A stretch of DNA of 64,000 nucleotides from an uncultured Rhodobacteraceae bacterium. Lineage in GTDB: Bacteria; Pseudomonadota; Alphaproteobacteria; Rhodobacterales; Rhodobacteraceae. A program made the position numbers and the translations under genes. Below the pieces are notes generated by a model that saw only the letters and a program-made list of their open reading frames with translations, searched no databases and was not told the origin of the DNA. Positions within the stretch are counted from its first letter, which is position 1; every line of letters starts with the position of its first letter. This document shows, one piece after another, positions 1 through 64,000 of this stretch. The DNA lies in NCBI GenBank assembly GCA_947503175.1, contig CANNCO010000006.1, positions 62,323 through 126,322 on the forward strand, in the 5' to 3' direction.

Positions 1-901
1 CCATCCACCAGCCCTGGAACGCCACTCCCCAGATCATCACCGCGAAGGTCGCCGCGAAAAGAACGAGGATGATCGATTGTGTCGTCGTGAGGCGACCCTC
101 CTGCACCTCGGTATCCGCCGAAAGGAAATGTGCGCGATGCTCTTCGTATTGACGGGCCACGATCGACCGGCTGGGATCTTGCTTAACGCGCGCGGCATAC
201 CGCATCACGTACAGCACGCAGATCAGAAGGCCGCCCCCCAAGAGACCAAGCCGCAAGCCCAGCCCGTCCGTGAACGGGATTGCCGCCGCATTCGAGGCGA
301 TGATGGTCGCAAACGGGTTGATGGTAGAACCCAGAACTCCGATTCCCGCGCCGATCAGAATGATCGCGACCCCCGTGACGGCATCGTAGCCCGCTCGCAG
401 CACCACCGGTATCAGGATCGCGTAGAACGCAATCGTCTCTTCCGCCATGCCATAGGTCGTTCCGCCAAGCGCAAAAAGCGCCATAAGAACCGGGATCATC
501 CAGATCTCCCGACCCTCCACGCGACGCATGGCCGCGCGGATACCCGTATCGATGGCCCCCGTGGCGTTCACAACGCCTAGGAAACCACCCAGAAGAAGGA
601 CAAACAGCGCCACGTCAATCGCGTTCGCGGCATAGCTGTCTGGATCGTAGAAACCCGCGATCGGCGCGAGCAGAACGTCAACCGGACCCTGTGGATTGGC
701 CTCGACCACGGTGTAGGTTCCCGGGACGGCGACCTCGCGGCCCACTTCCTCATTCATCGCGCGATCATACTGGCCCGCCGGAATGATCCAGGTTAGCGCC
801 GCGACGAGAACGATCAGAAGAAACAGGATCGTATAGGCTGTCGGAAAACGAGACCCACCACCCTTTCCGTTCTCTACTGTGGCTGACTGGTTCGCGTTCA
901 T
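1..901 (-). CDS. YfcC family membrane transporter (ArcD-like/C4-dicarboxylate anaerobic carrier family); 3' end runs off the window
   Basis: Manual translation, absent from the ORF track because there is no stop in the window. Gives MNANQSATVENGKGGGSRFPTAYTILFLLIVLVAALTWIIPAGQYDR...FGGTTYGMAEETIAFY-like segment...STINPFATIIAS, typical YfcC motifs. GGAGG RBS upstream of the ATG at 901. Confidence 0.85.
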   Translation of the reverse strand, partial: MNANQSATVENGKGGGSRFPTAYTILFLLIVLVAALTWIIPAGQYDRAMNEEVGREVAVPGTYTVVEANPQGPVDVLLAPIAGFYDPDSYAANAIDVALFVLLLGGFLGVVNATGAIDTGIRAAMRRVEGREIWMIPVLMALFALGGTTYGMAEETIAFYAILIPVVLRAGYDAVTGVAIILIGAGIGVLGSTINPFATIIASNAAAIPFTDGLGLRLGLLGGGLLICVLYVMRYAARVKQDPSRSIVARQYEEHRAHFLSADTEVQEGRLTTTQSIILVLFAATFAVMIWGVAFQGWWM

Positions 902-964
902 TTCGTGTCCTCCAAAGAACCGCATGCTTCATTAATCTCTTACTGAATCACTCAGGTAACAGAG

Positions 965-978
965 TTGAGATTAATCAA
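965..978. promoter_or_regulatory. FNR/FixK-type box TTGAG-ATTA-ATCAA upstream of the YfcC gene
   Basis: One mismatch to TTGAT-N4-ATCAA; centre about 70 bp upstream of the ATG at 901. Confidence 0.7.
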
Positions 979-1254
979 CTCATGTCACGCAATGCGGAAG
1001 AATCGGCCTGCCGTAGAGTGAGCATTAGAGGCGCGACTTACGACAATTGGCGAAGGCGGCTCGGCAGGATCGGACGTTCGCAGTTTTCGGAGCGGCGGGC
1101 CCTCAAACAGGTGGCGCCCATTGCCCGGCAGGCGAAACATAGTTTCGATGAGACGGGATCATGACGTCTTCTGGCCAGAAAGGTTCGCTCGTATCACCGC
1201 CCGGTTTTCGACCGGCGAAGCATGCCGCGTCGCCAGAATCACGGGGTCCCGACC

Positions 1255-2355
1255 CTAGATCCAGAAATTCTCCCGCACCGTTCCCTGCACCGGGCCATCG
1301 GGCGTTTCGATCCGCAACGCGGTGCCCGGGTCCCAATGGGTCATCCGGACCATGCCGATGGCCACCGAGCAGTCGAAATCGGGAGACCACGCGGCAGATG
1401 TGACTTGGCCGATCTTTTTGTCCTTCGCCATGATTGGCCAGGCCCGGTCACAGGTCGGCACACGATCCGATATCTCAATGGCGCGAATCTGGCGGATTGG
1501 TCCGTCTTTTGCGACCCGAAGCAACGCGTCCCGGCCAATGCAGCCAATGGCCGTCTGCGTATTGCAGAACTTTCCCAAACCGCATTCGTGGGGGGTGTTG
1601 TCGCGGGTCATGTCATTGCCGTAGCTGAGCAACCCGCCCTCGATCCGTTCTGCGCCGCTCGGACAGCCAGCGCGGACGTTCAGATCCTCACCGGCCTTGA
1701 AAAGCGCGTTCCAGATCGGCATGCCGAGATCGGTTCCTTCGACGTAGATCTCAAAGCCGCCCTGCTTGGAATAGCCCGAGCGCGCGATCACAACATCACG
1801 ACCTTCAAAGTTGAAAACGCCGAAGCGGAAGAAGCGCAGGTTACGGATGTCGTCGCCAAAGACGCGTGCGGCCAGATCGTCGGACTTCGGTCCCTGGATC
1901 GCCAGTGGGCTGATATCTGGCTCGTCCACCAGCACTTCGAAGCGATAGGCGTTCGCGATCCCCTTTACCCAAAGCAAAAGATCGGAGTCGGCAATGGAAA
2001 TCCAATAGCGATCCTCGCTGATCTTGACCGCGACCGGATCATTCAGCATGCCGCCCGTTTCATCGACAATGGGAACATAGAGGCACTGGCCCGGCAGCAT
2101 TCCCCGCAGGTCGCGCGGTGTCAGCGTTTGCATCAGGCGCGTGGCGTCCGGGCCCCGCAACTCCACTTGGCGTTCGCAGGCCACGTCCCAGACCTGAACA
2201 TGCTTTTTTAGGTGGTGATAGTCGGCCTCCGGACTTTCAAAGTATGTCGGCAGAAGCATGTGGTTGTAGACGGTGTAAGCACCTACGCCCGCGGCCTCTA
2301 CACCTTCGGAGAACGGCGTGCGGCGCAAACGCCGTGAAGGAGAAATCAGGGCCAT
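1255..2355 (-). CDS. dmdA: DMSP demethylase (GcvT family aminomethyltransferase)
   Basis: N-terminus SRRLRRTPFSEGVEAAGV.YTVYNHMLLPT, HVQVWDVACERQV, GGMLNDPVAVK and ARSGYSKQGGFEIY match the roseobacter DmdA sequence as I recall it; the neighbouring dmdB/dmdD support the call. Confidence 0.88.
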   Translation of the reverse strand: MALISPSRRLRRTPFSEGVEAAGVGAYTVYNHMLLPTYFESPEADYHHLKKHVQVWDVACERQVELRGPDATRLMQTLTPRDLRGMLPGQCLYVPIVDETGGMLNDPVAVKISEDRYWISIADSDLLLWVKGIANAYRFEVLVDEPDISPLAIQGPKSDDLAARVFGDDIRNLRFFRFGVFNFEGRDVVIARSGYSKQGGFEIYVEGTDLGMPIWNALFKAGEDLNVRAGCPSGAERIEGGLLSYGNDMTRDNTPHECGLGKFCNTQTAIGCIGRDALLRVAKDGPIRQIRAIEISDRVPTCDRAWPIMAKDKKIGQVTSAAWSPDFDCSVAIGMVRMTHWDPGTALRIETPDGPVQGTVRENFWI

Positions 2356-2360
2356 CGGAG

Positions 2361-3980
2361 CTATCCTTTTGCACGGGCCTGTTGGCGCAACTCGAATTTC
2401 TTGATCTTGCCGGTGGCTGTTTTGGGCAAAGTTCCAAAGACAACCGCCTTGGGTGTCTTGAACCCGGCCAGATGGCCCCGACAGAATGTGATGATGTCTT
2501 CATCGCTGGGTGCCGAGCCATCGCGCAGCTCGACATAAGCGCAAGGGACTTCACCCCATTTGGCGTCGGGTTTGGCAACGACCGCAGCGGCTTGAACGTC
2601 CGGATGGCGATAGAGCACCGCCTCGACCTCGACCGAAGAGATGTTCTCGCCGCCCGAGATGATCACATCCTTCAGACGGTCTCGGATCTGCATATAACCG
2701 TTCTCGTGCACCACAGCCGCGTCGCCGGACCAGAACCAGCCGTCCGCAAACGCCTTGGCGCTCGCCTCTTCGTCCTTGTAGTAGCCCTTCATAACCGTGT
2801 TCGAGCGTATCGCGACCTCACCCTGGGTCGCGCCGTCCATCGGCACGGGATCGCCTGTTTCGCGGTCAAGAACGGCGACATCCTGAACCATCGGAAAAGC
2901 GACCCCCTGATGCGCCTGCAACTCGGCCTGCTCAGATGGCGAAAGAGTATCCCAGTCTTCTTGCCAAAGGCATTGAGAGATATGGCCAAAGGTCTCGGTA
3001 AGCCCATAGACCTGCATGACATCAAGGCCCATCTGTCCTGTCTTTTCAAGAATTGCGGGCGGTGGCGGGGCGCCTGCCGTCATTACGCGGATACGCGGGG
3101 AATAGGGTTCGCTCGGCCCGGACGGGCTTTCCGCAAGCATCTGCAGAACGATCGGGGCGGCACCGAAATGGGTGATGTTCTCTGCCGCGATTTCTTCAAA
3201 GATCCGCTGCGGGACCGGGTCCCGGGTGAACACCATCTTCCCGCCCACCAACGGCAGCATCCACGGGTGACACCAGCCGTTGCAATGAAACATCGGCACG
3301 ATGGACAGGTACGAGACGTAATGCGGCACCTGCCACGCGTTCACCGTGCCCATGGCCATGAGCGCAGCGCCACGATGGTGATAGACGACCCCCTTTGGCC
3401 GACCCGAGGTGCCCGATGTATAATTCAGCGCAAGCGCCTGCCATTCGTCATCGGGCAGCCCGGTGTCACTGAACCCAGGACCATCCAGAAGATCGTCATA
3501 GCCGGACTCGCCCACCGTCCCGGCATCGGGGCCTTGGGCATCCCGGATCGTGATCAGCGGGCGGGTATCGCCGAGGATATCGAACGCGGCATGGACAAGG
3601 CTTGCAAACGTAGTGTCCGCGATCACCAGCTTGGTATCGGCATGGCCAAAGATGTAGGCGATGGTTTCGGCCTCAAGCCGGAAGTTTATCGTGTTCAGAA
3701 CCGCCCCGATCATCGGTACGGCAAAGTGCAGCTCGAACAACTCCGGTATATTCGGACAGATGACGGAAACCGTGTCACCTTTTCCGATGCCGCGGGCTTG
3801 TAACGCGCCCGCGACCGCACGCACCCGCTCTGCGAATGTCTGCCAATCATAGCGAAGGTCGCCATAGACCACGGCGGGGCGCGATCTGTGGACGACGGCG
3901 GCACGGTTCAGATGGGAAACCGGGGAAAGCGGCACGTAGTTTGCCGCATTTGCCGCACTGGCCTCGAAATGGGTTTGCAT
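2361..3980 (-). CDS. dmdB: AMP-dependent acyl-CoA synthetase, probable 3-methylmercaptopropionate-CoA ligase (DmdB-like)
   Basis: YTSGTSGRPKG AMP-binding motif, NYVPLSP N-terminus, RLKDVIISGGENISS; lies 5 bp upstream of dmdA. Substrate is inferred from context. Confidence 0.75.
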   Translation of the reverse strand: MQTHFEASAANAANYVPLSPVSHLNRAAVVHRSRPAVVYGDLRYDWQTFAERVRAVAGALQARGIGKGDTVSVICPNIPELFELHFAVPMIGAVLNTINFRLEAETIAYIFGHADTKLVIADTTFASLVHAAFDILGDTRPLITIRDAQGPDAGTVGESGYDDLLDGPGFSDTGLPDDEWQALALNYTSGTSGRPKGVVYHHRGAALMAMGTVNAWQVPHYVSYLSIVPMFHCNGWCHPWMLPLVGGKMVFTRDPVPQRIFEEIAAENITHFGAAPIVLQMLAESPSGPSEPYSPRIRVMTAGAPPPPAILEKTGQMGLDVMQVYGLTETFGHISQCLWQEDWDTLSPSEQAELQAHQGVAFPMVQDVAVLDRETGDPVPMDGATQGEVAIRSNTVMKGYYKDEEASAKAFADGWFWSGDAAVVHENGYMQIRDRLKDVIISGGENISSVEVEAVLYRHPDVQAAAVVAKPDAKWGEVPCAYVELRDGSAPSDEDIITFCRGHLAGFKTPKAVVFGTLPKTATGKIKKFELRQQARAKG

Positions 3981-4006
3981 GGCGTGCCCTCCTCCGCGAA
4001 AGACGC

Positions 4007-4642
4007 CTACTTGGGTCCATGCCAGTCGATCTGACAGATTTCGGCCGAACGGCCCTCGAAATCCCAGACCCGCCCGAAGGCGCGCAAACGACCCTGATTC
4101 GCCGTGGCAACGGTAATATCGGCGCCCATCCAGTATTGACTGTTGGTGATGACCAGGTCTTTTTCGGGATCTTTGCCTGCGACCGGCACAACCTCGCCCT
4201 TGATCCTCTTGCCAACGGTAATGCGACGCGCCTTGCCCTCGTTCTCATAGGTGATCGGCTGACGCTCATGGCCCAGAAGCTCGGAGACAAGAATGCTGAA
4301 CAGTCCCGTCGTGCCCCGCGCCTTCCCCGACATGATCGTGACGATCGCGTCATAGGCTTCGTCACTGGAACGATCGTCGATGAACAGGGCGACCTTCCAG
4401 TTGCCGCGCGCCATCCGTTCGGGGATCTCGATCATCAGACCGATATTGAGACCCGAAAGGTCCACATCCCCGTATTGGCCCTTGTCGATCCGGATGCCGC
4501 CCCAGGTCTGACAATGCCCTTCGGTGGGCGGGTGCTGGCCCAGAGACACAACGCAAGGGCAAAACACCGTGCAGTTGCAGTTGAGGATTAGTTCCCCCTT
4601 CATCGTCCAGGGAACGGTACCGATCTCGCCATCCAGTGCCAT
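4007..4642 (-). CDS. DUF1326 family Cys-rich protein
   Basis: W.MKGELILNCNCTVFCPC...C motif and GNW.VALFIDDR; start moved to the ATG at 4642 with a GGGAG RBS. Confidence 0.8.
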   Translation of the reverse strand: MALDGEIGTVPWTMKGELILNCNCTVFCPCVVSLGQHPPTEGHCQTWGGIRIDKGQYGDVDLSGLNIGLMIEIPERMARGNWKVALFIDDRSSDEAYDAIVTIMSGKARGTTGLFSILVSELLGHERQPITYENEGKARRITVGKRIKGEVVPVAGKDPEKDLVITNSQYWMGADITVATANQGRLRAFGRVWDFEGRSAEICQIDWHGPK

Positions 4643-4656
4643 GCCGTCTACTCCCG

Positions 4657-5424
4657 CTAAAGTCCTGTGGTTGCCATCCATCCGGCCCCGCCAAGCAGGG
4701 CGTATCCCAGAGGCCGGCTGAGCCAGCGCCCGATCTCGGGCAGTTTCTCAAGTGTCATTATCAGTGTTGCGAGCCCCATGAAGGCGAGGCTCATCACCCC
4801 CCCGACAAAGGCTAAAAGCATCAGCGCCCAGCAGCAGCCAAGGCAGGTCGCACCAAGGCGCAGACCCATGCGCGAGGCGCCTTCGTCCCAATGCTGCATG
4901 TAGAATGTCACCGGCGCGCGGCACTTGCTGAGACATGCCTCTTTCAGCGTCGAGAACTGATATCCCCCCGCGATTGCCAGAAGAAGCATCGAAAGCCAGA
5001 CCGAGCGGCTGTCGCCAAAACCGCTGACCAGATCAAACTGAAATAGCGCCATTTGCAGGCCCGCAGCCAGTAACGAAAATCCTGCCCAGACCGCGATGAA
5101 CCCTGTCGCGAGGTGCGGGAACTCTGTTTTAGCACCTGTCTGGCCGATATCGTCATAGGCGGCAAAGGCGGGCAGCGCTGTGGGAAGCATCATTGCCGTG
5201 CACATCAGAAGCCACATCAGCGCAACGCGGCCGTAGCCCGCCAGATCGGGGGTGACGGTGCAAAGCGCGACCCAGAACTCGGCGCCGAACAGGCGCGAGG
5301 CATTGCGCAACTCCGCTGGGATCGCCATTGCATAAAGGACGACCCACGACGCAAGAATTGCGCCAAACAGCATAAGCCAATGCGCCCCAAGCATGGATCG
5401 GATCCTGTCTGCGAACACCGGCAT
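4657..5424 (-). CDS. DUF2182 family predicted metal-binding integral membrane protein
   Basis: WLLMCTAMMLP, YQFSTLKEACLSKCRAP and CLGCCWALM motifs, several TM segments. The ORF-track start at 5706 overlaps the regulator, so the real start is about 5424 (alternative 5394). Confidence 0.8.
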   Translation of the reverse strand: MPVFADRIRSMLGAHWLMLFGAILASWVVLYAMAIPAELRNASRLFGAEFWVALCTVTPDLAGYGRVALMWLLMCTAMMLPTALPAFAAYDDIGQTGAKTEFPHLATGFIAVWAGFSLLAAGLQMALFQFDLVSGFGDSRSVWLSMLLLAIAGGYQFSTLKEACLSKCRAPVTFYMQHWDEGASRMGLRLGATCLGCCWALMLLAFVGGVMSLAFMGLATLIMTLEKLPEIGRWLSRPLGYALLGGAGWMATTGL

Positions 5425-5445
5425 CTCCCGAGTCAGCGGTTGCAA

Positions 5446-5475
5446 TTTAAATGTCAGACTTTTAAATGTCTGACA
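5446..5475. promoter_or_regulatory. Tandem FadR-type operator sites TTTAAATGTC(A/T)GAC x2 in the divergent promoter
   Basis: 14-bp direct repeats at 5446-5459 and 5461-5474. They also form the inverted repeat TGTCAGAC-N8-GTCTGACA (5452-5475), ending 1 bp before the regulator ATG. Confidence 0.7.
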
Positions 5476-5476
5476 A

Positions 5477-6280
5477 ATGAAAATTGATCCCGAAAACACC
5501 GCGGGCCTCTCGGCCCAGATCGCCGAGGCGATCCGCGGCTCGATTGTATCCGGCGCGCTTATCGTTGACGAACGCCTTCCGTCAGAGGCGGAGCTCGCCG
5601 AACAATTCGAGGTTTCCCGGCCGACGATCCGCGAAGCCCTCAAACGCCTGGCCGCGCAGTCACTGATCCGCACACAACGCGGCGCCTTCGGCGGGGCCTT
5701 CGTCAACCGCCTGTCCTACGAAGATGCCCGCACGCAATTCGTTACGACATCGACACTGCTTCTCAGCATGAACCAAGTGAGTTTCGATACCGCCTGCGAA
5801 GCGCGTTTTGCTCTTGAACGGGCCTGTGCGCCCATGGCTGCCGCGCGCCGGGAACCGGATCAATTGGCGATCATGCGCGCAGAGATTGCACGCCAGAGCG
5901 AACCAAACCTGAGTGACGAGGCATTCTGCGCCTCCGACGTGACCTTTCACCGGGCGCTTGTCGACGGCGCGCAGAATCCGGTGCTGTCCTATCAGCTTTC
6001 CGGTTCCATTGAGGCAATGCAGCCCCTTATGAACATGATTACATTCTCTGCACGGTCCCGCGCCGAGATCGTCGCGATCCACGCCAACATCGCAGGTGCA
6101 TTGGAAAGCCGCGATGGCGAGGCAACGATGTCGCATCTGGAACGGCTTGAGAACTATACCAAAAAACTCGCGCATACCGTCATGGCGGCGAGGCAAAAGG
6201 CGCGTGACGGTAAGGGTTCTGCTACGCTGGCCACGGGCGACCGCACATTGGTTTCTCAGTCCGAGGCCAAGGATACCTGA
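5477..6280 (+). CDS. GntR/FadR family transcriptional regulator (DmdR-like by context)
   Basis: N-terminal w[25 protein letters not shown] plus FCD domain (DVTFHRAL); divergent from the dmd operon. Confidence 0.9.
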
Positions 6281-6357
6281 ACTTGGAGTTAGCGCGACCG
6301 AAACGCTCCGGCTCAAACAACATCGCAAATTCTGTCGCACCAATACGGAGGGACGGC

Positions 6358-7164
6358 ATGTCCATAGAGATCGATATCTCCCACTACAAAAACCTTGCAA
6401 TCGAAGCGCAGGAAGGCGGGGTCTGGATCGTCACTCTGAACCGCCCGGCCAAGCGTAACGCCCTTGATATCGAAACCATCGAAGAGCTGGTTCGGTTCTT
6501 CTCGGATGCCCCGCGGGCAGGCGTCGGGGCCGTCGTGCTGGCCGGCGCCGGTGATCACTTTTGCGCCGGGCTCGATCTGATCGAACACCATGATGCCGAC
6601 AGAAGCCCGGCCGACTTCATGCATGTATGTCTGCGCTGGCATGAGGCCTTCAACAAGATGGAGTACGGCGGCGTTCCCATCATCGCTGCCTTACAAGGTG
6701 CCGTGGTCGGCGGTGGCCTCGAACTGGCTAGTGCGGCACATATCAGGGTCATGGACGAGACCGCCTATGTGGCGTTACCAGAGGGGCAGCGCGGCCTCTT
6801 CACGGGCGGCGGGGCGACAATCCGGGTCACCGATCTGGTCGGCAAGGCCCGCATGATCGACATGATGCTGACCGGACGCGTCTACAAGGGACAGGAAGCG
6901 CTCGATCTCGGTTTTGCACAGTACCTTGTTGACGGGTCGAGCTTTGACGCCGCGGTCGAACTTGCACGGAAGGCCGCGCAGAACCTGCCACTGTCCAACT
7001 TCGCGATCTGCTCTGCCGTGAGCCATATGCAGAACATGTCGGCAATGGATGCCGCCTATGCCGAGGCTGTCGTGGCGGGTGTGGTCAATACCCAGGCCGA
7101 AGCCCGCACCCGACTGGCGGCCTTCGCAGATAAGACAGCGGCACGGGTTCGCCCGACAACCTGA
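6358..7164 (+). CDS. dmdD: Methylthioacryloyl-CoA hydratase (crotonase superfamily)
   Basis: [45 protein letters not shown] and C-terminal [12 protein letters not shown] closely match R. pomeroyi DmdD as recalled. ATG at 6358 with GGAGGG RBS. Confidence 0.88.
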
Positions 7165-7230
7165 TCGGAATCGCAGGTTCTATTCGCCACGTCGGACCGA
7201 ACGATGCCGGGCCGTGCCTCAGAGCAGTGG

Positions 7231-8073
7231 TCAGCGCCGATCCTGGGACCGCTGCAGCAGATAGCAACCGATCGCATCAAGCGCCGCCCTGATCGGACGT
7301 TCGTTGCGCGCGTCGTGATGTGAGACGAGCCATTGCTCGCTGCGCAGTTCCTCGATCGGATCCGACAGACGCATGAGGCCTGCTATGCGCTCGCCCACAA
7401 ACATCGGCAGCACCACCCGCCCTATCCCAGCCTGCGCGACCGCGGCTGCAAGATGCGGGCTGTTCGCCTTTGTGACGATCCGGTCGCCGTGGCATTCCTG
7501 CACCCAGCGGACCGAGGGTGTCACCGGGGCGCCCCAGGCCGGGCCGATCCAGCCCTCGACATCTTCGTTTGCGGCGTAGACGGCATAGTCCACCCACCCG
7601 ATTTGCCGACGCGCGACCCAGGGCTGATCGGGGCGGCGGTTGCGGATACCGATGTCGACCTCACGACGCGCGATATCGAGATCAAGGTCGCAATACATGA
7701 ACTCGGGCAACCATGGCTCCTCCGGGCTCCAGTATTCCGACAGTCGTTCTGCCAGATCCAGCGCGGTCCAGGTACCCGCAGAGATCCGGACGCAAACAGG
7801 CCCGCTCGCTTCATCCCGCCACATTCCGATCTGCCTTGCCGCGTCCTCCATGCTGCGGGTTTTCTGGGCCAAAGCATGACCATCGCCGGTCAGCGTATAG
7901 CCATCCGCCCCATGCAGGAAAAGCCGCCGTCCAAGAGCTGTCTCGAAGGCCTTCATCCGGCGGCTCAGGGTCGCAGGGCTGACGCCAAGCTCGACCGAGG
8001 CACGCGACAACCCTCCGGCGCGCGCAACCGCCGCGAAATAGGCGAGATCGTTCCAGTCCGTTCCGGTTTTCAT
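7231..8073 (-). CDS. LysR family transcriptional regulator
   Basis: DWNDLAYFAAVARAGGLSRASVELGVSPATLSRRM HTH; start set at the ATG at 8073. Confidence 0.9.
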   Translation of the reverse strand: MKTGTDWNDLAYFAAVARAGGLSRASVELGVSPATLSRRMKAFETALGRRLFLHGADGYTLTGDGHALAQKTRSMEDAARQIGMWRDEASGPVCVRISAGTWTALDLAERLSEYWSPEEPWLPEFMYCDLDLDIARREVDIGIRNRRPDQPWVARRQIGWVDYAVYAANEDVEGWIGPAWGAPVTPSVRWVQECHGDRIVTKANSPHLAAAVAQAGIGRVVLPMFVGERIAGLMRLSDPIEELRSEQWLVSHHDARNERPIRAALDAIGCYLLQRSQDRR

Positions 8074-8157
8074 TTGTGAAAGTCTACATTCGGTTTCCGG
8101 GGCTGAACAGTCTGGGGGCGGCTGTCTACCTCTGGACAAGACCAAAGGAGAGCCCCC

Positions 8158-8412
8158 ATGATGCCCATCATTCGACCCATGCCTAGCCAATGCAGCCTGC
8201 TGACGGAATACAAGAAAGAGCAGGAAATCTTTGCAAAAATGGAAACTGAGTTTCGTGCGCGGAAAAGGATCTTGTCTCGTACGATCCGGCTTCTGGCGTC
8301 TTTGAGGAACCGCGGCCCGCGCCGCCAAGGCGCCGGGTCGGGTTCCGGACCAAAAAGGCGACCGGATCGCGACATGGGCATCCCCAACGACCCTGCACCT
8401 TTGCAGGTCTGA
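8158..8412 (+). CDS. Small basic hypothetical protein divergent from the LysR gene
   Basis: GGAGAG RBS before the ATG; fills an otherwise empty gap; no recognisable domain. Confidence 0.5.
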   Translation: MMPIIRPMPSQCSLLTEYKKEQEIFAKMETEFRARKRILSRTIRLLASLRNRGPRRQGAGSGSGPKRRPDRDMGIPNDPAPLQV

Positions 8413-8540
8413 ACTGCAGCGAACATGAACGTGGCGGTTTGACAGCAGCAGGGTGGGATCAGGCAAAACCCTCTCAGCCCTTTGCAGATCACGCATAAGC
8501 GCCGGACGTCATTCGTGCGTCCGGGGTCAAGTAACTCCAC

Positions 8541-8789
8541 TCACCCGATCTCTTTCAGAAGCCATTCCGCGCGGCTGATCTGTTCGCGCGCAATCTTGAG
8601 TTTACCCGTGAGGCGAACCTGTTTGTTATAGTCGTGGGAAGCCGCAAGCTCCTTGGCAAGCTGGGATTCCTTGCTCCGCAGCTTCTCAAGCACCTTCCGA
8701 ACGTGCTCGGGCTTGATCTTGCGCGCCTGACCGTCGGCAAGTCGTTCGTTGTAATCGCTTACTTTCGCAGCCAGCTTTTCGAATTTCAT
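8541..8789 (-). CDS. Small helical/coiled-coil hypothetical protein (82 aa)
   Basis: Protein-like charged heptad pattern; follows the Na/Pi transporter gene on the same strand. Confidence 0.7.
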   Translation of the reverse strand: MKFEKLAAKVSDYNERLADGQARKIKPEHVRKVLEKLRSKESQLAKELAASHDYNKQVRLTGKLKIAREQISRAEWLLKEIG

Positions 8790-8825
8790 TCACAGGTTCC
8801 CTGCATTGCGGGCATTCGAGGGATC

Positions 8826-10658
8826 TTAGGTTGGCTCTGTAACATCTCTGTTACGTTCCTCTCTGTCCGAAATCCCGGAAGTAATCTCTTCCTGTTCCAG
8901 CGACAGGAGCTGTTCAACCTCGGCAAGGGCACTGTCACGCTCAAGGAAATAGGTGCGCGCAGCTTCGATCAGGTCTCGCATAGCGGCGTAGGCATAGCCA
9001 GAATCGTTAAGAAAGGATGTCGCGGACTCGGGCGTAAGATCCTGACTGCGGATCAGCATGTCGATACGGTGCGCCGTCGAACGCGCATCCTCTTCGATCT
9101 GTGCCCGTTCCTGATCCAGCCAAAGGGCACTGCGCTCTTCAGTCGGGGTATCGCTGAGTTTGTCGATCTCAATCACGATCCGTGCGATCTCGGTTCTCAG
9201 CGTGTCATAGAGATCGGTCACCCTGCCCTGTGGCCGGGTGGTGTAACGCAGCGTGTTCTTGCGCAGGTGTTTCACAGATTTCACAGCCTGCACGACCTTG
9301 CCCGCGACGTCGCGCAATGCATCGATCCGATCAGCTATTTCGGGATAATAGCTTCGACTGCCTGCGCGCGACGAGTAATCGACAATCGCCGCATAAAGCG
9401 TTTTGACCCGGCGCTCATACTCCGCCTCGATGTCCATCTCGATTTCCCGACGACTCTTGCGAACGGTCTCTGCGACGCTTGCAGCTTCGGATATCTCATC
9501 CCGGTGGAGGTTCAGGCCATGCAGGATCAGTTCCGTCGCATTCCGGTAAAGGTGGAAAACCTCCTGACGTAAGGCGCTCTCAAGTGTCTGGGGAAACTCA
9601 TCGACGGCCTTGTTCAGGAAGTGTGGACGGCTGACTTCCTGCACCGGTTCCGCGATCCTCCGTTCAAGGAACCCGACCAGTTGCTTCAGCAAAGGCAGCG
9701 TCAGGACAACGCCAAGCAGGTTGAAGACCGTGTGGAATACGGCAAGCTTCAGCGCAAAGTCGCTCTGCGCAATGCCGGCAAGATCGCTGAGCCAGTCCAC
9801 GGACATGCGCAGGGGGTCGATGAGCGCCAGCGCGACCGCGGCTGTCGCCATGTTGAAGATAAGATGCGCCAGCGCCAGCCGCCTGCCCTGATAGTTGGCA
9901 CTGAGCGAGCCGATGACCGCCGTGATCGTCGTGCCGATATTGGCGCCAATGGCCAGCGCAAGGGCATTGTCATAAGTGATCTGTCCCGCAGCCAAAGCCG
10001 TTATCGTCAGAACCATCGTGGCATGGCTCGATTGCATAACGACCGTCGCCATCGCCCCGATCAACGTATAAACGCCCAGCCCCAGAAGGCCGGCAAGGGC
10101 GAAACGGGTCAGGTCGATCTGGTCCCGAAATGCCTCGAACCCTTCCTTCATGTGATGGATGCCGAGGAACAGGAACCCCAACCCCCCAAGGGCAAAGCCG
10201 ATCCCGCGTATGGCTTTGGACTTTTGGAACACCAGAACGATGCTGAGCGCGATCAAGGGCATCGCGTAGGATGCGATATTGACCTTCAGACCCAGACCCG
10301 CGACGAGCCAAGCGCCGGTCGTCGTTCCGATATTGGCGCCGAGGATCACGCCGACCCCGGCAACAAGAGGAATCAGCCCGGCGCTGAGAAACGAGATGGT
10401 AATGACGGAGACGAGCGAACTGGATTGCAAGACGGTCGTTGAAACGAAGCCAAACAGAAGCGAGCGCGAGACAGATCCCGTCGCCCGCTCCAGAAGCCGC
10501 TCCAACGCACCGCCGCCGAACAGCTTGAAACCATCCTCCAGCATCAGCATCCCGAACAGGAAGATCGCCACACCGGCTGCGATCTCCTGAACTTCCGGCT
10601 TCAGCCAGAAGGCAAGGATAAGCACTCCGATGGCGGACGGAAGGAGGTATTTTTTCAA
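8826..10658 (-). CDS. Na+/Pi cotransporter family protein (NptA-like with PhoU-like C-terminus)
   Basis: Repeated motifs LQSSSLVS..GANIGTTTG and MQSSHAT..GANIGTTIT; TTG start. Confidence 0.9.
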   Translation of the reverse strand: MKKYLLPSAIGVLILAFWLKPEVQEIAAGVAIFLFGMLMLEDGFKLFGGGALERLLERATGSVSRSLLFGFVSTTVLQSSSLVSVITISFLSAGLIPLVAGVGVILGANIGTTTGAWLVAGLGLKVNIASYAMPLIALSIVLVFQKSKAIRGIGFALGGLGFLFLGIHHMKEGFEAFRDQIDLTRFALAGLLGLGVYTLIGAMATVVMQSSHATMVLTITALAAGQITYDNALALAIGANIGTTITAVIGSLSANYQGRRLALAHLIFNMATAAVALALIDPLRMSVDWLSDLAGIAQSDFALKLAVFHTVFNLLGVVLTLPLLKQLVGFLERRIAEPVQEVSRPHFLNKAVDEFPQTLESALRQEVFHLYRNATELILHGLNLHRDEISEAASVAETVRKSRREIEMDIEAEYERRVKTLYAAIVDYSSRAGSRSYYPEIADRIDALRDVAGKVVQAVKSVKHLRKNTLRYTTRPQGRVTDLYDTLRTEIARIVIEIDKLSDTPTEERSALWLDQERAQIEEDARSTAHRIDMLIRSQDLTPESATSFLNDSGYAYAAMRDLIEAARTYFLERDSALAEVEQLLSLEQEEITSGISDREERNRDVTEPT

Positions 10659-10823
10659 GTCGCCCCGATATTCATGACAGAAACATAACGAAAAAGATGG
10701 ATGAGACCATCGCCGGGAAAAACGACCGAGACAAGCGGTACGGGCGCCGTACCGGACCGGGTTCAGGCAAGAGGTCTGCGGACGGTTTGCAGTTTCCGCA
10801 GTTCCGGCCTTGCGTCGAGGCTG

Positions 10824-11504
10824 CTACTCCGTCTCTGCCGCATCCGACAAACCGGCGGCATCGCGGATGATCACCATTTGCGCCGTATCGAAGCCGATAA
10901 TGCCGTTCTTGCGCAGTTGCGTGAATGTCCGGCTGACTGTTTCGGTTGTCAGACCAAGGAAATCCGCGATATCGGCACGCCGCATCGACAGGTGCACATG
11001 GCGTTCTCCCTTAACCTCGACACCGATCTTGTCAGACAGAACTTCGAGAAACGACGCGACTTTTTCTGTCGCCGACTTGCAGGCCAGCATCATGAAATGG
11101 TCCTGCATGGCGCAGATTTCACCCAGCGCAGCCTTCAGAAGTCGGATCCGGGTCGGATCGTCATCCGGCGCGTGTTCCAGCGCCGATCGCCGATGCGCGA
11201 CAAGCTCGGCCGTTGCGATCACGTCGCAATCGGCATGGTAGAATCTCCCGTTCGGGAATCCCACGAAATCGCCCGGATATCCGAAGGCAATGACCTGCCT
11301 CTTTCCGTTTTCAAGAACGCGTGTCAGGCGAACGACGCCGCTTTTGACTTCATAGATGTGTTCCGCTTCGTCACCTTCATGAAAGAGATTGGCCCCTTGG
11401 CGCAAAAACCGGGCACAGCCAAACGCAGGCTTGGTGTTCTTGGCTTCGGGGGGTTCCGCGGGATCACTGGTTGCACCGTAATTGTTTAGAAGAGTAACAT
11501 ACAT
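10824..11504 (-). CDS. fixK: Crp/Fnr family regulator, FixK-type
   Basis: cNMP-binding barrel and IADFLGLTTETVSR recognition helix; no N-terminal FNR Cys cluster. Likely start at 11504 (GGAG RBS); ORF-track start is 11543. Confidence 0.8.
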   Translation of the reverse strand: MYVTLLNNYGATSDPAEPPEAKNTKPAFGCARFLRQGANLFHEGDEAEHIYEVKSGVVRLTRVLENGKRQVIAFGYPGDFVGFPNGRFYHADCDVIATAELVAHRRSALEHAPDDDPTRIRLLKAALGEICAMQDHFMMLACKSATEKVASFLEVLSDKIGVEVKGERHVHLSMRRADIADFLGLTTETVSRTFTQLRKNGIIGFDTAQMVIIRDAAGLSDAAETE

Positions 11505-11579
11505 GGCATGCTCCATCTCTAAGGCCGGAGCATTCTGACTCATTCGTGTCGCACGATGTTTGCGGCGACGTAGGACATT

Positions 11580-11595
11580 TGTAACGAATTGTATC
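11580..11595 (-). promoter_or_regulatory. K-box-like site GATACA-ATTC-GTTACA upstream of fixK
   Basis: One mismatch to the GTTACA-N4-GTTACA K-box bound by FxkR in rhizobia; lies between fixK and the OmpR-type regulator. Confidence 0.7.
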
Positions 11596-11664
11596 GCTCG
11601 CTCCCGGGCTTTGGTTTTGGACGCGCACGATGCTTCGATGCGGTCTATTGCACAGGAAACAAAG

Positions 11665-12402
11665 GTGGCCGAGACACATATTCTCGTCGTTGACGATGAC
11701 CCGAAGGTGCGGGTGCTGCTGCGGCGTTGCCTGGAATCCGACGGCTATCGTGTCGGCGAGGCAACCGGGCGCGCCGGGATCGAGGCCGCCTTTCGAACCA
11801 AACCACCGAATCTCGTGACGCTCGATTTGAACCTTGGGGAAGAGAACGGACTCGATCTGGCGCGCGAGATCCGACGTGACCGGCAGGTTCCGATCATCAT
11901 GGTCACCAGCAGGGATGATATCATTGACCGGGTTGTCGGACTTGAGCTGGGTGCCGATGACTACATCACCAAGCCGTTTCATGTCCGGGAAGTTCTGGCC
12001 CGCGTTCGCAGTGTCTTGCGACGTGCCACGGCTCCCGCCGACACGACCGCCCCCGAGCCGGAGCATCGACCTGTATCTCCGGAACTGCAGCAGATGGACG
12101 ATCTGACAATCGATGTCGAACGCATGATCCTGACCGACCGGGACGGACAACCCTGCGATCTTACCACGGCAGACTTCAAGCTCTTGACGGCGTTCCTGCG
12201 CAATCCGAAGCGGCCCCTGTCGCGTGACCGGTTGATGGATCTGATCGACGGGCCGGAATGGGTGCCGCTTGATCGGACGATCGACAATCAGGTGGCCCGA
12301 CTGCGCAAGAAGATCGAGCGCGATCCTTCCCATCCAAAACTGATCAAGACCGTCCGGGGGGTCGGATACATGCTAACGGAATCAGCCGTACCGGCCAGCT
12401 AG
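11665..12402 (+). CDS. fxkR: OmpR family response regulator, FxkR-like
   Basis: HILVVDDD...LDL...KPF receiver plus wHTH (PLDRTIDNQVARLRKKIE...IKTVRGVGY); GTG start at 11665. Symbol assigned from context (hybrid FixL, FixK, K-box). Confidence 0.75.
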   Translation: MAETHILVVDDDPKVRVLLRRCLESDGYRVGEATGRAGIEAAFRTKPPNLVTLDLNLGEENGLDLAREIRRDRQVPIIMVTSRDDIIDRVVGLELGADDYITKPFHVREVLARVRSVLRRATAPADTTAPEPEHRPVSPELQQMDDLTIDVERMILTDRDGQPCDLTTADFKLLTAFLRNPKRPLSRDRLMDLIDGPEWVPLDRTIDNQVARLRKKIERDPSHPKLIKTVRGVGYMLTESAVPAS

Positions 12403-13964
12403 GTCCCACCCAGACCCGCCTGAATCGCCTCTGCCAGCGCATCGTTACGGTAAGGCTTACCCAGAACCGGAAACTCCGGCCCGACCTTGCCATCGCGTAG
12501 CAGACCCTCGGAAAAACCCGATGTGATGAGCACGCCAATTTCAGGGAACTCATCCGAGATACGGCAAGCCAGATCGTATCCGGTCATCTCGCCCGGCATC
12601 ACCAGATCGGTGAAGACAAGATCAATATCCGTTCTGCTTTGAAGGATATCCATGGCGTCGGCGGCGTTGGGCACCGACAGGCAGGCATAGCCGAGCGAGA
12701 TGAGGCGGGTTTCCGTCAGGCGGCGAATCCTAGGATCGTCCTCGACGATCAGGATAAGCTGCCCCTGGCCTCTCGACACCTTCGTTGAGGATGTCGCGGC
12801 ACTGTCCGCCGCAATGGCTCCGGTCGGATCGAGCGCGGGGAAATAAAGGCTGACCTTCGTGCCCTCTCCCGGTTCGCTATAGATCGCAAAGTGGCCTCCT
12901 GACTGCTTCACAAAGCCGTAGACCATCGACAGACCCAGCCCCGTGCCCTTGCCGGCGGGTTTTGTTGTATAGAACGGTTCGATCGCGCGGGCTCTTGCCG
13001 CCGCACTCATCCCCTCGCCATCGTCGCTGACGGTCAGCCGGACAAAACTGCCTTTCCGGAACTCGATATCCTGGGCAAGGTACCGTTCGTCGACGACCAC
13101 GTTATCGACCTCGATCATGATCCGTCCGCCTTCCGGCATCGCGTCCTGGGCGTTCAGAGTGAGATTGAGGATCGCAGTCTGCAACTGTGTGGGATCTATC
13201 ATCGCCATCCAGGCATCCTTGGCCGCAGAGAAATCGATCCGGCATTGCGGGTTTATTGTACGCCGAAGCAGGCGAATGGAGGTCTTGAGAATCTCCTCGA
13301 GATTGGTCGGCTCCGACCTGAGCGCGCTCTTACGGGCAAAGACCAGAAGGCGCGATGTCAGTTCCTCGCCCAGACCTGCGGCCTCAAGAGCATCCTTGAT
13401 CAGCGGCTTGGCGGCATCGCTGGTCTCGATTGCCTGGAGCAGTTCGAGATTACCGATGATGACCGTCAACAGGTTATTGAAATCATGAGATATTCCGCCG
13501 GTCAATTGCCCGATAGCGTCCATACGCTGAGCGAGCATCATCGCTTCCTCAGTGCTACGTTCAGGACCCAGATCGTGCAGGATCGTAACGAAAGTCGGTT
13601 CGTCCTCGATCACGGCCTCACCGACTGACAAACGCAGAGGAAAGACCGTGCCATCCTTGCGCCTGCCTTCGACATCGCGCCCGACACCGTTGGTCCGCGT
13701 CTCGTTCGTTCTTGAGTGCCCCTTTATGAACTCCGGGTGGCCGGCAGCCATGCCGCCCGGAACAAGAAGCAGCAGGTTCTCTCCGACAAGTGCATCGGCG
13801 GGATATCCGAAAAGTCGTGAAGCCGCAGAGTTGGCGCGCGTGATCACACCTGCCTTGTCCGTGACGATAATGGCATCGGCGGCCGCTTCCAGCAGCGCCT
13901 TCAGCAGCGCGGGTTCCCGGGCATCGGACAATTGGCTGGTCCCATTCATCGGCTGACCCGACAT
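12399..13964 (-). CDS. Hybrid PAS histidine kinase with receiver domain (hFixL-like oxygen sensor)
   Basis: PAS ...AGHPEFI...GVGRDVEGRRKDGTVFPLRLSVGE aligns with the FixL haem-PAS including the axial His. H-box ISHDFNNLL, GKGTGLGL G-box, C-terminal REC. Start 13964 or 13949. Confidence 0.85.
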   Translation of the reverse strand: MSGQPMNGTSQLSDAREPALLKALLEAAADAIIVTDKAGVITRANSAASRLFGYPADALVGENLLLLVPGGMAAGHPEFIKGHSRTNETRTNGVGRDVEGRRKDGTVFPLRLSVGEAVIEDEPTFVTILHDLGPERSTEEAMMLAQRMDAIGQLTGGISHDFNNLLTVIIGNLELLQAIETSDAAKPLIKDALEAAGLGEELTSRLLVFARKSALRSEPTNLEEILKTSIRLLRRTINPQCRIDFSAAKDAWMAMIDPTQLQTAILNLTLNAQDAMPEGGRIMIEVDNVVVDERYLAQDIEFRKGSFVRLTVSDDGEGMSAAARARAIEPFYTTKPAGKGTGLGLSMVYGFVKQSGGHFAIYSEPGEGTKVSLYFPALDPTGAIAADSAATSSTKVSRGQGQLILIVEDDPRIRRLTETRLISLGYACLSVPNAADAMDILQSRTDIDLVFTDLVMPGEMTGYDLACRISDEFPEIGVLITSGFSEGLLRDGKVGPEFPVLGKPYRNDALAEAIQAGLGGT

Positions 13965-14068
13965 TTGTACGCGCAAACCGCGGGATTGATCCAGCCTTTG
14001 GCCAAAGACCGCGGCCGCGCGGGCTTCCAAAGTCCGTCTATGCGACCGCTGAACATCAACAAGCCGCG

Positions 14069-14467
14069 CTAACCCCAGTTCTCGGCCATGGCCCGAAGGA
14101 TATCCGCCCGGCTGATCTGACCGACCAAGCGTCCTTCCTGAACGACCGGAAAACGGCGAAAGGTGCTGTTGATGAACGCTTCGCAGGCCGCAACGATATC
14201 CATGCCCGGATCAAGCGTGTGAACGTCATCGGCCATATAGCCCGAAACCGGCTTGCCCCATTCACGATAGTAACTGGCCTCCAACGCGGCGCGCAGACAG
14301 TCTTTCTTGGACAGGATGCCGACCAACCGGCCCGCCTCATCGACCACGGGAGCGCCAGAGATCTTGTACTTCAGCAGGACGGCCATTGCATCGTTGATCT
14401 CCTGACCGGGACTGAGCGTGATCAACTCCCGCGCCATGTAATCCGCAACGGTCGGAAGCTCGCTCAT
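14069..14467 (-). CDS. CBS domain-containing protein
   Basis: Two CBS repeats ([16 protein letters not shown]; [19 protein letters not shown]); ATGA-coupled to nqrM. Confidence 0.9.
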
Positions 14468-14637
14468 CTCCCACCCTCGCCGTCATTCCTGCGCGTACAT
14501 CCAGCACAGGCCCCTGTTTTGCCACAGGCGATACCGCCGCAGGATCCCTTGATCGGATCGCGCCCGAAAAGGACGCCGACCGCCAAACCCAGAACGGCAA
14601 GCAGTATCAGCAATAGGCTCAGAAGGAATGTTGTCAT
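14464..14637 (-). CDS. nqrM: Na+-NQR maturation factor NqrM (57 aa, below the ORF-track cutoff)
   Basis: Manual translation [57 protein letters not shown]: one TM helix, IKGSCGG motif, four Cys; follows apbE. Confidence 0.85.
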
Positions 14638-14652
14638 GTCCAGTCTCCCGCC

Positions 14653-15609
14653 TCAGACCATGAGATGATCGGCAAAAGCGCCGGTTGTAACGGTTTCCAG
14701 TACGGCGCCACCCGACAAAAGGAAAAGAGCATCGATTCCGTGGCGGCGCGCGAAACCGGCGCCGCGTTCGCCCATGGCACAAAGGGCCGTCGCAAGCGCG
14801 TCGGCCCGCTCCGCCGTTTCCGCCAGAACCGAGACCGACGCAACCGGGGACACCGCAGAACGCCTGACGCGCGGGTCGATGATATGGCTTGTCGATACCG
14901 AACCGGTCACCCCGTTCGCGCTGTGACCGGATGTGGCAAGGGCCAGATGCCCCGGCGCCACGATGTGTCTTGCGGTGAATGCGCCCGGTGTCGGATCCTC
15001 GATGGCCACCTGCCAGCTCCGTCCGGACGGATGCTGCCCGTGGGCCCGGACTTCGCCCCCCAGTTCGATCAGGAAAGGTCCAGACAGACGCACTTTCAGG
15101 GCGTCGAACATCCGATCCAGCGCATGCCCTTTGGCGATGCCGCACAGATCGAGCGTCAGACCCGATTGCGTTTTTCTAAGCGCACCCGGAACGGCCTCGA
15201 CCTGCCCGCCGATCTCGCCATGTCCCGAAATCGGCCCAAAGCCCATCCTGTGAACCAACGGCCCGACGCGCGGATCAAACACGCCACCTGTGAAAAGCGA
15301 CATAGAAATCGCATGTTCCGCAACCCGTGCCAATGGGCCGGGAACATCTTGCCAATCGGTCGACTGGCTCCGATTGAAACGCGACAGGGCTGACTCGGGC
15401 TTGTAAGGCGACATCTGACTGTCGACCTCCGCAACGATCCGAATGATCGCCGCGCGCATCCCGGCGACCTCCGCATCTGATGTCACAACCCGCCATATGC
15501 CTCCGAAAGCCGAGCCGCCGGTAACAGCCGTGCCGGCCGATGCACCACCGGGTCCGAACGCGGCAGCCGCGGCACCTATTGTCATCATGTATCGTCGGGT
15601 CAGCATCAT
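14653..15609 (-). CDS. apbE: FAD:protein FMN transferase
   Basis: LDLCGIAKGHALD, LIELGGE, LATSG, SHIIDPR, ADALATAL; N-terminal TRR suggests Tat export. Confidence 0.92.
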   Translation of the reverse strand: MMLTRRYMMTIGAAAAAFGPGGASAGTAVTGGSAFGGIWRVVTSDAEVAGMRAAIIRIVAEVDSQMSPYKPESALSRFNRSQSTDWQDVPGPLARVAEHAISMSLFTGGVFDPRVGPLVHRMGFGPISGHGEIGGQVEAVPGALRKTQSGLTLDLCGIAKGHALDRMFDALKVRLSGPFLIELGGEVRAHGQHPSGRSWQVAIEDPTPGAFTARHIVAPGHLALATSGHSANGVTGSVSTSHIIDPRVRRSAVSPVASVSVLAETAERADALATALCAMGERGAGFARRHGIDALFLLSGGAVLETVTTGAFADHLMV

Positions 15610-15613
15610 CAGC

Positions 15614-16834
15614 CTATACTCCGAAATCGTCGTTGAAGATGCTGTCGGGCTCGACGCCCAGCTCGTCCAGCATGTGCATCACCGCCGAGATCATCATCGG
15701 CGGGCCGCAGAGATAGTATTCGCAGTCTTCGGGCGCCGGATGGTCGCGAAGGTAATTCTCAAGAGCAATCCGATGGACAAAACCGGTGGCGCCGGACCAA
15801 TCGTCCGTGGGTTCCGGATCAGAAAGCGCAACCGTCCAGTCGAAATTCTCGTGCTTTGCCGCAAGCGCGTTCAACTCATCCTCGTAGAACAGGTCTACCT
15901 TGCTGCGGGCACCGTACCAGAAAGTGACCTTCCGCCCGCTCTTCAGCCCTTCAAGCTGTTCGAACAGCATCGCCCGCAACGGAGCCATACCGACGCCGCC
16001 ACCGATAAAGACCATCTCGCGGTCGCTGTCGCGGGCCCGGAACGACCCGAACGGCCCGGCAGTTGACACCGTGTCGCCCGGGCTCAGATTGAACAGCCAA
16101 GACGATACGATCCCCGGTTTCGCGTCGCGCACCCCAGGGGGTGGCAGAGCCAGCCGGATATTCAGAACGATGCGGCCCGCAGCCGTGTCTTCTGGTCGGT
16201 TGGCGATGGAGTAGGCACGCGTTACGGGCTCGGATGTGTCCACCGAAAGCGAGCGTAGCGGTGCCCAGATGTCCGCGTGTTCGTCCGGAACCTTGATCTT
16301 GGCGTAGTCCAGCGCGAATGGCGGCGCGGTAAGCTGCACGAAAGCGCCTGCGAAAATGTCGGGGCGGCTGTCGTCGGGCAGGTCCAGAACGATCTCGCGG
16401 ATCAGCGGTGTCAGCGCCCGCACAGACGCAACCCGGCACATCACGGCCTCGGCGGCCAGAAGGTCATCGGGGACGCGCACGGCCATATCGCCGCGCATCG
16501 TAACCTGACAGGCCAGATGAACACCCGAATGAAGTTCCGATGGCGACAACCGCGCTGTCTCGATCGGCAACGGATCGGGTCCACCTTCAACGATCTGCAC
16601 CCTGCAGAGACCACACGTCCCCGCCCCGGCGCAGGCCGACGGTATCATCACACCGTTTTCGTTAAGAGCAGCCAAAAGCTTCCGTCCGGTTTCGGTCGCA
16701 ATACGGGTCGTGCCATTCAGGGTCAGTGTGGCGGGGCGCGCCGGGTTGAGAATGGCCCTGGCGGCGATCACCAAGCCCGACAAAAGCAGGATCAGAACGA
16801 TCAGAACACCGCTTCCCAGAAGGATACTGGTCAT
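15614..16834 (-). CDS. nqrF: NQR subunit F (NADH dehydrogenase, FAD and 2Fe-2S)
   Basis: TM anchor, [12 protein letters not shown]...[32 protein letters not shown]. Confidence 0.95.
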
Positions 16835-17430
16835 GGCCCCACCCCCGCAAAGGCAGAAAACCCAAGCGACATGAGGCCGGTGACCAGAAACGCGCTTGCC
16901 AGCCCCTGAACGCCATCGGGCATATTGCTGTAGCGCAGCCTTTCGCGGATCGCGGCGAAGGTGACAATCGCCAAAGCCCAGCCGACACCGCTTCCGAAAC
17001 CATAGACGACTGCTTCCAGCGGCTCATAGCGCCGTTCGACCATGAACAGGCTGCCGCCAAGTATCGCGCAGTTCACCGTGATCAGGGGCAGGAAGATGCC
17101 AAGAGCGCGGTAAAGGACCGGCACATAGCGTTCCAAGGTCATTTCGAGAATCTGCACCATGGCGGCGATGACGCCGATAAAGGCGATCAGTTTCAGAAAC
17201 GACAGATCCACGTCGGGCAGCCCCAGCCAACGCCACGCACCATCAATCAGCAAACCCTGAAAGATCAATGCGTTGACGGGAACCGTGATGCTTTGCACGA
17301 CGATCACTGCTGCACCAAGGCCCAATGCCGTTTCGACCCGCTCGGAAACCGCCAAAAACGTACAGATGCCCAGAAAGAACGACAGGGCGAGGTTCTCCTG
17401 AAAGATGGCGGCGATCAGCAGGTCGGTCAT
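16831..17430 (-). CDS. nqrE: NQR subunit E
   Basis: [18 protein letters not shown] and [13 protein letters not shown]; both Fe-S Cys present. Confidence 0.93.
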
Positions 17431-18080
17431 GACCCTGCCCTTTCACGCACCAGCGGGAACTTTGCGGGCTCTGCCTGCCGGGTCCAGTAGCTGCGGATGC
17501 CCCAGATCAGGAACCCGATGATGAAGAACGCGCTAGGTGCCAGTTGCATCAGGCCGAGCGGCTGGAACCATCCACCCTCGGAAACCGGGAGGAAAATGAA
17601 ATAGCCCAAGAGACTGCCCTGTCCCAAGAGTTCGCGTAATCCGCCGACGATCAGGAGGATCAGACTGTACCCGAGACCGTTGCCCAAGGCGTCCATGAAC
17701 GACCGCCCGGGCGGGTTGTGCATCGCAAAGGCCTCTGCCCGTCCCAGAACAAGACAGTTCGTCACGATCAGCCCGACAAAGATCGACAAGGCCCGGCTCA
17801 GTTCGAATGCAAAGGCTTGCATCAGCTCATCGATGACGATGACGAGTGACGCGATAATCGTGATCTGAACGATCAGGCGGATCACATTCGGAATGTGATG
17901 ACGCAACAGGCTGATCAGAACCGAAGACAGGCAAATCACGACCGTAAGGGCCACCGACATCATCAGCGCGGTGTTGACGGATGTGGTGACGGCAAGTGCC
18001 GAACACACGCCAAGTATCTGGCGAGTCACCGGGTTTTCGTCGATCAGCGGAGCGATCAAACGGTTCCATGCCTGTGCCAC
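17427..18080 (-). CDS. nqrD: NQR subunit D
   Basis: [12 protein letters not shown] and [14 protein letters not shown]; GTG start at 18080. Confidence 0.93.
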
Positions 18081-18081
18081 G

Positions 18082-18867
18082 CTAAAGCCCCCCGCTGCGA
18101 AGGCGTTCAAGAAACGGCCCGTAGCCGTGGGGCCCCAACCAGTAGCGCAGCATGTTGGCAACACCGCTGCCCGTCTGCGTCGCACCCGTGATTCCGTCCA
18201 CTTCGTAGGGTTTGGTTGCTTCGCCCTTCACGACCGAGATCACGATCTCGCCCGCCTCGTTCGCGACCTCCTTTCCGGGCCACAGCGCCTGCCATTCCGG
18301 GTCTTCGATCCGGGCGCCGAGGCCAGGGGTCTCGCCCTGTTCAAGGATCGTCAATGCAGCGACAGTCCGGAGATCGGCTTCCAGCGCGAGCAAGGCGCGT
18401 ATCATGGATTGATATCCCGTGCCCCGAACCGGAAGGACGACCAGTTGTACTCGGCCATTTCCTTCAAGGATGTGGACCGCCGCGTTAGGGCCTCTTTGGC
18501 CCAGTCCGGCGACGTCCAGCTCTGACGGCACCGGGACGGCGGCGTCCGGGTCACCGGCGGCCTCCATCTCATCATAGGCCGCCGGATCGTCACTCGCCAC
18601 GAACTCACCCGACGACAGATCGACCAGCCGGGTTTCGAGGTTCTCCGCACCCGCCTCTTCCAGCAGTTCCCGCATTCCCGGCAGGGTATCCAGCATCGCG
18701 GCCATCCGCGCTTCGCGCTCGGCCTCCAGATGGGCATCCTGTATGGGTTTCAGCAGAACCGACGCCGTCGAAACGACAAGGGCACACACGAAAGCCACAA
18801 TGACGGCCATCCCGATGACCTTGGCCGGGCTTTCCTTGGTTTGGGCGGTCGCCTGTGGATCACCCAT
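18082..18867 (-). CDS. nqrC: NQR subunit C (periplasmic FMN-binding)
   Basis: GETPGLGARI and VDGITGATQT flavinylation motif; start ATG at 18867. Confidence 0.92.
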   Translation of the reverse strand: MGDPQATAQTKESPAKVIGMAVIVAFVCALVVSTASVLLKPIQDAHLEAEREARMAAMLDTLPGMRELLEEAGAENLETRLVDLSSGEFVASDDPAAYDEMEAAGDPDAAVPVPSELDVAGLGQRGPNAAVHILEGNGRVQLVVLPVRGTGYQSMIRALLALEADLRTVAALTILEQGETPGLGARIEDPEWQALWPGKEVANEAGEIVISVVKGEATKPYEVDGITGATQTGSGVANMLRYWLGPHGYGPFLERLRSGGL

Positions 18868-19630
18868 GACGCAATCCCCTCTGTAACGCGTTGGCACGAA
18901 TGGCAAAGTAGTCGGCAAGCGGCGCGAAGATACTGGCAAGCAGCGACGCAAAAACGACGGCTTGCACATCAAGGCCAAAAATCCAGATCAGTGCGCCCGC
19001 CAGAATAGCATATGCGACACGCCCCGCATTCGTACTCGCCGCGGCAACGGGATCGCCGACCAGAAATACCAGCGGAAAGGCGGCAATGATCGCAACTGCC
19101 ACAATCTCATCCATTCCGACGGCAAGCCACAGAACCAGCAGGCTCGTCACCACGACCCGCCATGACAGGACGCCCATGATAAGCAGCAACGCCGCACCCG
19201 GCACCGTGGCAAGCGCCAGCGCGAGGGTCGGTTCGGGCAACGCCGTTCCAGGGAACGAAAACAGAAGCAACGCCAGCGACACAGCAGCCGCGTTCAGAAA
19301 TCCAAAGCCGCGGCCGCCGAACACCAACTCTCCAACGACTGCGCCAAGCGAGACGACAACGGCCACTTGCCAGACTGCGACATCCGCCGGGGTCAGAACG
19401 GCAAAGATCATCGCCGTCGTTATGCCTCCGGCACCCGGTGCCCCGTTTCGGACGCGCCAGAACACCGCATCCCAGAACAATGCCACCGCCGCTGCCACCA
19501 GAAAGACCCACAGCGCAGGCAATCCGCGTTCGGCAAGCACTACGGCCAGCGCAGGCAAAAGCGCAATCACCTGAACGACAGTCATGCCCAAGGCGCCCTG
19601 ACCGGCAAGAAGCCGTGCCGCAGCCGTCAT
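18860..19630 (-). CDS. nqrB: Shortened NqrB/RnfD-family membrane subunit (256 aa) lacking the SGAT FMN loop
   Basis: Retains VWQV...VFGG.GF.FLNAA, SWR, GDPV..A.TN.G, FAPLADY; the N-terminal extension and the central FMN segment are absent. Confidence 0.85.
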   Translation of the reverse strand: MTAAARLLAGQGALGMTVVQVIALLPALAVVLAERGLPALWVFLVAAAVALFWDAVFWRVRNGAPGAGGITTAMIFAVLTPADVAVWQVAVVVSLGAVVGELVFGGRGFGFLNAAAVSLALLLFSFPGTALPEPTLALALATVPGAALLLIMGVLSWRVVVTSLLVLWLAVGMDEIVAVAIIAAFPLVFLVGDPVAAASTNAGRVAYAILAGALIWIFGLDVQAVVFASLLASIFAPLADYFAIRANALQRGLRHG

Positions 19631-20829
19631 ACGGTCTGCTTTCGCAGGGTGTCCAGGACGTCACGCAGGCACTTACCGTAATCGGTCCCGCTCGTACAAA
19701 GGGCAGTAAGCGGGGCCACGTCATCCTCCAAAAGCTCAAAACATCCCAGCCGGCGTGCCGTTTCGGCATCACCCGTGCTCAGCGCACGCATCATCGGGAC
19801 GGGCAGGATATTCATAGGCAGCGCACGTTCAAGGGGCGACAATGCAAAAAGGGGCTGCGGCGCGCCCGTCCGGGCACCCGAAGCGGCACGGCGTCGATCG
19901 GTGACGGTGATCTCATCATGATGGCGGCCCAGATAGGCCGCCGGCCGCCCGCGCAACTCCGAGCCGGATATGAGGTCGGGCGGGGGATCGTCGTCATCGC
20001 TCCTGTCCTGAACGAGCACACGCAGATCAACGCCAAGCGGGATGCGCAGCACCGCCGGATCTGTGCATCGCGGCCCATGGAGCGCGACACTGCGAAACGG
20101 ATCATACCGCCCTGTGCGGAACAGATGCCCGATTGCAAGGACCTCCTGATATCCGATCGTCCAGACGCTTCGCTCCGAATGTACCGGAAAGAGCCGGTGA
20201 ACATGAGTTCCCGGCAGGCCCTGCCCATCACGATCGGGAAAATAGGATATCTTCACGGAAGAGGGGACGTCGTCCAGCGCGGGCGCACCGTTCGCCTGAC
20301 ACAAATGGACATGTCCTTTGGTCAGGGCCGCCAGCACTTCCAGACCGCGCGTCAGATCGGCGGCGCGTCCATCCATGACATTCGCCGGATGGGGCGCAGC
20401 GGTGCTCGTCCGTGTCGCCGTGACGAATATCGCGTCCGGGGACGCGTCGGGATCGGGGATACCGCCAAACGGGCGTGTGACAATGGCGGGCCAAAGCCCC
20501 CGTTCAAGCAACGTGCCGCGGATTGCGGCGGCGCTGCTATCATCGCAGGAACCTGTTTCCACCTCAGCGGAAGCGGCGGGGCCGGGCAGTATCTCGAAGA
20601 CCGAAAGCATACGCCGCGGGGCCATGCTGATGTCCCCGACGGTTCCGGAAATAGGGGAAACAAATGCGATCTCAGGGCGTTTCCTATCGCGGAAGACAAC
20701 CTGTCCGATGCTCACCGCGTCTCCGCGTTCGACTTCCTGCCGGATACGTAACTCGGAATAGTCGGCACCCAGAATACCAACGGGCAGCTCTCGCGCGTAC
20801 GTAGCTTCGCCATGCTGCGTCTCTGTCAT
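19627..20829 (-). CDS. nqrA: Shortened NqrA (about 400 aa)
   Basis: V..GD.V..GQ.VF.D.K.P.I.FVSP.SG, GLWPAIVTRPF, LGCFELLEDDVA.L..LC.SG.DYG; start ATG at 20829. Confidence 0.85.
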   Translation of the reverse strand: MTETQHGEATYARELPVGILGADYSELRIRQEVERGDAVSIGQVVFRDRKRPEIAFVSPISGTVGDISMAPRRMLSVFEILPGPAASAEVETGSCDDSSAAAIRGTLLERGLWPAIVTRPFGGIPDPDASPDAIFVTATRTSTAAPHPANVMDGRAADLTRGLEVLAALTKGHVHLCQANGAPALDDVPSSVKISYFPDRDGQGLPGTHVHRLFPVHSERSVWTIGYQEVLAIGHLFRTGRYDPFRSVALHGPRCTDPAVLRIPLGVDLRVLVQDRSDDDDPPPDLISGSELRGRPAAYLGRHHDEITVTDRRRAASGARTGAPQPLFALSPLERALPMNILPVPMMRALSTGDAETARRLGCFELLEDDVAPLTALCTSGTDYGKCLRDVLDTLRKQTV

Positions 20830-20897
20830 CTTGCCCGATTTCCGCCCTGTCTGGAGAGATTCTCCGACGAAGTTCTGCGAGGTTGGCGGGCAACTCA

Positions 20898-20911
20898 TTG
20901 AGATATATCAA
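20898..20911. promoter_or_regulatory. FNR/FixK-type box TTGAG-ATAT-ATCAA between nqrA and the cytochrome c gene
   Basis: One mismatch to consensus; centre about 75 bp from the nqrA start and about 70 bp from the cytochrome start. Confidence 0.72.
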
Positions 20912-20974
20912 ATCAAAAGATTTTGTATCGTGACCATATGCTCTGGAACGCTCTCGTCGGCAGGAGGAATCTCG

Positions 20975-22078
20975 ATGATCACCGCATTGCGCCAAAGGCT
21001 GCTTTGGCTTGTCTCGATCCTTGCACTTCTTATCGCACCAGTTGCAGCGCAAGCGCAGGATCAGGATGACGGGCCGAGCTTGTCCCAGATCGTCGATGCC
21101 TGGATAGCCTCGCCGCATGCAGACCGGTCTGCGGATGCCTTCACGCACTGGAACGAAGATGGCGAGATACCGGGCTCCTGCGCCACCTGCCATTCCGGGA
21201 TCGGATTCACCGACTATGTCAGCGGGTCGATGAGTACGGTCGGACGGATCGATCATCCGGTCCCGCTGGGCAACGTCGTCGATTGCGCGACATGTCACAG
21301 CGGAGCCGCCACGGCACTTGAATCCGTGCCGATGCTGTCCGGCGCGGTTGCCGAGAACGTCGGGTCATCTGCTGTCTGCTCTGTCTGTCATCAGGGCCGG
21401 AACTGGACGGGCTCGGTGGAGGCTGCCGTTGAAGGGCTCGGGATCGATACGGTGTCAGCCGAACTCGGTTTTGTGAACATCCACTATGCCGCCGCAGCCG
21501 CGACGCTGATGGGCGGCGATGCCCGTGGCGGCTACGAATATGCCGGCAAGGACTATAAGGGTCAGTTCACCCATGTGCCCGACTTGAACACCTGCACCGC
21601 CTGCCATTCGCCACACTCGCTCAAAGTCGAACTGACAAGCTGTTCAAGCTGTCACAGGGATGTCGCCAGCTTCCGTGACATCCGAACCACGCAGGTCGAT
21701 TTCGATGGCGATGGCGATGTCTCAGAGGGAATCGCTCGCCCGATCGCATCACTCCATGAGCAGTTGGGAGAGGCCATCGCGCTCTACGCTCGCGAAGTGG
21801 TCGGGGTGCCGGTGGTCTATGCCGCAGACAGCTATCCGTATTTCTTTGCCGACGGGGATGCGGACGGCGCGGTGTCAGAGGGCGAGGCGTCCTATCCCAA
21901 CCGCTACCAGAACTGGACCCCGCGCATGTTGCGTGCCGCCTACAACTATCAGTATGTAGCGAAGGACAAGGGTGCTTTCTCCCACAACCCGCATTATGCG
22001 CTCCAACTGCTTTACGATAGCCTCGAAGACCTGTCACAGGCTGTCGATGTGGATATCGCATCGCTGACCCGCCCCTAG
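20975..22078 (+). CDS. Periplasmic pentahaem cytochrome c (367 aa)
   Basis: Sec-type signal peptide ending AQA and five CxxCH motifs (CATCH, CATCH, CSVCH, CTACH, CSSCH); AGGAGG RBS. Confidence 0.9.
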   Translation: MITALRQRLLWLVSILALLIAPVAAQAQDQDDGPSLSQIVDAWIASPHADRSADAFTHWNEDGEIPGSCATCHSGIGFTDYVSGSMSTVGRIDHPVPLGNVVDCATCHSGAATALESVPMLSGAVAENVGSSAVCSVCHQGRNWTGSVEAAVEGLGIDTVSAELGFVNIHYAAAAATLMGGDARGGYEYAGKDYKGQFTHVPDLNTCTACHSPHSLKVELTSCSSCHRDVASFRDIRTTQVDFDGDGDVSEGIARPIASLHEQLGEAIALYAREVVGVPVVYAADSYPYFFADGDADGAVSEGEASYPNRYQNWTPRMLRAAYNYQYVAKDKGAFSHNPHYALQLLYDSLEDLSQAVDVDIASLTRP

Positions 22079-22090
22079 GGCGGGGTCGCC

Positions 22091-23272
22091 TTGGAACACG
22101 CGCTCCTGATCCTGATTCTTGGCGTCCTGTTTCTGGGTGCTCTGGCTCTCGATACGATCGGGCACATCGTCCATGTGCCTCGGGTTACACTGCTCATGCT
22201 TCTGGGGGCCCTTCTGGGCCCTCCGATACTTGATGTCCTCCCTCCGGCGCTTGCAGGCGCGAATGATGGCTTTGCCGCGGTCGCGCTGACAATGGTGGCC
22301 TTTCTCCTGGGCGGTACTCTCAAACGGGATACGCTTGCGGAGCATGGGCGCGAAATACTGATCATGTCGCTCAGCGTGGTGGGCATATCGATCCTGTTCG
22401 TGGCTGCCGGTCTGTACCTGGCTGGCATGGCCATCGTTCCGGCGCTTATCCTCGCGGCCATTTCGGCGGCGACGGCTCCGGCAGCGACGCGTGACGTCAT
22501 TCTTCAGTCAGGTCAGACCGGTCGCTTTGCGACGAACATCCTCGGAATCGTGGCGATCGATGATGCCTGGGGTCTTCTGGCGTTTAGCATCATCCTGATG
22601 GTTGCCGGTGCAATCGCAGGCGATGGGGCGGCGGCCTCGGTGCTTCACGGGGTCTGGGAGGCCGGCGGCGGCATTGCGCTTGGCGCGGCCATCGGATTTC
22701 CCGCGGCCTATCTGACCGGGCGGCTCAAACGCGGCGAGCCTTCCCTTCTCGAAGCCCTGGGCATCGTCCTCATCTGCGCCGGTGCATCGCTTTTGCTTGA
22801 GGTATCTTTCCTGCTCGCAGGCATGGTGGCGGGTGCGATTGTCGTCAACCTGGCACGTCATCACCGGTATCCCTTCCATGAAATCGAGCGGATCGAATGG
22901 CCTTTTCTACTGATATTCTTCATCATGGCGGGCGCATCTCTTGAAATCGGACTTATCGTGGAGTTCGGGGTTGTTGGCCTTGCCTATGTCACGGCCCGAA
23001 TGCTGGCTCGTGTGGTCGGCGGCTGGATGGGGGGGCGGCTTGCGCATCTCAGCGGGCAGGAAGGCATCATGACCGGGATTGCGCTGACCCCGCAGGCGGG
23101 CGTTGCCATCGGAATGGCACTCGCGGCAAGCAACAGGTTTCCCGAATACGCTGAACAGATCATGGCAATTACGATTGCCAGCACGATTATCTTCGAAATC
23201 ATCGGACCGCTTATGACACAGACGGCACTGAACCGGATGTCCGAAACAGAAGCTTCGAAGAGCGCCACTTAA
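22091..23272 (+). CDS. Monovalent cation:proton antiporter (CPA superfamily)
   Basis: About 12 TM segments, ATAPAAT, VAIDDAWG, PQAGVAIGMAL; TTG start 12 bp after the cytochrome stop. Confidence 0.88.
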   Translation: MEHALLILILGVLFLGALALDTIGHIVHVPRVTLLMLLGALLGPPILDVLPPALAGANDGFAAVALTMVAFLLGGTLKRDTLAEHGREILIMSLSVVGISILFVAAGLYLAGMAIVPALILAAISAATAPAATRDVILQSGQTGRFATNILGIVAIDDAWGLLAFSIILMVAGAIAGDGAAASVLHGVWEAGGGIALGAAIGFPAAYLTGRLKRGEPSLLEALGIVLICAGASLLLEVSFLLAGMVAGAIVVNLARHHRYPFHEIERIEWPFLLIFFIMAGASLEIGLIVEFGVVGLAYVTARMLARVVGGWMGGRLAHLSGQEGIMTGIALTPQAGVAIGMALAASNRFPEYAEQIMAITIASTIIFEIIGPLMTQTALNRMSETEASKSAT

Positions 23273-23293
23273 GGCCGGATTTCATCCTGCCAA

Positions 23294-24490
23294 TCAAGTC
23301 GCCCGGGTTCGGTCACGTGTCTCGGTTTGTGGCGGAACCTGCGCCGCAACGTTCAGATATGCCGTGAAGTCCGACAGCGTGACAACGCCCGCCAGCCGCC
23401 CATCATCAATAACAAGGAACTTGCGCTGACCCGTTCTGGTAATCCGCTCAAGCAGATCCGGCGCGGAGTCTCGGGGGCCGACAACATCTCTGGCAGAAAG
23501 ACCCTCGAACACATCGTTCACGGTTGTTGTCGCCCAGTTTTCCCGATCGATCCTGGTGAGCAGATGAAGATCGATATACCCGATCGGCCGCGCGCCGGCC
23601 ATCACAGGCGCAAAACTGACCGAATGATTCAGAAAAACCTGATCCACGAGATCCTGGAGCGTCTGGTCGGGCTCTGCGGTCCAGGGCGCAGTGGTCATGA
23701 GATTGGCCACGAAAAGCCCGTGAAGCGCTTTACGTGTCAAAAGCTGCCGGTAGGTTGCGGTGGATGCCGCCAGTAGAAAAAGCCCGATCATGATCGGCCA
23801 GATCCCGGCCGCCACAGCACCGTTGAACAGCGTGAATATCCCAAGGGCAATAAGGCCATAGGCTGTGACCGTAGAAAGCCGCGCGGCGCGGCGCGTCGCC
23901 TCAAGCTGATCGCCGATCTGGCCCCAGAGAATCGCGCGATAGACCCGGCCTCCATCCAGCGGAAAGGCCGGCAAGAGGTTGAACACGGCAAGGATAAGGT
24001 TCGCCACCGCAAGGTAAAGCAGGACCGCCTGTACCGCTTCCATACCGGGCAGGCCCATGGTGAGCATGGCGAGAACCCAAAACGCGAGGGACAAGGCAAA
24101 GCTGGCCAGCGGTCCGGCCACGGCTACACGGAATTCGGTCGCGGCATCCGGCGGCTCGTCTTCCATCTCGGCGACACCGCCGAACAGAAAGAGAGTAATG
24201 CTTTTGATGCGAATACCGTGGCGGCGGGCGACAAGTGAATGGGCAAGCTCGTGCAGGATCAGCGATCCGAACAACGCAATCGCTGCGGCAACCGACATGG
24301 TGAAGAGCGTTTCCGGAGACGCGCCGGGGAGGACTGACGGAAAATACCCTTGCGACAGACTCCAGACCACAAGCGCGGCAATCAGAACCCAGCTTATATC
24401 GATCTTTACGTCAAAGCCGACAAGGCGCGCGATCCTGACAGACCGCCCCCAAAGCGTATGGCCGTCTTCAGACACAGGGCACCAGCCCAA
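23294..24490 (-). CDS. Site-2 protease (M50) with C-terminal CBS pair
   Basis: HELAH zinc motif, NLLPAFPLDGGR, CBS repeats; start 24490 or 24475. Confidence 0.9.
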   Translation of the reverse strand: MGWCPVSEDGHTLWGRSVRIARLVGFDVKIDISWVLIAALVVWSLSQGYFPSVLPGASPETLFTMSVAAAIALFGSLILHELAHSLVARRHGIRIKSITLFLFGGVAEMEDEPPDAATEFRVAVAGPLASFALSLAFWVLAMLTMGLPGMEAVQAVLLYLAVANLILAVFNLLPAFPLDGGRVYRAILWGQIGDQLEATRRAARLSTVTAYGLIALGIFTLFNGAVAAGIWPIMIGLFLLAASTATYRQLLTRKALHGLFVANLMTTAPWTAEPDQTLQDLVDQVFLNHSVSFAPVMAGARPIGYIDLHLLTRIDRENWATTTVNDVFEGLSARDVVGPRDSAPDLLERITRTGQRKFLVIDDGRLAGVVTLSDFTAYLNVAAQVPPQTETRDRTRAT

Positions 24491-24599
24491 ACCTCAGGAA
24501 GGTATTCTGTTTCTTGTGAACCCGGTCGAGCATCTTCTCCCTCCCGAACGCTCCTTTGTCGAAAAGAGCATGAATTCCGGCACAACCCGTTGAGGAAGA

Positions 24600-27209
24600 T
24601 CAAATCGGTGCAGAGTTCCGGCGCATCACGATCCATTTGAACAACTCCGGAACGACGATCAGCGGTAGGGCCAAAACAGCAATCATGATCCAGTTATCGA
24701 CGCCCAGCGGTACGGTGTGAAGCACCGTTTGCAGCGGCGGCCAATACACCGCCGCAACCTGTGCCGAAAGGGTCAGGGCCAATGCCCCCAAGAGGACCGG
24801 GTTCGAAAACCATCCCAGAGTCGAGCAACTGTGGCGAAGCGAACGGAACGCAAAGACACTCATCTTTTCGAAGACAACCATCGCGCTGAAGGCGGCCGTC
24901 CGCGCGATGTCGGTTCCGAACGGCAAGGTCTGATAGAACACCCAAAGGCTGGCACCGCCCGTGTAAAGTGCGAAGATCACGATCACGGCCATGCCGTTCC
25001 ATCCGATAATCGGCGTATCAATCTCGCGTGGCGGCGTTTTCATCTGGTCCGGTTCGGACTTTTCAAGACCCAGCGCCACTGCCGTGATCCCGTCGGTCAC
25101 GAGGTTCATCCAGAGGATCTGGGTCGCCAGAAAGACAAGCGGGCCCCCGATCATTATGTTCGCGAGGATCGCGAGCACTTCGCCCGCATTCGAGGTCAGC
25201 AGATAGCGCACGAACTTGCGGATATTGTTGAACTGCCTGCGCCCTTCGCTGATCGCGGCGACGATCGTGGCAAAATTGTCGTCAAGCAGGACGAGATCGC
25301 TGGAATCGCGGGCGACTTCGGTCCCGCGCCCGCCCATGGCGATGCCGATATCGGCCTGTTTCAACGCGGGCGCATCATTCACCCCGTCGCCCGTCATCGC
25401 GACGATCTGCCTGCGGGCCTGCAAAGCCCGAACGAGCCGGATCTTGTGAGCGGGCTTTGTCCGCGCGAACAGGACCGGCTGATCCAGGACGTCGGCAAGT
25501 GCCCCGTCGTCCATCTCATCGAGATCGCGCCCGGTCAGGGTGCGCCGGGTTTGAAGTCCGATCTGGTTTGCAATCGCCTGCGCGGTAATGGGGTTGTCGC
25601 CGGTGATCATAACAACCCGGATGCCAGCGCTCCCCGCAGCCGCGACCGCGGCGGGGACCGAAGCACGCGGCGGGTCAATCAGGCCGACAAGGGCGGTGAG
25701 CACAAGATCGCGTTCAGCGATATCGCCAGCATTCGACGCCGGTCTGTCGGCAAGAGCGATGACGCGCAGCCCATCCGACGCCATGTCCGAAAGCGCGGCT
25801 TCGATCTGCGCTCTGATTTCGGCGCTAAGGGGCACCGGGCCATCCGGTGTCAACAGGGCTGTGCAGATCGCCAGAACCTGTTCGGGCGCCCCCTTGCAAT
25901 GCAACGTGAACGGCGCACGAGACAGCACGCTCATGCGTTTCCGCTCGCTGGTGAACGCGGTCTCGTGAAGGATCGCATCCGGGCCGGGCAGAGGTACCCA
26001 TCCCTTATAGGCCAGCGTGATAAGCGCCCCTTCCGTCGGATCGCCCATCATATGCCACCCATCGGTATCATGGCTGAGGAGCGCATGGGTGCATGTCACG
26101 GCAGTCGTCAATGCCCGGGCAAGAACCGGGTCGTCAGCGGCCCTGACGCGATCCCCGCTGAGTGAGATGTGACCTGCGGGATCATAGCCGGTTCCGGTCA
26201 CGGGCGCCAAGCCATGGGCCATCCAGATCTGCGTCGCGGTCATCCGGTTTTCAGTCAGCGTCCCGGTCTTGTCTGTACAGATCACGGACGCCGCCCCCAA
26301 AGTCTCGACCGCCTGCAGCCTGCGCGCCACGGCTTTCTGCCGCGCCATCGCCATCGCGCCAAGCGCAAGGGTGATGGTGACGACGGCGGGCAGGCCCTCC
26401 GGCACGATCGCAACCGCCAGAGACAGGCCGGTCAGAAAAATGTCAGACAGCGCACGGCCCGATAAGAGACCGATGATGACAACCAGCACGGCAATCCCCA
26501 GCGCTGCCGCCCCCAACTGGGTTGCCAGTCGCGAAAGCTGAGTTTGCAGAGCGGTGGGGGGCTCTTCGGCACGCCTCGCCAGATCGGCGATGCGGCCAAA
26601 CTCGGTCTTCAGGCCGATCTCCGAAACCTCACCCTCGGCCCGCCCCTGAACCACCGACGTCCCGGCATAAAGGCGCTCGGATTCTGTTTCGCCGGATTTC
26701 TCGACCGGGACGCTCTCGCCCGTCAGAACGCTTTCATCGATCATGAGCTGTTGCTGACGCAGCGGCTTCAGATCAGCGGGTATCACGTCTCCCGCCGCGA
26801 CAAGCACATGGTCCCCCGGAACCAGATCGCGTGCCGGTATCGTCTGACGTCGCCCGTCACGGATCACCGTGGCCATCGGCGCCATCATCGAGCGCAAGGC
26901 CTCCAACTGGTTCTCGGCGCGCCACTCCTGCACGAAACCGAAGGCGGCATTGAGCACGATCACCGCCGTTATGGCGGCCGCATCCACCACCTCGCCCAAT
27001 GCATAGGCAATAACTGCGGCGACGATCAGTATGACGACAAGCAGACTCGCGAACTGCCGCAGAAACAGCCGCACCGGATGCGCACGGGCGGCCCGGGGCA
27101 ATTCGTTCCATCCTGTCGCCGCGCGCCTTCGCAGAACCTCGTCGGTACCGAGGCCGGGCGCACCTTCAGGCGGTTCTAGCTGCACGGGCGAAATCCTTAT
27201 CTGCTTCAC
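24600..27209 (-). CDS. Type II P-type cation-transporting ATPase
   Basis: [40 protein letters not shown]. Confidence 0.95.
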
Positions 27210-27244
27210 GTCGGCCCGTTATCAGCATGCAATCGCCTTATTGA

Positions 27245-27258
27245 TTGATGCGCGTCAA
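27245..27258. promoter_or_regulatory. FNR/FixK-type box TTGAT-GCGC-GTCAA
   Basis: Between the divergent ATPase and phasin genes; centre about 68 bp from the phasin ATG. Confidence 0.75.
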
Positions 27259-27319
27259 GCGTCTGCGTGGAAACAACAGCTAGAATCCCCATACCCGGAA
27301 GCCAATCAGGAGAACGGCA

Positions 27320-27658
27320 ATGGTTCGCAAATCCCCGACACAGGAAGAGAAGACCGAAACCCCGGATCCGACTGCTGCATTTGCACAAATGGCCCCGGTC
27401 GCATGGATGAGCCGCGCCTGGATCGAGAACATGTCGGATCTCGGCTCCGAGATCACGACATTCGTTGCGCAAAGGATCAGCGAAGACGTACGGACGCAGC
27501 ACGCCATTCTGCACTGCAAGACGCTGCCGGAGTTGCAGCATATCCAGGCTGAATTCATGCAGCGCGCCCTCGACGATTACAGCGCCGAGACAGGCAAGCT
27601 CGTGAAAATGAGTAACGAGATCATCGAACGCATCCGATCGCAGCCCGAGGCTGACTGA
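27320..27658 (+). CDS. Phasin family (PHA granule-associated) protein
   Basis: E...FV..RI.ED......L..CK...EL..IQ.EF...A..DY..E..K pattern of alphaproteobacterial phasins; GGAG RBS. Confidence 0.75.
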   Translation: MVRKSPTQEEKTETPDPTAAFAQMAPVAWMSRAWIENMSDLGSEITTFVAQRISEDVRTQHAILHCKTLPELQHIQAEFMQRALDDYSAETGKLVKMSNEIIERIRSQPEAD

Positions 27659-27685
27659 AGCGGATCAGAAATTGGAGACAGACTT

Positions 27686-28033
27686 ATGGAAGACGTGGAA
27701 CGACTGCTGAAGGGGACGGTTGACGAGCTTGACCGGTTGCTCAATGCCAAGAACGTGCTCGGCGATCCGATCGAAAAGGACGGTGCGACGGTGATCCCGA
27801 TTGTCAGCTACGGCTTCGGTTTCGGCGCCGGCGGCGGTGAAAGCGAAAAGAACGGCAACGGTGGCGGCACCGGAGGCGGCGGCGGTATCAGGCCACTTGG
27901 CGCGATCATCATCGATGCCGATGGCGCAAGGGTCGAGGCGGTGCAGGGTCCGATGACCACGCTGGTCGAGACGGTCGGCGAAACGGCCAAACGGGCTATC
28001 GACAGCCGGGCCGCACGCGCAGCCAAAACCTGA
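27686..28033 (+). CDS. GerW/YtfJ family protein
   Basis: VLGDPIEKDGATVIPIVSYGFGFGAGGG...GGTGGGGGIRPLGAIII motif. Confidence 0.85.
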   Translation: MEDVERLLKGTVDELDRLLNAKNVLGDPIEKDGATVIPIVSYGFGFGAGGGESEKNGNGGGTGGGGGIRPLGAIIIDADGARVEAVQGPMTTLVETVGETAKRAIDSRAARAAKT

Positions 28034-28043
28034 CCCCCGGATA

Positions 28044-28598
28044 ATGGCCATCGCCCTGACCATCGTGCTCTGGGCAACGCTCGCACTTGCCACCATTTGC
28101 CTTGCGGCACTCCTTTTGCCGGTGCGGATCGAAATGCACATCCGCACCGAGCCGCGACTGCGTTACGGGATGATCTTGCGACCGTTTTTCGGACGCGGCC
28201 CGGGGTTTTCCGTGACCGGCGCAGCGTGGCGCAAACGGAAACCCCCGCGAAAGCAGAAATCGCGCACAAGTCGCGTGTCGGCGAAACGCGGAAGGGCGAT
28301 GATACGGGCTGCGCCAGACCTCCTGCGCGGGCTTTTGGACTCGGTCCGGCTGGAAACCCTTCGCCTGGATGCCACCTTCGGCACGGATGACCCGGCCGAT
28401 ACGGGCCATCTGTTCGGATTTGTGTCGCCGGTTCTCTACGGACTTCCGCCATCCGACAAGTATCACGTTCGGCTTCGGCCCGATTTCAACGGGCCCGTGT
28501 TTGATGGCAGCTTCGAAGCCCATCTCCGCGTGCTACCGTTCTGGATTGCCGGAACGCTCGTGCGATTTGGGTGGCGCGTCTTTTGGCCGGGCCGATGA
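28044..28598 (+). CDS. DUF2953 (YtfI-like) protein
   Basis: N-terminal TM helix, basic linker, L.LDATFGTDDPADTGHLFG..., P.F....F.G. Confidence 0.75.
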   Translation: MAIALTIVLWATLALATICLAALLLPVRIEMHIRTEPRLRYGMILRPFFGRGPGFSVTGAAWRKRKPPRKQKSRTSRVSAKRGRAMIRAAPDLLRGLLDSVRLETLRLDATFGTDDPADTGHLFGFVSPVLYGLPPSDKYHVRLRPDFNGPVFDGSFEAHLRVLPFWIAGTLVRFGWRVFWPGR

Positions 28599-28837
28599 CC
28601 TATCACGTCGAAGGCCCGATCATGACGGGCGCATCACAGGTTCTTGTTGTGAGCAAGACCGAGGTTGCGGGAGCGCGGATCCGGGGTATCGACCTTTTCA
28701 ATGCGTCCAAAAAACCGATCTGCGTCGTGGTCCGGTCAGGCTCGAAAGTGCAAAGGTTCGACATACCCGGCACTGGCGTGGACCCGGCAAAAATCGATGC
28801 GCTCATACCCGATCTGAGAGATGCTGACCCGCCGTAA
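28595..28837 (+). CDS. Small hypothetical protein (80 aa)
   Basis: ATGA overlap with the DUF2953 stop; KKPICVVVRS is weakly reminiscent of the YtfJ P-x-x-V-V strand. Confidence 0.6.
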   Translation: MTYHVEGPIMTGASQVLVVSKTEVAGARIRGIDLFNASKKPICVVVRSGSKVQRFDIPGTGVDPAKIDALIPDLRDADPP

Positions 28838-28859
28838 GTCGGCAATTCACGCCCGTAGA

Positions 28860-28873
28860 TTGACCTGTGTCAT
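28860..28873. promoter_or_regulatory. Weaker FNR/FixK-type box TTGAC-CTGT-GTCAT
   Basis: Centre about 66 bp upstream of the adaptor gene ATG at 28933; imperfect right half. Confidence 0.5.
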
Positions 28874-28932
28874 CGTCTTCGATCGACACGCTGCTATCGA
28901 TCATCCGAGTCTAAGCGCGAATGAGGATCGGA

Positions 28933-30174
28933 ATGAACGACACCAACAGGGATGTGGCCGAAGTTCTGGGTGTGGGGCGCAAGAACAGGCGCGGTCTGCG
29001 CTGGGCCGGTTACGCGATAGCTGCGGCGGTTATCGGTGGTGGTGTCGTCTACTGGATCCAAAGCGCGGATGCGGTACGCGCGGTCCAATATGCCACGGCA
29101 CCGGCCGAGGTTTCCAGCTTTGTCGTGACCGTAACGGCAACGGGCTCGGTCGAGCCAACAAACCTCGTCGAAATCTCCAGCGAGCTTTCCGGGACCATCA
29201 AGAACGTCAATGTGGATTACAACGATCAGGTCGAGGTCGGCACGATTCTGGCCGAGCTGGATACGACCAAACTCAATGCCCAACTCGACGTCAGCCGCGC
29301 CGCGCTGGATGCCGCCATCGCCCGGGTGGCGATGGCCCGGGCAACACTGGACGAAGCCAAGGAACGCTATGAGGCCTCTCTGGACCTGCAACAAAGGGGC
29401 GTGGACTCTCGCCAGGCCCTGATCGCGCAAAAAGCGGCATATGACCGTGCCCGGGCATCGCTGCAATCCGCAGAGGCAGATCAAAAACTGGCCGAAGCCA
29501 ATCTGGACCTTCAGAAGACCGAACTGGATAAGGCCTGCATCTGCGCACCGATTCGCGGCGTCGTGCTGGACCGTGCGGCTGACACCGGCCAGATTGTCGC
29601 CTCCGCTCTCTCGGCACCGATCCTGTTCACGCTGGCGGAAGACCTGACCCAGATGGAGTTGCGGGTGGATGTCGACGAGGCGGATATCGGACAAGTCGCC
29701 GTTGGGGACAAGGCGACTTTCACGGTCGATGCCTATGACGACCAGCTTTTTCCCGCCGAGATTTCAGAGATCCGCTTCGCGCCCGAGATCATCGAGGGTG
29801 TCGTAACCTACAAGGCCGTTCTCACGATCGACAATTCCGAGATGTTGCTGCGCCCGGGCATGACGGCGACAGCCGACATCACCGTGGATGAAAAAACGGA
29901 TGTCCTCACAGTTCCGAATGCGGCCCTGCGCTATGCGCCGCCCGTTGAGCAGACCGGCGACGAGGACGAACGGAGCGGTCTGTTGGGAATGCTGATCCCG
30001 TCGGACAGCGACATGAGACAACGGGGCGATGACCGCGCGATATGGGTGTTGCGCGACGATCAGGCCGTCCAGACCGAGGTTCGCCCCGGCGCCACGAACG
30101 GGCAGATTACCGAAATCCTTGAAGGCGATCTTTCCGAGGGCGATCTGGTGATCGTGGACCGGATCGATGGCTGA
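28933..30174 (+). CDS. MacA-like periplasmic adaptor (membrane fusion protein)
   Basis: TM anchor, VTATGSVEP..VEISSELSG, alpha-hairpin, VDVDEADIG; GAGGA RBS. Confidence 0.9.
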   Translation: MNDTNRDVAEVLGVGRKNRRGLRWAGYAIAAAVIGGGVVYWIQSADAVRAVQYATAPAEVSSFVVTVTATGSVEPTNLVEISSELSGTIKNVNVDYNDQVEVGTILAELDTTKLNAQLDVSRAALDAAIARVAMARATLDEAKERYEASLDLQQRGVDSRQALIAQKAAYDRARASLQSAEADQKLAEANLDLQKTELDKACICAPIRGVVLDRAADTGQIVASALSAPILFTLAEDLTQMELRVDVDEADIGQVAVGDKATFTVDAYDDQLFPAEISEIRFAPEIIEGVVTYKAVLTIDNSEMLLRPGMTATADITVDEKTDVLTVPNAALRYAPPVEQTGDEDERSGLLGMLIPSDSDMRQRGDDRAIWVLRDDQAVQTEVRPGATNGQITEILEGDLSEGDLVIVDRIDG

Positions 30175-30883
30175 GAGCACGGGGAAAAACGCGCTGATCG
30201 ATCTGCGCGGGATCAGCCGGGTCTATGGTGAGGGCGAAACAGAGGTTCGCGCGCTTGACGGGATCGATCTGGCCATCGACGAGGGCGAGTTCGTCGCCAT
30301 CATGGGGCCCAGCGGCTCCGGCAAATCGACGGCGATGAACGTTATCGGTTGCCTCGACAGCCCGACAAGCGGAACCTACCTGTTCGATGGTGTCGAGGTG
30401 GCGAATCTGACCCGGGATCAGCGCGCGCTGCTCAGGCGTCACTATCTGGGCTTTATTTTTCAGGGCTACAATCTGATCGCCCGCTCAAGCGCGCTCCACA
30501 ACGTCGAACTGCCCTTGATCTACAAGGGCATGCCGCGTGCCGAGCGGATCAGGGCCGCTACGGCCGCGCTTGAGAAAGTTGGGCTGGCGCACCGGGATCA
30601 TCACGATCCGTCCGAGCTGTCGGGCGGGCAGCAGCAACGCGTCGCCATCGCCCGTGCGCTTGCGGGTAATCCGCGTGTCGTGTTGGCCGACGAACCGACC
30701 GGCAACCTTGATACGACACGATCGATCGAGATCATGGAGGTGTTGCGCGACCTGAACCGCAACGAGGGGCTGACCATCGTAATGGTCACCCATGAGGACG
30801 ACATGGCGCAGTTCGCGGATCGCCTAGTCTGGATGGTTGACGGCCGGATCGAAAGCGACAGCCCGACACAGAGGGCCGCCTGA
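30167..30883 (+). CDS. ABC transporter ATP-binding protein (MacB/LolD type)
   Basis: GPSGSGKST, LSGGQQQRVAIARAL, LADEPTGNLD. Confidence 0.95.
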   Translation: MAESTGKNALIDLRGISRVYGEGETEVRALDGIDLAIDEGEFVAIMGPSGSGKSTAMNVIGCLDSPTSGTYLFDGVEVANLTRDQRALLRRHYLGFIFQGYNLIARSSALHNVELPLIYKGMPRAERIRAATAALEKVGLAHRDHHDPSELSGGQQQRVAIARALAGNPRVVLADEPTGNLDTTRSIEIMEVLRDLNRNEGLTIVMVTHEDDMAQFADRLVWMVDGRIESDSPTQRAA

Positions 30884-30884
30884 G

Positions 30885-32096
30885 ATGATCTGGGAAGCCG
30901 TCAAACTTGCGGTGCAGGCAATCTTCCGAAACGCATTGCGTTCGTTTCTGACCGTTCTCGGGATCGTGATCGGCGTCTCGGCCGTCATCGCGATGGTTAC
31001 CGTCGGACAGGGATCGACAGAGCAGGTCACAGCGGATGTCGAGAAGTTGGGAACGAACGTCCTTATGGTCATGCCGGGACAGGACGCAATGCAGGGCGGT
31101 CCGGCCACCACCGCGATCCAGCAGTTCAACATACGCGACAACGAGGCCCTGCAAGAGCAACTGGCCATAGTCGACATCTCCGCGCCGCTCTCCTTCTCCC
31201 GCGCGCGGGCTGTTTTCGGAAATGAAAACCGCCGTACCGATATCATCGGCACCGACAACCGGTACTTCGAGGCAGCACGATGGGAAGTCGCCATCGGCCG
31301 GGTTTTCGAACCTTCGGAAATCCAGTCTGGCAAGCCTGTATGCGTGTTGGGCGAAACCGTGCGGAAAAGCCTGTTCGGATATGCCGACCCGGTGGGCGAA
31401 ACGATCCGGATCAAGACGCTGTCCTGCACGGTGATCGGGCTGTTGCAGTCGAAGGGCGCCTCGACCTTCGGCAGCGATCAAGACGACTTCGTGATCATGC
31501 CGATCAAGGCGTTCCAGCGGCGCATCGCGGGAAACACCGACGTCTCCACCCTCTATCTCTCGGTACATGAAGGCGTCTCAACGGACCGCGCAAAGGAAGA
31601 AATCGAGCGTTTCATGCGCGAAATCCGTCATATAGGCGCGAACGAAGACGATGATTTCACTGTCATGGACATGAAACAAATCTCGACCATGCTGTCCGGG
31701 ATAACCGACATCCTCACCGGGCTGTTGTCGGCGGTCGCGGCTGTCAGTCTTCTTGTCGGCGGGATTGGGATTATGAACATCATGCTCGTGTCGGTCACCG
31801 AAAGGACCCGCGAAATCGGCATCCGACTGGCCATCGGCGCACAGGCGCGACAGGTGCTGACACAGTTCCTGGTCGAGGCAATCGTGCTGTCCCTGATCGG
31901 CGGGTTGATTGGGGTCGTGCTCGGGCTTGTCCTGGGCTTTGTCGGCGCTCAGATGCTTGCCGTGCCTTTCGCGCCCGAGCCTGGCGTTGTCCTACTTGCC
32001 TTTGCGTTCTCGTTCGCAGTGGGGGTGATCTTTGGCTACTTTCCGGCACGGCGCGCCGCAAACCTTGATCCGATCGAGGCATTAAGGCGCGAATAG
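30885..32096 (+). CDS. MacB/FtsX-type ABC permease
   Basis: RSFLTVLGIVIGV, LLVGGIGIMNIMLVSVTERTREIGIR, PARRAANLDPIEALR. Confidence 0.93.
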   Translation: MIWEAVKLAVQAIFRNALRSFLTVLGIVIGVSAVIAMVTVGQGSTEQVTADVEKLGTNVLMVMPGQDAMQGGPATTAIQQFNIRDNEALQEQLAIVDISAPLSFSRARAVFGNENRRTDIIGTDNRYFEAARWEVAIGRVFEPSEIQSGKPVCVLGETVRKSLFGYADPVGETIRIKTLSCTVIGLLQSKGASTFGSDQDDFVIMPIKAFQRRIAGNTDVSTLYLSVHEGVSTDRAKEEIERFMREIRHIGANEDDDFTVMDMKQISTMLSGITDILTGLLSAVAAVSLLVGGIGIMNIMLVSVTERTREIGIRLAIGAQARQVLTQFLVEAIVLSLIGGLIGVVLGLVLGFVGAQMLAVPFAPEPGVVLLAFAFSFAVGVIFGYFPARRAANLDPIEALRRE

Positions 32097-32133
32097 CACA
32101 ACACTTCCGCAAAAGCCGTCAGGCGCCACACGT

Positions 32134-32147
32134 TTGACCACGATCAA
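32134..32147. promoter_or_regulatory. FNR/FixK-type box TTGAC-CACG-ATCAA upstream of ppsA
   Basis: Centre about 64 bp upstream of the ppsA ATG. Confidence 0.78.
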
Positions 32148-32204
32148 AGCTGTACCTGCAGGGATCGTTAGCATCGCTGAGGATCGTCAAAAAAGGAGAA
32201 CTCG

Positions 32205-34598
32205 ATGGACCAGAGCAACACCCCGAAACAGAAGTCGCTGATATGGCTCGAACACCTGAAACGGGAGGATGTTGCAAAGGTTGGTGGCAAGAACTCGTCG
32301 CTTGGCGAGATGCTGCAATCCCTCGATGTGGCCCAGATCCGTGTGCCGCCGGGTTTCGCCACCACCTCCGACGCCTATCGTGCCTTCATGAAGGCCAATG
32401 CGTTCAGCGATGTCCTGAAGGAGGAACTCGCCAAACTGGAAGATGGCCGGTCGAGCCTCGCCGAAGCCGGGCGCGAGATCCGCGCCACGATTGCTAGCGG
32501 CGTCTGGCCCGAAGAAATCGAAACCGATATACGCGCCGCTTACCGCGAACTGGGCAACCGCGTCGGACGGGCCGACCCGTCCGTCGCCGTCCGGTCATCG
32601 GCAACAGCCGAGGATCTGCCGGATGCAAGCTTTGCCGGACAGCAGGAGACATTCCTGAATGTCGTGGGAGAAGAGGCACTGCTGGCCGCGTGCCGGCGCT
32701 GCTTCGCATCGCTCTTTACCGACCGGGCCATCACCTATCGCCAGATCAAAGGCTTCGACCACATGGAAGTGGCGTTGTCGATCGGCGTTCAGCTTATGGT
32801 CAGGTCCGACATCGGCGGCTCCGGCGTGATGTTCTCGATCGACACCGAAAGCGGCTTCGACAAGATCGTACTGATCAACGCGGCCTGGGGTCTGGGCGAA
32901 AATGTCGTCCAGGGCGCGGTCAGCCCCGATGAGTATCAGGTCTATAAACCGTTTCTGAACCGCGAAGGCCTGACGCCCATTGTCCACAAGGCCCTTGGCG
33001 CGAAGGAAATCAAGATGATCTACGGTCAGGCCGGGGCACCCGCAACGCGGAACGTCCCCACATCCAAGGCCGAACGGGGCAACTTCGTCCTGTCAGATGC
33101 CGACATTCTGGAACTCGCGCGGGCGGCCGTACTGATCGAGGATCACTATGGATGCGCGATGGACATGGAATGGGCCCGCGATGGCGAGGACGGGCTTCTC
33201 TATATCGTTCAGGCGCGTCCGGAGACGGTGCAATCACGCGTCGATGCGGGCGCGATGAAGACCTACACGCTTGGCGACCATGGCGAAGCATTGCTGACCG
33301 GGCTGAGTGTTGGCGGTGCCGTCGCGTCGGGTGAGGTTTGCATCATCGAAAGTGCGGCGGATATCGATCGGTTCGTCGACGGATCCGTTCTTGTCACATC
33401 CACGACCGACCCCGACTGGGTACCGATCATGAAACGCGCCGCGGCTATCGTCACCGATCATGGCGGGCGTACATCACACGCGGCCATCGTCAGCCGGGAA
33501 CTGGGCGTTCCCGCCATCGTCGGCACCGGAAACGCAACCCATGTTCTTCATGATCATCAGATGGTTACCGTCTCCTGCGCCGAGGGCGAAGAGGGCATGA
33601 TCTATGCCGGCGAAGCAGAAGTGACGGTCGCCGAGGTGCGCATAGATAAGGTTCCGGAGACCCGGACGAAGATCATGCTGAACCTCGCCAACCCACAGGC
33701 GGCGACACGTTGGTGGCGGCTTCCGGCAGATGGCGTTGGTCTTGCCCGCATGGAGTTCGTCGTCAGCAACGAGGTGAAGGTCCACCCCCTTGCGCTGACC
33801 CGCTACGACGAGCTGGACTCAGCCGAAGATCGTGCTGCAATTGACGCGCTGACCGAAGGTTACGAAGATCGGGCGGACTACTTCGTCCACAAGCTCGCCA
33901 TGGGGTTGTCGCGGATCGCGGCGGTTTGGTACCCGCATCCGACGATCATCCGGATGAGCGATTTCAAGACCAACGAATATGCAGACCTCCTGGGCGGGCG
34001 CATGTTCGAACCGCAAGAAGAAAACCCGATGATCGGGTTCCGTGGCGCGTCGCGTTACTACTCCGACCGGTACAAGGACGGGTTCGCTCTGGAATGCCGG
34101 GCAATCCGCTATCTGCGGGATCAGATGGGGTTCGACAACGTAGTGGTCATGATCCCGTTCTGCCGCACGCTTGACGAAGCCGACCGCGTCTTGGACGTAA
34201 TGGCCGAACAGGGTCTGAAGCGCGGCGAAAACGGGTTGCAGGTCTACGTGATGTGCGAGGTCCCCTCCAACGTGATCAGCGCCGAGGCGTTTGCCGAACG
34301 GTTTGACGGTTTCTCTGTCGGTTCGAACGATCTGACCCAGCTCACACTCGGGATCGACCGCGATTCCGAGGCGTTGGTCGGTCTGTTCGACGAGCGCGAT
34401 CCATCGGTTATCTGGATGATCGAGACGGTCATCACCAAAGCGCATGCGGCTGGGCGGAAAGTCGGGCTTTGCGGACAGGCGCCCAGCAACGATCCAGACT
34501 TCGCCCGGCTTCTGGTCAATGCGGAGATCGACACGATCTCGGTCACGCCGGACAGTTTTCTTGCGGTGAAAGAGCGCGTCGCCAAGGCGGAAAACTGA
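32205..34598 (+). CDS. ppsA: Phosphoenolpyruvate synthase
   Basis: VGGKNSSLGE, AVRSSATAEDLP, GGRTSHAAIV phospho-His, FSVGSNDLTQL, GLCGQAPS. Confidence 0.97.
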   Translation: MDQSNTPKQKSLIWLEHLKREDVAKVGGKNSSLGEMLQSLDVAQIRVPPGFATTSDAYRAFMKANAFSDVLKEELAKLEDGRSSLAEAGREIRATIASGVWPEEIETDIRAAYRELGNRVGRADPSVAVRSSATAEDLPDASFAGQQETFLNVVGEEALLAACRRCFASLFTDRAITYRQIKGFDHMEVALSIGVQLMVRSDIGGSGVMFSIDTESGFDKIVLINAAWGLGENVVQGAVSPDEYQVYKPFLNREGLTPIVHKALGAKEIKMIYGQAGAPATRNVPTSKAERGNFVLSDADILELARAAVLIEDHYGCAMDMEWARDGEDGLLYIVQARPETVQSRVDAGAMKTYTLGDHGEALLTGLSVGGAVASGEVCIIESAADIDRFVDGSVLVTSTTDPDWVPIMKRAAAIVTDHGGRTSHAAIVSRELGVPAIVGTGNATHVLHDHQMVTVSCAEGEEGMIYAGEAEVTVAEVRIDKVPETRTKIMLNLANPQAATRWWRLPADGVGLARMEFVVSNEVKVHPLALTRYDELDSAEDRAAIDALTEGYEDRADYFVHKLAMGLSRIAAVWYPHPTIIRMSDFKTNEYADLLGGRMFEPQEENPMIGFRGASRYYSDRYKDGFALECRAIRYLRDQMGFDNVVVMIPFCRTLDEADRVLDVMAEQGLKRGENGLQVYVMCEVPSNVISAEAFAERFDGFSVGSNDLTQLTLGIDRDSEALVGLFDERDPSVIWMIETVITKAHAAGRKVGLCGQAPSNDPDFARLLVNAEIDTISVTPDSFLAVKERVAKAEN

Positions 34599-34617
34599 TC
34601 CAACCGGGATCGAGCAG

Positions 34618-34644
34618 AGCCTCACCGTCACGGACGGTGAGGCT
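34618..34644. terminator. Perfect 12-bp stem-loop AGCCTCACCGTC-acg-GACGGTGAGGCT between convergent genes
   Basis: 20 bp after the ppsA stop; only a short T-run follows. Confidence 0.6.
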
Positions 34645-34809
34645 TCGCGAACCAGCCATCCGGCAATGACGCTGCGGCCCGTCCCTGCCCCGCCATAAGC
34701 GCGTACTCCGTCGGACTGCTACGAAAGATCTGCAGTCAGCCGTGCCAGACGAACCCTATCAGGACGTCGCAGGAAGGCGGCGGCAAACTGATTGCAGCAG
34801 TGACGGCAT

Positions 34810-35826
34810 TCAGGCTTTGGGGCCGATGATCGCCCTGATCTTCTCAAGGGTCGCCGCGCTGACCGCAACGCCGGTTCTCTGCGCTGTAAAGCGTTTCGCC
34901 CGACGGCCATCGCCCGGCAGATGCGCACCTTCCTGCGTACAGATGGCCTGAACCAGATCGGCGATGCGTGTTTCGAACACCTGGCCGGACGCCGCCGCCG
35001 GATCAATTGCCAGAAAGAACTGACCCGTGCGCGGCGGGCCACCCTTGGTTCCCGAAAACGGCGATGCGTCGATCCCAAGCTGTCCGCCCGAAAGCGCCGC
35101 CGCCATCACCTCGACCAGAAGCGCCACGCCGACACCCTTGTACCCCCCCGAGGGTGCCATTGAACCTTTGAGCCCCACCTCCGGATCGGTCGTGGGCTGC
35201 CCTTCGGCATCAAGCGCCCAGCCGACTGGAATGGCGCGGCCTTCACGGGCGTGTTTCATCACCTCGCTCTTCGCAATCGTGCTCGCGCTCTGGTCGATCA
35301 GGATCGCAGGCTCGACACCCGCGCCCGGAACTCCGATCGAAAAAGGGTTCGTTCCGACGACAGGCTTTGCCCCGCCTGAGGGCGCGATCGAGGCCGGCGC
35401 ATTGGTGAACCCGATTCCCACCAGACCCGCACGCGCAAGACGTCCCGTGTGATAGCCCAGTACCCCGCAGTTATAGCTGTTGCGAATGGCCAGCGCAGCC
35501 ACGCCCTGTTCGCGCGCGAGCGGGATAAGTCTTTCAAATCCCTTATCAATTGCCGAATGCGCAAACCCGGTCGCGGCATCCACCGTCAGCATCGCCGGTC
35601 GCGGCTGTGTCAGAACGGGGATCGCGCCTCCGTCGACCTTGCCACATTGCACATGCTCACAATAGATCGGGATATAGGCCAACCCGTGACTTGCCACGCC
35701 ATCGGCTTCGGTCGCCGCTGTCGCAACAGCCAGCGGGCGCGCATTCTCCGGTGTCGTTCCGGCTGCGACAAGCGCACGAAACGCTAGGTCTTCGACCGCT
35801 GTCAGGCTCAGTGTCTCGGTGTTCAT
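34810..35826 (-). CDS. Ldh_2 (malate/L-lactate/sulfolactate dehydrogenase-like) oxidoreductase
   Basis: EADGVASHGL, VGTNPF, GGYKG.G.AL..E; substrate unknown. Confidence 0.88.
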   Translation of the reverse strand: MNTETLSLTAVEDLAFRALVAAGTTPENARPLAVATAATEADGVASHGLAYIPIYCEHVQCGKVDGGAIPVLTQPRPAMLTVDAATGFAHSAIDKGFERLIPLAREQGVAALAIRNSYNCGVLGYHTGRLARAGLVGIGFTNAPASIAPSGGAKPVVGTNPFSIGVPGAGVEPAILIDQSASTIAKSEVMKHAREGRAIPVGWALDAEGQPTTDPEVGLKGSMAPSGGYKGVGVALLVEVMAAALSGGQLGIDASPFSGTKGGPPRTGQFFLAIDPAAASGQVFETRIADLVQAICTQEGAHLPGDGRRAKRFTAQRTGVAVSAATLEKIRAIIGPKA

Positions 35827-35838
35827 CTATCGCCCCTC

Positions 35839-36471
35839 TCAATCGGTATCGGTCAGTCCCGCACCCGCGCCCAAAAGACGGGATTCCGCGGTCGCGGGCG
35901 CATAGGTCCGGTGAGCAAAGCGGTTCAGCGTCTCCCACACGCCTTGTTCCGGCATCGCTCGGGACATCTGGCGGTTCGGTGCTCCCAGCAACCCTCCGCG
36001 GCACACGGTGATGAAATCAACCCGCGTGCCAATCGGACCCGTAAGGCTGATCCTGTCACCATCGGTCACAGCGGCGCCCGCAGGCCAGCTGACCGTCACC
36101 GTGTTTCGCAACTGACGCGCCGCGTGGGCCGCGAAGGGGAACAAAAGGCACGGCGCCGCGACCGGTCCCATCCGAATATCCCGGTCGGCAAGGTCCAGGG
36201 CACAATCCGAAAGGGCGGCCCCGGCGATCAGGGGACAAAGCACACTGCCCTTCCCATACCATCCCGTATCGTCCGGCAGCGGCACGCGCTCCGCGAGATC
36301 CACACCATCGAACCGCTCAATCAGACCGGCAAGCGCCCCGCAGCCGTCGATATCGTTGGCGCATAGCCAGCGAACGGCTTTCGCGGCCTCTTCGGCGAGG
36401 CCCCATTGATAGCCCGCGCCCCGCGTCGCTCTCTTCGCCGTCGCCTCGACCTCATTCAGCGAGACATTCAT
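35839..36471 (-). CDS. DUF3726-like protein
   Basis: SLNEVEATAKRATRGAGY.WGLAEEA and C-terminal RTYAPATAESRLLGAGAGL.D.D. Confidence 0.75.
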   Translation of the reverse strand: MNVSLNEVEATAKRATRGAGYQWGLAEEAAKAVRWLCANDIDGCGALAGLIERFDGVDLAERVPLPDDTGWYGKGSVLCPLIAGAALSDCALDLADRDIRMGPVAAPCLLFPFAAHAARQLRNTVTVSWPAGAAVTDGDRISLTGPIGTRVDFITVCRGGLLGAPNRQMSRAMPEQGVWETLNRFAHRTYAPATAESRLLGAGAGLTDTD

Positions 36472-38153
36472 TTCGCCTCGTCCGGATAGACCCAGAGATC
36501 GGCATTGGCCTCGGTCAGCTCCTCCGGATAAGGCGCGCCGGCATACATACAGATACGCACCCAGCGGTCAGATCGCGGATCGAAATGGGTTGCACCGAAA
36601 AACGAAAGCTTCGCACGCAGCATATCGATCGGAAGAACGTTTTTGCCGATCGTATTGTCGCGGATTTCACCATAGGGCGCGATCCGGCTCATCTGCGCGC
36701 GCCGGATCGTGTGGCGGTGCTCGGGATGCCGAAGCAGGAATGCGGCGACCGGCTGGTCATCCTGCCAATCGGCCAGTCCCGCATGGGCGGCGGCTGCATC
36801 GCGGGCCGGGGCGAGAGGTTGCTCGTACTCGGCAATCGGTTCCTCGAACCGAGCGCCCAGACGCGGTTCGAGCTTTTCTTCCGAAACATACCATGCGCGG
36901 GCGCAGTTTTCCGTCGCCTCCCAATCCCGTTTCAAAGCCCAGCCAAAGCTCTCCGCGATCAGGGCGCGCACCGTCCCGACCGGCATCCTGCCGTCGATCC
37001 GAAACGCATCGGCGTTGCTATCGGCCATGCAATCCGCCAACCCGTCCACAAGATCGGGATAGGGTTCGAGGATCAGCGACGCGATCAACTCCTGCCCTTC
37101 CTCGCTCAACGCCGCCATTGACCAGTTGCACAAACGATCCCACGAGCGTCCGGATTGCATGTCATCTCGGGCGACATAGTCGTTTATCGCTGCGAGGTCG
37201 CGGCGCAGGTCGGCCAGTTTCCGCATCTGGATCGGATGCTCGGAGGTCCATCGGTCGATGGATCGTCCACTCCGGCTCAGGATGCCACGAAAAGCACGTG
37301 CCTCCTCGGCACTCGCCTTCGTCAACCCGCGAACCCGCGAAATCGCTTCTTCCCGCGCGACGATCCAGTTGTTGAACAAAACCGGGTGGTTGACGATGAA
37401 CGGCGCCATCCCTAGGCCGGTGGAATTCCCGATCCCCAGACGGCGCGCAATCGCCGGGTCCAGATCGGCAGCACTGTTGCCGCCGGCGGCACGTGCCATA
37501 TGCTGAACCAGATCGCGAACGAAGGTGCGGGTCAGATAGACCGACAGCATCTCTGCCTGAAAGGGCACGTGCAGTTCAGGCCGGTCAGCGATTGTCTCGC
37601 GATCCGCTGCCCCGAACTTGCCGGACCCATAGACCGCCGTGGTCCGCATCAGATAGCCCACCGCGTCGATCTGACCGGGATCCGGTTGACGACCCGACGC
37701 CAGCGCATCGACCACATGCGCCCAAAGTCGGACAGAACGGTTCGCTCGTGACAGGCTCAGTTCAGTCTCATCTACACGCCCGGCTTCCTGCAACGGTACG
37801 TTCCGCGACAGCCGTTCGATATCCTCCGGTCCCGGGATCCCGTCGAACAGCGCAAACGTCGCGTCCCATGCGTCCGCTATGACCCGATCCGACCGTTTCT
37901 CCGGCGGAAGATCATGGGCAAAAGCCACAAGCGAATAGGATCGTGCCGGACCTGTCGCCGTATAGACCGCATGGCCGACGCCCTGCGCGTCGATATCGAA
38001 AACGGGGCGTGAAAACCGCCAATGCTCCCGCGACATCCGCCGGGTCAGCACACGCATGAAACTCAGACGACACTGGTGCAGCGACCCAAGCCGCTTCAGT
38101 CGCATGACGGTTTCCGGGGGCCGCCGGGGAATATGTGTCACATCCGGTGTCAT
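36468..38153 (-). CDS. Hypothetical protein, 561 aa, no recognisable domain
   Basis: Long ORF translationally coupled (ATGA) on both sides; contains YLMRTTAVYGSGKFG and LGIGNSTGLGMAPF. Confidence 0.85.
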   Translation of the reverse strand: MTPDVTHIPRRPPETVMRLKRLGSLHQCRLSFMRVLTRRMSREHWRFSRPVFDIDAQGVGHAVYTATGPARSYSLVAFAHDLPPEKRSDRVIADAWDATFALFDGIPGPEDIERLSRNVPLQEAGRVDETELSLSRANRSVRLWAHVVDALASGRQPDPGQIDAVGYLMRTTAVYGSGKFGAADRETIADRPELHVPFQAEMLSVYLTRTFVRDLVQHMARAAGGNSAADLDPAIARRLGIGNSTGLGMAPFIVNHPVLFNNWIVAREEAISRVRGLTKASAEEARAFRGILSRSGRSIDRWTSEHPIQMRKLADLRRDLAAINDYVARDDMQSGRSWDRLCNWSMAALSEEGQELIASLILEPYPDLVDGLADCMADSNADAFRIDGRMPVGTVRALIAESFGWALKRDWEATENCARAWYVSEEKLEPRLGARFEEPIAEYEQPLAPARDAAAAHAGLADWQDDQPVAAFLLRHPEHRHTIRRAQMSRIAPYGEIRDNTIGKNVLPIDMLRAKLSFFGATHFDPRSDRWVRICMYAGAPYPEELTEANADLWVYPDEAK

Positions 38154-39127
38154 GCGCCGCCAGGTCCGAAATTGTCGCGGAAAAACCGGTACCAGTTGCC
38201 GCCCATGATCCCCGAAACCTCCTTTTCGTTCATCCCGACCTGCCGCAGCCCGGCTTCGATGTTGGCGAAGTCACGGTTGTCGCGGAACCATTCCGGCATG
38301 GTTGGAAATCCCGGAGCCGCGGCCGAGCCCTCGCCATAATCGACTTCCTTGGTCCAGCGGCCCGTGCGCATCCATTCCACCACACTGTCCGGTTGATCCT
38401 GGCACAGGTCTGTCCCGATGCCGAGCTGATCCGTGCCGAACGTTTCCGCCGTGCGGGCAATCATTTCGCAAAAGCTCTGCAGCGTGCAGTCGGACTTGTC
38501 CTTCAGGTGATGCGGATAGACCGAAAAACCCAGCATACCGCCATTTTCGGCCACGGCACGGATCACATCGTCTTTCTTGTTACGCAGGGCCGGTGCCCAT
38601 GAATGGGGATTGGCATGGGTGATCGCAATGGGGCGCTGCGAAAGCTCGGCGGCTTCGATCGTCGAGCGGTCCGCCGAATGGCTCATGTCGATCACCAGAC
38701 CCACACGGTTCATCTCTCGGATCACCCGCTTACCCATGCGGGTGATGCCTGTGTCCTCGGCTTCGTAGCAACCGGTCGCCAGAAGCGACTGGTTGTTATA
38801 GCTCAGTTGCATGAACCGCGCGCCCAGCGTGTGCAGTATCTCGACCAGCCCGATATCGTCTTCGAGGGGCGACGGGTTCTGGAAACCAAAGAAAACCGCC
38901 GTGCGCCCGGTTTCGCGCGCCCTGTCGATATCGCTTGCCCACAGACCCTTCATGATGAGGTCGGGGAACTGCTCGAACCAGCGGTTCCACTTCTCGAAAT
39001 TCAGAACCGTCTCACGGAATGTCTCGTGATAGGCGATGGTGACATGGACAGCGTCCACACCCCCCTCCCGCATCTGCCGAAACACCTTTTCCGACCAGTT
39101 GGCATATTGCAGCCCGTCGATCCGCAT
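38150..39127 (-). CDS. Membrane dipeptidase (M19, amidohydrolase fold) family protein
   Basis: IDGLQY, FGFQN, QLSYNNQ, EMNRVGLVIDMSH, ITHAN, GIGTD, IMGGNW. Confidence 0.9.
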   Translation of the reverse strand: MRIDGLQYANWSEKVFRQMREGGVDAVHVTIAYHETFRETVLNFEKWNRWFEQFPDLIMKGLWASDIDRARETGRTAVFFGFQNPSPLEDDIGLVEILHTLGARFMQLSYNNQSLLATGCYEAEDTGITRMGKRVIREMNRVGLVIDMSHSADRSTIEAAELSQRPIAITHANPHSWAPALRNKKDDVIRAVAENGGMLGFSVYPHHLKDKSDCTLQSFCEMIARTAETFGTDQLGIGTDLCQDQPDSVVEWMRTGRWTKEVDYGEGSAAAPGFPTMPEWFRDNRDFANIEAGLRQVGMNEKEVSGIMGGNWYRFFRDNFGPGGA

Positions 39128-40578
39128 CAGTCTGGCGCTCCGGAACTGATATAGGCGGTCTTGACGGTGGTATAGAACTCCGCCGCCGCCTCGCCCTGTT
39201 CGCGCGGGCCGTAAGAGCTGTCACCGCGCCCGCCAAAAGGCACATGATAATCCGTACCCGCGGTCGGCAGATTGACCGTGACAACTCCGGTTCGCGCATT
39301 GCGCCGAAAGTGGGTCGCGCGGGCAAGGTTCTGCGTAACGATACCCGAGGTCAGCCCGAAATTCGTGTCGTTCACCGTGGCAAGCGCCTCATCGTAGCTG
39401 CCGACCCTAATGACCGAGGTCAGGGGCGCGAACATCTCTTCGCGGTTGATCCGCATATCGTTCGTGGTGTTCAGGAACACACCTGGGCTCATGTAGTGGC
39501 CCTGATACGGCATATCGAGCCGCGCGCCGCCGCAAGCCAGTTCCGCGCCCTCGGACTTGCCCAGATCGACATAGCCAAGGTTCTCGTTCAACTGCTGTTC
39601 ACTGACAACCGGACCCATCTGGGTGCCCTCTTCCAGCGCGTGACCAACCTTCATGGCTTTCGCCCCTGCAACCAGTTTTTCGACGAAGGCGTCATGGATG
39701 CCCGCATGTACGACCAAACGCGACGAGGCGGTACATTTCTGGCCGGAGCCGCCAAAAGCCCCGCCAAGGGCCAACGTGACAGCCAGATCGAGATCGGCGT
39801 CATCCATCACGGCGAGCGCGTTCTTCGATCCCATTTCCGCCTGGATCTTGGTGAAGTTCTGTACCGCCGCCGCCGTGATACCACGGCCCACGGACACCGA
39901 TCCGGTAAAGGAGATCGCATTCACCTTCGGGCTTTCGACCAGACGCTGCCCGATCGTGCGACCTGCGCCCATCACAAGGCTGAAAAGCCCGCGAGGGATG
40001 TCCTGGCGGTCGATGATTTCGGCCAGCGCCACGGCGGAGGCGGGCGTTACATTCGCGGGCTTCCACACAACCGCATTGCCATAACACAGGGCCGGAGCGA
40101 TCTTCCAAGACGCGGTTGCGGTCGGAAAGTTCCAAGGCGAGATGACGGCGACAACACCCACCGGTTCGCGACGTATGTCGACTTCGACCCCGGGGCGAAC
40201 GCTGTCGGCGTTCTCGCCGATCTGGCGTAGGCATTCAGCGGCATAATACGTAAAGAACTGCCCGGCGCGATAGACCTCGCCCTTGCCTTCTGCCAGCGGT
40301 TTGCCCTCCTCGCGGCTCAGCAGCGTGCCAAGCTCTTCGGCACGCGCCATGAGCTCCGTTCCGATCGCCATCAGCACGGCCTGCTTGCGCTCCATCCCGT
40401 AGGCTGCCCATTGCTCCTGCGCCACCCGCGCTGCATCCAGTGCGCTCTCGAGCTGATCCGAACCCGCTTGCGCAAAAACGCCGATCAAATCGCTCAAATC
40501 GGACGGATTGCGGTTCTCGACTTCGGCCTCGCCCTCCGTCCACTCTCCCGCGATGTAATTGCGTTTGATATCGGCCAT
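39127..40578 (-). CDS. Aldehyde dehydrogenase (KGSADH/YcbD-like)
   Basis: ISPWNFP, FTGS, EMGSKN, GQKCTASS, EEMFAP; ATG at 40578 with GGGAG RBS. Confidence 0.93.
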   Translation of the reverse strand: MADIKRNYIAGEWTEGEAEVENRNPSDLSDLIGVFAQAGSDQLESALDAARVAQEQWAAYGMERKQAVLMAIGTELMARAEELGTLLSREEGKPLAEGKGEVYRAGQFFTYYAAECLRQIGENADSVRPGVEVDIRREPVGVVAVISPWNFPTATASWKIAPALCYGNAVVWKPANVTPASAVALAEIIDRQDIPRGLFSLVMGAGRTIGQRLVESPKVNAISFTGSVSVGRGITAAAVQNFTKIQAEMGSKNALAVMDDADLDLAVTLALGGAFGGSGQKCTASSRLVVHAGIHDAFVEKLVAGAKAMKVGHALEEGTQMGPVVSEQQLNENLGYVDLGKSEGAELACGGARLDMPYQGHYMSPGVFLNTTNDMRINREEMFAPLTSVIRVGSYDEALATVNDTNFGLTSGIVTQNLARATHFRRNARTGVVTVNLPTAGTDYHVPFGGRGDSSYGPREQGEAAAEFYTTVKTAYISSGAPD

Positions 40579-40657
40579 TCCGGCACTCCCCGATCTTGTC
40601 ACGCACAGAGTGGACGGCGACCGCAATATCAGTCAAACTCAAACTTCTTAATAAAAT

Positions 40658-40672
40658 TTCAGAAATATTGAA
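40658..40672. promoter_or_regulatory. LysR-type site TTCA-GAAATAT-TGAA (T-N11-A)
   Basis: Inverted repeat in the AT-rich divergent promoter, 3 bp before the LysR ATG. Confidence 0.55.
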
Positions 40673-40675
40673 GTA

Positions 40676-41569
40676 ATGGCCATCAAGATCGAAATGCTCC
40701 GCTGTTTCGCCACGGTTGCCGAAACGGGCAATCTGTCAGAGGCTGCCACACGGCTTGGCCGCACCCAATCCGCGATATCCATGACGCTCAAGCAATTGGA
40801 AGAACATCTGGGGCAAAGGCTTTTCGAAAGCGAGCGCAAGAACCGGCTGAGCGCACTTGGACTACGGGTCTTCGAACTGGCCCAGCAACAGCTTCGGCAG
40901 TTCGACGACACGATCAGCGCGATCGAGGCCTCGGCAAGGTCGCCGCAGGGACTGTTGCGGATTGCATCGGTTCCCTCTGCCGCCGGACTTTTACTGCCAC
41001 CCGCCATCGAGGTTCTGATGCAACGGCATCCCGGCTTGAAGATCGAGATACGGGATGCCGACACGCGCACGGTTCTGGACGCGCTGGTCGGCGGCAAGGC
41101 GGACTTGGCGATTGTCTCGGGCCTCCACGCCCTGAATGGCATCCGGACCCAGCTATTGTTCGATGATCCCTTCGGGCTGATCTGCGGGCCGGATCATCCA
41201 CTTGCGCTCCGGACAGCGCCTGTCAGGTTGCATGATGTCCTCGCCTCCGACTTCATCGGCAACGAACTCTGCCGCCAGATCAAGCAGGACTCGATCCAGC
41301 GCGCGCTGTCCGAGGCACACTTGACGGTGCACAATACGCTATCGCTTATCGGGATGCTGCGGACGGGCAAGCGCGTGACGATCCTGCCGAAAACGGTGCA
41401 CGAGATGCTGCCGGGCCAGTTGGTGTTCAAGGAGATCCCGGACCTCCGCGTGCCACGCCCTGTCGTGGTGCTGGTGGCCGAAAGGTCGCCTCAAAGGGCC
41501 TTTGCCGATGAGTTCGCGACGATCATCCGGGCACTTACCCAGCAGATGCGGGCGGCGGAGGAGGCGTAG
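40676..41569 (+). CDS. LysR family transcriptional regulator
   Basis: LRCFATVAETGNLSEAA..LGRTQSAISM.LKQLE HTH. Confidence 0.93.
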   Translation: MAIKIEMLRCFATVAETGNLSEAATRLGRTQSAISMTLKQLEEHLGQRLFESERKNRLSALGLRVFELAQQQLRQFDDTISAIEASARSPQGLLRIASVPSAAGLLLPPAIEVLMQRHPGLKIEIRDADTRTVLDALVGGKADLAIVSGLHALNGIRTQLLFDDPFGLICGPDHPLALRTAPVRLHDVLASDFIGNELCRQIKQDSIQRALSEAHLTVHNTLSLIGMLRTGKRVTILPKTVHEMLPGQLVFKEIPDLRVPRPVVVLVAERSPQRAFADEFATIIRALTQQMRAAEEA

Positions 41570-42275
41570 GCACGGCCAGATACGCCTCGCGGGGGATGCG
41601 AACCAACTCGCGAATGCCCAACTGCCCCAGAAGCGCAGGACCGGCCTGTTCCAAGGCCCCGCTCACCGCCATGGCCACTTCATCCGCGTCATTCGTCTTT
41701 GCCGTGATCAGCGGCAGACCGGGGGTTGGCGGGGTCCGCCCGATAACGGCGATCCCGTCGAAAGCGGGCTCTGAGCCGATGTGGCGCCACGTCACCGCGT
41801 CGACAAACGCGACATCGGCGCGGTCCTCTGCCACCGCCAGCGCCGAAGAGCGGTGCGATCCGGTTGCCGTTGCACGCCCGAGCGCTGTTCCTCGCTCTTC
41901 CGCATATGCATGGGCTGCAGCCCAGCCCGACTGCGATAAAGCGTCGTTGTAGGCAAGCCGATACCCGGAAGCCGGAAAACCAGAATGCCTGCCATTTCGC
42001 GCAAGAATGACGCTGAAGTAATGGCCGGGCGGGCAATCGTCCAAGCCGTAATCCGGCGTCCCGACCAGACCAACCTCTTCCGACAACCGGGCGCGATAGG
42101 GAAACCCGCAGGTCTGCGACAGAGCAAGGTCCGGCGCGCGCCACTGTTGCCAGAGATCTCCGCCACGGGTCAGTTTCTGCGGCCCATATCCCAAATTGGC
42201 CCGGATCAGATCCCAGAAGGCATCGTTCGCCGCCGCCGTATGCGGGAAATCATACATGGGCAGGCTGGCAATCAA
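41535..42275 (-). CDS. PhnD/SsuA-like substrate-binding-fold protein without a signal peptide
   Basis: ASLPMYD, QTCGFPY, SQSGW, TGSHRSS..AVA..RADVA.VDAVTW; TTG start overlaps the upstream stop. Confidence 0.75.
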   Translation of the reverse strand: MIASLPMYDFPHTAAANDAFWDLIRANLGYGPQKLTRGGDLWQQWRAPDLALSQTCGFPYRARLSEEVGLVGTPDYGLDDCPPGHYFSVILARNGRHSGFPASGYRLAYNDALSQSGWAAAHAYAEERGTALGRATATGSHRSSALAVAEDRADVAFVDAVTWRHIGSEPAFDGIAVIGRTPPTPGLPLITAKTNDADEVAMAVSGALEQAGPALLGQLGIRELVRIPREAYLAVPTPPPPPASAG

Positions 42276-43495
42276 ATCACGGCCTTCTCGATCAACGGAG
42301 CATTGCGGCTGATCCGGTCGAAATGAAACGGCGACAGATCGAGCGCGCGATACTCGCCGTAAGTCAGCCATTCCGCCGTCGCCCGGCCCATTGCGGGGGA
42401 TTGCTGCAGGCCATGGCCCGAGAACCCGTTCAAGAAGATGAAATTCGCGACCTCCGGATGCGGCCCGAGGATCGCGTTATGATCGAACACGTTCATCGAG
42501 TACTGACCTGCCCATTCGCTCGTGACCCGGATCGCCTCGAACTGCGGGACGCGGTTGGCCAAAACAGGCCAGATGTGGGTTGCCCACAGGCTGTGATCCA
42601 TCTCGAAGTCGTCCGGATCAACCGCCGGATCAATGTCGGAATGACCACCGCACATATAGGTCCCTCCGCCGTTCTCCCGCACATGGACGCCCGAGGGGTC
42701 TATCGTCAGCGGCAGATCACCGTCAATCGGACGTTCGGCGGAAAAGATCCATGTATACCGTTTGCGCGGTTCCACGGGCACCTCGATCCCCACCATTGCC
42801 GCCGTGCGCGCCGCCCGCGGACCGGACGCATTTACGACCTGCCCGCAAGAGATGACCTGACCAGAGCGTAACGTGATGTTCTCTACCCTGGTTCCGGCCC
42901 TATTGCGGGTGATCGCAACCACTTCGCCGGCGACATATTCGACCCCCCGCTCCCGCGCCTGCCTGCGCCACCAGTCGAACACGGTGGCCCCATCCCAGTA
43001 CCCCTCGTCTACGGTATTGATCGACCCAAGGACGATACCATCGACATTGTAGAACGGGTATGCCCGCACAATCTCTTCCGGGGTCATGAGGTTCGTCGCC
43101 GCACCCGCCGCCCGCTGCACTTTCTGATTGTCGCGCAGAACCTGTGCGAACTCCTCTGTATCCGCCAGATACAGGTACCCGAAATTGCGGATCGACAGGT
43201 CGGGCACCCGCGCGTCGCCGCCCATATGGCGTCGGATATTTTTCACGAAATCCGCCGCGAACTGCGAGATGCGGATATTCAGCTCGGTCGAGAACTGCTG
43301 GCGCATGCACGAGTTCGTATGGGCGGTCGAACACTTCTCGTAACTCGGATCCTTTTCGATCACGAGCACCGACCCCTGAAAGTCCGGGTTGTCGGACAAA
43401 AACCACGCCGTAGACGACCCCATGATCGCGCCACCGATGATCACCACGTCATAGCTCGACTTGCTGGCCTGAGAGGAAAACCCCCGCGCCGCCAT
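42272..43495 (-). CDS. FAD-dependent oxidoreductase (DAO/sarcosine oxidase superfamily)
   Basis: YDVVIIGGAIMGSS, VVNASGP, GFSGHGLQQSPA.GR. Confidence 0.9.
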   Translation of the reverse strand: MAARGFSSQASKSSYDVVIIGGAIMGSSTAWFLSDNPDFQGSVLVIEKDPSYEKCSTAHTNSCMRQQFSTELNIRISQFAADFVKNIRRHMGGDARVPDLSIRNFGYLYLADTEEFAQVLRDNQKVQRAAGAATNLMTPEEIVRAYPFYNVDGIVLGSINTVDEGYWDGATVFDWWRRQARERGVEYVAGEVVAITRNRAGTRVENITLRSGQVISCGQVVNASGPRAARTAAMVGIEVPVEPRKRYTWIFSAERPIDGDLPLTIDPSGVHVRENGGGTYMCGGHSDIDPAVDPDDFEMDHSLWATHIWPVLANRVPQFEAIRVTSEWAGQYSMNVFDHNAILGPHPEVANFIFLNGFSGHGLQQSPAMGRATAEWLTYGEYRALDLSPFHFDRISRNAPLIEKAVI

Positions 43496-43779
43496 CAGAA
43501 GACCTCCCCCAGCTTCGCGCGGGCTAGAATGTCATCGATCTCGGAATACGTCAGCCCGTACTGGTCCCGGGCAACTTCAGCGGTGATGTAACCATGGGCC
43601 AGATCGCGCCGAATGTCCGGCATCGCCCGCTCCCTTGGCACCCCATGACCGGCACCGCCCGGAAACGCCATCTGCACCCGGCGGCCATGGGCGACAAACT
43701 GCGTGCCCTTCCCTTTCATCTCCATGCCGTCATCCCGCGCTATGCGCGTCGGCGCACCGGGTCGGCCGCCAGCGCCATA
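43495..43779 (-). pseudogene. C-terminal remnant of a hydantoinase B/oxoprolinase gene
   Basis: Frame reads YGAGGRPGAPTRIARDDGMEMKGKG...FPGGAGHG...RDLAHGYIT....YG (HyuB-type C-terminus). In-frame stop at 43782-43780; no N-terminal part present. Confidence 0.65.
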
Positions 43780-43811
43780 TCAAAAAGCTACGCCCGAAAG
43801 CGATGATTGCC

Positions 43812-44864
43812 TCAACCGGACGCCTGCCGGTTCTCCGCGATGCGGCCATCGACGGTTTTTGAAACCGCGTCGATCCTCGCATCCGACAATCCGACCTGAT
43901 CGGAGATCAGCTTCACCAGCAGGTCGACGCGCTCGATATTCTCGGCACCGCTATCGATGGCCCGCGCAACCGAAGACGGCTTCAAAAGCCCCTCGGCGGC
44001 AGCACTGTATTTCGCAAAGGGCACGCCATCCTCGGGATCGGCGCCAAGCTTCCGCACGATCTCGTCCACATGGGCATAGATGCTTTCCGACAGCGCAAGA
44101 TCGCTATGCACCGCCTCGCGGATCGGACGCACGCCCTCCGCTTCGATACAGCGGTAGTTCCCGGTCAGAAGCATGCTCCATTTCGCGAAGGGAACGAACA
44201 GGGAGGCGTAGACCCGCAGCTTCACGGGCACGTCGTGCCCATCAAGGCGCACATCGGCGATATCGGCCTCCAGTGTCCGCAGAATTTCGTTATGGGCCTC
44301 GTCGGCAAATGCCGCCGCCTTGAAATTGGTGGGCAGCCCCACGAACAGGACATTGGCTTTCTCGTCCGGCAGCCGGAATGCCTGCGGATCAGGGCTGCAT
44401 AGCGTCACGACATCCGGGTCAAACCCGGCCCAGACATCCGGCGCGGTATAGGCTGCGTCCAGCTTGCTCGCATCCAGGCCCGGAATGCGGTGCAGATAGG
44501 GCAAGGGCGGCATGTTCATGATCGACAGGCAGGGCAGCCGCGCCTCTGCGATCCGCCGCATCAGCGCGCGAATGTCCGCCGTCCCGTATTGCGGCTCGGC
44601 CATCGCAAGGGCGACCATATCGTAATTCGCGATATCGACGTTCTCGGGCGCAACCGCGTCCAGCTTGCCCGGCTGATCCCCTGACAGGATCGATCGATGC
44701 GTATCTTCACCGCGCAGCTTGATCCGCACATCCGTGCCTTCGGCGTTGATCAGATCCGCCGTCGCCTGACGGCACACAAGGGTCACATCATGCCCCGCCA
44801 TCAAAAGCTTGGTTCCAAGCAGAGAGCCGTATGAGGCGCCAAGGATCAGGATTTTATAGGCCAT
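43812..44864 (-). CDS. Ketopantoate-reductase-like Rossmann-fold protein
   Basis: KILILGASYGSLLG N-terminus, PFAKW, KPSS; function unknown. Confidence 0.7.
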   Translation of the reverse strand: MAYKILILGASYGSLLGTKLLMAGHDVTLVCRQATADLINAEGTDVRIKLRGEDTHRSILSGDQPGKLDAVAPENVDIANYDMVALAMAEPQYGTADIRALMRRIAEARLPCLSIMNMPPLPYLHRIPGLDASKLDAAYTAPDVWAGFDPDVVTLCSPDPQAFRLPDEKANVLFVGLPTNFKAAAFADEAHNEILRTLEADIADVRLDGHDVPVKLRVYASLFVPFAKWSMLLTGNYRCIEAEGVRPIREAVHSDLALSESIYAHVDEIVRKLGADPEDGVPFAKYSAAAEGLLKPSSVARAIDSGAENIERVDLLVKLISDQVGLSDARIDAVSKTVDGRIAENRQASG

Positions 44865-44918
44865 TGAAGGTCCCCCAATATGTAAGCTGCCCGCACGCTT
44901 TACGCGAACCTGCGATTA

Positions 44919-46436
44919 TCATCCAGCGGCATTGCCTTCGCGCATCCTGCGGCGGACGAGATTGATCAGCGGAAGGAACAGCAGGATAATCGCGATGACG
45001 GTGATCGGGCCCGCGATGGGCCGGGTGAAGAAGATCGACGGATCGCCCGATGACAGCAGAAGCGATTGCCGCAATGTCGGCTCGGCAATCGGGCCAAGAA
45101 CGATGGCCAGAACCGCCGGGGCCAGCGGATAGTCGAATTTCCGCAGGAAGAAGGCACTCAGCCCGAACAGGACCATCAGCCAGACGTCATGCATGTCCTT
45201 GGTCGCGGCATAGCCACCGACGATGGACAGCACAAAGATCAGCGGCGCCAGCACGGTGAACGGCATCCGCAACATCCAGATGAACAGCGGGATGAAGGCA
45301 AGGTTGATCACCAGCGCAGCCACGTTCGAGACATAGAACGACCCGATCAGGCCCCAGACGAACTCGCTCTGCTCGACAAACAAGCGCGGACCCGGGGTCA
45401 GGCCCCAGATCACCATCCCGCCCAAGAGAATGGCCGTTGTGGGCGAGCCGGGGATACCCAGCGTCAGCATCGGCAGCATGGACCCGGTCGAGGCAGAGTT
45501 GTTCGCGGCTTCGGGCGCGGCGACACCACCCGGATGGCCCTGCCCGAACTCCTTGGGGTTCTTCGACACCATCTTGGCCACGCCATAGGCCATGAGCGAA
45601 CCCGGCGTCGCGCCCGCCGCTGGCAGGATGCCGACGAAGAAGCCAAGGAACGACCCGATCGTGGTACCCTTCCAGCCGCGCTTCATGCCCTCTTTCGAGT
45701 CGTTGACGATGCCCTTGACCGACATCTTGGCCTCGGATGTCGTGACCTTCCCGCGCGTGGTTTCAATCGTCCAAAGCATCTCGCCGATGCCATAGACGCC
45801 GATGGCGAGGACAAGGAAGTTGATGCCCTGCAGAAAGCCGGTGATGTCAAAAAACACCAGACGCGGCGCGCCGGAAATCTGGTCAAACCCGACAGCGGCC
45901 AGAACAAGGCCAAGGCAGATCGAGAAGATCGTCTTGGGGATATCGTCGCCGCCAAGCCCCACGAAGGTCGCAAAAGCCAGAAGCATCAGGGCAAAGATCT
46001 CTGGCGGACCGAAACTCAGCGCGACGGCGGCCAGAAGCGGCGCGAAGGCGGTGAACAGGATGTTCGCCACGCTCCCGCCGATGAAAGACGCAATCGCAGC
46101 CGTGACAAGCGCAAGGCTCGCCCGGCCTCTTAACGCCAACGGCCTGCCGTCAAACGTCGTGGCGACTGCAGTCGATGCGCCCGGAATGCCAAGCGTGATC
46201 GAACTGATCGCGCCCCCGTACATCGCCCCGTAATAGATCGCGGCCAGAAAGATGATCGCCGATCCCGGCGGCACCAGAAATGTTATCGGCAACAGGATCG
46301 CGACCCCGTTGACCGAACCCAAACCCGGCATCGCACCGATGAAAAGCCCCAGCGTTACACCCACAAGGATCAGCGCAAGATTCAGCGGCTGAACCGCCAA
46401 CAGCATTCCATCGCCAAGAAGTCCGAGAATTTCCAT
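44919..46436 (-). CDS. tctA: Tripartite tricarboxylate transporter large subunit
   Basis: GAMPGLG, YGGAISSI..GIPG, APEAANNS, LTLGIPGS. Confidence 0.95.
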   Translation of the reverse strand: MEILGLLGDGMLLAVQPLNLALILVGVTLGLFIGAMPGLGSVNGVAILLPITFLVPPGSAIIFLAAIYYGAMYGGAISSITLGIPGASTAVATTFDGRPLALRGRASLALVTAAIASFIGGSVANILFTAFAPLLAAVALSFGPPEIFALMLLAFATFVGLGGDDIPKTIFSICLGLVLAAVGFDQISGAPRLVFFDITGFLQGINFLVLAIGVYGIGEMLWTIETTRGKVTTSEAKMSVKGIVNDSKEGMKRGWKGTTIGSFLGFFVGILPAAGATPGSLMAYGVAKMVSKNPKEFGQGHPGGVAAPEAANNSASTGSMLPMLTLGIPGSPTTAILLGGMVIWGLTPGPRLFVEQSEFVWGLIGSFYVSNVAALVINLAFIPLFIWMLRMPFTVLAPLIFVLSIVGGYAATKDMHDVWLMVLFGLSAFFLRKFDYPLAPAVLAIVLGPIAEPTLRQSLLLSSGDPSIFFTRPIAGPITVIAIILLFLPLINLVRRRMREGNAAG

Positions 46437-46484
46437 GGGTCTTCCAGTTCTCTTCTGAGAAACCAGGCGCGACCGGTCGGGCGC

Positions 46485-46988
46485 CTAGTAGATAATCTCG
46501 TACATCACGTTGAAGAACGGCTCGGTGAAATCCATGCCCTTCGGCATCGTGATCCGCATCAGGCCCTCAAAGAAAAAGAAGAAACCGATCGGCAGGCAGA
46601 TCGCCAGACTGAGCGTCAGGAACCACGAATGCCGCCCGAGGAACTTCAGGTAGTACAGCAGGAACAGGAACATCGCGCCGTACATCGAGATCACGTCGAT
46701 CAGGGCTACAAAGCCCAGGATCCCGCCACCCACGAACAGAAGCGTCTTCCAGCCTTCGCGGTCCAGCACCGGTTCTTCGGAGCGGGAAGGCGGAGAGGTC
46801 CGCCTTACCCAGTTGATTGCGATGAACACGGTCGTGACCAGCATGATGGCAGACAGCCAGAACGGCCATGCGCCACCTCCGGGGCCTTCGCCCCGGACAT
46901 AGCCGATCTCAAGTTCGGCACTTTCGGACATAAGATAGATGGACAGAAGCGCCAGCACGCCAGCCGTAATAATCTCACCCAGCCGCAT
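46485..46988 (-). CDS. tctB: Tripartite tricarboxylate transporter small subunit
   Basis: Four TM segments, GPGGGAWPFW; lies between tctC and tctA. Confidence 0.9.
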   Translation of the reverse strand: MRLGEIITAGVLALLSIYLMSESAELEIGYVRGEGPGGGAWPFWLSAIMLVTTVFIAINWVRRTSPPSRSEEPVLDREGWKTLLFVGGGILGFVALIDVISMYGAMFLFLLYYLKFLGRHSWFLTLSLAICLPIGFFFFFEGLMRITMPKGMDFTEPFFNVMYEIIY

Positions 46989-47032
46989 GCTGGCTCCCCC
47001 TTATCCCTTGGTCCGAACCGCCCCGGTCAGGC

Positions 47033-48004
47033 TTACTCGCCCATCGCGGCAAGCAGCTCCTTGTGACGCTCGACCTGGGTGTTCCAATACTCTTTCTGAG
47101 CACCGGCATCCATCCAGAGGGGATCGAGGCTTTCCGAAGTCATGTAGCCCTGCCACTCTTCCGAGTTATAGATCGTCTCAAACATCGACTGGTAATAAGC
47201 CGCCGCTTCGTCCGACATGCCCGGGGCGCCAACAACCGCACGCTGATTGTAGTAGCTGAAGTCATGGCCCTTTTCCTTCATCGTCGGAACGTCCGGGAAA
47301 CCGGCCATACGCTCATCCGAGAAGCTCAAAAGCGGGACGAAATCGCCAGCGGCGAAAAAGCCCTTGGCTTCGGCAGGGTTGTTCACGCTCGCCATGATCT
47401 GCTTGCCAGCCAGATCCTTGGCAACCGCACCGCCACCATCATAAGGGATGTACTTGATTCTCAGGTCAAATGCCTGCTCCATGAAGGTGATGACCAGCGA
47501 GTCTTCCTGACCCTTGCCGGTGCCGCCCATGACATACTCGCCATCGGCCGCCTTGACGGCGTCTACCCACTCTTCGAACGTCGTGATTCCGCTGTCCTTG
47601 TGGACCCACAGGACGAACGGATCGACGCCCATCATCGCGACCGGCGTGAAGGTCTGGATATCGATACCCAGGTTTGTCTGACGCAGGGGTGTCGTGAAGA
47701 ACGAGTTCAGCGTCACGAGAATCGTGTGATCGGCGTCGCTCGCGCCTTGCAATGCGATCAGCGCCTCGGCGCCGGAACCGCCGCCCTTGTTGTTCGGGAT
47801 CAGCGGGCGCGGCATCAGGTCCTTCTGCTCCGCCACCGACTGAATGAAACGGGCGATCTGGTCAGCGCCGCCGCCGGCACCCGCCATGATCACGAAATCA
47901 ATCGGTTTGGTCGGCTCAAATGCCGCCGCCTGACCTGGGGCCTGAGCGAACGCAAAAGCCGCCGCGCCGATCATCGCCGTAAAGCTTCTTCTTCCAAAGA
48001 TCAT
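47033..48004 (-). CDS. tctC: TTT substrate-binding protein (Bug/TctC)
   Basis: Signal peptide, AGAGGGADQIAR, NKGGGSG, YIPYDGGG; ATG at 48004 with GGAGG RBS. Confidence 0.92.
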   Translation of the reverse strand: MIFGRRSFTAMIGAAAFAFAQAPGQAAAFEPTKPIDFVIMAGAGGGADQIARFIQSVAEQKDLMPRPLIPNNKGGGSGAEALIALQGASDADHTILVTLNSFFTTPLRQTNLGIDIQTFTPVAMMGVDPFVLWVHKDSGITTFEEWVDAVKAADGEYVMGGTGKGQEDSLVITFMEQAFDLRIKYIPYDGGGAVAKDLAGKQIMASVNNPAEAKGFFAAGDFVPLLSFSDERMAGFPDVPTMKEKGHDFSYYNQRAVVGAPGMSDEAAAYYQSMFETIYNSEEWQGYMTSESLDPLWMDAGAQKEYWNTQVERHKELLAAMGE

Positions 48005-48426
48005 CTTCTTCCTCCCATAGGATGATGGTCGTTTTTTGCCCGCCGGGTTCCCGGTTCTCTTTCTTGAAAAGGGCGGCAATCTTGCCAAACCGCCCTTTCT
48101 TGGACGCTGCAATGTAGCGGCGATTTGCCACCCTTCAACGTATTTCAGATCGGGATGGGCCGTCGGACGGCCTGCTCCGGGGCCGCTTTCATGACCCGTC
48201 GCTGGACAGGACGACGCGGGATCCCTTACACGCAAGGCGCAACGCGTTTCGGTGCACTAAAGTATGCAAAAACAAAAGAAATTTGCGAAAATAGGACTAG
48301 GAGCCCATCCGGCGGGATTCAGCCCCGAAATGACCGCCAAACACAGCGAATCACTTGCTCGAATCGGCTGAGATTCGTCCGGATATCCGACGTCGCAATC
48401 CGCGCGCTTCGAGTTCAAATCTGCTC

Positions 48427-49314
48427 CTACGGGCCGACGAGCCGACGCAGCGCCTCCGCCGCGGGCAATCCGTGCGGCCGCAGGGGTGTCGCCAGACAGA
48501 TCGCGCGTCGCAGTTCCGGGTCGACCAACCGCAGCGCGACCGTGCCGCGAAACGCGCCCATGGCCTCGGTCAGGACTGCGGGCACGACCGTCGCCGCCAG
48601 ACCCTCCTGCGCCATAATGATCGACGCGACGAACCCGTTCGTCTCCGCAACGACCTGAGGCACAGCACCGACCTCACGGAACATCCGGTCAAGAATACGC
48701 CGGTTCTGCATCCCCGGCTCCAGAAGCGTCATCGGAATTTCCGCCGCGTCGGCCCATGAGATCTCTGACCGGTCTTTCGGCATCATCGACCGGGGTACGA
48801 CAAGCACGTAATCCTCGTCGTAAAGGTGCTGAAGCCGAACCATGTCCTCTGAAAGACTGTCATCATAAGTGATCCCGGCATCCAGTGTTCCGGCATCAAG
48901 CCCTTGCTGGATCGCGATGGACGAGGTCGAGGATATGTTGGTCACGATGCCCGGATGTGCGTTGTAAAGCCGGGTACAAAGCTGGGCAGCAAAGGCCAGC
49001 GCCGTCGGGATCACACCGATCGTCAGGTTGCCGCTGATCGTACCGTCAGCAGAGCCAAGCTCCTGTTCCAGCGCTTTTACGTCTTCCAGAATTTCGCGCG
49101 CCCGCCGCAACAGAAACTCGCCCTGTTCGGTAAATCCCAGAAACCGGTTCCCGCGCCGGACAATCGACCGGCCGATCTTGTCTTCAAGGTTGCGGATCCG
49201 CATCGAGAAGGCAGGTTGCGAGATCTGACAGGCTTCTGCCGCCTTCGCGAAATGCTGATGCCGGGCCAAAGCGACCAACAACTCCATCTCGCGCAATTCA
49301 AGGTGCTGACGCAT
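48427..49314 (-). CDS. LysR family transcriptional regulator
   Basis: LARHQHFAKAAEACQISQPAFSMRIRNLE; start 49314. Confidence 0.92.
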   Translation of the reverse strand: MRQHLELREMELLVALARHQHFAKAAEACQISQPAFSMRIRNLEDKIGRSIVRRGNRFLGFTEQGEFLLRRAREILEDVKALEQELGSADGTISGNLTIGVIPTALAFAAQLCTRLYNAHPGIVTNISSTSSIAIQQGLDAGTLDAGITYDDSLSEDMVRLQHLYDEDYVLVVPRSMMPKDRSEISWADAAEIPMTLLEPGMQNRRILDRMFREVGAVPQVVAETNGFVASIIMAQEGLAATVVPAVLTEAMGAFRGTVALRLVDPELRRAICLATPLRPHGLPAAEALRRLVGP

Positions 49315-49418
49315 CCCGCTCCCCTGCCTATCGCCCCCGCCCTCAAACCCCCGGGTGGCCAAGCGAAGGCCTATATGATTAATCCGGTGACGTCCTGCAA
49401 ACAATGCGCGAGCCTGCC

Positions 49419-50402
49419 ATGACCCAGACCGAGATGACCGTCATCGAAATGCGTGAACCCGGCGGGCCCGAGGTTCTGGAAACCGGAACGCGACCCGTGC
49501 CGGAACCCCGCGAGGGCGAAGTGCTGATCAAGGTCACCGCGGCCGGGATCAACGGCCCGGATCTGGTGCAGCGACGCGGCCATTATCCACCGCCCGAAGG
49601 CGCGTCAGACCTTCTGGGGCTCGAAGTGTCCGGCGAGGTCGTCGGGATCGGCAGCGGCCAGAGCCCCTGGAAACTCGGCGACCGCGTCTGCGCCCTGACG
49701 AACGGCGGCGGCTATGCGGAATACGTGGCGGTCGATGCGCGCCATTGCCTGCCGATCCCCGATGGTGTGAGCGAACAGGACGCTGCGGGTCTGCCCGAGA
49801 CGTTCTTTACCGTCTGGAGCAATGTCTTTCACAGCCATGCCGTTCCGGCGGGGTCGAATTTCCTTGTCCATGGCGGCGCGGGCGGTATCGGATCGACGGC
49901 GATCCAGATCGGGGCGGCGCTGGGCCTGAACGTCCTGACCACCGCCGGTAGCGACGAAGACTGCGCCTTCTGCCGCGATATAGGCGCGGCAACCGCGATC
50001 AATTTCCAGATCGCGGATTTCGTCGAGGTCACTCGCGCCGCGGGCGGCGCCGATATCGTGCTCGACATCATCGGCGGCGATTATTTCGCCCGAAACATCA
50101 AGGCCTGCCGCCATGACGCACGGATCATCCAGCTTGCCTTCAACGGCGGTAGCAAGGTCGAGGTCAACCTGATGCCGATCATGCTGAAACGGCTCAGCTA
50201 TACCGGCTCCACCCTTCGCACCCGCCCCGACACGTTCAAGGCTGAGATTGCCGGAGAACTGACATCGCAGGTCTGGCCGTTCTTCGCAGACGGCACGATC
50301 CGGACACTGACCCATACCGTCCTGCCGCTTGCAGACGCAGCCGAAGGGCACCGCATGATGGAAGCCGCCCGGCATCGAGGAAAAATCCTGCTAAGCGTCT
50401 GA
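49419..50402 (+). CDS. NAD(P)H:quinone oxidoreductase, PIG3/MDR family
   Basis: AGINGPDLVQR.G.YP, LGLEVSG, GLPETFFTVW, HGGAGGIG, GKILL. Confidence 0.92.
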   Translation: MTQTEMTVIEMREPGGPEVLETGTRPVPEPREGEVLIKVTAAGINGPDLVQRRGHYPPPEGASDLLGLEVSGEVVGIGSGQSPWKLGDRVCALTNGGGYAEYVAVDARHCLPIPDGVSEQDAAGLPETFFTVWSNVFHSHAVPAGSNFLVHGGAGGIGSTAIQIGAALGLNVLTTAGSDEDCAFCRDIGAATAINFQIADFVEVTRAAGGADIVLDIIGGDYFARNIKACRHDARIIQLAFNGGSKVEVNLMPIMLKRLSYTGSTLRTRPDTFKAEIAGELTSQVWPFFADGTIRTLTHTVLPLADAAEGHRMMEAARHRGKILLSV

Positions 50403-50408
50403 ACTGGC

Positions 50409-51215
50409 TCAGATAACCACGTCCGAGCGGCGATTGTTGATTTCGCGCAGAACGCTATAGACCGTAGCCACGGATGTCCGCGCATTGCCAGACGAGGCGG
50501 CGTTTTCGATGGTCATCGAATAGCGTGCAAGCGGGCTTTCCACGCTGTAGCTGTGGCTGTTACCGGGGGCTGCGGGATCGGCGACAAGTTCCACCGACGT
50601 ATCCTCGAACCCCGCCCCGGCCAGCGCTAGCGTCGCCGCGACATTGGCGTTCTTGGGATAGGCCATCGCCGCCTCGCGCGCCGTGCCGCGAAAGAACACC
50701 GAAGGTTCCGTCAGCGATACCAGATCGAGCAGCGTCTCCGCCTGCGTGCCCTTCCACGCCATGGGGGGTTTGACGCCCCGGTATGTCACCTTCAGATCGC
50801 CTCCCGCCGCAAGCGAGGCCAGAATATCGATCCCGCCGATAGCTCCTGCCGGCAGGATCAGCTGCGCCTTGCCGACCGCCGCGCGATGTAACGCGGCATC
50901 GGTTGCCTCATCCGCCATTGCCCCGATGGAGGCCAGGATAACGTCAATGCCCGCGGCCAGGATCCCCGGCACATCCGCCGAGACGACCGCATGGCCCGCA
51001 CACTCCACCACAAGATCCGGCTGCGCGGCGATCAGATCGACCGCCGTCCCGACGATTTCGATTGTCGGCGCCGCTGGGCAGGCCGCCAGTTCCGCCTTGA
51101 CCTGGCCTACCTTCTCCGGACGCACTAGAACGCACAACGCATCGACCGGCCGCGCCCCCAACAACCCGATCAGTGTCCGCCCGATATTGCCGTATCCGAT
51201 GATCCCAAGCCGCAT
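50409..51215 (-). CDS. nadX: L-aspartate dehydrogenase
   Basis: GIIGYGNIG, VECAGH, GAIGGID, YPKNANVAA. Confidence 0.88.
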   Translation of the reverse strand: MRLGIIGYGNIGRTLIGLLGARPVDALCVLVRPEKVGQVKAELAACPAAPTIEIVGTAVDLIAAQPDLVVECAGHAVVSADVPGILAAGIDVILASIGAMADEATDAALHRAAVGKAQLILPAGAIGGIDILASLAAGGDLKVTYRGVKPPMAWKGTQAETLLDLVSLTEPSVFFRGTAREAAMAYPKNANVAATLALAGAGFEDTSVELVADPAAPGNSHSYSVESPLARYSMTIENAASSGNARTSVATVYSVLREINNRRSDVVI

Positions 51216-51288
51216 GTCCGTTCACTCCACTCTCATCCGCCCGAAACCCATTCTGGACGCATTGCCCGGCCTGCGCTACAGGAAGAGA

Positions 51289-51426
51289 ATGGAAAAAAAG
51301 ACCCCGAAAGCCGGGCGCGACAAAGCCGGGACCAGCCGTGACGACCGGCTGAAAGCGGCGCTGAAGGCCAATCTTCAGCGCCGGAAGGCACAGGCACGCG
51401 CGCGGAAAACGACGGGGAAAAGCTGA
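51289..51426 (+). CDS. Small basic protein (45 aa) upstream of murA
   Basis: R.DRLKAALKANLQRRKAQARAR pattern that I recall upstream of murA in alphaproteobacteria; GGAAG RBS-like sequence. Confidence 0.65.
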   Translation: MEKKTPKAGRDKAGTSRDDRLKAALKANLQRRKAQARARKTTGKS

Positions 51427-51435
51427 GGCAGGCAG

Positions 51436-52704
51436 ATGGATTCAATTCTTGTAACAGGCGGGGCAGAGCTTCGCGGCGATATTCCCATTGCGGGGGCGAA
51501 GAATGCGTGTCTGACGCTGATGCCCGCAACACTCCTGACCGACGGACCGCTGACGCTCACGAACGCGCCGCGGCTCTCGGACATCCAGACGATGACGGTT
51601 CTCCTGCAGTCGCTGGGGGCAGAGGTGCAGGCATTGCAGGACGGGCGCGTCCTGGCGCTGTCCAGCCACGCGCTGACAAGCCAGCGGGCCGAATATGACA
51701 TCGTGCGGAAGATGCGCGCATCGATCCTTGTCCTCGGGCCGCTTCTCGCGCGCTACGGTCAGGCCGAGGTGTCCTTGCCCGGCGGCTGCGCGATTGGTGC
51801 ACGCCCCGTCGATCTGCATCTGAACGGACTCGAGGCACTTGGCGCCAAGCTCGACCTGCGCGACGGCTACGTGCACGCATCTGCACCCAAGGGGCTGAAG
51901 GGCGGAACCATCGAATTTCCTTTCGTCTCGGTCGGAGCGACCGAAAACGTCCTGATGGCGGCGACGCTGGCGAAGGGAACGACCGTCCTGAAAAACGCCG
52001 CGCGCGAACCGGAAATCGTCGATCTGGCCCGATGCCTGCGCGCGATGGGCGCACAGATCGAGGGCGAAGGCACTGCGACGATCACCGTCGAAGGGGTCGA
52101 TACGCTGAACGGCGCGACCCATCAGGTCGTGACCGACCGGATCGAACTGGGCACCTATATGCTGGCCCCCGCGATATGCGGCGGTCAGGTCGAATGCCTT
52201 GGCGGCAAGCGCGCGCTTCTGGAGGTTTTCTGCGACAAGCTGGAAGAGGCCGGCATCTCCATCGAAGAAACGCCACGCGGCCTCAAGGTTGCGCGCAAGA
52301 ATGGGCGGATCAATGCGGTGGACGTTGAAACGGCACCGTTCCCCGGCTTTCCGACCGATCTTCAGGCCCAGATGATGGCGCTACTCTGCACCGCGAACGG
52401 GAAAAGCACGCTGCATGAGAACATCTTCGAAAACCGCTTCATGCACGCGCCCGAACTGATGCGGATGGGAGCCGAGATCGACGTGCATGGCGGCACCGCC
52501 ACGGTGACGGGCGTCGAACGCCTGCGCGGCGCGCCCGTGATGGCCACCGATCTCCGGGCTTCGGTCTCGCTCATTCTCGCGGGGCTCGCGGCAGAGGGGG
52601 AGACCATGGTAAACCGTGTCTATCATCTCGACAGGGGGTACGAGCGGGTGGAAGAGAAACTGTCGGCCTGCGGGGCGAGTATCGAGCGGGTACAAGGCTC
52701 GTGA
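51436..52704 (+). CDS. murA: UDP-N-acetylglucosamine 1-carboxyvinyltransferase
   Basis: [44 protein letters not shown]. Confidence 0.98.
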
Positions 52705-53180
52705 CGAATGATGCTCGGTTCGAAGACGGCGAAGAAGAACCGCTTCGCCTGAAGGCGCTGGATGCCGATGATCTGGCGATCCTGTCCGCCGCGGTGCAGG
52801 ATTCGGTCTTTCCCATTGGGGAAATGCGCTGGCAAAAGCCGTGGCGCCGGTTCGCCCTGCTCCTGAACAGGTTCCGTTGGGAAGACGCAGATGCCGCGAA
52901 AAGCACCGGCCGTCCGGTGGAACGTGTGCAAAGCGTCCTTGCCATCGAAGACGTCCAGAATGTCGTGAGCCAGGGCATCGACCGGTCGGACAGTGATATG
53001 GTCCTCTCTCTCCTGTCCGTCACCTTCGAGCCGGGCGAGGACGGCATGGGCCGTGTCCTTCTGACGCTCGCGGGCGACGGTGCAATAGGCGTGGATGTCG
53101 AAGCGCTCGAGGTCACGCTCAGGGACGTAACCCGGCCCTATCGCGCGGTATCGGGCAAAGTGCCCGAACATGGCGACTAA
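52701..53180 (+). CDS. DUF2948 family protein
   Basis: [23 protein letters not shown]; conserved position between murA and hisD. Confidence 0.85.
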
Positions 53181-53676
53181 CCGGGTCATCCGGCGTCTGC
53201 GCGGGGCGAAGGACGTGCCCCTGTTTCGGGAGATTCGATTTGAGGGTCTCAGGACCAATCCCGAAGCCTTTGCCAGCACGGCGCAGGATTGGGAGCGGCT
53301 GAGCGACGCCGAATGGCTGGCGCGCCTCGACACCCCGGTATTCGCAGCCCTGGCCGGGGATCGCCCGATCGGCCTGATGGGCTATCTCCCGGAACGCGCA
53401 AGCAAGATGTCCCACCGTGCGTCTCTGGTCATGGTGTTCATAACCCCAGCCCTTCGCCGAACGGGCGTGGCCGCCGACCTCTTGTCCCATGCCTGCGATG
53501 CGGCCCGCGCCGATGGCATCGACCAGATGGAACTGGCCGTCGCGGTCGACAATGCCGCCGCCATCCGATTCTACCGGCGGGCGGGGTTCGAAACCGTCGG
53601 CACGATCCCGCGAGGGTTTCGCCATGAAGGCGGGGACATCGACGAGCTTTTGATGGTGCGGCGGCTCGACGCTTGA
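53170..53676 (+). CDS. GNAT family N-acetyltransferase
   Basis: VFITPALRRTGVA motif A, NAAAIRFYRRAGF motif B. Confidence 0.9.
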   Translation: MATNRVIRRLRGAKDVPLFREIRFEGLRTNPEAFASTAQDWERLSDAEWLARLDTPVFAALAGDRPIGLMGYLPERASKMSHRASLVMVFITPALRRTGVAADLLSHACDAARADGIDQMELAVAVDNAAAIRFYRRAGFETVGTIPRGFRHEGGDIDELLMVRRLDA

Positions 53677-53720
53677 GGCTACCGCCCCCCACGGCTATGT
53701 CCTGCGGCGGGAGTTCAGAC

Positions 53721-55031
53721 ATGCCGCAGACGCTATCCATCAAAGACGACGATTTCGACGCCCGGTTCACGGCAATCCTGTCGATGAAGCGCGAGGATGC
53801 CCTGGATGTGGGCGAAACGGTCGCCAGGATCATCGCGGATGTGCGCGCGCGGGGCGACGCGGCGGTGATCGAACTGACCGAACGGTTCGACCGGCTCGCC
53901 CTTACGCCGGAAACCCTCGCATTCTCCCGGGATGAAATCGATGCAGCCTGCGCCGCCGTACCGGCCGCGGAACGCGCGGCACTGGAACTCGCCGCAACCC
54001 GCATCCGGGCCTATCACGAGCGGCAAAAGCCGCAGGACGACCGCTGGACCGACGAAACAGGCGCAATCCTCGGCTGGCGCTGGACGCCGGTATCGGCGGC
54101 GGGCCTCTATGTGCCCGGCGGCCTCGCCTCCTACCCCTCATCCGTTCTAATGAACGCCATCCCGGCGGCGGTGGCCGGGGTCGAGGATCTGGTGATATCT
54201 GCGCCCACACCCGACGGGGTGGCCAATCCGCTGGTCTTGCTGGCGGCCCGTCTATCGGGCGTCAGGACAGTCTACCGGATTGGTGGGGCGCAGGCGATTG
54301 CGGCGATGGCCTATGGGACCGAGACGATCACGGCGGTCGACAAGATCACCGGCCCCGGCAACGCCTATGTCGCCGCCGCGAAACGTCAGGTCTTCGGTCA
54401 GGTCGGCATAGACATGATCGCCGGTCCGTCCGAAATCCTCGTGATCGCCGATGCGGATAACGACCCCGACTGGATCGCGGTCGACCTGCTCAGTCAGGCC
54501 GAACATGACGAAAGCGCACAATCCATCCTGATCACCACCGATGCCGGGTTTGCAACGGCAGTCGCCGACGCGGTCGACAAACGGCTCGAAACGCTGGAAC
54601 GGGCCAGGATCGCCGGCGCAAGCTGGCGCGATTTCGGCGTGATCATCGTGACCGACACGCTGGAAAAGGCAGCGCAGCTATCCAACCGGATCGCCCCCGA
54701 ACATCTCGAGCTTTGCGTCGAAGACCCCGAGGCGCTTCTGACCCGCATCCACCATGCGGGCGCGGTGTTTCTGGGCCGCTGGACGCCCGAGGCCATCGGC
54801 GACTATATCGGCGGCCCGAACCATGTCCTGCCGACCGCGCGTTCCGCCCGGTTCTCCTCGGGCCTGTCGGTGCTGGATTTCATGAAACGCACGACCATCG
54901 CACAGATGACGCCGGGCGCCCTGGCCGCCATCGGGCCAGCCGCCGAAACACTGGCCCGGTCGGAAAGCCTCGAAGCACATGGGCTTTCGATCAGGGCGCG
55001 CTTGAACAAGTTGAATGAGGCTACGGAATGA
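53721..55031 (+). CDS. hisD: Histidinol dehydrogenase
   Basis: GLYVPGG, IDMIAGPSE, SQAEHD, APEHLE, GPNHVLPT. Confidence 0.97.
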   Translation: MPQTLSIKDDDFDARFTAILSMKREDALDVGETVARIIADVRARGDAAVIELTERFDRLALTPETLAFSRDEIDAACAAVPAAERAALELAATRIRAYHERQKPQDDRWTDETGAILGWRWTPVSAAGLYVPGGLASYPSSVLMNAIPAAVAGVEDLVISAPTPDGVANPLVLLAARLSGVRTVYRIGGAQAIAAMAYGTETITAVDKITGPGNAYVAAAKRQVFGQVGIDMIAGPSEILVIADADNDPDWIAVDLLSQAEHDESAQSILITTDAGFATAVADAVDKRLETLERARIAGASWRDFGVIIVTDTLEKAAQLSNRIAPEHLELCVEDPEALLTRIHHAGAVFLGRWTPEAIGDYIGGPNHVLPTARSARFSSGLSVLDFMKRTTIAQMTPGALAAIGPAAETLARSESLEAHGLSIRARLNKLNEATE

Positions 55032-55510
55032 CCGGACGCATCTGTCACATCGATATCGACGACGCAGGGCTTCCGACGCCCACGCATGAGATCGAACAGG
55101 AACGGAAGGTCGCGATCTTCGACCTTCTGGAAGAGAACAGCTTTGCCCTTCCTCCCCGCGATGGCCGGGCGGCACCCGATGGTCCCTACCGGCTGCATCT
55201 GGCAATCCGGAACAAACGGCTTGTATTCGAGGTTGCGACCGAAGACGAACGGCCCGCCGGAGAGTTCCACCTGTCCCTCGGGCCCTTCCGTCAGGTCGTC
55301 AAAGACTACTTCCAGATCTGCGAAAGCTATTTCGACGCCGTCAAGAAACTCCCCCCCAGCCAGATCGAAACCATCGACATGGCCCGGCGCGGTATCCACA
55401 ACGAAGGCGCGCGCGTCCTGCAAGAACGGCTTGAGGGCAAGGCGGAAGTCGATACCGATACGGCACGGCGCCTTTTCACACTCATCTGCGTCCTGCATTT
55501 CGGGGGCTGA
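55028..55510 (+). CDS. UPF0262 family protein
   Basis: EQERKVAIFDLLEEN, IETIDMARRGIHNEG, RRLFTLICVL. Confidence 0.88.
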   Translation: MTGRICHIDIDDAGLPTPTHEIEQERKVAIFDLLEENSFALPPRDGRAAPDGPYRLHLAIRNKRLVFEVATEDERPAGEFHLSLGPFRQVVKDYFQICESYFDAVKKLPPSQIETIDMARRGIHNEGARVLQERLEGKAEVDTDTARRLFTLICVLHFGG

Positions 55511-55511
55511 C

Positions 55512-55982
55512 TTGGCGGGTCCGCTTCCAAACTCGGTCCTGTTTTGTTGCGATCACAACGCGGTGCGCTCCCCCATGGCCGAGGGTCTGATGAAGCGGTT
55601 TCACGGGCACGAGACCTATGTGCAGTCAGCCGGGGTCAAGGCAGACATGGAAATCGACGGCTTCTCGATTGCCGTCTGCGCCGAGATGGGGATCGAACTT
55701 TCGCGCCATAGGTCGCGATCCTTCGACGAGATGCAGGAATGGGGCGATGACCTGTCGAGTTTCGAACTGATCGTCGCCCTGTCACCGGCGGCCCAGCGCA
55801 AGGCACTGGAATTCACGCGCTACCACCATATCGACGTCGTCTACTGGCCCATTCTGGACCCGACGGGACTGGGGGAGACGCGCGAGGCAAAACTCGCCAG
55901 CTACAGGCAGGCGCGCGACCAGATCATCGAACGCATGATCAACGCCTGGGGGCCGCCGAAGGATCCTCTGCCCGAGACCTGA
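55512..55982 (+). CDS. Low-molecular-weight phosphatase/arsenate reductase family protein
   Basis: CDHNAVRS (CX5RS) P-loop, SAGV, DP motif; TTG start at 55512 (the ORF-track start at 55086 is a shadow extension). Confidence 0.88.
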   Translation: MAGPLPNSVLFCCDHNAVRSPMAEGLMKRFHGHETYVQSAGVKADMEIDGFSIAVCAEMGIELSRHRSRSFDEMQEWGDDLSSFELIVALSPAAQRKALEFTRYHHIDVVYWPILDPTGLGETREAKLASYRQARDQIIERMINAWGPPKDPLPET

Positions 55983-56136
55983 ACCGCCACCCAAGGCTCT
56001 GCCGGTTTCCGCAACGCCAAACCGTTTCAGAAGCGGCGGCACCCTCCGCATAACACAGATTTAACTTGAAAATCCGTGAACACGCGCTCATTTAGGGATC
56101 GTCCGCAAAAAGCGGGCGACGCAATGAGGAGAAAAC

Positions 56137-56355
56137 ATGGCCAAGGAAGAACTGCTCGAATTCCCCGGTGTCGTGAAGGAACTCCTGCCTAATGCGACAT
56201 TCAGGGTCGAGCTGGAAAACGGCCATGAAGTCTTTGCGCATATGGCGGGCAAGATGCGAAAGAACCGGATCCGCGTCCTTGCAGGCGACAAGGTACAGGT
56301 CGCGATGACGCCCTACGACCTGACGAAGGGCCGGATCAATTACCGCTTCAAGTAA
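56137..56355 (+). CDS. infA: Translation initiation factor IF-1
   Basis: [25 protein letters not shown]...[14 protein letters not shown]. Confidence 0.98.
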
Positions 56356-56961
56356 GTGACGACCGCGACCGACACGGGCAACAGACCCGGACTCGTCCTT
56401 GGCTCCGGCAGCCCAAGGCGGCTGGAACTGCTTGAACAGATCGGAATAGTTCCCGACCGCGTTGTTGCGGCGGATATCGATGAAACACCTTTGTCAGGCG
56501 AAGATCCGCGGGGCTACTGCCGCCGGATCACAAAAGCAAAGTCCGACGCGATCCGGATCGAGCCCGGCGAGGTCTTGTTGACCGCCGACACCACAGTGGC
56601 GGTCGGACGACGGATACTTGGAAAACCCGCCGACGCTGCCGAGGCGCGCGCGTTCTTGACACTTTTGTCCGGGCGGCGGCACCGCGTCATCACCGCGATG
56701 ACGCTGCGCACCGGGTCGCGGGTCACGACGCGGGACCAGATCACCACGGTTCGTATGAAACGGCTGACCGAAGACGAAATCAGACGGTATCTCGACAGCG
56801 GTGAATGGCAGGGCAAGGCTGGCGGCTACGGCATTCAGGGGCTGGCTTCGACCTTTATCCCATGGATTTCCGGCTCTTACTCGGGGGTGATGGGTCTTCC
56901 CTTGGCAGAGGCCGGCACGCTTCTGGGCTCCGTCGGAATCCTCGGGACGGGAGCGCAATGA
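56356..56961 (+). CDS. maf: Maf family nucleotide pyrophosphatase
   Basis: [33 protein letters not shown]. Confidence 0.95.
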
Positions 56962-58076
56962 AGGGCCGCGTCATCGCAATCGACGATGGTGGCCGAAGGG
57001 CGGCCCTTGTCGTCGACGGTCGGCTCGAAGACCTGATAATCGCACCGTCGGGCAAGGATTCCGCCACCCTGCCAGGCACGATCCAGATGGCCCGGGTCAC
57101 CCGCGTCCTGCCCAACGGTCGCGGTGCGTTCTGCACGACCGATGCCGGAACCGAAGGGTACCTGCGCGACGCCAAGTCGCTGAAGCAGGGCATGCGGATC
57201 AAGGTCCAGATCGTCAGCCTCGCCGGTGCGGGGAAAGCCGTGCCGATGACGACGCGCGTTCTCTACAAGGGTCCGCGCCTGATCCTGACCCCGAACGCAC
57301 CAGGCATCAACGTCTCCCGCCGGATCGGCAACCTGGCGGAACGCGAACGTCTTGAGACCGTCGTGACGAAGGCGCTGGCCGGATCGGATGTCGATGAGGG
57401 AACCGCGGGAGTGATCATAAGGTCTGCCGCGCGGGGAGCCGAGGAACAGACACTTTCGTGCGAACTCTCAATTCATCTGCGCCGCGCCGGGCTGACTGGG
57501 GAACAGAACGACCTGCTCGCCGATCCGTTATCTGAAATGCTGCGGGACTGGCTGGACCCCCTGCCCGACGAGATTCTGTGTCACACCGATCTGGCCGGTT
57601 CCCTGGCCGAGATCGGCTCCGATAACGGCCCAACCCGTCTTTGGGGCGATGACAGGCTGCCCTCACTTCTGAAGCCGCATCCCGCCCCCTTCGAAGCTTC
57701 CGGCGCCGGCGATCAGATCCGCAAGCTGCAAAGCCCGATCGTGTCCTTCAGCGAAGGCTCCATGATCATCGAATCCACCAGCGCCTTCGTTGCCGTCGAT
57801 GTCAACACGGGCGCAGACTTCAGTTCCGCCGCCGGGCTGAAAGCCAACCTAGCGGCCATTCGCGATCTGCCCCGGCAACTTCGCCTGCGCGGTCTGGGCG
57901 GGCAGATCGTCATCGATTTCGCCCCGGTTCCAAAGGCCCAGCGCCGGACGATGGAAGAGGCGCTGAAAAAGGCGTTCCGCTCCGATCCCGTCGAGACGGC
58001 CCTGGTCGGCTGGACGAATATGGGCCTCTATGAAGCCCAACGAAAACGCGAACGCCTGCCCACCGGAGGGGCCTGA
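56958..58076 (+). CDS. Short ribonuclease E/G family protein
   Basis: S1-like N-terminus, [26 protein letters not shown]; ATGA overlap with maf. Confidence 0.88.
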
Positions 58077-58080
58077 CAAG

Positions 58081-58272
58081 ATGAACTGTCCGATCTGCCA
58101 GAAACCGCAGTCCAAGGCGTATCGCCCGTTCTGTTCAGGCCGCTGCGCCGACGTGGATCTGGGGCGCTGGATGTCGGGCAGCTATGCCATCCCGGACACC
58201 GACCTCCCGTCGGACGAAACACCACGCGGCACACCGGAAACGGATGCGCGCCATCCCCCGGAAAAGCCCTGA
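58081..58272 (+). CDS. yacG: DNA gyrase inhibitor YacG
   Basis: MNCPICQK....YRPFCSGRCADVDLGRW. Confidence 0.93.
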   Translation: MNCPICQKPQSKAYRPFCSGRCADVDLGRWMSGSYAIPDTDLPSDETPRGTPETDARHPPEKP

Positions 58273-58348
58273 GTTTTCCTCCCATAAACACTGGACAGCA
58301 CCCCGCACCGGGTCTAGAAGACGCTCCGACAGGTCCGCATGGTCCTGC

Positions 58349-58423
58349 GCCCGGGTAGCTCAGGGGTAGAGCAGTGGATTGAAAATCCTCGTGTCGGTGG
58401 TTCGATTCCGCCCCCGGGCACCA
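58349..58423 (+). tRNA. tRNA-Phe (GAA)
   Basis: Cloverleaf GCCCGGG...CCCGGGC-A-CCA, anticodon loop TTGAAAA, GTTCGATT T-loop, encoded CCA. Confidence 0.97.
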
Positions 58424-58489
58424 TTTTTCAAAATAATAACAGTACCTTGCTGGTATTCGCCGTTTCTAGGCGATGTGTGGATTTTGAGC

Positions 58490-58508
58490 TGGGTGCCGTA
58501 TGGGTGCC
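58490..58508 (+). repeat. TGGGTGCC-gta-TGGGTGCC direct repeat (putative integrase arm-type sites)
   Basis: 11-bp period, about 66 bp from the tRNA 3' end; flanked by a second repeat TTGCTGGTATT at 58447-58457 and 58512-58522. Confidence 0.55.
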
Positions 58509-58573
58509 ATGTTGCTGGTATTGCAAATTTCGGCTGTGCTTTCGAGGTATGCACAACTTGGTTCGAACTCAAA

Positions 58574-59224
58574 CTATTGAAAGTAATTGGGTAGTTCAGA
58601 CTTCAGGCGGTCTAGGTCCCAGAGGGGATCGACATAAGGGCACTGATAGTTGGGACCCAAATTTTCTGTCTCTGCGTCTTTGAAGAACGATCTGGCCGCT
58701 TCGTGAGACTCTTCTGGAATTACCAAGAATGCAACATCAGCGGGCTTAAAGTCGATGTTGTTCGCGACACGCCACTCGCGCTCCCAATCAAAGAGGTACT
58801 TTGATTTTCCATAGATTCCTGGAGCATCGATGAATGGAGCAATCTGCCAGAATGGGTTTGAACCGTCAGATTCTGCTTGATCTCTAAGTTGCAAGACGGC
58901 CTTGTGCTGGGGTGAATCTTTGTAGGCATAAAGAATGGGGCCACCTCCCACAGATTGTATGAAATCCTTGGTGAAAACTATCCCATAGGGGCTTTCCCTC
59001 TCTGCAGACAAGCGACCGATCTGGTGCAAAGGTATCTCACTCAGACAAGCAGAAGGCACACAATGCTTGCTCTTTCGCGCAAAACCATACCTCGCCTTAG
59101 CCTCAATCCGTTGCGAAGAAAGGATGCCCATCATCTTGTCGTAAGCTGTTTTCTTGCCCTTACCGTCCGAGAAGTGCACTAACCACGGCGACATGTCTTC
59201 CCAGCTTTTCTTCAAGTGGCTCAT
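58574..59224 (-). CDS. AbiGi-like / ADP-ribosyltransferase-fold protein
   Basis: LVHFS, CLSEIPL, YGIVFTK, GGGPILY, DWEREWR pattern. Confidence 0.6.
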   Translation of the reverse strand: MSHLKKSWEDMSPWLVHFSDGKGKKTAYDKMMGILSSQRIEAKARYGFARKSKHCVPSACLSEIPLHQIGRLSAERESPYGIVFTKDFIQSVGGGPILYAYKDSPQHKAVLQLRDQAESDGSNPFWQIAPFIDAPGIYGKSKYLFDWEREWRVANNIDFKPADVAFLVIPEESHEAARSFFKDAETENLGPNYQCPYVDPLWDLDRLKSELPNYFQ

Positions 59225-59303
59225 GATACGATCCTATGGCAATTGCTCTAAAAAATGATCAACCAGTACGCGTCTAAGAAACCGAAGCATTGAAAAAATG
59301 GGA

Positions 59304-60710
59304 CTAGGCAGTCGGCAAGTATTGAGACGTGGAACACACCACAATCCTCTTTGCACCTCGTGTCAGCGCAACATACAGGTTCTTTGCATCCATTCCTTGC
59401 GTGTCGACCAATACAACCTGATCAGCCTCCAAGCCTTTCAGTAAAAGAGTGCTACCGACAGACCTCTTTCCCAAAGCACGACTATGGAAACGTCGTTCTT
59501 CTCGCGCCTTGAGGACCATGTCAGAAAAATCTTCTGCAGTTTCGGATGAATGCAATGCTTTCAGCAGATTCCTGAACACTTCCCCTCTGAAAGCCGAAAC
59601 ACCTGACTGATTGCTTAGCGCCGACAACAACGCAGCAGCCTTCTGGGGGGTTTTGTCAGCGTCGAAGGCTAAGGCCGCTGTTTCAGCATCGGTCGCCTCA
59701 TTCCGGTTGGTACCTGCCTTTAATGACGAAAGGCGTGAGATCATTTCAGTCGCGTTGATGCCACGAAGAATGCTTGCTGCTTCTCTGAGCAAAGCAGAAG
59801 TGGCATTGGCCGCGGTGAAGTCAAAGCGACTTGCGAAATCCACAAGGTCAGTCAGATCAGCATTCTCCACAACGGAAGCACCCTTGGTCTTCTGTGCAAT
59901 TTGTTGCTGTCGCTGACGGTTTCTGCTGCTGCAAATAATCAAAGAGCTCTCGATACCCTTCGGCATACCGTGAGTTGCCGCGAGTATCTTTTCGAAATCT
60001 TGATCTCCCGAGATAGGGGTCCATTCGAGTTCAGGGGGAGCGCTCTTTAGGTCGATTTGGCCACCACTCACGAGAGTTGGCCGCACGCTCAATAGCCATA
60101 GGCCTAACCTCCCTGCTCCAGCTTGGTTCCATCGCCACGGCGTGGCCAATTCAGCCACAAGAGGAAAGTCACGAAGTACCTCGGTATTCCAATCAACGGT
60201 AGTGTCACCGAAATCAAAAATACCTTGGAGGACATCGCCAAAGATGCATGTTGGCAAGACCCGCGCCAGTTCGCACAATATGGCATGCTGAGTTTGCAAG
60301 CAGTCTTGGTATTCATCAACGAGAAGGCGAGAGTAGTTGGCCAGAAGCAAGTTGTCGATGTGCTGGCCCTTCAGCAAATGAAGAACTGCATTCTTGATAG
60401 CTGGATAGTCAGTTCCGGGATTAGATAGTTCCAAAATCGATGGGTCAGCAGCGCTTCTCATTGGAAACATGCCGACCATTCTCATGGCCCACCCATCAAT
60501 TGTCGCGAGACGATAGTTGGACCTAGGAACTTCGCCTTTGTCTAACCTCTGCCTGAGCGCGGCGACTGCCGCATTCGTGTGGGTTAGCACAAGAATTGGC
60601 TTCTGGTCTGTATTGCGCTTCAAACTATCTGAAATTAGATGAGTTTTACCGCAACCGGCAGGAGCTTGTATGCACCCTCGAGCAATTTGTAGGGGATCAG
60701 GCTCGGTCAT
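59304..60710 (-). CDS. gajB: UvrD/Rep-like helicase, Gabija GajB
   Basis: APAGCGKT, LTHTN.A, VDEYQD, FGD.LQGIF, KGLEAD, LYVALTRG; overlaps gajA by 14 bp. Confidence 0.85.
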   Translation of the reverse strand: MTEPDPLQIARGCIQAPAGCGKTHLISDSLKRNTDQKPILVLTHTNAAVAALRQRLDKGEVPRSNYRLATIDGWAMRMVGMFPMRSAADPSILELSNPGTDYPAIKNAVLHLLKGQHIDNLLLANYSRLLVDEYQDCLQTQHAILCELARVLPTCIFGDVLQGIFDFGDTTVDWNTEVLRDFPLVAELATPWRWNQAGAGRLGLWLLSVRPTLVSGGQIDLKSAPPELEWTPISGDQDFEKILAATHGMPKGIESSLIICSSRNRQRQQQIAQKTKGASVVENADLTDLVDFASRFDFTAANATSALLREAASILRGINATEMISRLSSLKAGTNRNEATDAETAALAFDADKTPQKAAALLSALSNQSGVSAFRGEVFRNLLKALHSSETAEDFSDMVLKAREERRFHSRALGKRSVGSTLLLKGLEADQVVLVDTQGMDAKNLYVALTRGAKRIVVCSTSQYLPTA

Positions 60711-62427
60711 TCTTCCCCCATGCCCAATCCATTAAGGATGTGGTTGTGCTCGTGAAGTCTGAATTAAGCGAAGCCCACTGAGGGGCCAATATGTTCTTCG
60801 CTATATGCTCGTATGGTGCGATTTGTTTAAACCACCCTTTACCACTGCGTGCCGCTTGCCCGAGTATTACGGCGTGTTCAGGTCGAAGTGTATTGGTGTT
60901 TGCCCAAGCTTTTGCTTGCGCAAGGTTGAACTGGTTAGTTGAGGCTGTTGATATCTGCGCATCAACCTTGTCACCCTTGGGCAACGTACATGCATAGTCC
61001 AACAATTTTTCAACGACGGGCCCAGCAGCGCATTGGAAAATAGTGTCTTCAAGCGCGCGGCTGTTTGCCCACTTAAAGACTGTTCCACCAGCGCTGACGA
61101 ATGCTTGTTCGTCAGTGGTCTCTAGGGGAACGTCACTGTCCATGAAAATCGATACGTTGTATCCGAGACGCAGGAGTTCGTTGGCCGGTGCGAGAACTTT
61201 CTGAGCTCCACCACCGTCAACCAGCACAGTTCCTAAAGCTTCCATCGATACGTTCCCACTGGCGCAGCTATGCTGGTCAAAACCTCTTATAAAGCCCATT
61301 TCGGACTTACCTTCACAAACGATTATTCGCTTAGCTAGAAATGCTTCAGGGTTGCTTCTAAGTAGGCCCTGAGCACTCTCAGACGCAGCTATCGCTTCGT
61401 GTTTTCCATTGGTTTGATCTGAACGTAGCAGAGTTAGCTGGGTGTGGTTGAGTTCCCTTAGAACAACTGGTGAATGCGTTGTCGCAAATACCTGCTGGGT
61501 TACCGATACATCCTTTGCGCCCAAGGTGTTGAGCAAACTGCGTATCCGATGTGGCTCAAGGCCCGTTTCGAACTCATCGACCAAGGAGATGCTAGCCGAC
61601 GTAGCAACTTTCCTTGCTAGGCCTGCGACTAGTAGGCGTTTCGAACCAGTGCCCAATGATGAAAGTGGAATGTTGTTTGCGTCGTGTAGTGCAATTGCCC
61701 CAGTCCCGAATTTTACTGACTTTGCATCAAGCAAAGCATTTACCTGTCCCGAGGTTGGCACGCCTAACTCGTCGGCTGATTTTTGCACTGTATCTAGGCT
61801 ATCGGTCAGTTCTTTGTTTGCCGATGAACCAAAATCAGCTCGCGCCTTTCTCGCCGCATCCGACAAACCGTCGTTTAGCGCCAGCTTCTCATCTGTCAGT
61901 CTTTCAAAAAGTGCGCCACGTCGCCATGAAAGATGCCAGTCAGGATGATCTCCGAGACGCAATGGGGAAGCGTTCTGACGGTCTTCCCACCGAAGATTGC
62001 GTTCAACCCCTTTTGCCTTGGCTCGTTGTGACAATAGTGACCAATGTGGCTCCAAGTCCTTTTCGACTTTCAACTGCAGGACCAAAATTGTCTCTAAGCC
62101 GTGCCCCGGCTCGGGTTCAAATTTTCCAGTGGTTTGATTGTAGCCGCAAAAATAGTCACCGTAGGCATCCATAGAAAGAAGTGAAGATTCAAGCACGCCA
62201 AGTGCAACCAAGATTTTTATGGGTTCATTGGTATCAGTTTTATGAAAATCATAATCTGAGAACTGCGCTGAACGCCTAGCGCCAAGGCAGAAGTCAATTG
62301 CATCCAGTACAGTGGTCTTGCCGCTATCTCCGCCGCCTACTAAGCAATTCATGCCTTGGCTGGGTTTCCAAGAAAATTCCTTTATTGATCTAAAGTTATC
62401 AATTTTGAGAAAAACGATCTTCGGCAC
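60697..62427 (-). CDS. gajA: OLD-family ATP-dependent nuclease (ABC ATPase + TOPRIM), Gabija GajA
   Basis: I.NFRSI, GGGDSGKTT, DEFETGLEPH, TTHSP, VCEGKSE, MDSD; GTG start at 62427. Confidence 0.87.
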   Translation of the reverse strand: MPKIVFLKIDNFRSIKEFSWKPSQGMNCLVGGGDSGKTTVLDAIDFCLGARRSAQFSDYDFHKTDTNEPIKILVALGVLESSLLSMDAYGDYFCGYNQTTGKFEPEPGHGLETILVLQLKVEKDLEPHWSLLSQRAKAKGVERNLRWEDRQNASPLRLGDHPDWHLSWRRGALFERLTDEKLALNDGLSDAARKARADFGSSANKELTDSLDTVQKSADELGVPTSGQVNALLDAKSVKFGTGAIALHDANNIPLSSLGTGSKRLLVAGLARKVATSASISLVDEFETGLEPHRIRSLLNTLGAKDVSVTQQVFATTHSPVVLRELNHTQLTLLRSDQTNGKHEAIAASESAQGLLRSNPEAFLAKRIIVCEGKSEMGFIRGFDQHSCASGNVSMEALGTVLVDGGGAQKVLAPANELLRLGYNVSIFMDSDVPLETTDEQAFVSAGGTVFKWANSRALEDTIFQCAAGPVVEKLLDYACTLPKGDKVDAQISTASTNQFNLAQAKAWANTNTLRPEHAVILGQAARSGKGWFKQIAPYEHIAKNILAPQWASLNSDFTSTTTSLMDWAWGKNDRA

Positions 62428-62521
62428 AATACAGGCCCCCAGAATAAGTACACCCCTGCAACTTAACCGCGAACGCAAGGGAACCTAAAGGACATTCTTA
62501 GACCAGGATCTGCCGAATTCC

Positions 62522-62544
62522 CGAGGCCACGAAACATGGCCTCG
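62522..62544. other. 8-bp stem-loop CGAGGCCA-cgaaaca-TGGCCTCG
   Basis: Between the 66-aa gene and gajA; no U-tract on the coding strand. Confidence 0.4.
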
Positions 62545-62566
62545 CGAAACTCTGTTTGGAAATGTG

Positions 62567-62767
62567 CTAACTTGAAAGCACTTTTCTTGCCTCCTTCTCG
62601 GCAGCTGATCCCTTCACCCATTGCCACGGTGTGCGTGGCTTGCGTGCCTTCGCCAGTTCAGGGTTTGCCTTAGCATCGCTGACGGCAGCGCGTAGCTTTT
62701 CGCGAGCCTCGCGAGCGTCGATCTTCAGTTCTGCGCAAAGGGCTTTCAGCGTGACGATGTCGGACAT
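62567..62767 (-). CDS. Small basic hypothetical protein (66 aa), possibly HTH-like
   Basis: AGGAG RBS; TLKALCAELKIDAREAREKLR helix pattern and a W.W motif. Confidence 0.7.
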   Translation of the reverse strand: MSDIVTLKALCAELKIDAREAREKLRAAVSDAKANPELAKARKPRTPWQWVKGSAAEKEARKVLSS

Positions 62768-62881
62768 GTCGATCTCCTAGATTTCTGATGCAGATCGATA
62801 AGATGAGGTGGGCAGGCTTGTCAGGGACAACCCCATCGACCGGGGCTGATGGATTCTGGAGCGAAGCCCGCCAACTGGTTT

Positions 62882-63580
62882 TCACTTTGAAAGTCGTCGT
62901 CTGTTCGGAGTTACCTTGAAATCTTGAAATGCAATTCTCGTCGGAACTATGTCTTTCGGCGACAGTTCGGTTACCCGTTCAATTTCTTGGCGACGTATCT
63001 CGCAGCGAGGCCCTATATAGACTCGTTTGAGAGCCATATCGGCGTCAAATTTCTTAAAAAACATACTTCCAGACTTCTCGACTTTCTCTAGGGCGACTTT
63101 TAGGCGAACCTCTTCTTCATACTGCCAATGTCGGTACTTGGTCGCGAACAATTCCTGTGAATTGGTCTGCTGTGAGAGCTGCTGAAAACTCTCAACCCCC
63201 TCAGGAACCTCAGCCATTTTGTCAACGTAGTTGACTTCAAGAAGGTCTGGGCCGCTTTGCATCTCAAGCTGCAAGCAAAGACCTTGATGTCTTTGCGCGT
63301 AATGCCCCCATACCACAGGGTTCTGCCAGCTTTCGCAAAAGCAGATCAGCCCAAATGTTTGGTCAATTTCCCGCTGTATTCGCCTGAACGTCGGCCTGAC
63401 CTCTTTGTTTCTAAGATTGAAGGCGAACAACTCGAAGGGATCATTGCAGCCCGAAAATCTCGACACCTTGAGCCAGCCGTTCTTTAGATTTTCTACGGCG
63501 TGACTTGGTGATGTGAAATAATACAGCGTTCTGGCGGTCACTACGATATCCCTTGGTACATAGAAATTCGGTTCCCACAA
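62882..63580 (-). CDS. DUF2971 domain protein
   Basis: LYYFT, CNDPFE, CFCE...NPVVWGHYA..H.GLC, TKY.HW.YEEEVR. Confidence 0.82.
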   Translation of the reverse strand: MWEPNFYVPRDIVVTARTLYYFTSPSHAVENLKNGWLKVSRFSGCNDPFELFAFNLRNKEVRPTFRRIQREIDQTFGLICFCESWQNPVVWGHYAQRHQGLCLQLEMQSGPDLLEVNYVDKMAEVPEGVESFQQLSQQTNSQELFATKYRHWQYEEEVRLKVALEKVEKSGSMFFKKFDADMALKRVYIGPRCEIRRQEIERVTELSPKDIVPTRIAFQDFKVTPNRRRLSK

Positions 63581-63967
63581 TATAACAATTTTGGCAACCG
63601 AAAGTCATGCATCCATGATCCCGCGAGACACTGATCAGATGTCGATTGCCCTGTCCCTCAGCCTGAGCATGACAGGTCGTCTACTCAGATTCACACTGAG
63701 CGTCAGACTCTGCGCGCCGCGATAGCGTTAACCGCGCCTGCTGCTAAGCCCCAGTAGGTAGAGCGATAGGCGCACGTGGCCGCGTTGTATTGAGCCAGCA
63801 GGACGTGTGACCGGCATTCGTGACATATCCAGCCCGACGCAACACCGAGCCTGACACTGGCCCTTGTGCGCCGCGCAGGCAGGTACCTCACCGGGAAATA
63901 CCCTGACGACCGCTGCTGCCCGATCTTATTGCGCTGTTACGACTGCAATCAGTGAAAGGAGATCGCA

Positions 63968-64000
63968 ATGGTCATTCGCGCGACTTGGAGCTTCAACGGG
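63968..64000 (+). CDS. Start of an unidentified gene, truncated by the window edge
   Basis: AAAGGAG RBS then ATG; reads MVIRATWSFNG with no stop. Confidence 0.5.
   Translation, partial: MVIRATWSFNG

Follow-up and report, generated by a model that had tools for sequence, protein, structure and literature searches.

Genes and sites at the locus

We analysed a 64-kb stretch of DNA from an uncultured Rhodobacteraceae bacterium (the window), in which the genes for a FixK-type protein and two further regulators occur together with short palindromic sites (Box 1 to Box 6). Gene calling based on GC3 failed to discriminate ORFs at 60% G+C and was uninformative; therefore, genes were assigned by family searches. 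The features are as follows.

2-901, minus strand: DcuC/YfcC-family transporter gene (yfcC; Pfam DcuC, 2.1e-66; NCBIfam YfcC, 1.8e-51, below cut-off); start ATG 901 with GGAGGA upstream; 3' part beyond the window edge
965-978, unstranded: Box 1, TTGAGATTAATCAA; centre 70.5 bp upstream of yfcC ATG 901
10824-11504, minus strand: fixK-type CRP/FNR regulator, 226 aa (Pfam); start is M14 of the longest ORF
11580-11595, minus strand: K-box (putative FxkR site), GATACAATTCGTTACA; centre 83.5 bp upstream of fixK ATG
11665-12402, plus strand: OmpR-type response regulator, FxkR-like (Pfam); divergent from fixK; alternative start ATG 11638
12399-13949, minus strand: hybrid FixL-like kinase with haem-type PAS, HisKA, HATPase and REC domains (Pfam)
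14069-14467, minus strand: CBS-pair protein (Pfam CBS, 1e-29); ATG overlaps the nqrM stop codon (ATGA)
14464-20829, minus strand: nqrA-B-C-D-E-F, apbE, nqrM operon (Na+-NQR; Pfam)
20898-20911, unstranded: Box 2, TTGAGATATATCAA; 75.5 bp from nqrA ATG 20829 and 70.5 bp from cytochrome c ATG 20975
20975-22078, plus strand: multihaem cytochrome c (Pfam)
22091-23272, plus strand: Na+/H+ exchanger family gene (nhaP; Pfam)
23294-24490, minus strand: M50 metalloprotease with CBS pair (Pfam); start uncertain, TTG 24490 or GTG 24475
24590-24603, unstranded: Box 3, TTGAGGAAGATCAA; 106.5 bp upstream of M50 TTG 24490 (outlier); overlaps the ATPase stop
24600-27185, minus strand: P2-type (Ca2+-ATPase-like) cation P-type ATPase (Pfam)
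27245-27258, unstranded: Box 4, TTGATGCGCGTCAA; 66.5 bp from ATPase GTG 27185 and 68.5 bp from phasin ATG 27320
27320-27658, plus strand: phasin (Pfam)
27686-28033, plus strand: GerW/YtfJ-like gene (Pfam; NCBIfam spore_ytfJ, 1.4e-12, below cut-off)
28044-28598, plus strand: DUF2953 gene (Pfam)
28597-28837, plus strand: small ORF (read from the sequence)
28860-28873, unstranded: Box 5, TTGACCTGTGTCAT (one mismatch); 66.5 bp upstream of hlyD ATG 28933
28933-32096, plus strand: MacAB-like efflux genes, namely HlyD-family adaptor, ABC ATPase and MacB/FtsX permease (Pfam)
32134-32147, unstranded: Box 6, TTGACCACGATCAA; 64.5 bp upstream of ppsA ATG 32205
32205-34598, plus strand: ppsA, phosphoenolpyruvate synthase (Pfam PPDK_N, 2.8e-117; PEP-utilizers; PEP-utilizers_C)

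The target gene identities given in a first-pass annotation of this DNA agree with the Pfam and NCBIfam matches. The nqrC, D, E and F genes score above their NCBIfam cut-offs while nqrA and nqrB score below, and nqrM was read by eye; the ATPase, whose GTG 27185 is preceded by an AAGGA ribosome-binding site, scores 671 and 621 bits against the PMR1/SERCA-type families, below their cut-offs. ATG 24533, which has a strong ribosome-binding site, was tried as the start of the M50 gene and rejected, being out of frame and opening a 21-codon upstream ORF. It should be noted that no box precedes fixK, the kinase gene or the Na/Pi cotransporter gene (8826-10658) in the window; hence the fixK gene has no visible autoregulatory box there, and the cotransporter gene was not counted as a member.

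Number and placement of the boxes

The exact motif TTGA-N6-TCAA occurs five times in the 64 kb, at 965, 20898, 24590, 27245 and 32134, compared with a mean of 0.78 per window in dinucleotide shuffles, none of which (0/100) reaches five. The first-pass annotation had also counted five FixK-type boxes, four of which are indeed exact, while the one at 28860 is imperfect (7/8 match) and the exact box at 24590, which straddles the ATPase stop codon, was absent from its list. On the curated gene map (1-34.6 kb), the 2,161 bp of intergenic DNA wholly contains four exact boxes, where 0.017 (mononucleotide shuffle) or 0.044 (first-order Markov) would be expected, and four were reached in 0/20,000 and 0/5,000 shuffles. 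Among the 256 possible 4+N6+4 palindromes, TTGA is the sole one with more than one intergenic match. The motif enrichment over shuffled DNA that had been suggested as a check is thus borne out.

One-mismatch sites as a class are not enriched in the window (22 found, 17.8 expected), and only the one at 28860 was accepted, on account of its location and of being kept in the closest relative, L001. At 32177, next to the ppsA start as predicted, lies a further one-mismatch site, CTGAGGATCGTCAA. The strict FNR consensus TTGAT-N4-ATCAA has no match in the window, and the looser FixK-form motif is the relevant one here. The five exact boxes and the 7/8 match conform to the anaerobox pattern TTGA(T/C)-N4-(A/G)TCAA, and they combine promoter location, above-chance frequency and conservation at orthologous genes. 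On these grounds, the sites are predicted to be real CRP/FNR-family operators.

The near-constant spacing of about 64-75 bp claimed earlier is found again, since the distance from box centre to start codon is 64.5-75.5 bp at all the boxes listed there, and Boxes 2 and 4 (20898 and 27245) do serve divergent pairs. However, the ATPase and protease genes, previously taken as one target, should be separated, as the protease gene is preceded by a box itself and may be independent of the ATPase promoter.

Promoter geometry

At class II FNR and CRP promoters of E. coli, the dimer site about 41.5 bp upstream of the transcription start replaces the -35 element, and two divergent genes can share a single site between them. 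A comparable arrangement may exist here. Several target families share a conserved -10-like TAnnnT block at 28.5-33.5 nt downstream of the box centre, for example, TAGAAT at 27281-27286 on the phasin side of Box 4. The box-to-gene spacers contain no -35/-10 sigma-70 match, and the promoter and terminator scan was uninformative near the boxes.

Contigs from four sequencing runs (X1-X4), whose kind is not recorded, were taken as probable RNA because their depth is patchy from gene to gene and loose ends resemble poly(A); X8 (an RNA-Seq library) and X10 (guessed to be RNA) were left out, as they cover too little of the region. In X1-X4, contig ends, which are not mapped 5' ends, fall 46.5-59.5 nt from the box centres, that is, 5-18 nt inside the starts that a site at -41.5 would give, if these runs are RNA. 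At Box 2, the box region is a gap in the contigs of four runs, with ends at 20844/20845 on one side and at 20956-20970 on the other. An end of an X1 contig near 24542, deduced from end offsets, lies by Box 3, and ends at 27205 and at 27305/27317 lie on the two sides of Box 4. After Box 5, the first contig position is 28922 in three runs and 28925 in the remaining one; after Box 6, contigs start at 32190, 32191 and 32201, but this box is itself crossed by one X3 contig (32073-32486). Box 1 is crossed by an X1 contig (852-1008), therefore the yfcC promoter is not bracketed. In summary, the -10-like block and the probable-RNA contig ends just inside the predicted starts fit the class II activation proposed in the first-pass annotation, although, compared with the E. 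coli promoters, the starts are predictions that contig ends bracket only roughly.

The regulators

The local CRP/FNR protein was annotated as FixK-type from the start, and this assignment holds. The protein has the cNMP-like domain and a recognition helix of the E--SR form (ETVSR), and lacks the four FNR cysteines, with no N-terminal cluster (CX2CX5C). Its best solved-structure match is FixK2 (4I2O, 2.4e-30), compared with 1e-18 for FNR and 1.5e-7 for DNR; in bits, FixK2 scores 109 and DNR 34.5. Against NCBIfam, it scores 141 bits with FixK (cut-off 300) and 117 bits with FnrL, both below the cut-offs. Consequently, the protein is regarded as a member of the subfamily rather than an equivalog of Caulobacter FixK. 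Its homologues have 226-227 aa, and it shares only 36% identity with FixK9b.

The divergently encoded OmpR-type regulator is 47% identical over 237 aa to FxkR9 of R. leguminosarum 3841 (E 4e-74) and is classed as FxkR-like on this pairwise similarity. Of its plasmid-borne matches (>5000 OmpR-type), most of the best ones outside Rhodobacterales are rhizobial; in the one context checked, on an R. etli plasmid, the matching gene sits among nirK, nnrU and usp, not far from a Crp/Fnr gene. The neighbouring kinase is 41% identical over 504 aa to hFixL9 and has the hybrid FixL make-up of haem PAS, kinase core and C-terminal receiver. Over its PAS residues 16-136, it matches haem domains of FixL (2CMN, 1DP6 and 1D06; E 6e-20 to 3e-18), and its 'GHPEF' and 'GVGR' align with the proximal His and the FG-loop Arg of BjFixL. 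Haem binding is predicted accordingly from the domain match.

Between fixK and the FxkR-like gene lies the K-box GATACAATTCGTTACA (GATACA-N4-GTTACA), which has one mismatch to the consensus GTTACA-N4-GTTACA as quoted second-hand in two studies (PMC7888657; PMC4999443). For a spacer of 176 bp, the probability that a K-box with no more than one mismatch arises by chance is estimated at about 8e-4. Such a box occurs in 32/32 related loci with the response regulator/fixK pair, with the orientation kept and the distance mostly similar, the consensus being GATACA-AAAY-GATACA. Because of the regulator families and the conservation of the K-box, the three genes can be assigned, as judged from sequence, to a cascade of the hFixL-FxkR-FixK type that is conserved across the Roseobacter group and has a clustered regulon.

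Conservation in related loci and on plasmids

In 49 related Rhodobacterales loci (936 kb), 251 exact boxes were found, or 17 per 64 kb, and they occupy orthologous positions in up to 37/49 loci. Position 5 of these 251 boxes is T in 52%, G in 24%, C in 22% and A in 2%. At a nearly constant distance, a box precedes the ATPase gene in 37 loci (median 65.5 bp), the phasin gene in 32 (median 67.5 bp) and the M50 gene in 32 (median 56.5 bp, with 116-138 bp in the closer relatives L002, L003 and L039). The yfcC orthologues of these three relatives and of L009 have an exact box too. L001 keeps the ppsA, hlyD, ATPase/phasin and cytochrome c boxes; its hlyD orthologue is preceded at 63.5 bp by the identical imperfect half-site (reverse complement TTGACCTGCATCAT), and both L001 and a Tropicibacter plasmid carry TTGATCGTGGTCAA 62.5 bp before ppsA. 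The cytochrome c and Na+/H+ exchanger genes also adjoin in L001, with 70-75% identity.

Gene content differs from relative to relative. Only fixK-fxkR-(hfixL)-M50-ATPase-phasin forms a stable core among the relatives, whereas nqr, cytochrome c-nhaP, the macAB-like genes and ppsA are common to the closest relative(s) only. Neighbourhoods with fixK contain 7.1 boxes per 22 kb, compared with 2.0 in those without (p=1.4e-4). The association of fixK with a box-rich neighbourhood is found on two Roseobacteraceae plasmids as well; the fixK-fxkR pair occurs with boxed ppsA and CBS genes on a 49-kb plasmid, and the Sulfitobacter plasmid copy adjoins ccoNOQP. Since the layout is kept by dozens of marine Rhodobacterales, it probably represents a real regulon of a familiar kind.

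Proposed regulation and alternative explanations

Taken together, we consider it probable that an hFixL-FxkR-FixK cascade activates the clustered targets through class II anaeroboxes, with the local FixK as the most likely activator. When oxygen falls, the hFixL-like haem-PAS kinase would phosphorylate the FxkR-like regulator, which would act on the K-box and switch on fixK; the FixK-type protein would then activate the box promoters, where the boxes would be class II activator sites for a CRP/FNR-family dimer, centred near -41.5. Low oxygen as the signal, and activation as the outcome of binding, are what we infer. At least six promoter regions may drive eight transcription units, namely yfcC; nqrABCDEF-apbE-nqrM-CBS-hfixL; cytochrome c-nhaP; the M50-CBS protease gene; the P2-type ATPase gene; phasin-ytfJ-DUF2953; the macAB-like genes; and ppsA. 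The regulon would thus comprise genes of cation and sodium energetics, carbon reserves, efflux and proteolysis, clustered around their regulators. In the window, read-through from the nqr promoter into the CBS gene and hfixL could feed back onto the kinase. The contigs cross the CBS-nqrM-apbE junctions and also span the CBS-hfixL spacer; in 20 related loci, the kinase gene has a box of its own at a nearly constant distance, which is lacking in the window.

Could the boxes mainly serve FnrL, the global Fe-S oxygen sensor encoded outside the window, with the local FixK minor or redundant? The FNR, FixK and DNR motifs are virtually identical (PMC2908626), therefore FnrL encoded elsewhere could bind these boxes; 71 operons have been assigned to FnrN/FnrL in Rhodobacterales (PMC4999443), and anaeroboxes are common to FnrN and FixK in R. 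leguminosarum (PMC7888657). In D. shibae, universal stress protein genes are under FnrL, and a Na+/H+ antiporter is under a Dnr paralogue (PMC5398030). However, box density tracks a neighbouring fixK, boxed targets accompany fixK-fxkR even on the 49-kb plasmid, the K-box cascade is kept beside the targets in the 32 loci, and family searches found no FnrL gene in the 64-kb window. We therefore regard FnrL as the main binder as rather unlikely, although the two readings are compatible and dual control by FixK and FnrL is plausible.

Less probable still is the suggestion that the block at 8.5-34.6 kb is a discrete, self-contained hypoxia island that moves horizontally. It is true that the regulators and several targets adjoin, that the module occurs on plasmids in two Roseobacteraceae, and that its position and accessory genes vary between genomes. 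Nevertheless, G+C stays at 0.58-0.64 throughout the block without a step at 8.5 or 34.6 kb, and the borders have ordinary genes and no tRNA, integrase or transposase, the sole tRNA of the window being at 58349. Moreover, no relative has the whole block; in the presence/absence comparison proposed as a check, merely parts were common and the content varied, while the core is syntenic across about 30 species, a pattern that vertical inheritance, with genes gained and lost locally, would be expected to give. One boxed gene, yfcC, although it had been included, lies 7.5 kb outside the block. Accordingly, the cluster is no discrete mobile island. The idea that regulator and regulon travel together survives insofar as box density follows fixK, but not as a self-contained island of about 26 kb, given the flat composition.

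The hFixL-FxkR-FixK reading should also be compared with binding by another CRP/FNR paralogue of the NO-responsive Dnr/NnrR type, for which the signal would be nitrosative stress or something else, not oxygen. In related loci, the cluster includes a further CRP/FNR regulator, of 222 aa, whose gene is itself boxed, and Dnr-type proteins likewise lack the Cys cluster. With a local protein much closer to FixK2 than to DNR, a FixL-type haem-PAS in the adjoining sensor, and neither a second CRP/FNR gene nor denitrification genes found in the window by family searches, this alternative is very improbable. Finally, chance matches of a short AT-rich palindrome in AT-richer intergenic DNA might be suspected, as only 8 bases are fixed and one-mismatch matches occur at the chance rate, but this reading is refuted by four exact boxes in 2.2 kb of spacer against 0.02-0.04 expected, a number that no shuffle gave, and by box positions kept in dozens of species.

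Comparison with known systems

The arrangement most resembles the Rhizobium hFixL-FxkR-FixK cascade, with its hybrid haem-PAS kinase bearing a C-terminal receiver, OmpR-type regulator, K-box direct repeat in identical orientation upstream of fixK, FixK without Cys cluster, and TTGA-N6-TCAA anaeroboxes before the targets; the divergent fixK/fxkR layout is that of Rhizobium plasmid pRL9. The differences are that the host belongs to Rhodobacterales, with no link to nitrogen fixation, that the K-box consensus in the related loci has GATACA rather than GTTACA, and that, in place of fixNOQP/fixGHIS, the window has genes for Na+-NQR, cation transporters, phasin, efflux and protease, together with ppsA, as targets. 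In published surveys, only FnrN/FnrL-type regulators are given for Rhodobacterales, and the origin of the cascade is placed in Rhizobiaceae (PMC4999443).

The B. diazoefficiens FixLJ-FixK2 system shares the DNA motif and an identical ETVSR recognition helix. Its FixK2 regulon includes ppsA, Hsp20, universal stress, host-attachment and CBS proteins, an HlyD adaptor and phaC2 (PMC9104804). The earlier statement that FixK2 controls ppsA and PHB-related genes is sound, ppsA and phaC2 being validated direct targets (PMC9104804). In the window, ppsA, PHB-related, CBS, HlyD-family adaptor and cytochrome c genes are likewise among the targets, the relatives add Hsp20, universal stress and host-attachment proteins, and the targets are partly clustered in both genomes. 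However, an OmpR-type FxkR stands upstream here, in place of the NarL-type FixJ, and by alignment reading the window protein has Arg at the position of the oxidation-sensitive Cys183 of FixK2.

FnrL/Dnr of D. shibae and FnrL of Rhodobacter, from the same order, recognize the same palindrome, with universal stress genes and a Na+/H+ antiporter among the low-oxygen targets (PMC5398030; PMC2908626). FnrL senses oxygen directly by an Fe-S cluster, whereas in the window protein the cysteines for such a cluster are absent and control is assigned to a two-component system.

Implications

The locus probably represents a regulon of a known kind in a group for which it had no earlier description, and would extend the rhizobial oxygen-signalling cascade of hybrid FixL, FxkR, K-box and FixK to marine Rhodobacterales. 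A concrete target list kept across dozens of species bears on how oxygen-poor microzones (particles, sediments, algal or animal hosts, for instance) are tolerated by abundant marine heterotrophs. The targets suggest a response of ion homeostasis, sodium-motive respiration, gluconeogenic PEP synthesis, storage-polymer handling and stress proteins, not of a high-affinity oxidase alone.

A wider view, which we put forward tentatively and with some doubt, is that the Roseobacter group, mostly regarded as aerobes, may possess a conserved supra-operonic cluster for low-oxygen survival, run by a cascade that the surveys consulted describe for rhizobia only, to which a compact Na+-NQR, a multihaem cytochrome and sodium/cation transporters might have been recruited in this lineage. 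If so, nqr-apbE-nqrM-CBS-hfixL would be one transcript from a FixK box, so that positive feedback would link the sodium pump with the oxygen sensor in a unit that could switch the cell to sodium-based energy conservation under hypoxia.

For annotation, genes that would otherwise be called 'helix-turn-helix protein', 'response regulator' and 'PAS domain S-box protein' gain names, together with six predicted promoters.

Enrichment and position of the boxes

The 64-kb window has five exact copies of the FixK/FNR-type box TTGA-N6-TCAA (at 965, 20898, 24590, 27245 and 32134), against a chance mean of 0.78, and none of 100 dinucleotide-preserving shuffles reaches five. A pattern search of the window found no strict E. 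coli form, TTGAT-N4-ATCAA. By the gene map from family searches, the first 34.6 kb contain 2,161 bp of intergenic DNA, and four of the exact boxes fall entirely within it; shuffled spacers are expected to contain 0.017–0.044 boxes and never reach four. Of all 256 palindromes of the 4+N6+4 type, none but TTGA has more than one intergenic match in this region. The fifth exact box (24590) overlaps the ATPase stop codon. The first-pass annotation had listed the other four, which are indeed exact, and had omitted 24590; the further site that it listed, 28860 (TTGACCTGTGTCAT), has a single mismatch, and sites with one mismatch show no enrichment as a group in the window (22 observed vs. 17.8 expected).

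Genes of the boxed region (identities from family searches, start codons picked by ribosome-binding sites; distances run from box centre to start codon)
2–901, -, yfcC/DcuC-family transporter; 70.5 bp
8826–10658, -, Na/Pi cotransporter
10824–11504, -, CRP/FNR regulator (fixK-type)
11665–12402, +, OmpR-type regulator
12399–13949, -, PAS-kinase-receiver hybrid
14069–14467, -, CBS protein
14464–20829, -, nqrM, apbE, nqrFEDCBA; 75.5 bp (nqrA)
20975–22078, +, multihaem cytochrome c; 70.5 bp
22091–23272, +, Na+/H+ exchanger family
23294–24490, -, M50 protease with CBS pair; 106.5 bp (outlier)
24600–27185, -, P2-type ATPase; 66.5 bp
27320–28837, +, phasin, GerW/YtfJ-like, DUF2953, small ORF; 68.5 bp (phasin)
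28933–32096, +, HlyD adaptor, ABC ATPase, MacB permease; 66.5 bp (hlyD)
32205–34598, +, ppsA; 64.5 bp

The spacing of 64–75 bp proposed at first agrees with these distances, the M50 box, unlisted then, being the outlier; the two divergent gene pairs said to have a common box are likewise borne out by the gene map and the spacing.

Several features of these genes may be recorded here. The M50 leader contains a 21-codon upstream ORF (24468–24533, -), whose ATG at 24533 is preceded by GGGAGGGAGAAG; it overlaps the M50 start region in a different frame, and the M50 gene of most relatives starts about 56.5 bp from the box. Directly 3' of the phasin gene of this alphaproteobacterium are GerW/YtfJ-like and DUF2953 genes (27686–28598), families known from Bacillus sporulation genes; both are missing from the closest relative, L001, where hlyD directly follows phasin. 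NqrA (400 aa) and NqrB (256 aa; 18860–20829 together) are jointly about 200 aa below canonical length (447 and 406 model positions), and NqrB scores 86.7 bits against a cut-off of 414, with NqrC, D, E and F above theirs. Both ORFs are intact with a 4-bp overlap, and they may represent a compact Nqr variant or a divergent A/B pair. A one-mismatch box, CTGAGGATCGTCAA, at 32177–32190, 36.5 bp downstream of the ppsA box centre and beside the predicted start site, might act as a second site, possibly a repressing one, or have arisen by chance.

The regulatory module

In translation, the CRP/FNR protein shows ETVSR as its recognition helix and lacks a cysteine cluster at the N-terminus. Among solved structures its best match is B. 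japonicum FixK2 (2.4e-30), followed by FNR (about 1e-18) and DNR (1.5e-7), and its homologues, of 226–227 aa, occur mainly in Roseobacter-group genomes. The N-terminal PAS domain of the hybrid kinase matches the haem domains of FixL (E about 1e-19), and its GHPEF and GVGR motifs align with BjFixL at its proximal His and FG-loop Arg.

A cascade composed of such proteins has been characterised on plasmid pRL9 of R. leguminosarum 3841 (PMC7888657). The kinase is 41% identical to hFixL9 of pRL9 over 504 aa, the response regulator 47% to FxkR9 and the window FixK 36% to FixK9b, and the divergent arrangement of fixK and the regulator gene is common to both. FxkR acts at the K-box, GTTACA-N4-GTTACA (PMC7888657; PMC4999443). 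The spacer between fixK and the regulator gene in the window carries GATACAATTCGTTACA (reading towards fixK), centred 83.5 bp from the ATG, and G(A/T)TACA-N4-G(A/T)TACA is present in the same orientation in all 32 related loci having the pair, mostly 79–89 bp from the fixK start. Based on the regulator matches, the divergent layout and the K-box, the module is, as judged from its sequence, an hFixL-FxkR-FixK cascade.

Conservation in related loci

The ATPase protein was searched against one genome per species, which gave 49 loci, nearly all labelled Rhodobacterales or unclassified Alphaproteobacteria, with one distant match (41% identity) labelled Mesorhizobium; even the top match has only 74% identity. 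The order phasin <> ATPase - (extra genes) - M50 ... response regulator <> fixK is found in about 30 of the 49, and the loci contain 251 exact boxes in 936 kb, or 17 per 64 kb. When the genes downstream of boxes were grouped into families, the distance from box centre to start was near-fixed in each family, with medians of 65.5 bp for the ATPase (37 loci), 67.5 bp for phasin (32), 56.5 bp for M50 (32) and 65.5 bp for the hybrid kinase (20). In the relatives, boxes also precede genes of further families: a Na/Ca exchanger, VIT1, an ABC ATPase, Hsp20, two kinds of universal stress protein, a DksA/TraR-like protein, a host-attachment/baeRF12 protein, a second CRP/FNR regulator and two unknown proteins.

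L001 retains four window sites, namely the ppsA (62.5 bp from the start), hlyD, ATPase/phasin and cytochrome c boxes, and its hlyD box has the identical imperfect half-site (reverse complement TTGACCTGCATCAT) at 63.5 bp. A box also precedes the yfcC orthologues in four other loci (L002, L003, L039 and L009). Such conservation, the L001 hlyD site included, settles on comparative grounds that the window boxes can be taken as functional elements, the imperfect 28860 site among them. The L001 ppsA orthologue (3739–6126), from a metagenome-assembled genome, aligns as four pieces in different frames, probably reflecting assembly frameshifts rather than a pseudogene.

Promoter geometry and contig ends

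When orthologous promoters were aligned on the box, the box and the ribosome-binding site were joined by a further conserved element, a TAnnnT block 28.5–33.5 nt past the box centre; in the window phasin promoter this block is TAGAAT (27281–27286). This is the expected -10 position if the box is centred near -41. A promoter scan found no -35/-10 sigma-70 pair in these spacers. In the kinase promoters (22 stacked; e.g., L029, box at 6886), two additional blocks downstream of the box are strongly conserved, CTTGC.C about 14–20 nt and TTGGCAG about 35–41 nt after the box centre.

The region is partly present, as short contigs, in four public runs of one study (X1–X4), whose records do not state their kind. 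Gene-to-gene depth is patchy (0 to 46), about one quarter of the sampled words are present and several loose ends are poly(A)-like, which fits RNA from a eukaryote-host study. At 20898, contigs end at 20844/20845 and restart at 20956–20970, so that none of the four runs covers the box. At 27245, contigs end at 27205 on the ATPase side and others start at 27305/27317 on the phasin side; contigs start at 28922 (three runs) or 28925 (the fourth) after the hlyD box and at 32190, 32191 and 32201 after the ppsA box, and the M50 contig end lies near 24542, as derived from distance-to-contig-end values. The ends at these five boxes are 46.5–59.5 nt from the box centres, that is, 5–18 nt inside the starts predicted for a site at -41.5. 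Two contigs are exceptions, spanning the ppsA box (X3, 32073–32486) and the yfcC box (X1, 852–1008). Class II geometry of the boxes relative to the predicted start sites is thus probable.

Contigs also end at 11498/11499 on the fixK side and start at 11526/11552 on the response-regulator side. With these ends, the K-box (11580–11595) would fall within the 5' leader of the regulator gene, an arrangement described for fxkR9 in R. leguminosarum, with the K-box there proposed as a repressing site for fxkR and an activating one for fixK (PMC7888657).

Proposed mechanism and relation to known systems

In the most likely chain, low oxygen would free the haem-PAS kinase, letting it phosphorylate the FxkR-like regulator, which would act at the K-box to activate fixK, and FixK dimers in the class II position would then activate the boxed promoters. 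A positive loop may be closed in the window by transcription that continues from the nqr promoter into CBS-hfixL; contigs span the CBS-hfixL and apbE-nqrM-CBS spacers of this proposed long operon, and the nqrM stop codon overlaps the CBS ATG. In relatives, by contrast, the kinase gene has its own box. The motifs of FNR, FixK and DNR are indistinguishable (PMC2908626), and Rhizobium FnrN acts at the same boxes as FixK (PMC7888657). An FnrL encoded elsewhere could therefore take part in the control.

Neither the motif nor the class II logic nor the cascade is new, and much of the target list is known too. Validated FixK2 targets include ppsA, phaC2 and hspC2, and FixK2 boxes occur at genes for universal stress, host-attachment and CBS proteins and an HlyD adaptor (PMC9104804). 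What was not found in the literature searched is this cascade in the present host group, Rhodobacterales: FixK has been described as generally restricted to Rhizobiales (PMC2908626), a comparative study reported only FnrN-type regulators in Rhodobacterales and put the origin of hFixL-FxkR-FixKf in Rhizobiaceae (PMC4999443), and no further mention of FxkR together with Rhodobacter was found in that literature.

Regulon and the proposed genomic island

The first-pass annotation further suggested that regulator and regulon travel together as a self-contained island at 8.5–34.6 kb. Their co-occurrence holds, since full-length loci with fixK have on average 7.1 boxes and those without it 2.0 (p = 1.4e-4), and the fixK/regulator pair is on plasmids in two Roseobacteraceae. 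The 49-kb plasmid of Tropicibacter oceani (L051) carries ppsA-fixK <> regulator-CBS, where one box precedes ppsA by 62.5 bp and another precedes CBS by 57.5 bp; on the 336-kb plasmid of Sulfitobacter sp. DSM 110093 (L053) the module adjoins ccoNOQP-ccoGHIS and three universal stress protein genes. The former module is next to plasmid replication and partition genes, and IS110 and IS5 transposases come after the module region of the latter.

A discrete island is not supported: the G+C content of the block is flat, its borders have ordinary genes but neither a tRNA nor a mobility gene, relatives have parts only, and yfcC falls outside the block by 7.5 kb. A conserved core (fixK, fxkR, hfixL, M50, ATPase and phasin) with lineage-specific nqr, cytochrome c-nhaP, macAB-like and ppsA genes is a better description.

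The DNA separating the yfcC box from the regulator block includes a DUF1326-PpoB2 pair (4007–5706, -; PpoB2 being the copper-chaperone family formerly DUF2182) with a 25-bp overlap, bearing no relation to the boxes. At the other end of the window, in 58349–64000, a stretch of 50% G+C (about 60% elsewhere) starts directly after tRNA-Phe (58349–58423) and holds a Gabija defence pair (GajB, 59304–60710, -, 567 bits; GajA, 60697–62478, -, 704 bits), a PDC-S31 candidate (62882–63580) and a weak AbiGi-like ORF; it has the appearance of a defence island inserted at this tRNA gene.

Follow-up and report, generated by a model that had tools for sequence, protein, structure and literature searches.

The question raised by this locus is whether the rhizobial hFixL-FxkR-FixK relay also exists in the Rhodobacterales. 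So far this system has been regarded as peculiar to rhizobia and linked to symbiotic nitrogen fixation, and in the 2012 work of Zamorano-Sanchez the hFixL-FxkR-FixK(f) cascade was reportedly associated with Rhizobium etli CFN42. The reference point here is strain Rlv3841, in which hFixL9/FxkR9/FixK9 have been characterised genetically (PMC7888657). A comparative study of 2016 placed the origin of the cascade in the ancestor of the Rhizobiaceae and found only FnrN-type regulators in the Rhodobacterales (PMC4999443). The DNA analysed in this study, a stretch of 64 kb referred to below as the window, carries a candidate for each of the three genes (Table 1). Because homology, gene order and operator agree, the locus is interpreted as the Rhodobacterales counterpart of this rhizobial low-oxygen cascade, with a probability of about 0.72. 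The same three lines of evidence back the sequence-only reading, which had proposed a complete cascade of this type together with its K-box.

Table 1. Features of the cassette and its neighbourhood (positions in the window).
Feature	Position	Strand	Evidence or context
FixK/FNR box TTGAGATTAATCAA	965..978		70 nt upstream of DcuC-family anaerobic C4-dicarboxylate carrier gene
fixK-type Crp/Fnr regulator, 226 aa, without Fe-S cysteine cluster	10824..11504	-	Pfam, NCBIfam, PDB match
Inferred -10-like hexamer CAGAAT of fixK promoter	11532..11537	-	Intergenic alignment
K-box-like direct repeat, presumed FxkR operator	11580..11595	-	Uniqueness in window, conservation in relatives
fxkR-like OmpR/PhoB-family response regulator, 245 aa, REC + winged helix	11665..12402	+	Pfam, FxkR9 identity
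Short hFixL-like soluble hybrid histidine kinase	12399..13964	-	Pfam, FixL haem-domain matches, hFixL9 alignment
PAS sensor domain (includes His76, Arg96)	13572..13907	-	FixL alignment, homologue comparison
CBS-pair protein gene	14069..14467	-	Pfam CBS, E 1e-29; same strand, directly upstream of hfixL
nqrABCDEF-apbE-nqrM operon, Na+-translocating NADH:quinone reductase	14464..20829	-	Pfam
FixK/FNR box TTGAGATATATCAA	20898..20911		Between divergent nqrA and multihaem cytochrome c gene
M50-CBS protease gene	23294-24490	-	
FixK/FNR box TTGAGGAAGATCAA	24590..24603		Upstream of 21-codon ORF (ATG 24533) and M50-CBS protease gene
P-type cation ATPase gene	24600-27209	-	
FixK/FNR box TTGATGCGCGTCAA	27245..27258		Between P-type cation ATPase and phasin genes
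phasin gene	27320-27658	+	
FixK/FNR box TTGACCACGATCAA	32134..32147		64 nt upstream of ppsA
ppsA	32205-34598	+	

The open reading frame of the kinase spans 12399..14030 on the minus strand and was called as a protein of 521 aa from ATG 13964. Pfam divides this soluble protein into PAS (residues 20-131), HisKA (152-213), HATPase_c (257-377) and Response_reg (404-514) domains, so that the PAS domain stands right at the protein start and the kinase core is followed by a C-terminal receiver, a hybrid architecture. The top PDB sequence matches of the PAS domain were FixL haem domains (2cmn/1dp6, E 8e-21 to 1e-20), that of Bradyrhizobium FixL being the closest (E 8e-21). By alignment, His76 (codon 13737-13739) corresponds to BjFixL His200, the position of the proximal haem ligand, and Arg96 (13677-13679) to BjFixL Arg220, the O2-contacting arginine of the FG-loop/G-beta region. 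Across 103 family members of 500-545 aa the histidine is conserved in all and the arginine in 102, and neither H-box His160 nor receiver Asp453 varies in the kinase alignment. His76 and Arg96 predict a haem-binding PAS domain of the FixL type, and the earlier description of a hybrid PAS kinase that retains the FixL haem histidine stands. The protein is 41% identical to Rlv3841 hFixL9 from the haem PAS through the REC domain, and the closest folds to its AlphaFold model (mean pLDDT 74.6) are those of PAS-linked kinases, among them the YF1/FixL chimera 4GCZ. Its NCBIfam FixL score is far under the equivalog cut-off. Some of the homologues are already labelled 'Sensor protein FixL' in UniRef.

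One difference from rhizobial hFixL is length. The rhizobial proteins (641 aa in R. leguminosarum, ~640 aa in R. etli) have an extra N-terminal PAS domain, whereas this domain is absent from the window sensor, the alignment of which starts at hFixL9 residue 130. The homologue survey found that a single-PAS form of ~510 aa is the rule in Roseobacteraceae, and it is doubtful that the extra PAS domain is a defining feature of the hFixL family.

The second gene encodes an OmpR-family regulator with Pfam Response_reg and Trans_reg_C domains, and no FixJ/LuxR-type output domain was found in it with Pfam or NCBIfam. Its start is likely GTG 11665; TTG 11560 and ATG 11638 were set aside. The gene converges on the kinase gene, in line with the sequence-only reading of a convergent regulator not of the FixJ type, and their stop codons share the tetranucleotide CTAG (12399-12402). 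The regulator is 47% identical to Rlv3841 FxkR9, and 47-49% when R. etli Mim1 fxkR is included. Outside the Rhodobacterales, rhizobial fxkR products were the top matches among plasmids and fetched loci (213-214 bits, against at most 195-198 for other OmpR-family proteins), which is a small BLAST margin, and the models scanned included no curated FxkR model. The gene is linked to both hfixL and fixK, an arrangement comparable to that of clusters 2 and 3 of Rlv3841 (PMC7888657).

The product of the third gene has cNMP_binding and HTH_Crp_2 domains (Pfam). Its top PDB match is B. japonicum FixK2 (4I2O, 2e-30; FNR, 6e-19), and it scores higher with the NCBIfam FixK model than with the FnrL model (141 against 117 bits). 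The top NCBIfam model is Caulobacter FixK, with a cut-off of 300 bits, and the protein was therefore rejected as an equivalog of that FixK. Identity to Rlv3841 FixK9b and FixK9a is 36% and 33%, respectively. The N-terminal CX2CX5C cluster is absent, cysteines occurring only at positions 30, 93, 131 and 142, which agrees with the previous assignment as a FixK without the FNR cysteine cluster. An ETVSR recognition helix is found, and a Crp/Fnr protein with this E--SR helix would be expected to recognise TTGA-N6-TCAA. The most likely start is ATG 11504, since the N-terminus MYVT is common to seven of seven homologues and GGAG lies 6 nt upstream; on the same grounds ATG 11543, the upstream limit of the open reading frame, is disfavoured.

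The divergent fixK and fxkR genes are separated by 160 bp, and it is this region that holds the presumed operator. On the fixK strand it reads GATACA-ATTC-GTTACA (TGTAAC-GAAT-TGTATC on the plus strand), and the revised starts put it 76 nt ahead of the ATG of fixK and 70 nt ahead of the GTG of fxkR. With up to one mismatch allowed, GTTACA-N4-GTTACA matches only here in the window (0.01 expected), and one of 100 shuffles of the window gave a single match; the repeat announced upstream of fixK from sequence alone is thus the only one in the window. Conservation points the same way. Each of seven related Rhodobacterales loci (79 kb in total) has a single TGTAWC-N4-TGTAWC, always between fixK and fxkR and 65-79 nt from the fixK ATG, against one match in 79 unrelated OmpR-regulator loci (831 kb). 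It is the best-conserved block of the intergenic alignment, and a third in-phase repeat is frequent in relatives. That the motif is present, unique in the window and conserved suggests a K-box, and binding by the regulator is presumed. A scan with the sigma-70 consensus found no promoter. The intergenic alignment suggests CAGAAT as a putative -10-like element for fixK, since all eight Rhodobacterales loci conserve xAxxxT and a following G at this site.

The order fixK(-)/fxkR(+)/hfixL(-) is identical in five of the seven other loci (Sulfitobacter, Falsihalocynthiibacter, Puniceibacterium, Pseudooceanicola and Palleronia). Homologues were also found in Jannaschia, Tateyamaria, Yoonia, many metagenome contigs and on plasmids, and the cassette is common in Roseobacteraceae.

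The regulon that FixK would control appears to be local. The window has five exact TTGA-N6-TCAA boxes against 0.78 expected, a number reached in none of 100 shuffles, and all five are intergenic and 63-76 nt before a start codon. Their positions are those predicted for promoters of low-O2 genes, and they support the earlier claim that the cascade drives a local regulon. The dcuC gene (ATG 901, minus strand) extends beyond the window edge. The box at 20898..20911 is flanked by nqrA (likely ATG 20829) and the cytochrome c gene (ATG 20976), the latter followed by a Na+/H+ exchanger gene. The nqr operon, which sits between this box and the CBS-hfixL genes, was assigned from the Pfam families NQRA, NQR2_RnfD, FMN_bind, Rnf-Nqr (twice), Fer2/FAD/NAD, ApbE and NqrM, the last matching at 21 bits, slightly below the cut-off of 22. 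The ATG of the CBS-pair gene overlaps the nqrM stop codon (ATGA), and no terminator-like site was seen between the CBS-pair gene and hfixL. Boxes also precede operons that end in hfixL in Puniceibacterium, Palleronia and Sulfitobacter, and on a Tropicibacter plasmid ppsA adjoins fixK with a box at the same distance from ppsA as in the window. A Pfam scan of 63 ORFs of the window, among them every longer candidate gene, found no nif/fix nitrogen-fixation or cbb3-oxidase families, so the earlier remark that no nitrogen-fixation genes are in view is upheld. In this genome the cassette seems to activate genes for respiration and stress instead of nitrogen fixation. An alphaproteobacterial FixK core regulon has been predicted (PMC2908626), and families flanking the cassette (HSP20, CBS, cytochrome c, HlyD/ABC and a kinase) fit it.

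We infer the following relay from these data. When O2 leaves the haem, the one-PAS soluble hybrid kinase would autophosphorylate and pass its phosphoryl group to the adjacent OmpR-family regulator, directly or via its own receiver domain. The phosphorylated regulator would bind the 10-bp-phased TGTAAC-N4-TGTATC repeat and activate fixK; with the box located within or close to the leader of fxkR, this gene is probably damped too. FixK, which without an Fe-S cluster should not sense O2 itself, would then bind the boxes upstream of neighbouring operons. Its predicted targets are dcuC, nqrABCDEF-apbE-nqrM-CBS, the multihaem cytochrome c and Na+/H+ exchanger genes, the M50-CBS protease gene, the phasin and P-type ATPase genes, and ppsA. 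Read-through from the nqr operon into hfixL is possible and would provide positive feedback.

The likeness to the rhizobial systems of R. etli CFN42, R. leguminosarum (johnstonii) 3841 and S. meliloti extends to a hybrid haem-PAS kinase, an OmpR regulator in place of FixJ and a FixK without the cysteine cluster (PMC7888657), and an anaerobox regulon lies downstream in both. The rhizobial K-box, GTTACA-N4-GTTACA, is located at -62 of fixK start sites and is shared by the divergent fixK9b/fxkR9 (PMC7888657); the window likewise has a 10-bp-phased direct repeat in a divergent intergenic region and in the same orientation to fixK, but with the hexamers GATACA/GTTACA. In Rlv3841 fixK and hfixL form an operon and fxkR is elsewhere or upstream (PMC7888657), whereas here all three form one compact cassette with convergent fxkR and hfixL. 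The host is a marine member of the Rhodobacterales, no nif or fixNOQP was found among the window ORFs scanned, and the local targets are Na+-NQR, dcuC, ppsA, the phasin gene and others. The FixLJ-FixK2/FixLJ-FixK systems of B. japonicum, S. meliloti and Caulobacter crescentus supply the top PDB matches of the window proteins (haem-PAS and FixK2-type effector) and have a similar predicted regulon, including HSP20, CBS proteins, cytochrome c, HlyD/ABC transporters and the sensor gene itself (PMC2908626). However, FixJ is of the NarL/LuxR type and the window regulator of the OmpR/PhoB type, the window kinase bears a C-terminal receiver, and the operator is a direct repeat and not a FixJ site.

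Three other explanations have to be weighed against this interpretation. The main regulator acting at the boxes could be an Fe-S FnrL whose gene lies elsewhere in the genome, with FixK auxiliary or competing and the regulon not specific to the cassette. FnrL/FnrN of Rhodobacterales has the same box, the same Crp/Fnr fold and similar target functions, and is the regulator reported for that order (PMC4999443); FixK and FNR-type proteins share both the box and the E--SR motif (PMC7888657, PMC4999443), and the two types target the same anaeroboxes in Rlv3841 (PMC7888657). The window FixK differs in lacking the N-terminal cysteine cluster, and O2 control would be transcriptional, via the two-component system. 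Against an FnrL regulon, the same gene families, each with boxes, are found beside the cassette in several genera and also on plasmids, which argues for a functional link to its FixK, and box density is ~1 per 5 kb in cassette loci compared to ~1 per 32 kb in control loci. It is possible but rather doubtful that FnrL is the main regulator of these genes. A very unlikely alternative is that kinase and regulator are not partners, the kinase relaying to another regulator, the OmpR-type protein answering to another kinase, and the repeat being only an autoregulatory operator. No Hpt protein, a usual requirement of hybrid kinases, was identified; the Tropicibacter plasmid has fixK, fxkR and the box with no hfixL within 11.6 kb, and a Roseovarius genome has a similar repeat upstream of an unrelated OmpR-type regulator beside copper-related genes. 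However, the convergent pair with overlapping stops is conserved in five of seven related loci, and in rhizobia genetics shows that induction of fixK depends on both members of the homologous pair (PMC7888657, PMC4999443).

It could also be that the wiring is as proposed but the input is not a FixL-like response to O2, the PAS domain responding to another haem ligand or to redox, having a very different O2 affinity, or being haem-free and constitutive. Residues 91-92 of the sensor are Thr-Asn, where homologues have Ile/Val (100/103) and Ile/Leu/Val (101/103). This is the sole such case among the 103, and it replaces a distal Ile-Ile pair present in 88 of them and also in Rlv3841 hFixL9 and BjFixL. 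Ile209 and Ile210 of S. meliloti FixL, which we take to be the equivalent residues, affect ligand binding and kinase coupling. The sensor is moreover the most divergent of the 103 at conserved positions (21 of 198), with Met68 changed to Val, His111 to Arg and Gly87, a glycine in 100 of 103 homologues, to Asn. These atypical pocket residues, together with an FG loop of pLDDT <50, suggest that haem affinity or ligand response may differ from the norm. On the other hand, the proximal His and Arg96 are kept, other family members deviate as much or more in this segment (up to 8 of 21), and the downstream regulon is of a typical hypoxia type. An input other than a FixL-like response to O2 is considered unlikely.

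The data favour the hFixL-FxkR-FixK interpretation, which brings a known system into a further lineage and leaves the concept itself unchanged. A bolder version is rather unlikely to hold: that the short-hFixL cassette is a mobile hypoxia module of marine Rhodobacterales, carried by chromosomes and plasmids, which here couples low O2 to sodium energetics (Na+-NQR, Na+/H+ exchanger, DcuC), reinforces itself through transcription running from the FixK-box nqr promoter into hfixL, and departs from classical FixL in ligand affinity or specificity because of its unique polar Thr-Asn distal pocket. The K-box variants that occur naturally, with two or three repeats and GATACA or GTTACA hexamers, offer material for mechanistic work, as does the minimal one-PAS sensor. 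Since the conserved cassette and operator are widespread in marine Roseobacteraceae and also occur on plasmids, the predicted haem-based route would be a hypoxia switch general to alphaproteobacteria, and bacteria living on particles, on algal surfaces or in sediments would gain from it a second layer of O2 control that does not depend on Fe-S.

The sequence-only reading had proposed a hybrid PAS kinase that retains the haem histidine of FixL, and both the Pfam domains and the alignment of the protein bear this out. When the PAS domain was compared with all solved structures, the top matches were the FixL haem domains of B. japonicum and S. meliloti (E 8e-21 to 2e-19), and the DosP haem-PAS domain ranked below them. 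The proximal ligand of B. japonicum FixL (BjFixL), His200, aligns with His76 of the kinase, and Arg220 corresponds to Arg96; of the 103 family members that are 500-545 aa long, all keep His76 and 102 keep Arg96. The kinase is 41% identical to hFixL9 of R. leguminosarum 3841 (Rlv3841) from the haem PAS domain of hFixL9 through the receiver domain, and it lacks the first ~120 residues of hFixL9, that is, the N-terminal PAS domain. Some roseobacter homologues of the kinase carry the UniRef name "Sensor protein FixL". PAS-linked kinases matched by a full-length AlphaFold model (pLDDT 74.6) include the LOV/FixL chimera 4GCZ and the DHp-CA core of CckA; as a prediction it confirms the generic PAS-DHp-CA-REC architecture alone and is silent on haem. 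An AlphaFold model of the PAS domain predicted from one sequence was discarded as unusable (pLDDT 41). By homology to the rhizobial proteins, the cassette would be expected to bind haem, switch with O2 and transfer phosphate. An Hpt protein that could serve the hybrid kinase was not identified.

One caveat is that the window sensor deviates at 21 of the 198 positions conserved in at least 85% of the family, the highest count of the 103 members. At the positions of BjFixL Ile215 and Ile216 it carries Thr-Asn, a pair found in no other member; 88 of the 103 have Ile-Ile there and nearly all of the remainder carry Val or Leu. It also has an Asn in place of a Gly that 100 of the 103 members retain. 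The ligand affinity or signalling of this sensor could differ from those of the family. Since other family members show as many changes in the F-helix/FG-loop segment, the domain gives no obvious sign of decay.

The regulator gene is convergent with the kinase gene and belongs to the OmpR family, as the same reading had it, the two stop codons overlapping in the tetranucleotide CTAG (12399-12402). The regulator is 47% identical to FxkR9 of Rlv3841 and 49% identical to the fxkR product of R. etli Mim1. Rhizobial FxkR proteins were its top matches outside the Rhodobacterales in the plasmid collection and among the retrieved loci, with a small margin over other OmpR-family regulators (213-214 versus at most 195 bits). 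The third protein also answers to its description as a FixK without the FNR cysteine cluster: no N-terminal cysteine cluster is present in its sequence, its nearest solved structure is B. japonicum FixK2 (2e-30, versus 6e-19 for FNR), and it carries the recognition motif ETVSR. Its identity to FixK9b and FixK9a is 36% and 33%, respectively. A separate observation concerns Cys93 in the sensor-domain beta-roll (HADC), which is kept in all seven Rhodobacterales FixK sequences compared (the window, L001, L002 and L084-L087) and aligns neither with Cys122 of FNR nor with Cys183 of FixK2; it could be a redox-sensitive residue.

Features of the window, with coordinates in the 64,000-nt stretch
Feature	Position	Strand	Basis or context
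Na+/Pi cotransporter	8826-10658
Crp/Fnr regulator (fixK)	ORF 10824-11543, likely start ATG 11504	-	ORF and homologue comparison
FixK Cys93 codon	11226-11228
OmpR/PhoB-type response regulator (fxkR-like)	ORF 11560-12402, likely start GTG 11665	+
K-box	11580-11595		fixK-fxkR intergenic region
Terminator-like hairpin and T-run	11596-11609	+	GCTCGCTCCCGGGC TTTGGTTTTG
Hybrid kinase, 521 aa (hfixL-like)	12399-13964	-	Pfam: PAS, HisKA, HATPase_c, Response_reg
NqrM-like ORF, 57 codons	14464-14637	-	between apbE and CBS gene; previously unlisted
Na+/H+ exchanger	22091-23272
21-codon ORF	24468-24533	-	MLDRVHKKQNTFLRFGLVPCV; between box 24590 and M50-CBS protease ORF
TTGA-N6-TCAA box	965		DcuC-family carrier downstream (Pfam)
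TTGA-N6-TCAA box	20898-20911		nqrA; divergently multihaem cytochrome c gene, then Na+/H+ exchanger gene (Pfam)
TTGA-N6-TCAA box	24590		M50-CBS protease downstream (Pfam)
TTGA-N6-TCAA box	27245		phasin; divergently P-type ATPase (Pfam)
One-mismatch box	28860		HlyD-ABC-MacB operon downstream
TTGA-N6-TCAA box	32134		ppsA downstream (Pfam)
AbiGi-like gene	58574-59224		adjoins Gabija pair
GajB	59304-60710	-	PADLOC, 567 bits
GajA	60697-62478	-	PADLOC GajA, 704 bits

The start of fixK is most probably the ATG listed, which has GGAG 6 nt 5' of it and gives the N-terminus MYVT found in seven of seven homologues examined. The regulator probably starts at its GTG, which is preceded by AGGA and yields a 245-aa product, as in the version called in the protein collection (P0001). 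ATG 11543 was rejected for fixK, as were TTG 11560 and ATG 11638 for the regulator, because they are without a Shine-Dalgarno sequence and the homologues start further downstream; with TTG 11560 the K-box would also fall within coding sequence. From the likely starts, the divergent intergenic region is 160 bp.

A K-box had been claimed upstream of fixK, and it is there: the repeat reads TGTAAC-GAAT-TGTATC, or GATACA-ATTC-GTTACA on the fixK strand, and is the only match to GTTACA-N4-GTTACA at up to one mismatch in the window (0.01 expected). The pattern TGTAWC-N4-TGTAWC, which also matches the known K-box upstream of fixK9a in Rlv3841, occurs exactly once in each of seven related loci (79 kb in total), each time in the fixK-regulator intergenic region, compared with one match in the 831 kb of 79 control loci that surround other OmpR-family regulators. 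These controls came from a locus search with the regulator, which gave mostly generic OmpR-family loci because the patterns matched conserved family motifs; L004 was the only orthologous locus and the other 79 served as negative controls. Nothing in the multiple intergenic alignment is more conserved than the repeat block; a third hexamer in phase occurs in several relatives, and the distance to the fixK ATG is 65-79 nt in all loci. On this comparison, the putative operator is a phylogenetic footprint rather than a chance match. A -10-like hexamer, CAGAAT (11537-11532), fits a pattern, xAxxxT then G, that is kept in 8 of 8 aligned Rhodobacterales loci. No sigma-70 promoter was found in the intergenic region by consensus scan, so the -10 assignment derives solely from this conservation. 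If transcription begins ~7 nt downstream of the hexamer, the fixK box centre would lie near -62. No autoregulatory anaerobox for fixK was found in the region at up to 2 mismatches.

Two further observations concern this repeat. Directly after the K-box, in what would be the fxkR leader, comes a terminator-like hairpin with a T-run (one found versus 0.3 expected), which shows no obvious conservation in relatives. The single match among the control loci (GATACATTCCGATACA, positions 5950-5965 of the Roseovarius sp. S1116L3 locus L005) precedes by ~20 nt the gene of another OmpR-type regulator with 43% identity; the partner of that regulator is a membrane HAMP kinase, and multicopper-oxidase and CopB-like genes adjoin it. 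The hexamer specificity may be common to related OmpR regulators.

The closest relatives of the regulator (61-80% identity) include many proteins from marine metagenomes and named Roseobacteraceae. Matches of the HisD protein encoded in the window assign the genome to the Rhodobacterales, its nearest named relatives being about 82% identical, and an exact look-up of the CBS protein gave no match. Seven loci were compared: a Sulfitobacter plasmid, a Tropicibacter plasmid, Falsihalocynthiibacter, Puniceibacterium, Pseudooceanicola, Palleronia and a Rhodobacter-labelled MAG. The order fixK(-), regulator(+), hybrid PAS kinase(-) is identical in five of the seven, and in the Rhodobacter-labelled MAG the kinase homologue is ~4 kb away. 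The Tropicibacter oceani locus (L002, from a 49-kb plasmid; L002 positions 3067-5178) has fixK, fxkR, the K-box, a CBS gene and a box-preceded ppsA, with no kinase gene within 11.6 kb. Since the cassette adjoins the repABC-like replication genes of the plasmid, the module there is carried on a plasmid and has been separated in part from its sensor. Public sequencing runs yielded low-depth fragments of a relative ~99% identical and no usable expression signal. Contigs of one such run (X1), labelled as a different organism, are ~99% identical to window 10500-21200 at low depth; since the other runs under that label consist of oligo-dT RNA-seq, this bacterium, or a strain close to it, may live in association with a host.

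A local regulon had also been proposed, and the window has five exact TTGA-N6-TCAA boxes at promoter positions (0.78 expected; five reached in 0 of 100 shuffles), all intergenic and centred 63-76 nt upstream of a start codon, which supports this proposal. The nitrogen-fixation genes said to be missing are indeed so: no nif/fix nitrogen-fixation or cbb3-oxidase families were found among 63 window ORFs scanned with Pfam. An Fe-S FnrL, if the genome encodes one, would recognise the same boxes as FixK, and FnrL/FnrN-type proteins are the O2 regulators reported for the Rhodobacterales (PMC4999443). The same accessory families recur beside the cassette in other genera (M50-CBS, phasin, Usp, HSP20, DUF2267, DUF3775, P-type ATPase, ppsA and cco assembly), and they coincide in part with the FixK core regulon predicted for alphaproteobacteria (PMC2908626). 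At the Puniceibacterium and Palleronia loci, too, a box stands ahead of a run of same-strand genes whose last member is hfixL, and the Sulfitobacter plasmid has boxes before a USP-cytochrome c-CBS-hfixL string and before ccoGHIS.

Regulation by FixK could extend to the sensor gene itself. The single palindromic box at the nqr promoter lies ~71-76 nt from nqrA as well as from the divergent multihaem cytochrome c gene, and the nqr operon runs on through apbE and the NqrM-like ORF (Pfam 21 bits versus a cut-off of 22; Cys-rich, GSCGG...C...C..C). The TGA of this ORF and the ATG of the CBS gene overlap (ATGA), which links the CBS gene, and perhaps hfixL, to the operon. Because hfixL lies 104 nt beyond the CBS gene in the same orientation and no terminator-like site separates the two, positive feedback from FixK to hfixL is plausible, in which the box would drive an nqr-CBS-hfixL transcript and reinforce hfixL. 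Sodium-linked functions, namely the Na+/Pi cotransporter, Na+-NQR and the Na+/H+ exchanger, cluster around the cassette (8826-23272). Elsewhere in the window, the 21-codon ORF has a very strong Shine-Dalgarno sequence (GGGAGGGAG) and may be a leader peptide, or the start of the M50-CBS gene may have been called wrongly. The window also encodes Gabija, an anti-phage defence system of two genes (59304-62478, minus strand).

In Rlv3841, hFixL signals via FxkR, which binds the K-box GTTACA-N4-GTTACA, placed at -62 relative to the transcription starts of fixK9a and fixK9b; the divergently transcribed fixK9b and fxkR9 have one K-box in common, at +6 of the fxkR9 start, thought to repress fxkR9, and a chromosomal cluster has fxkRc with fixKc-hfixLc (PMC7888657). 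The K-box facts used here were drawn from PMC7888657 and PMC4999443. The window shares the divergent fixK-fxkR topology and the repeat orientation of Rlv3841. It differs from the rhizobial system in that its sensor has one PAS domain, its genes form a compact convergent cassette, its K-box is of the GATACA type (sometimes triple in relatives), and its predicted regulon is non-symbiotic and rich in sodium-energetics genes.

As far as searched, literature naming FxkR or hFixL covers rhizobia only, and none of the searches that paired roseobacter names with FixL or FixK turned up a description of the cascade in that group. The original FxkR paper of 2012 reportedly already noted hFixL- and FxkR-like genes beside fixK-like genes in other bacteria. 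A later study described the Rhodobacterales as having FnrN-type regulators only and placed the origin of hFixL-FxkR-FixKf in the Rhizobiaceae ancestor (PMC4999443). The window and the related loci contradict this as a statement on distribution. They do not represent a new kind of system; the finding is a sound annotation of a new member and a new lineage of a known one, with small variations.

Follow-up and report, generated by a model that had tools for sequence, protein, structure and literature searches.

The textbook NQR is a four-flavin NADH:quinone oxidoreductase that pumps Na+, and, to our knowledge, the covalent FMN known from NqrB is taken to be a universal feature of both NqrB and RnfD. 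An nqr operon in a 64,000-nucleotide stretch of DNA from an uncultured Rhodobacteraceae bacterium (referred to here as the window) encodes an NqrB of 256 amino acids in which the Thr that would carry this FMN is missing. This raises the questions of whether the gene is real, which parts it has lost, and by what route electrons would pass through a complex built with it.

The short nqrB occupies positions 18860..19630 on the reverse strand of the window, and its product belongs to the NqrB/RnfD membrane fold. Four segments are absent relative to canonical NqrB (~400-415 aa): the N-terminal helices, which are the quinone/inhibitor helices, the TM1-TM2 loop, the ~50-aa FMN loop, whose SGAT motif carries the flavinylated Thr, and a short loop late in the protein. 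In the alignment to Vibrio cholerae NqrB (7xk3_B, 415 aa), residues 42-128 correspond without gaps to V. cholerae (Vc) residues 132-218, and residues ~137-256 to Vc ~275-413. Vc 219 to ~270, comprising D-G-Y-S-G-A-T236 and PGSIGE274, are unmatched, and FSFPGTALPEP abuts the next helix. The deletion scar, residues 128-136 (G-T-A-L-P-E-P-T-L), is located at 19223..19249 (reverse strand), where the canonical protein has ~50 residues with SGAT (Thr236) and GSIGE. The helix equivalent to that of Vc E144 is preceded by 41 residues, as against 131 in Vc. The motif [ST]GA[ST] was not found anywhere in the window NqrB; it occurs in six of 80 relatives, two of which have near-identical sequences, and as the five positions concerned are unrelated these are regarded as chance matches. 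The initial annotation, which had described a 256-aa NqrB without the flavinylated Thr, with FSFPGTALPE running straight into the next helix and with the N-terminal quinone/inhibitor-binding stretch missing, was correct on all of these points.

The remaining protein matches PF03116 (NQR2_RnfD_RnfE) with 93 bits (cut-off 27.7) and falls far under the cut-offs of the NqrB equivalogs (NF003756, 87 vs 414 bits; TIGR01937, 74 vs 350), the equivalog match being divided into two separate stretches. The AlphaFold (AF2) model, with a pLDDT of 92, has the NqrB/RnfD fold; Foldseek gave query-normalised TM-scores of 0.72-0.79 against solved NqrB and RnfD chains, and of 0.72-0.75 against the NqrB chains (E ~1e-10 to 1e-11). 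The NqrB/RnfD core fold is confidently predicted for this protein. Proteins of the short form are currently annotated as NqrB, RnfD or hypothetical. Identity with RnfD, the name given to some members by PGAP, was considered and rejected because the operon contains NqrA and NqrF and because of the equivalog scores, TIGR01946 reaching only 58 bits vs 207. Neither RnfB nor RnfC was found among the profile matches of the operon genes.

Short NqrB is found in at least 118 GTDB species, forming ~91 clusters at 50% identity, and represents a widespread and conserved alphaproteobacterial NQR lineage, mostly of marine and sediment Alphaproteobacteria. Cultured carriers include Hoeflea alexandrii DSM 16655, Yoonia maricola DSM 29128, Pontivivens nitratireducens h42, Boseongicola aestuarii CECT 8489, Tranquillimonas alkanivorans DSM 19547 and Ahrensia marina. 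In none of the 91 representative clusters does the loop, 6-18 aa long, contain SGAT. Wherever the locus has sufficient length, the gene is part of an nqr operon with complete synteny. NqrB intermediates of 289-379 aa, among them a form of 310 aa, also exist, in which the Thr is already gone; judged by these sequences, the segments of NqrB were lost in steps. A literature search, outside which most subscription-journal papers lay, found no published description of this operon type.

The whole interval from the nqrA stop to the nqrC start is a single 771-nt ORF. When canonical NqrB proteins, the FMN loop and the N-terminal 120 aa were used as tblastn queries against the 64 kb, no significant match was obtained beyond two segments within the gene. 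Logan contigs from three independent runs span the deletion site as well as the junctions with nqrA and nqrC and show SNPs and no indels; those in nqrB comprise five synonymous and one non-synonymous change. A hidden frameshift is excluded by the lack of spare DNA between nqrA and nqrC, the blank tblastn result and the indel-free contigs. For 27 close pairs, dN/dS is 0.175 for nqrB, 0.17 for NqrA and 0.16 for ApbE, and 0.03-0.09 for NqrC-F, which are under tighter constraint than NqrB. All-pairs values were dropped because dS was saturated, and NqrD values with dN > 1, together with NqrD alignment columns, are artefacts of the overlapping nqrC/nqrD ORFs, for which motif counts were used instead. 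Invariant residues of the protein include R61, R107, G108 and F189, and proteins exist in which NqrA is fused to short NqrB. That the gene is an artefact or in decay, through a deletion made in assembly, a frameshift that conceals the missing parts or pseudogenisation in a dying operon, might be argued from NqrA and NqrB being the least constrained subunits (dN/dS ~0.17-0.18) and both scoring under curated equivalog cut-offs, but this reading, with virtually no probability left to it, is already refuted by the absence of spare DNA, the concurring runs, the same architecture in at least 118 species, a dN/dS well below 1, the invariant residues, the confidently predicted fold and the fusion proteins. 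Selected streamlining, which the initial annotation had preferred to pseudogenisation, is supported by the distribution, the syntenic operon, the dN/dS value and the predicted fold; neither the frameshift or assembly error nor the relaxed selection that it had named as refutations was found, close short homologues being under purifying selection.

The operon, nqrA-B-C-D-E-F-apbE-nqrM-CBS, is translationally coupled and is found in this order in 65 of 66 loci; in the window all of its genes are on the reverse strand. Overlap of nqrB with both neighbours had been described as in frame. The overlaps are real, ATGA (4 nt) at nqrA/nqrB and ATGGGTGA (8 nt) at nqrB/nqrC, but they join different frames and are ordinary coupling overlaps. 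The longest ORF of nqrA (19627..20898) has 423 aa, with a likely start at ATG 20829 (400 aa); NqrA possesses the full architecture, yet lacks ~30 residues matching Vc 329-367 and scores 248 bits, under the cut-off of 321. NqrC (18082..18867, 261 aa), the periplasmic FMN carrier, has an intact flavinylation site, D-G-I-T-G-A-T, and scores 174 bits (cut-off 144); [ST]-G-A-[ST] is present in nearly all of 77 relatives, the final Thr/Ser in 75. NqrD (17427..18080, 217 aa; likely start GTG 18080, longest ORF extending to 18185) scores 268 bits (cut-off 245); the Cys residues that hold the intramembrane 2Fe-2S cluster are present, as are the gate Leu and the D133 equivalent. NqrE (16831..17430, 199 aa) is likewise above its equivalog cut-off (288 bits, 248), retains the Cys, the gate Leu and the E95 equivalent, and is the product of the most constrained gene in the operon. 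NqrF (15614..16834, 406 aa) contains 2Fe-2S ferredoxin and FAD/NADH domains (TIGR01941, 436 bits; cut-off 295). The next gene, apbE (14653..15609), is assigned by profile matches to FAD:protein FMN transferase, an enzyme that is needed here by NqrC only. It is followed directly, in 65 of 66 loci, by the gene for an NqrM-like maturation factor (14464..14637, 57 aa) with one TM helix and a Cys-rich tail, matching PF04400 with 21 bits (cut-off 22). The last gene, for a CBS-pair protein (14069..14467, 132 aa), shares an ATGA overlap with nqrM; it is present in 65 of 66 loci with 48-74% identity and is specific to this nqr operon lineage. The input and pump half (NqrF, NqrD/E, NqrC, ApbE and NqrM) is shown to be intact and strongly constrained. 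RNA evidence for the family consists of one metatranscriptome contig, over nqrA.

The flavin, quinone and channel sites of NqrB were compared in 80 relatives, using the residue roles described for the riboflavin pocket (PMC10643135, PMC9293633). The pocket is conserved in part: T162 (T72 in the window) in 62 of 80, G198 (G108) in all 80, F342 (F189) in 79, D346 (D193) in 78, and at N203 (position 113) Ser in 42 or Asn in 27, 69 together. N200, replaced by Gly in 70/80, is the sole pocket residue that is clearly lost; in V. cholerae the N200A/D346A and N203A/D346A mutants lose riboflavin (PMC9293633). The acids of the TDPV and PLxD motifs have persisted as had been claimed, D346 and D397 corresponding to D193 and D240 in the window and being retained in 78/80, and the F338/F342 'gate' is also kept. 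The quinone-contact positions are all changed, G140-G141 to A/L and F159 to G; in V. cholerae NQR, G141, F159 and the helices of the N-terminus take part in the quinone site (PMC10643135). Loss of the EG motif, another claim of the initial annotation, does not extend to the acid at the E144 position, which stays as D54 in the window and as E or D in 62/80. No conserved acid was found among the 80 relatives at D52, E157 or E273/E274, E157 being replaced by W, F, L or A and the D52 region being absent; these are named as strictly conserved acids of a proposed Na+ path in NqrB (PMC10643135). In V. cholerae, the T236Y substitution, by which FMN(NqrB) alone is lost, disrupts electron flow (PMC12901251). 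Judged by these comparisons, short NqrB is without everything that defines the canonical output half, and what persists is the core fold with a small number of buried residues. The sequence argues against a canonical quinone site; because much of the riboflavin pocket is retained, a non-covalent flavin and some route to quinone are possible.

Directly upstream of nqrA and divergent from it is the gene for a five-haem c-type cytochrome (20975..22078, forward strand, ATG 20975; 367 aa), a proposed periplasmic redox partner. The protein has a signal peptide ending in AQA, 5 invariant CxxCH motifs, 8 more invariant His and two DxDGDG loops. This arrangement is found in 58 of 69 loci, a tblastn count that includes four (L020, L029, L033 and L059) in which the longest upstream ORF extends across nqrA, and other multihaem ORFs (2-6 haem) are located upstream of nqrA in 4 further loci. 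No multihaem ORFs were found elsewhere in 551 kb of flanking DNA, and a cytochrome gene near nqrA is absent in at least 5 loci with enough upstream sequence. Locus L086, with a longer NqrB that also lacks the Thr, has a monohaem cytochrome c gene after the CBS gene. When cytochrome homologues were picked independently, two of three adjoined the same operon type. The AF2 model of the cytochrome has a pLDDT of 60 (<50 in the haem-binding half) and gave no Foldseek match in the PDB at E < 1; a PDB sequence search returned spurious antibody matches only, and nothing beyond generic c3/c7 signals came from Pfam and NCBIfam.

The divergent promoter regions between nqrA and the cytochrome gene are 76-145 bp long, and that of the window contains an FNR/FixK-type box, TTGAGATATATCAA, at 20898..20911. 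Of 58 homologous intergenic regions, 49 contain a perfect TTGA-N6-TCAA where 1.6 would be expected to, which suggests that the operon and the cytochrome gene are co-regulated through this shared box. A FixK/FnrL-family regulator (10824..11543, reverse strand) may be the protein that reads the box, although its association with the operon is loose; a PAS-kinase/regulator/Crp trio is close to the nqr operon in few loci only. At 12 nt past the cytochrome gene is a homologue of CPA-type cation/proton exchangers (22091..23272, forward strand, 393 aa), and such a gene adjoins the cytochrome gene in ~36 loci; locus L091 has the cytochrome and exchanger pair with no nqr within 9 kb. The gene neighbourhood is a functional link and says nothing on direct electron transfer or its direction. 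Since segments were lost stepwise, the quinone site and channel acids are gone, and the operon is tied to a cytochrome, a CBS-pair protein and an FNR-type box, the alteration concerns the whole complex and not one trimmed subunit alone.

The reading that we prefer, although we hold it to be evenly poised between right and wrong, is an NQR induced at low oxygen in which the NqrB return path to quinone has been discarded, NqrB is left as a scaffold, and cytochrome c takes over the electrons at the FMN of NqrC. At low oxygen the complex would oxidise NADH, and electrons would cross the membrane from FAD through the 2Fe-2S cluster of NqrF and that of NqrD/E to the FMN of NqrC. From this periplasmic FMN they would pass to the multihaem cytochrome c and on to a periplasmic acceptor, and would not be returned via NqrB to quinone. 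NqrB, with NqrA, would form a cofactor-poor scaffold and a docking site for NqrC. The evidence suggests that electrons leave to cytochrome c and not to quinone. The fuller proposal of an NADH:cytochrome c oxidoreductase under FNR control that probably pumps Na+, made of the NqrF-D/E-C half, bypassing the quinone pool and feeding the five-haem cytochrome, is offered tentatively, the balance lying somewhat against it. If true, it would constitute a new respiratory route by which electrons of NADH reach cytochrome c and both quinone and the bc1 complex are bypassed, and this route would be widespread among marine Rhodobacteraceae, Hoeflea and Hyphomicrobiales. Metabolic reconstructions that count short-NqrB complexes as quinone-reducing NQR may be wrong. 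Several observations speak against exit to the cytochrome: NqrA is retained under purifying selection and we know of no role for it other than on the NqrB/quinone side, many riboflavin-pocket residues are kept, at least five loci are without the cytochrome gene, and in L091 the pair occurs without nqr.

Part of these observations would be accommodated if the complex had remained an NADH:quinone oxidoreductase and merely had three flavins in place of four, which we consider possible and rather unlikely. The FMN of NqrC would dock into the vacated position of FMN(NqrB) and pass electrons to a non-covalent riboflavin in NqrB and on to quinone at a remodelled site, cytochrome c being a side branch or a mere co-regulated neighbour. 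Retention of T72, G108, F189, D193 and S/N at 113 agrees with such a path, and so does the selection on NqrA. An AlphaFold-multimer model of a two-subunit Nqr/Rnf-like system docks the extracytosolic FMN in a comparable way onto an NqrB-like domain that has no flavinylated Thr, at its site for non-covalent flavin (PMC11334425). However, none of the three quinone-contact positions is unchanged, the N-terminal helices closing the site have been deleted, Gly has replaced N200, one of the residues whose double mutants lose riboflavin, and there would be no explanation for cytochrome c genes of several types that are conserved and co-regulated.

Exit to the cytochrome could also be reversed. Electrons would then run from cytochrome c to the FMN of NqrC, NqrD/E and NqrF, and a Na+ (or H+) gradient, upheld with help of the neighbouring exchanger, would drive NAD+ reduction, as in the RNF of nitrogen fixers. 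RNF is reversible (PMC12174285), the exchanger gene comes next after that of the cytochrome in those ~36 loci, and the neighbourhood, silent on direction, supports this reading and exit equally. It is nonetheless improbable, as the carriers are mostly heterotrophs able to make NADH directly, FNR/FixK-type control suits disposal of reductant at low oxygen better than NAD+ reduction, and the cluster has no conserved gene for an oxidase of a periplasmic electron donor.

Whether an enzyme with electrons leaving at NqrC would pump depends on the path of Na+. Structures of the V. cholerae enzyme from 2023 put this path in NqrB (PMC10643135), and under that model the enzyme with short NqrB may not pump at all. 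Structures and simulations from 2026 assign Na+ uptake and release to the redox cycle of the NqrD/E 2Fe-2S cluster (PMC12901251), and under that model pumping can persist; an RNF report, as cited there, supports the NqrD/E iron-sulfur site. With the covalent FMN site and channel acids of NqrB gone and the NqrD/E gates retained, the short-NqrB complex would be a natural test of the Na+ path.

Among known systems, the canonical V. cholerae NQR (7XK3, 8A1T) shares the six subunits in the same order with apbE and nqrM, NqrC-F at equivalog level with all cofactor ligands, and in NqrB the core fold (TM 0.72-0.75), D346, D397, the F338/F342 gate and the acid at E144. Unlike it, the window has an NqrB without the covalent FMN site, the N-terminal helices and D52/E157/E274 and with Gly for N200, a shorter NqrA, and in addition the CBS-pair gene, the divergent five-haem cytochrome gene and the FNR/FixK box. 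The RNF cluster of Methanosarcina acetivorans, a precedent for the preferred reading, has recruited the multihaem c-type cytochrome MmcA (reviewed in PMC12174285), which is likewise thought to draw electrons off on the outer side of the membrane; that system, in contrast, is archaeal and ferredoxin-driven, with RnfB/RnfC and no NqrF or NqrA, and its cytochrome gene is inside the operon. Two-subunit Nqr/Rnf-like systems, a further precedent and found mainly in Actinobacteria and CPR, are proposed to send electrons of NAD(P)H outwards in a single direction (Meheust et al. 2021, bioRxiv 10.1101/2021.01.07.425746; Huang et al. 2024, PMC11334425). They resemble the window operon in their Thr-less NqrB/RnfD domain, flavinylated NqrC/RnfG-like partner and ApbE, but their NqrB-like domain is fused to a PF00175 NAD-binding domain and they are without NqrA, D, E and F. 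No PF00175 fusion was found in the window NqrB, which is part of a full six-subunit operon, and the crossing here would run via NqrD/E, not NqrB. Finally, the NapC/NirT/CymA quinol dehydrogenases are membrane modules that feed periplasmic multihaem cytochromes; the analogy is functional only, for these proteins are unrelated, take electrons from quinol and not NADH, and pump no ions. In locus L081, a longer homologue of the five-haem cytochrome adjoins a gene for a quinol dehydrogenase of the NapC/NirT type.

The nqrB ORF (18860-19630, minus strand) lies within a run of minus-strand genes and encodes a protein of 256 amino acids. This protein matches PF03116 (NQR2/RnfD/RnfE) with 93 bits. The curated NqrB equivalogs, whose cut-offs are 414 and 350 bits, score it at only 87 and 74 bits respectively, in two separate stretches. 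Compared with Vibrio cholerae NqrB (7xk3_B, 415 aa), its residues 42-128 correspond without gaps to residues 132-218 and its C-terminal half to about 275-413, while the V. cholerae segment from 219 to about 270, containing the covalent-FMN site DGYSGAT236 and PGSIGE274, has no counterpart. No [ST]GA[ST] motif is found in the protein, which bears out the initial annotation of an NqrB lacking the flavinylated threonine. When the protein is aligned by MAFFT to canonical and intermediate relatives, the 159 absent residues fall into four deletions. They remove the amphipathic helices at the N-terminus (about 45 aa), the loop between TM1 and TM2 (about 47 aa), the loop that carries the FMN (about 50 aa) and a loop of the 'NPMMTMPWYWH' type (about 14 aa). 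Its AlphaFold model is structurally closest to NqrB and RnfD, with TM-scores (query-normalised) of 0.72-0.75 and 0.75-0.79. Coupling overlaps with nqrA (ATGA) and nqrC (ATGGGTGA) are present as first described, although the frames differ and the overlaps are not in frame.

The short NqrB is real and conserved. An assembly artefact or hidden frameshift is ruled out: the ORF takes up all DNA from the nqrA stop to the nqrC start, no NqrB segments turned up elsewhere in the 64 kb when canonical NqrB, its FMN loop and its N-terminus served as tblastn queries, and Logan contigs of three independent runs span both nqrB junctions as well as the deletion site and differ only by SNPs (five synonymous and one non-synonymous in nqrB). 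A pseudogene is likewise ruled out by a dN/dS of 0.175, well below 1, in 27 close pairs of short homologues, by occurrence in at least 118 species (one genome scanned for each GTDB species) and by a confidently predicted fold (pLDDT 92, pTM 0.90). In the same pairs, dN/dS is 0.17 for NqrA, 0.16 for ApbE, 0.09 for NqrD, 0.08 for NqrF and the five-haem cytochrome discussed below, 0.07 for NqrC and 0.03 for NqrE. A protein search found 80 relatives, 203-289 aa long and 36-56% identical. The carriers are Alphaproteobacteria almost throughout, cultured strains among them, and include Rhodobacteraceae/Paracoccaceae, Hoeflea, Hyphomicrobiales, Ahrensia, Devosiaceae and Aurantimonas.

Residues were counted over 80 sequences, with roles taken from PMC10643135 and PMC9293633. 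R61 (V. cholerae R151), G108 (G198) and F189 (F342) are invariant, F185 (F338) is kept in 64, and T72 (T162) and the acid at the E144 position in 62 each. The acidic residues of TDPV and PLxD remain, as initially reported, in the form of D193 (D346) and D240 (D397), each in 78/80. R107 (T197; 80/80) and R204 (K357; 78/80) are new in the short family. Riboflavin-site N200 is replaced by Gly in 70/80. At the quinone site, G140-G141 are replaced by A/L and F159 by G, and the N-terminal helices that close it are absent, in agreement with the earlier observation of a missing quinone/inhibitor-binding stretch. All three NqrB channel acids are lost, D52 with its deleted region, E157 and E274; PMC10643135 describes these three as strictly conserved at the channel entry and exit. 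From this tally, the covalent FMN and quinone sites are gone, and the riboflavin pocket appears only partly eroded. The conserved part of this pocket would suit a three-flavin quinone reductase, a possible though rather doubtful reading.

The operon runs in the order nqrA-B-C-D-E-F-apbE-nqrM-CBS, and at most junctions the genes overlap in the ATGA manner. NqrF, NqrE, NqrD and NqrC pass their equivalog cut-offs; NqrA has the full-length architecture but falls under them, and lacks about 30 residues corresponding to V. cholerae 329-367. Across the family, the NqrC flavinylation motif (last position Thr/Ser in 75/77), the cysteines of NqrF and NqrD/E, the gate leucines of NqrD/E and the equivalents of NqrE-E95 and NqrD-D133 are conserved. 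The longest nqrD ORF (17427-18185, minus strand) overlaps the nqrC end by about 100 nt, and the true start is likely GTG 18080, one base past the nqrC stop; the overlong ORF, in the window and in related loci, misled tblastn-based NqrD alignments. Of 66 related loci, 65 have NqrM-like and CBS-pair genes after apbE; the CBS-pair gene is also found in a longer Thr-less lineage (L086). The NqrM-like maturation factor (14464-14637, minus strand; 57 aa) has one TM helix and GSCGG...C..C, and can easily be missed by gene callers because it scores 21 bits, just under the Pfam cut-off of 22. The last gene, translationally coupled, encodes a CBS-pair protein of 132 aa (14069-14467, minus strand), which may be a nucleotide-sensing regulatory subunit; it is not known from the nqr operon of V. 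cholerae.

Divergently upstream of nqrA, a gene (20975-22078, plus strand) encodes a secreted 367-aa protein with five invariant CxxCH motifs, eight further invariant His and two DxDGDG loops, which belongs to the NCBI family 'polyheme membrane-associated cytochrome C'. Among the 69 loci whose sequence extends 2.5 kb or more upstream of nqrA, 58 have a homologue (47-69% identity) at this position; other 2-6-haem ORFs take this place in four more, two of them beside TAT-signal flavoproteins (L030, L071). In L005 a six-haem ORF lies about 4 kb upstream of nqrA, past two such flavoproteins. No multihaem ORFs were found in 551 kb of flanking sequence. Conversely, two of three sampled cytochrome homologues adjoin the same nqr operon and one only the exchanger gene; a longer homologue (577 aa) adjoins a NapC/NirT-type gene. 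A CPA-type cation/proton exchanger gene (22091-23272, plus strand) follows the cytochrome gene after 12 nt. The gap is 1 nt in L091, where no nqr gene lies within 9 kb, and the two genes may form an independent unit. Where the five-haem cytochrome is absent, small 4-6-haem cytochromes upstream of nqrA (L005 4405-8220, L030 5089-7323, L071 505-2542) adjoin TAT-signal flavoproteins of 515-536 aa, by appearance putatively of the fumarate-reductase/flavocytochrome type; these may be alternative periplasmic acceptors.

The intergenic region between nqrA and the cytochrome gene (76-145 bp) holds TTGAGATATATCAA, an FNR/FixK-type box at 20898-20911. Perfect TTGA-N6-TCAA occurs in 49/58 homologous intergenic regions, against 1.6 expected from the flanks. 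The whole window contains seven near-consensus TTGAT-N4-ATCAA sites versus 1.5 expected, the others at 965, 24590, 27245, 32134, 46813 and 60306, a possible sign of a local low-oxygen regulon. Just past the operon (10824-14030) are three regulatory genes, for a hybrid histidine kinase with PAS domain, a response regulator of the OmpR type and a FixK/FnrL-like regulator, the last 3 kb from the operon. Six or seven related loci have the same three genes near the operon, within about 4 kb in L015, L022, L040, L048 and L051, at about 10-13 kb in L031 and weakly, with no Crp-type match, in L050. The last 6 kb of the window (58001-64000) has a G+C of 0.51 versus about 0.61-0.64 before it and may be horizontally acquired.

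In canonical NQR, electrons pass outward from NqrF through NqrD/E to the FMN of NqrC and return inward to ubiquinone via NqrB, through its FMN and then its riboflavin (PMC10643135); V. cholerae T236Y, without FMN(NqrB), shows disrupted electron flow (PMC12901251). In the short-NqrB complex the outward half is intact and the return half dismantled, and c-type cytochromes appear to be recruited to and co-regulated with the operon. The simplest reading of the gene context is that electrons would exit at the FMN of NqrC to a cytochrome; we infer both the transfer and its direction. Reverse operation, from cytochrome c to NAD+, is improbable. With exit at NqrC, the system would work like canonical NQR up to NqrC and past it would resemble the M. 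acetivorans RNF/MmcA arrangement (PMC12174285) or, alternatively, the one-way 'Nqr/Rnf-like' systems, in which the threonine is likewise missing from the NqrB-like domain (Meheust 2021; PMC11334425). For V. cholerae, a 2026 study (PMC12901251) attributes Na+ uptake and release to redox cycling of the NqrD/E cluster; if this model is true, pumping can persist in the short-NqrB enzyme, whereas under the 2023 NqrB-channel model (PMC10643135) the loss of channel acids predicts an uncoupled enzyme. By its six-subunit context this is an NQR operon, although its NqrB fails the defining tests of score, FMN threonine, quinone site and channel acids. No published description of such an operon was found in the searchable literature, and we propose it as a new variant with the mechanism outlined here.

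A profile search over 1.84 billion cluster representatives listed 150 matches, 148 of them long enough for analysis. In 91 of these the deletion site holds a loop of 6-18 aa, in no case with SGAT. Four of the 91 (P0242, P0250, P0263, P0264; 671-692 aa), with short NqrB as the C-terminal 260 residues, look like NqrA-NqrB fusions, or else read-through gene calls at the ATGA junction. The redox function of NqrB seems to have been lost first and shrinkage to have come later, because the nearest longer relatives already lack the threonine. P0259 and P0265 (379 aa), for example, have DGFAGTAPL and EGSPAARPL at the position of canonical DGFSGATAL; their N-terminal helices are also gone and the remaining loops kept. 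P0254 (310 aa) is missing two segments as well as some of the FMN loop, and P0081 (289 aa) lacks three segments. The P0265 locus carries the same nqr operon, including the CBS gene, followed by a monohaem cytochrome c gene.
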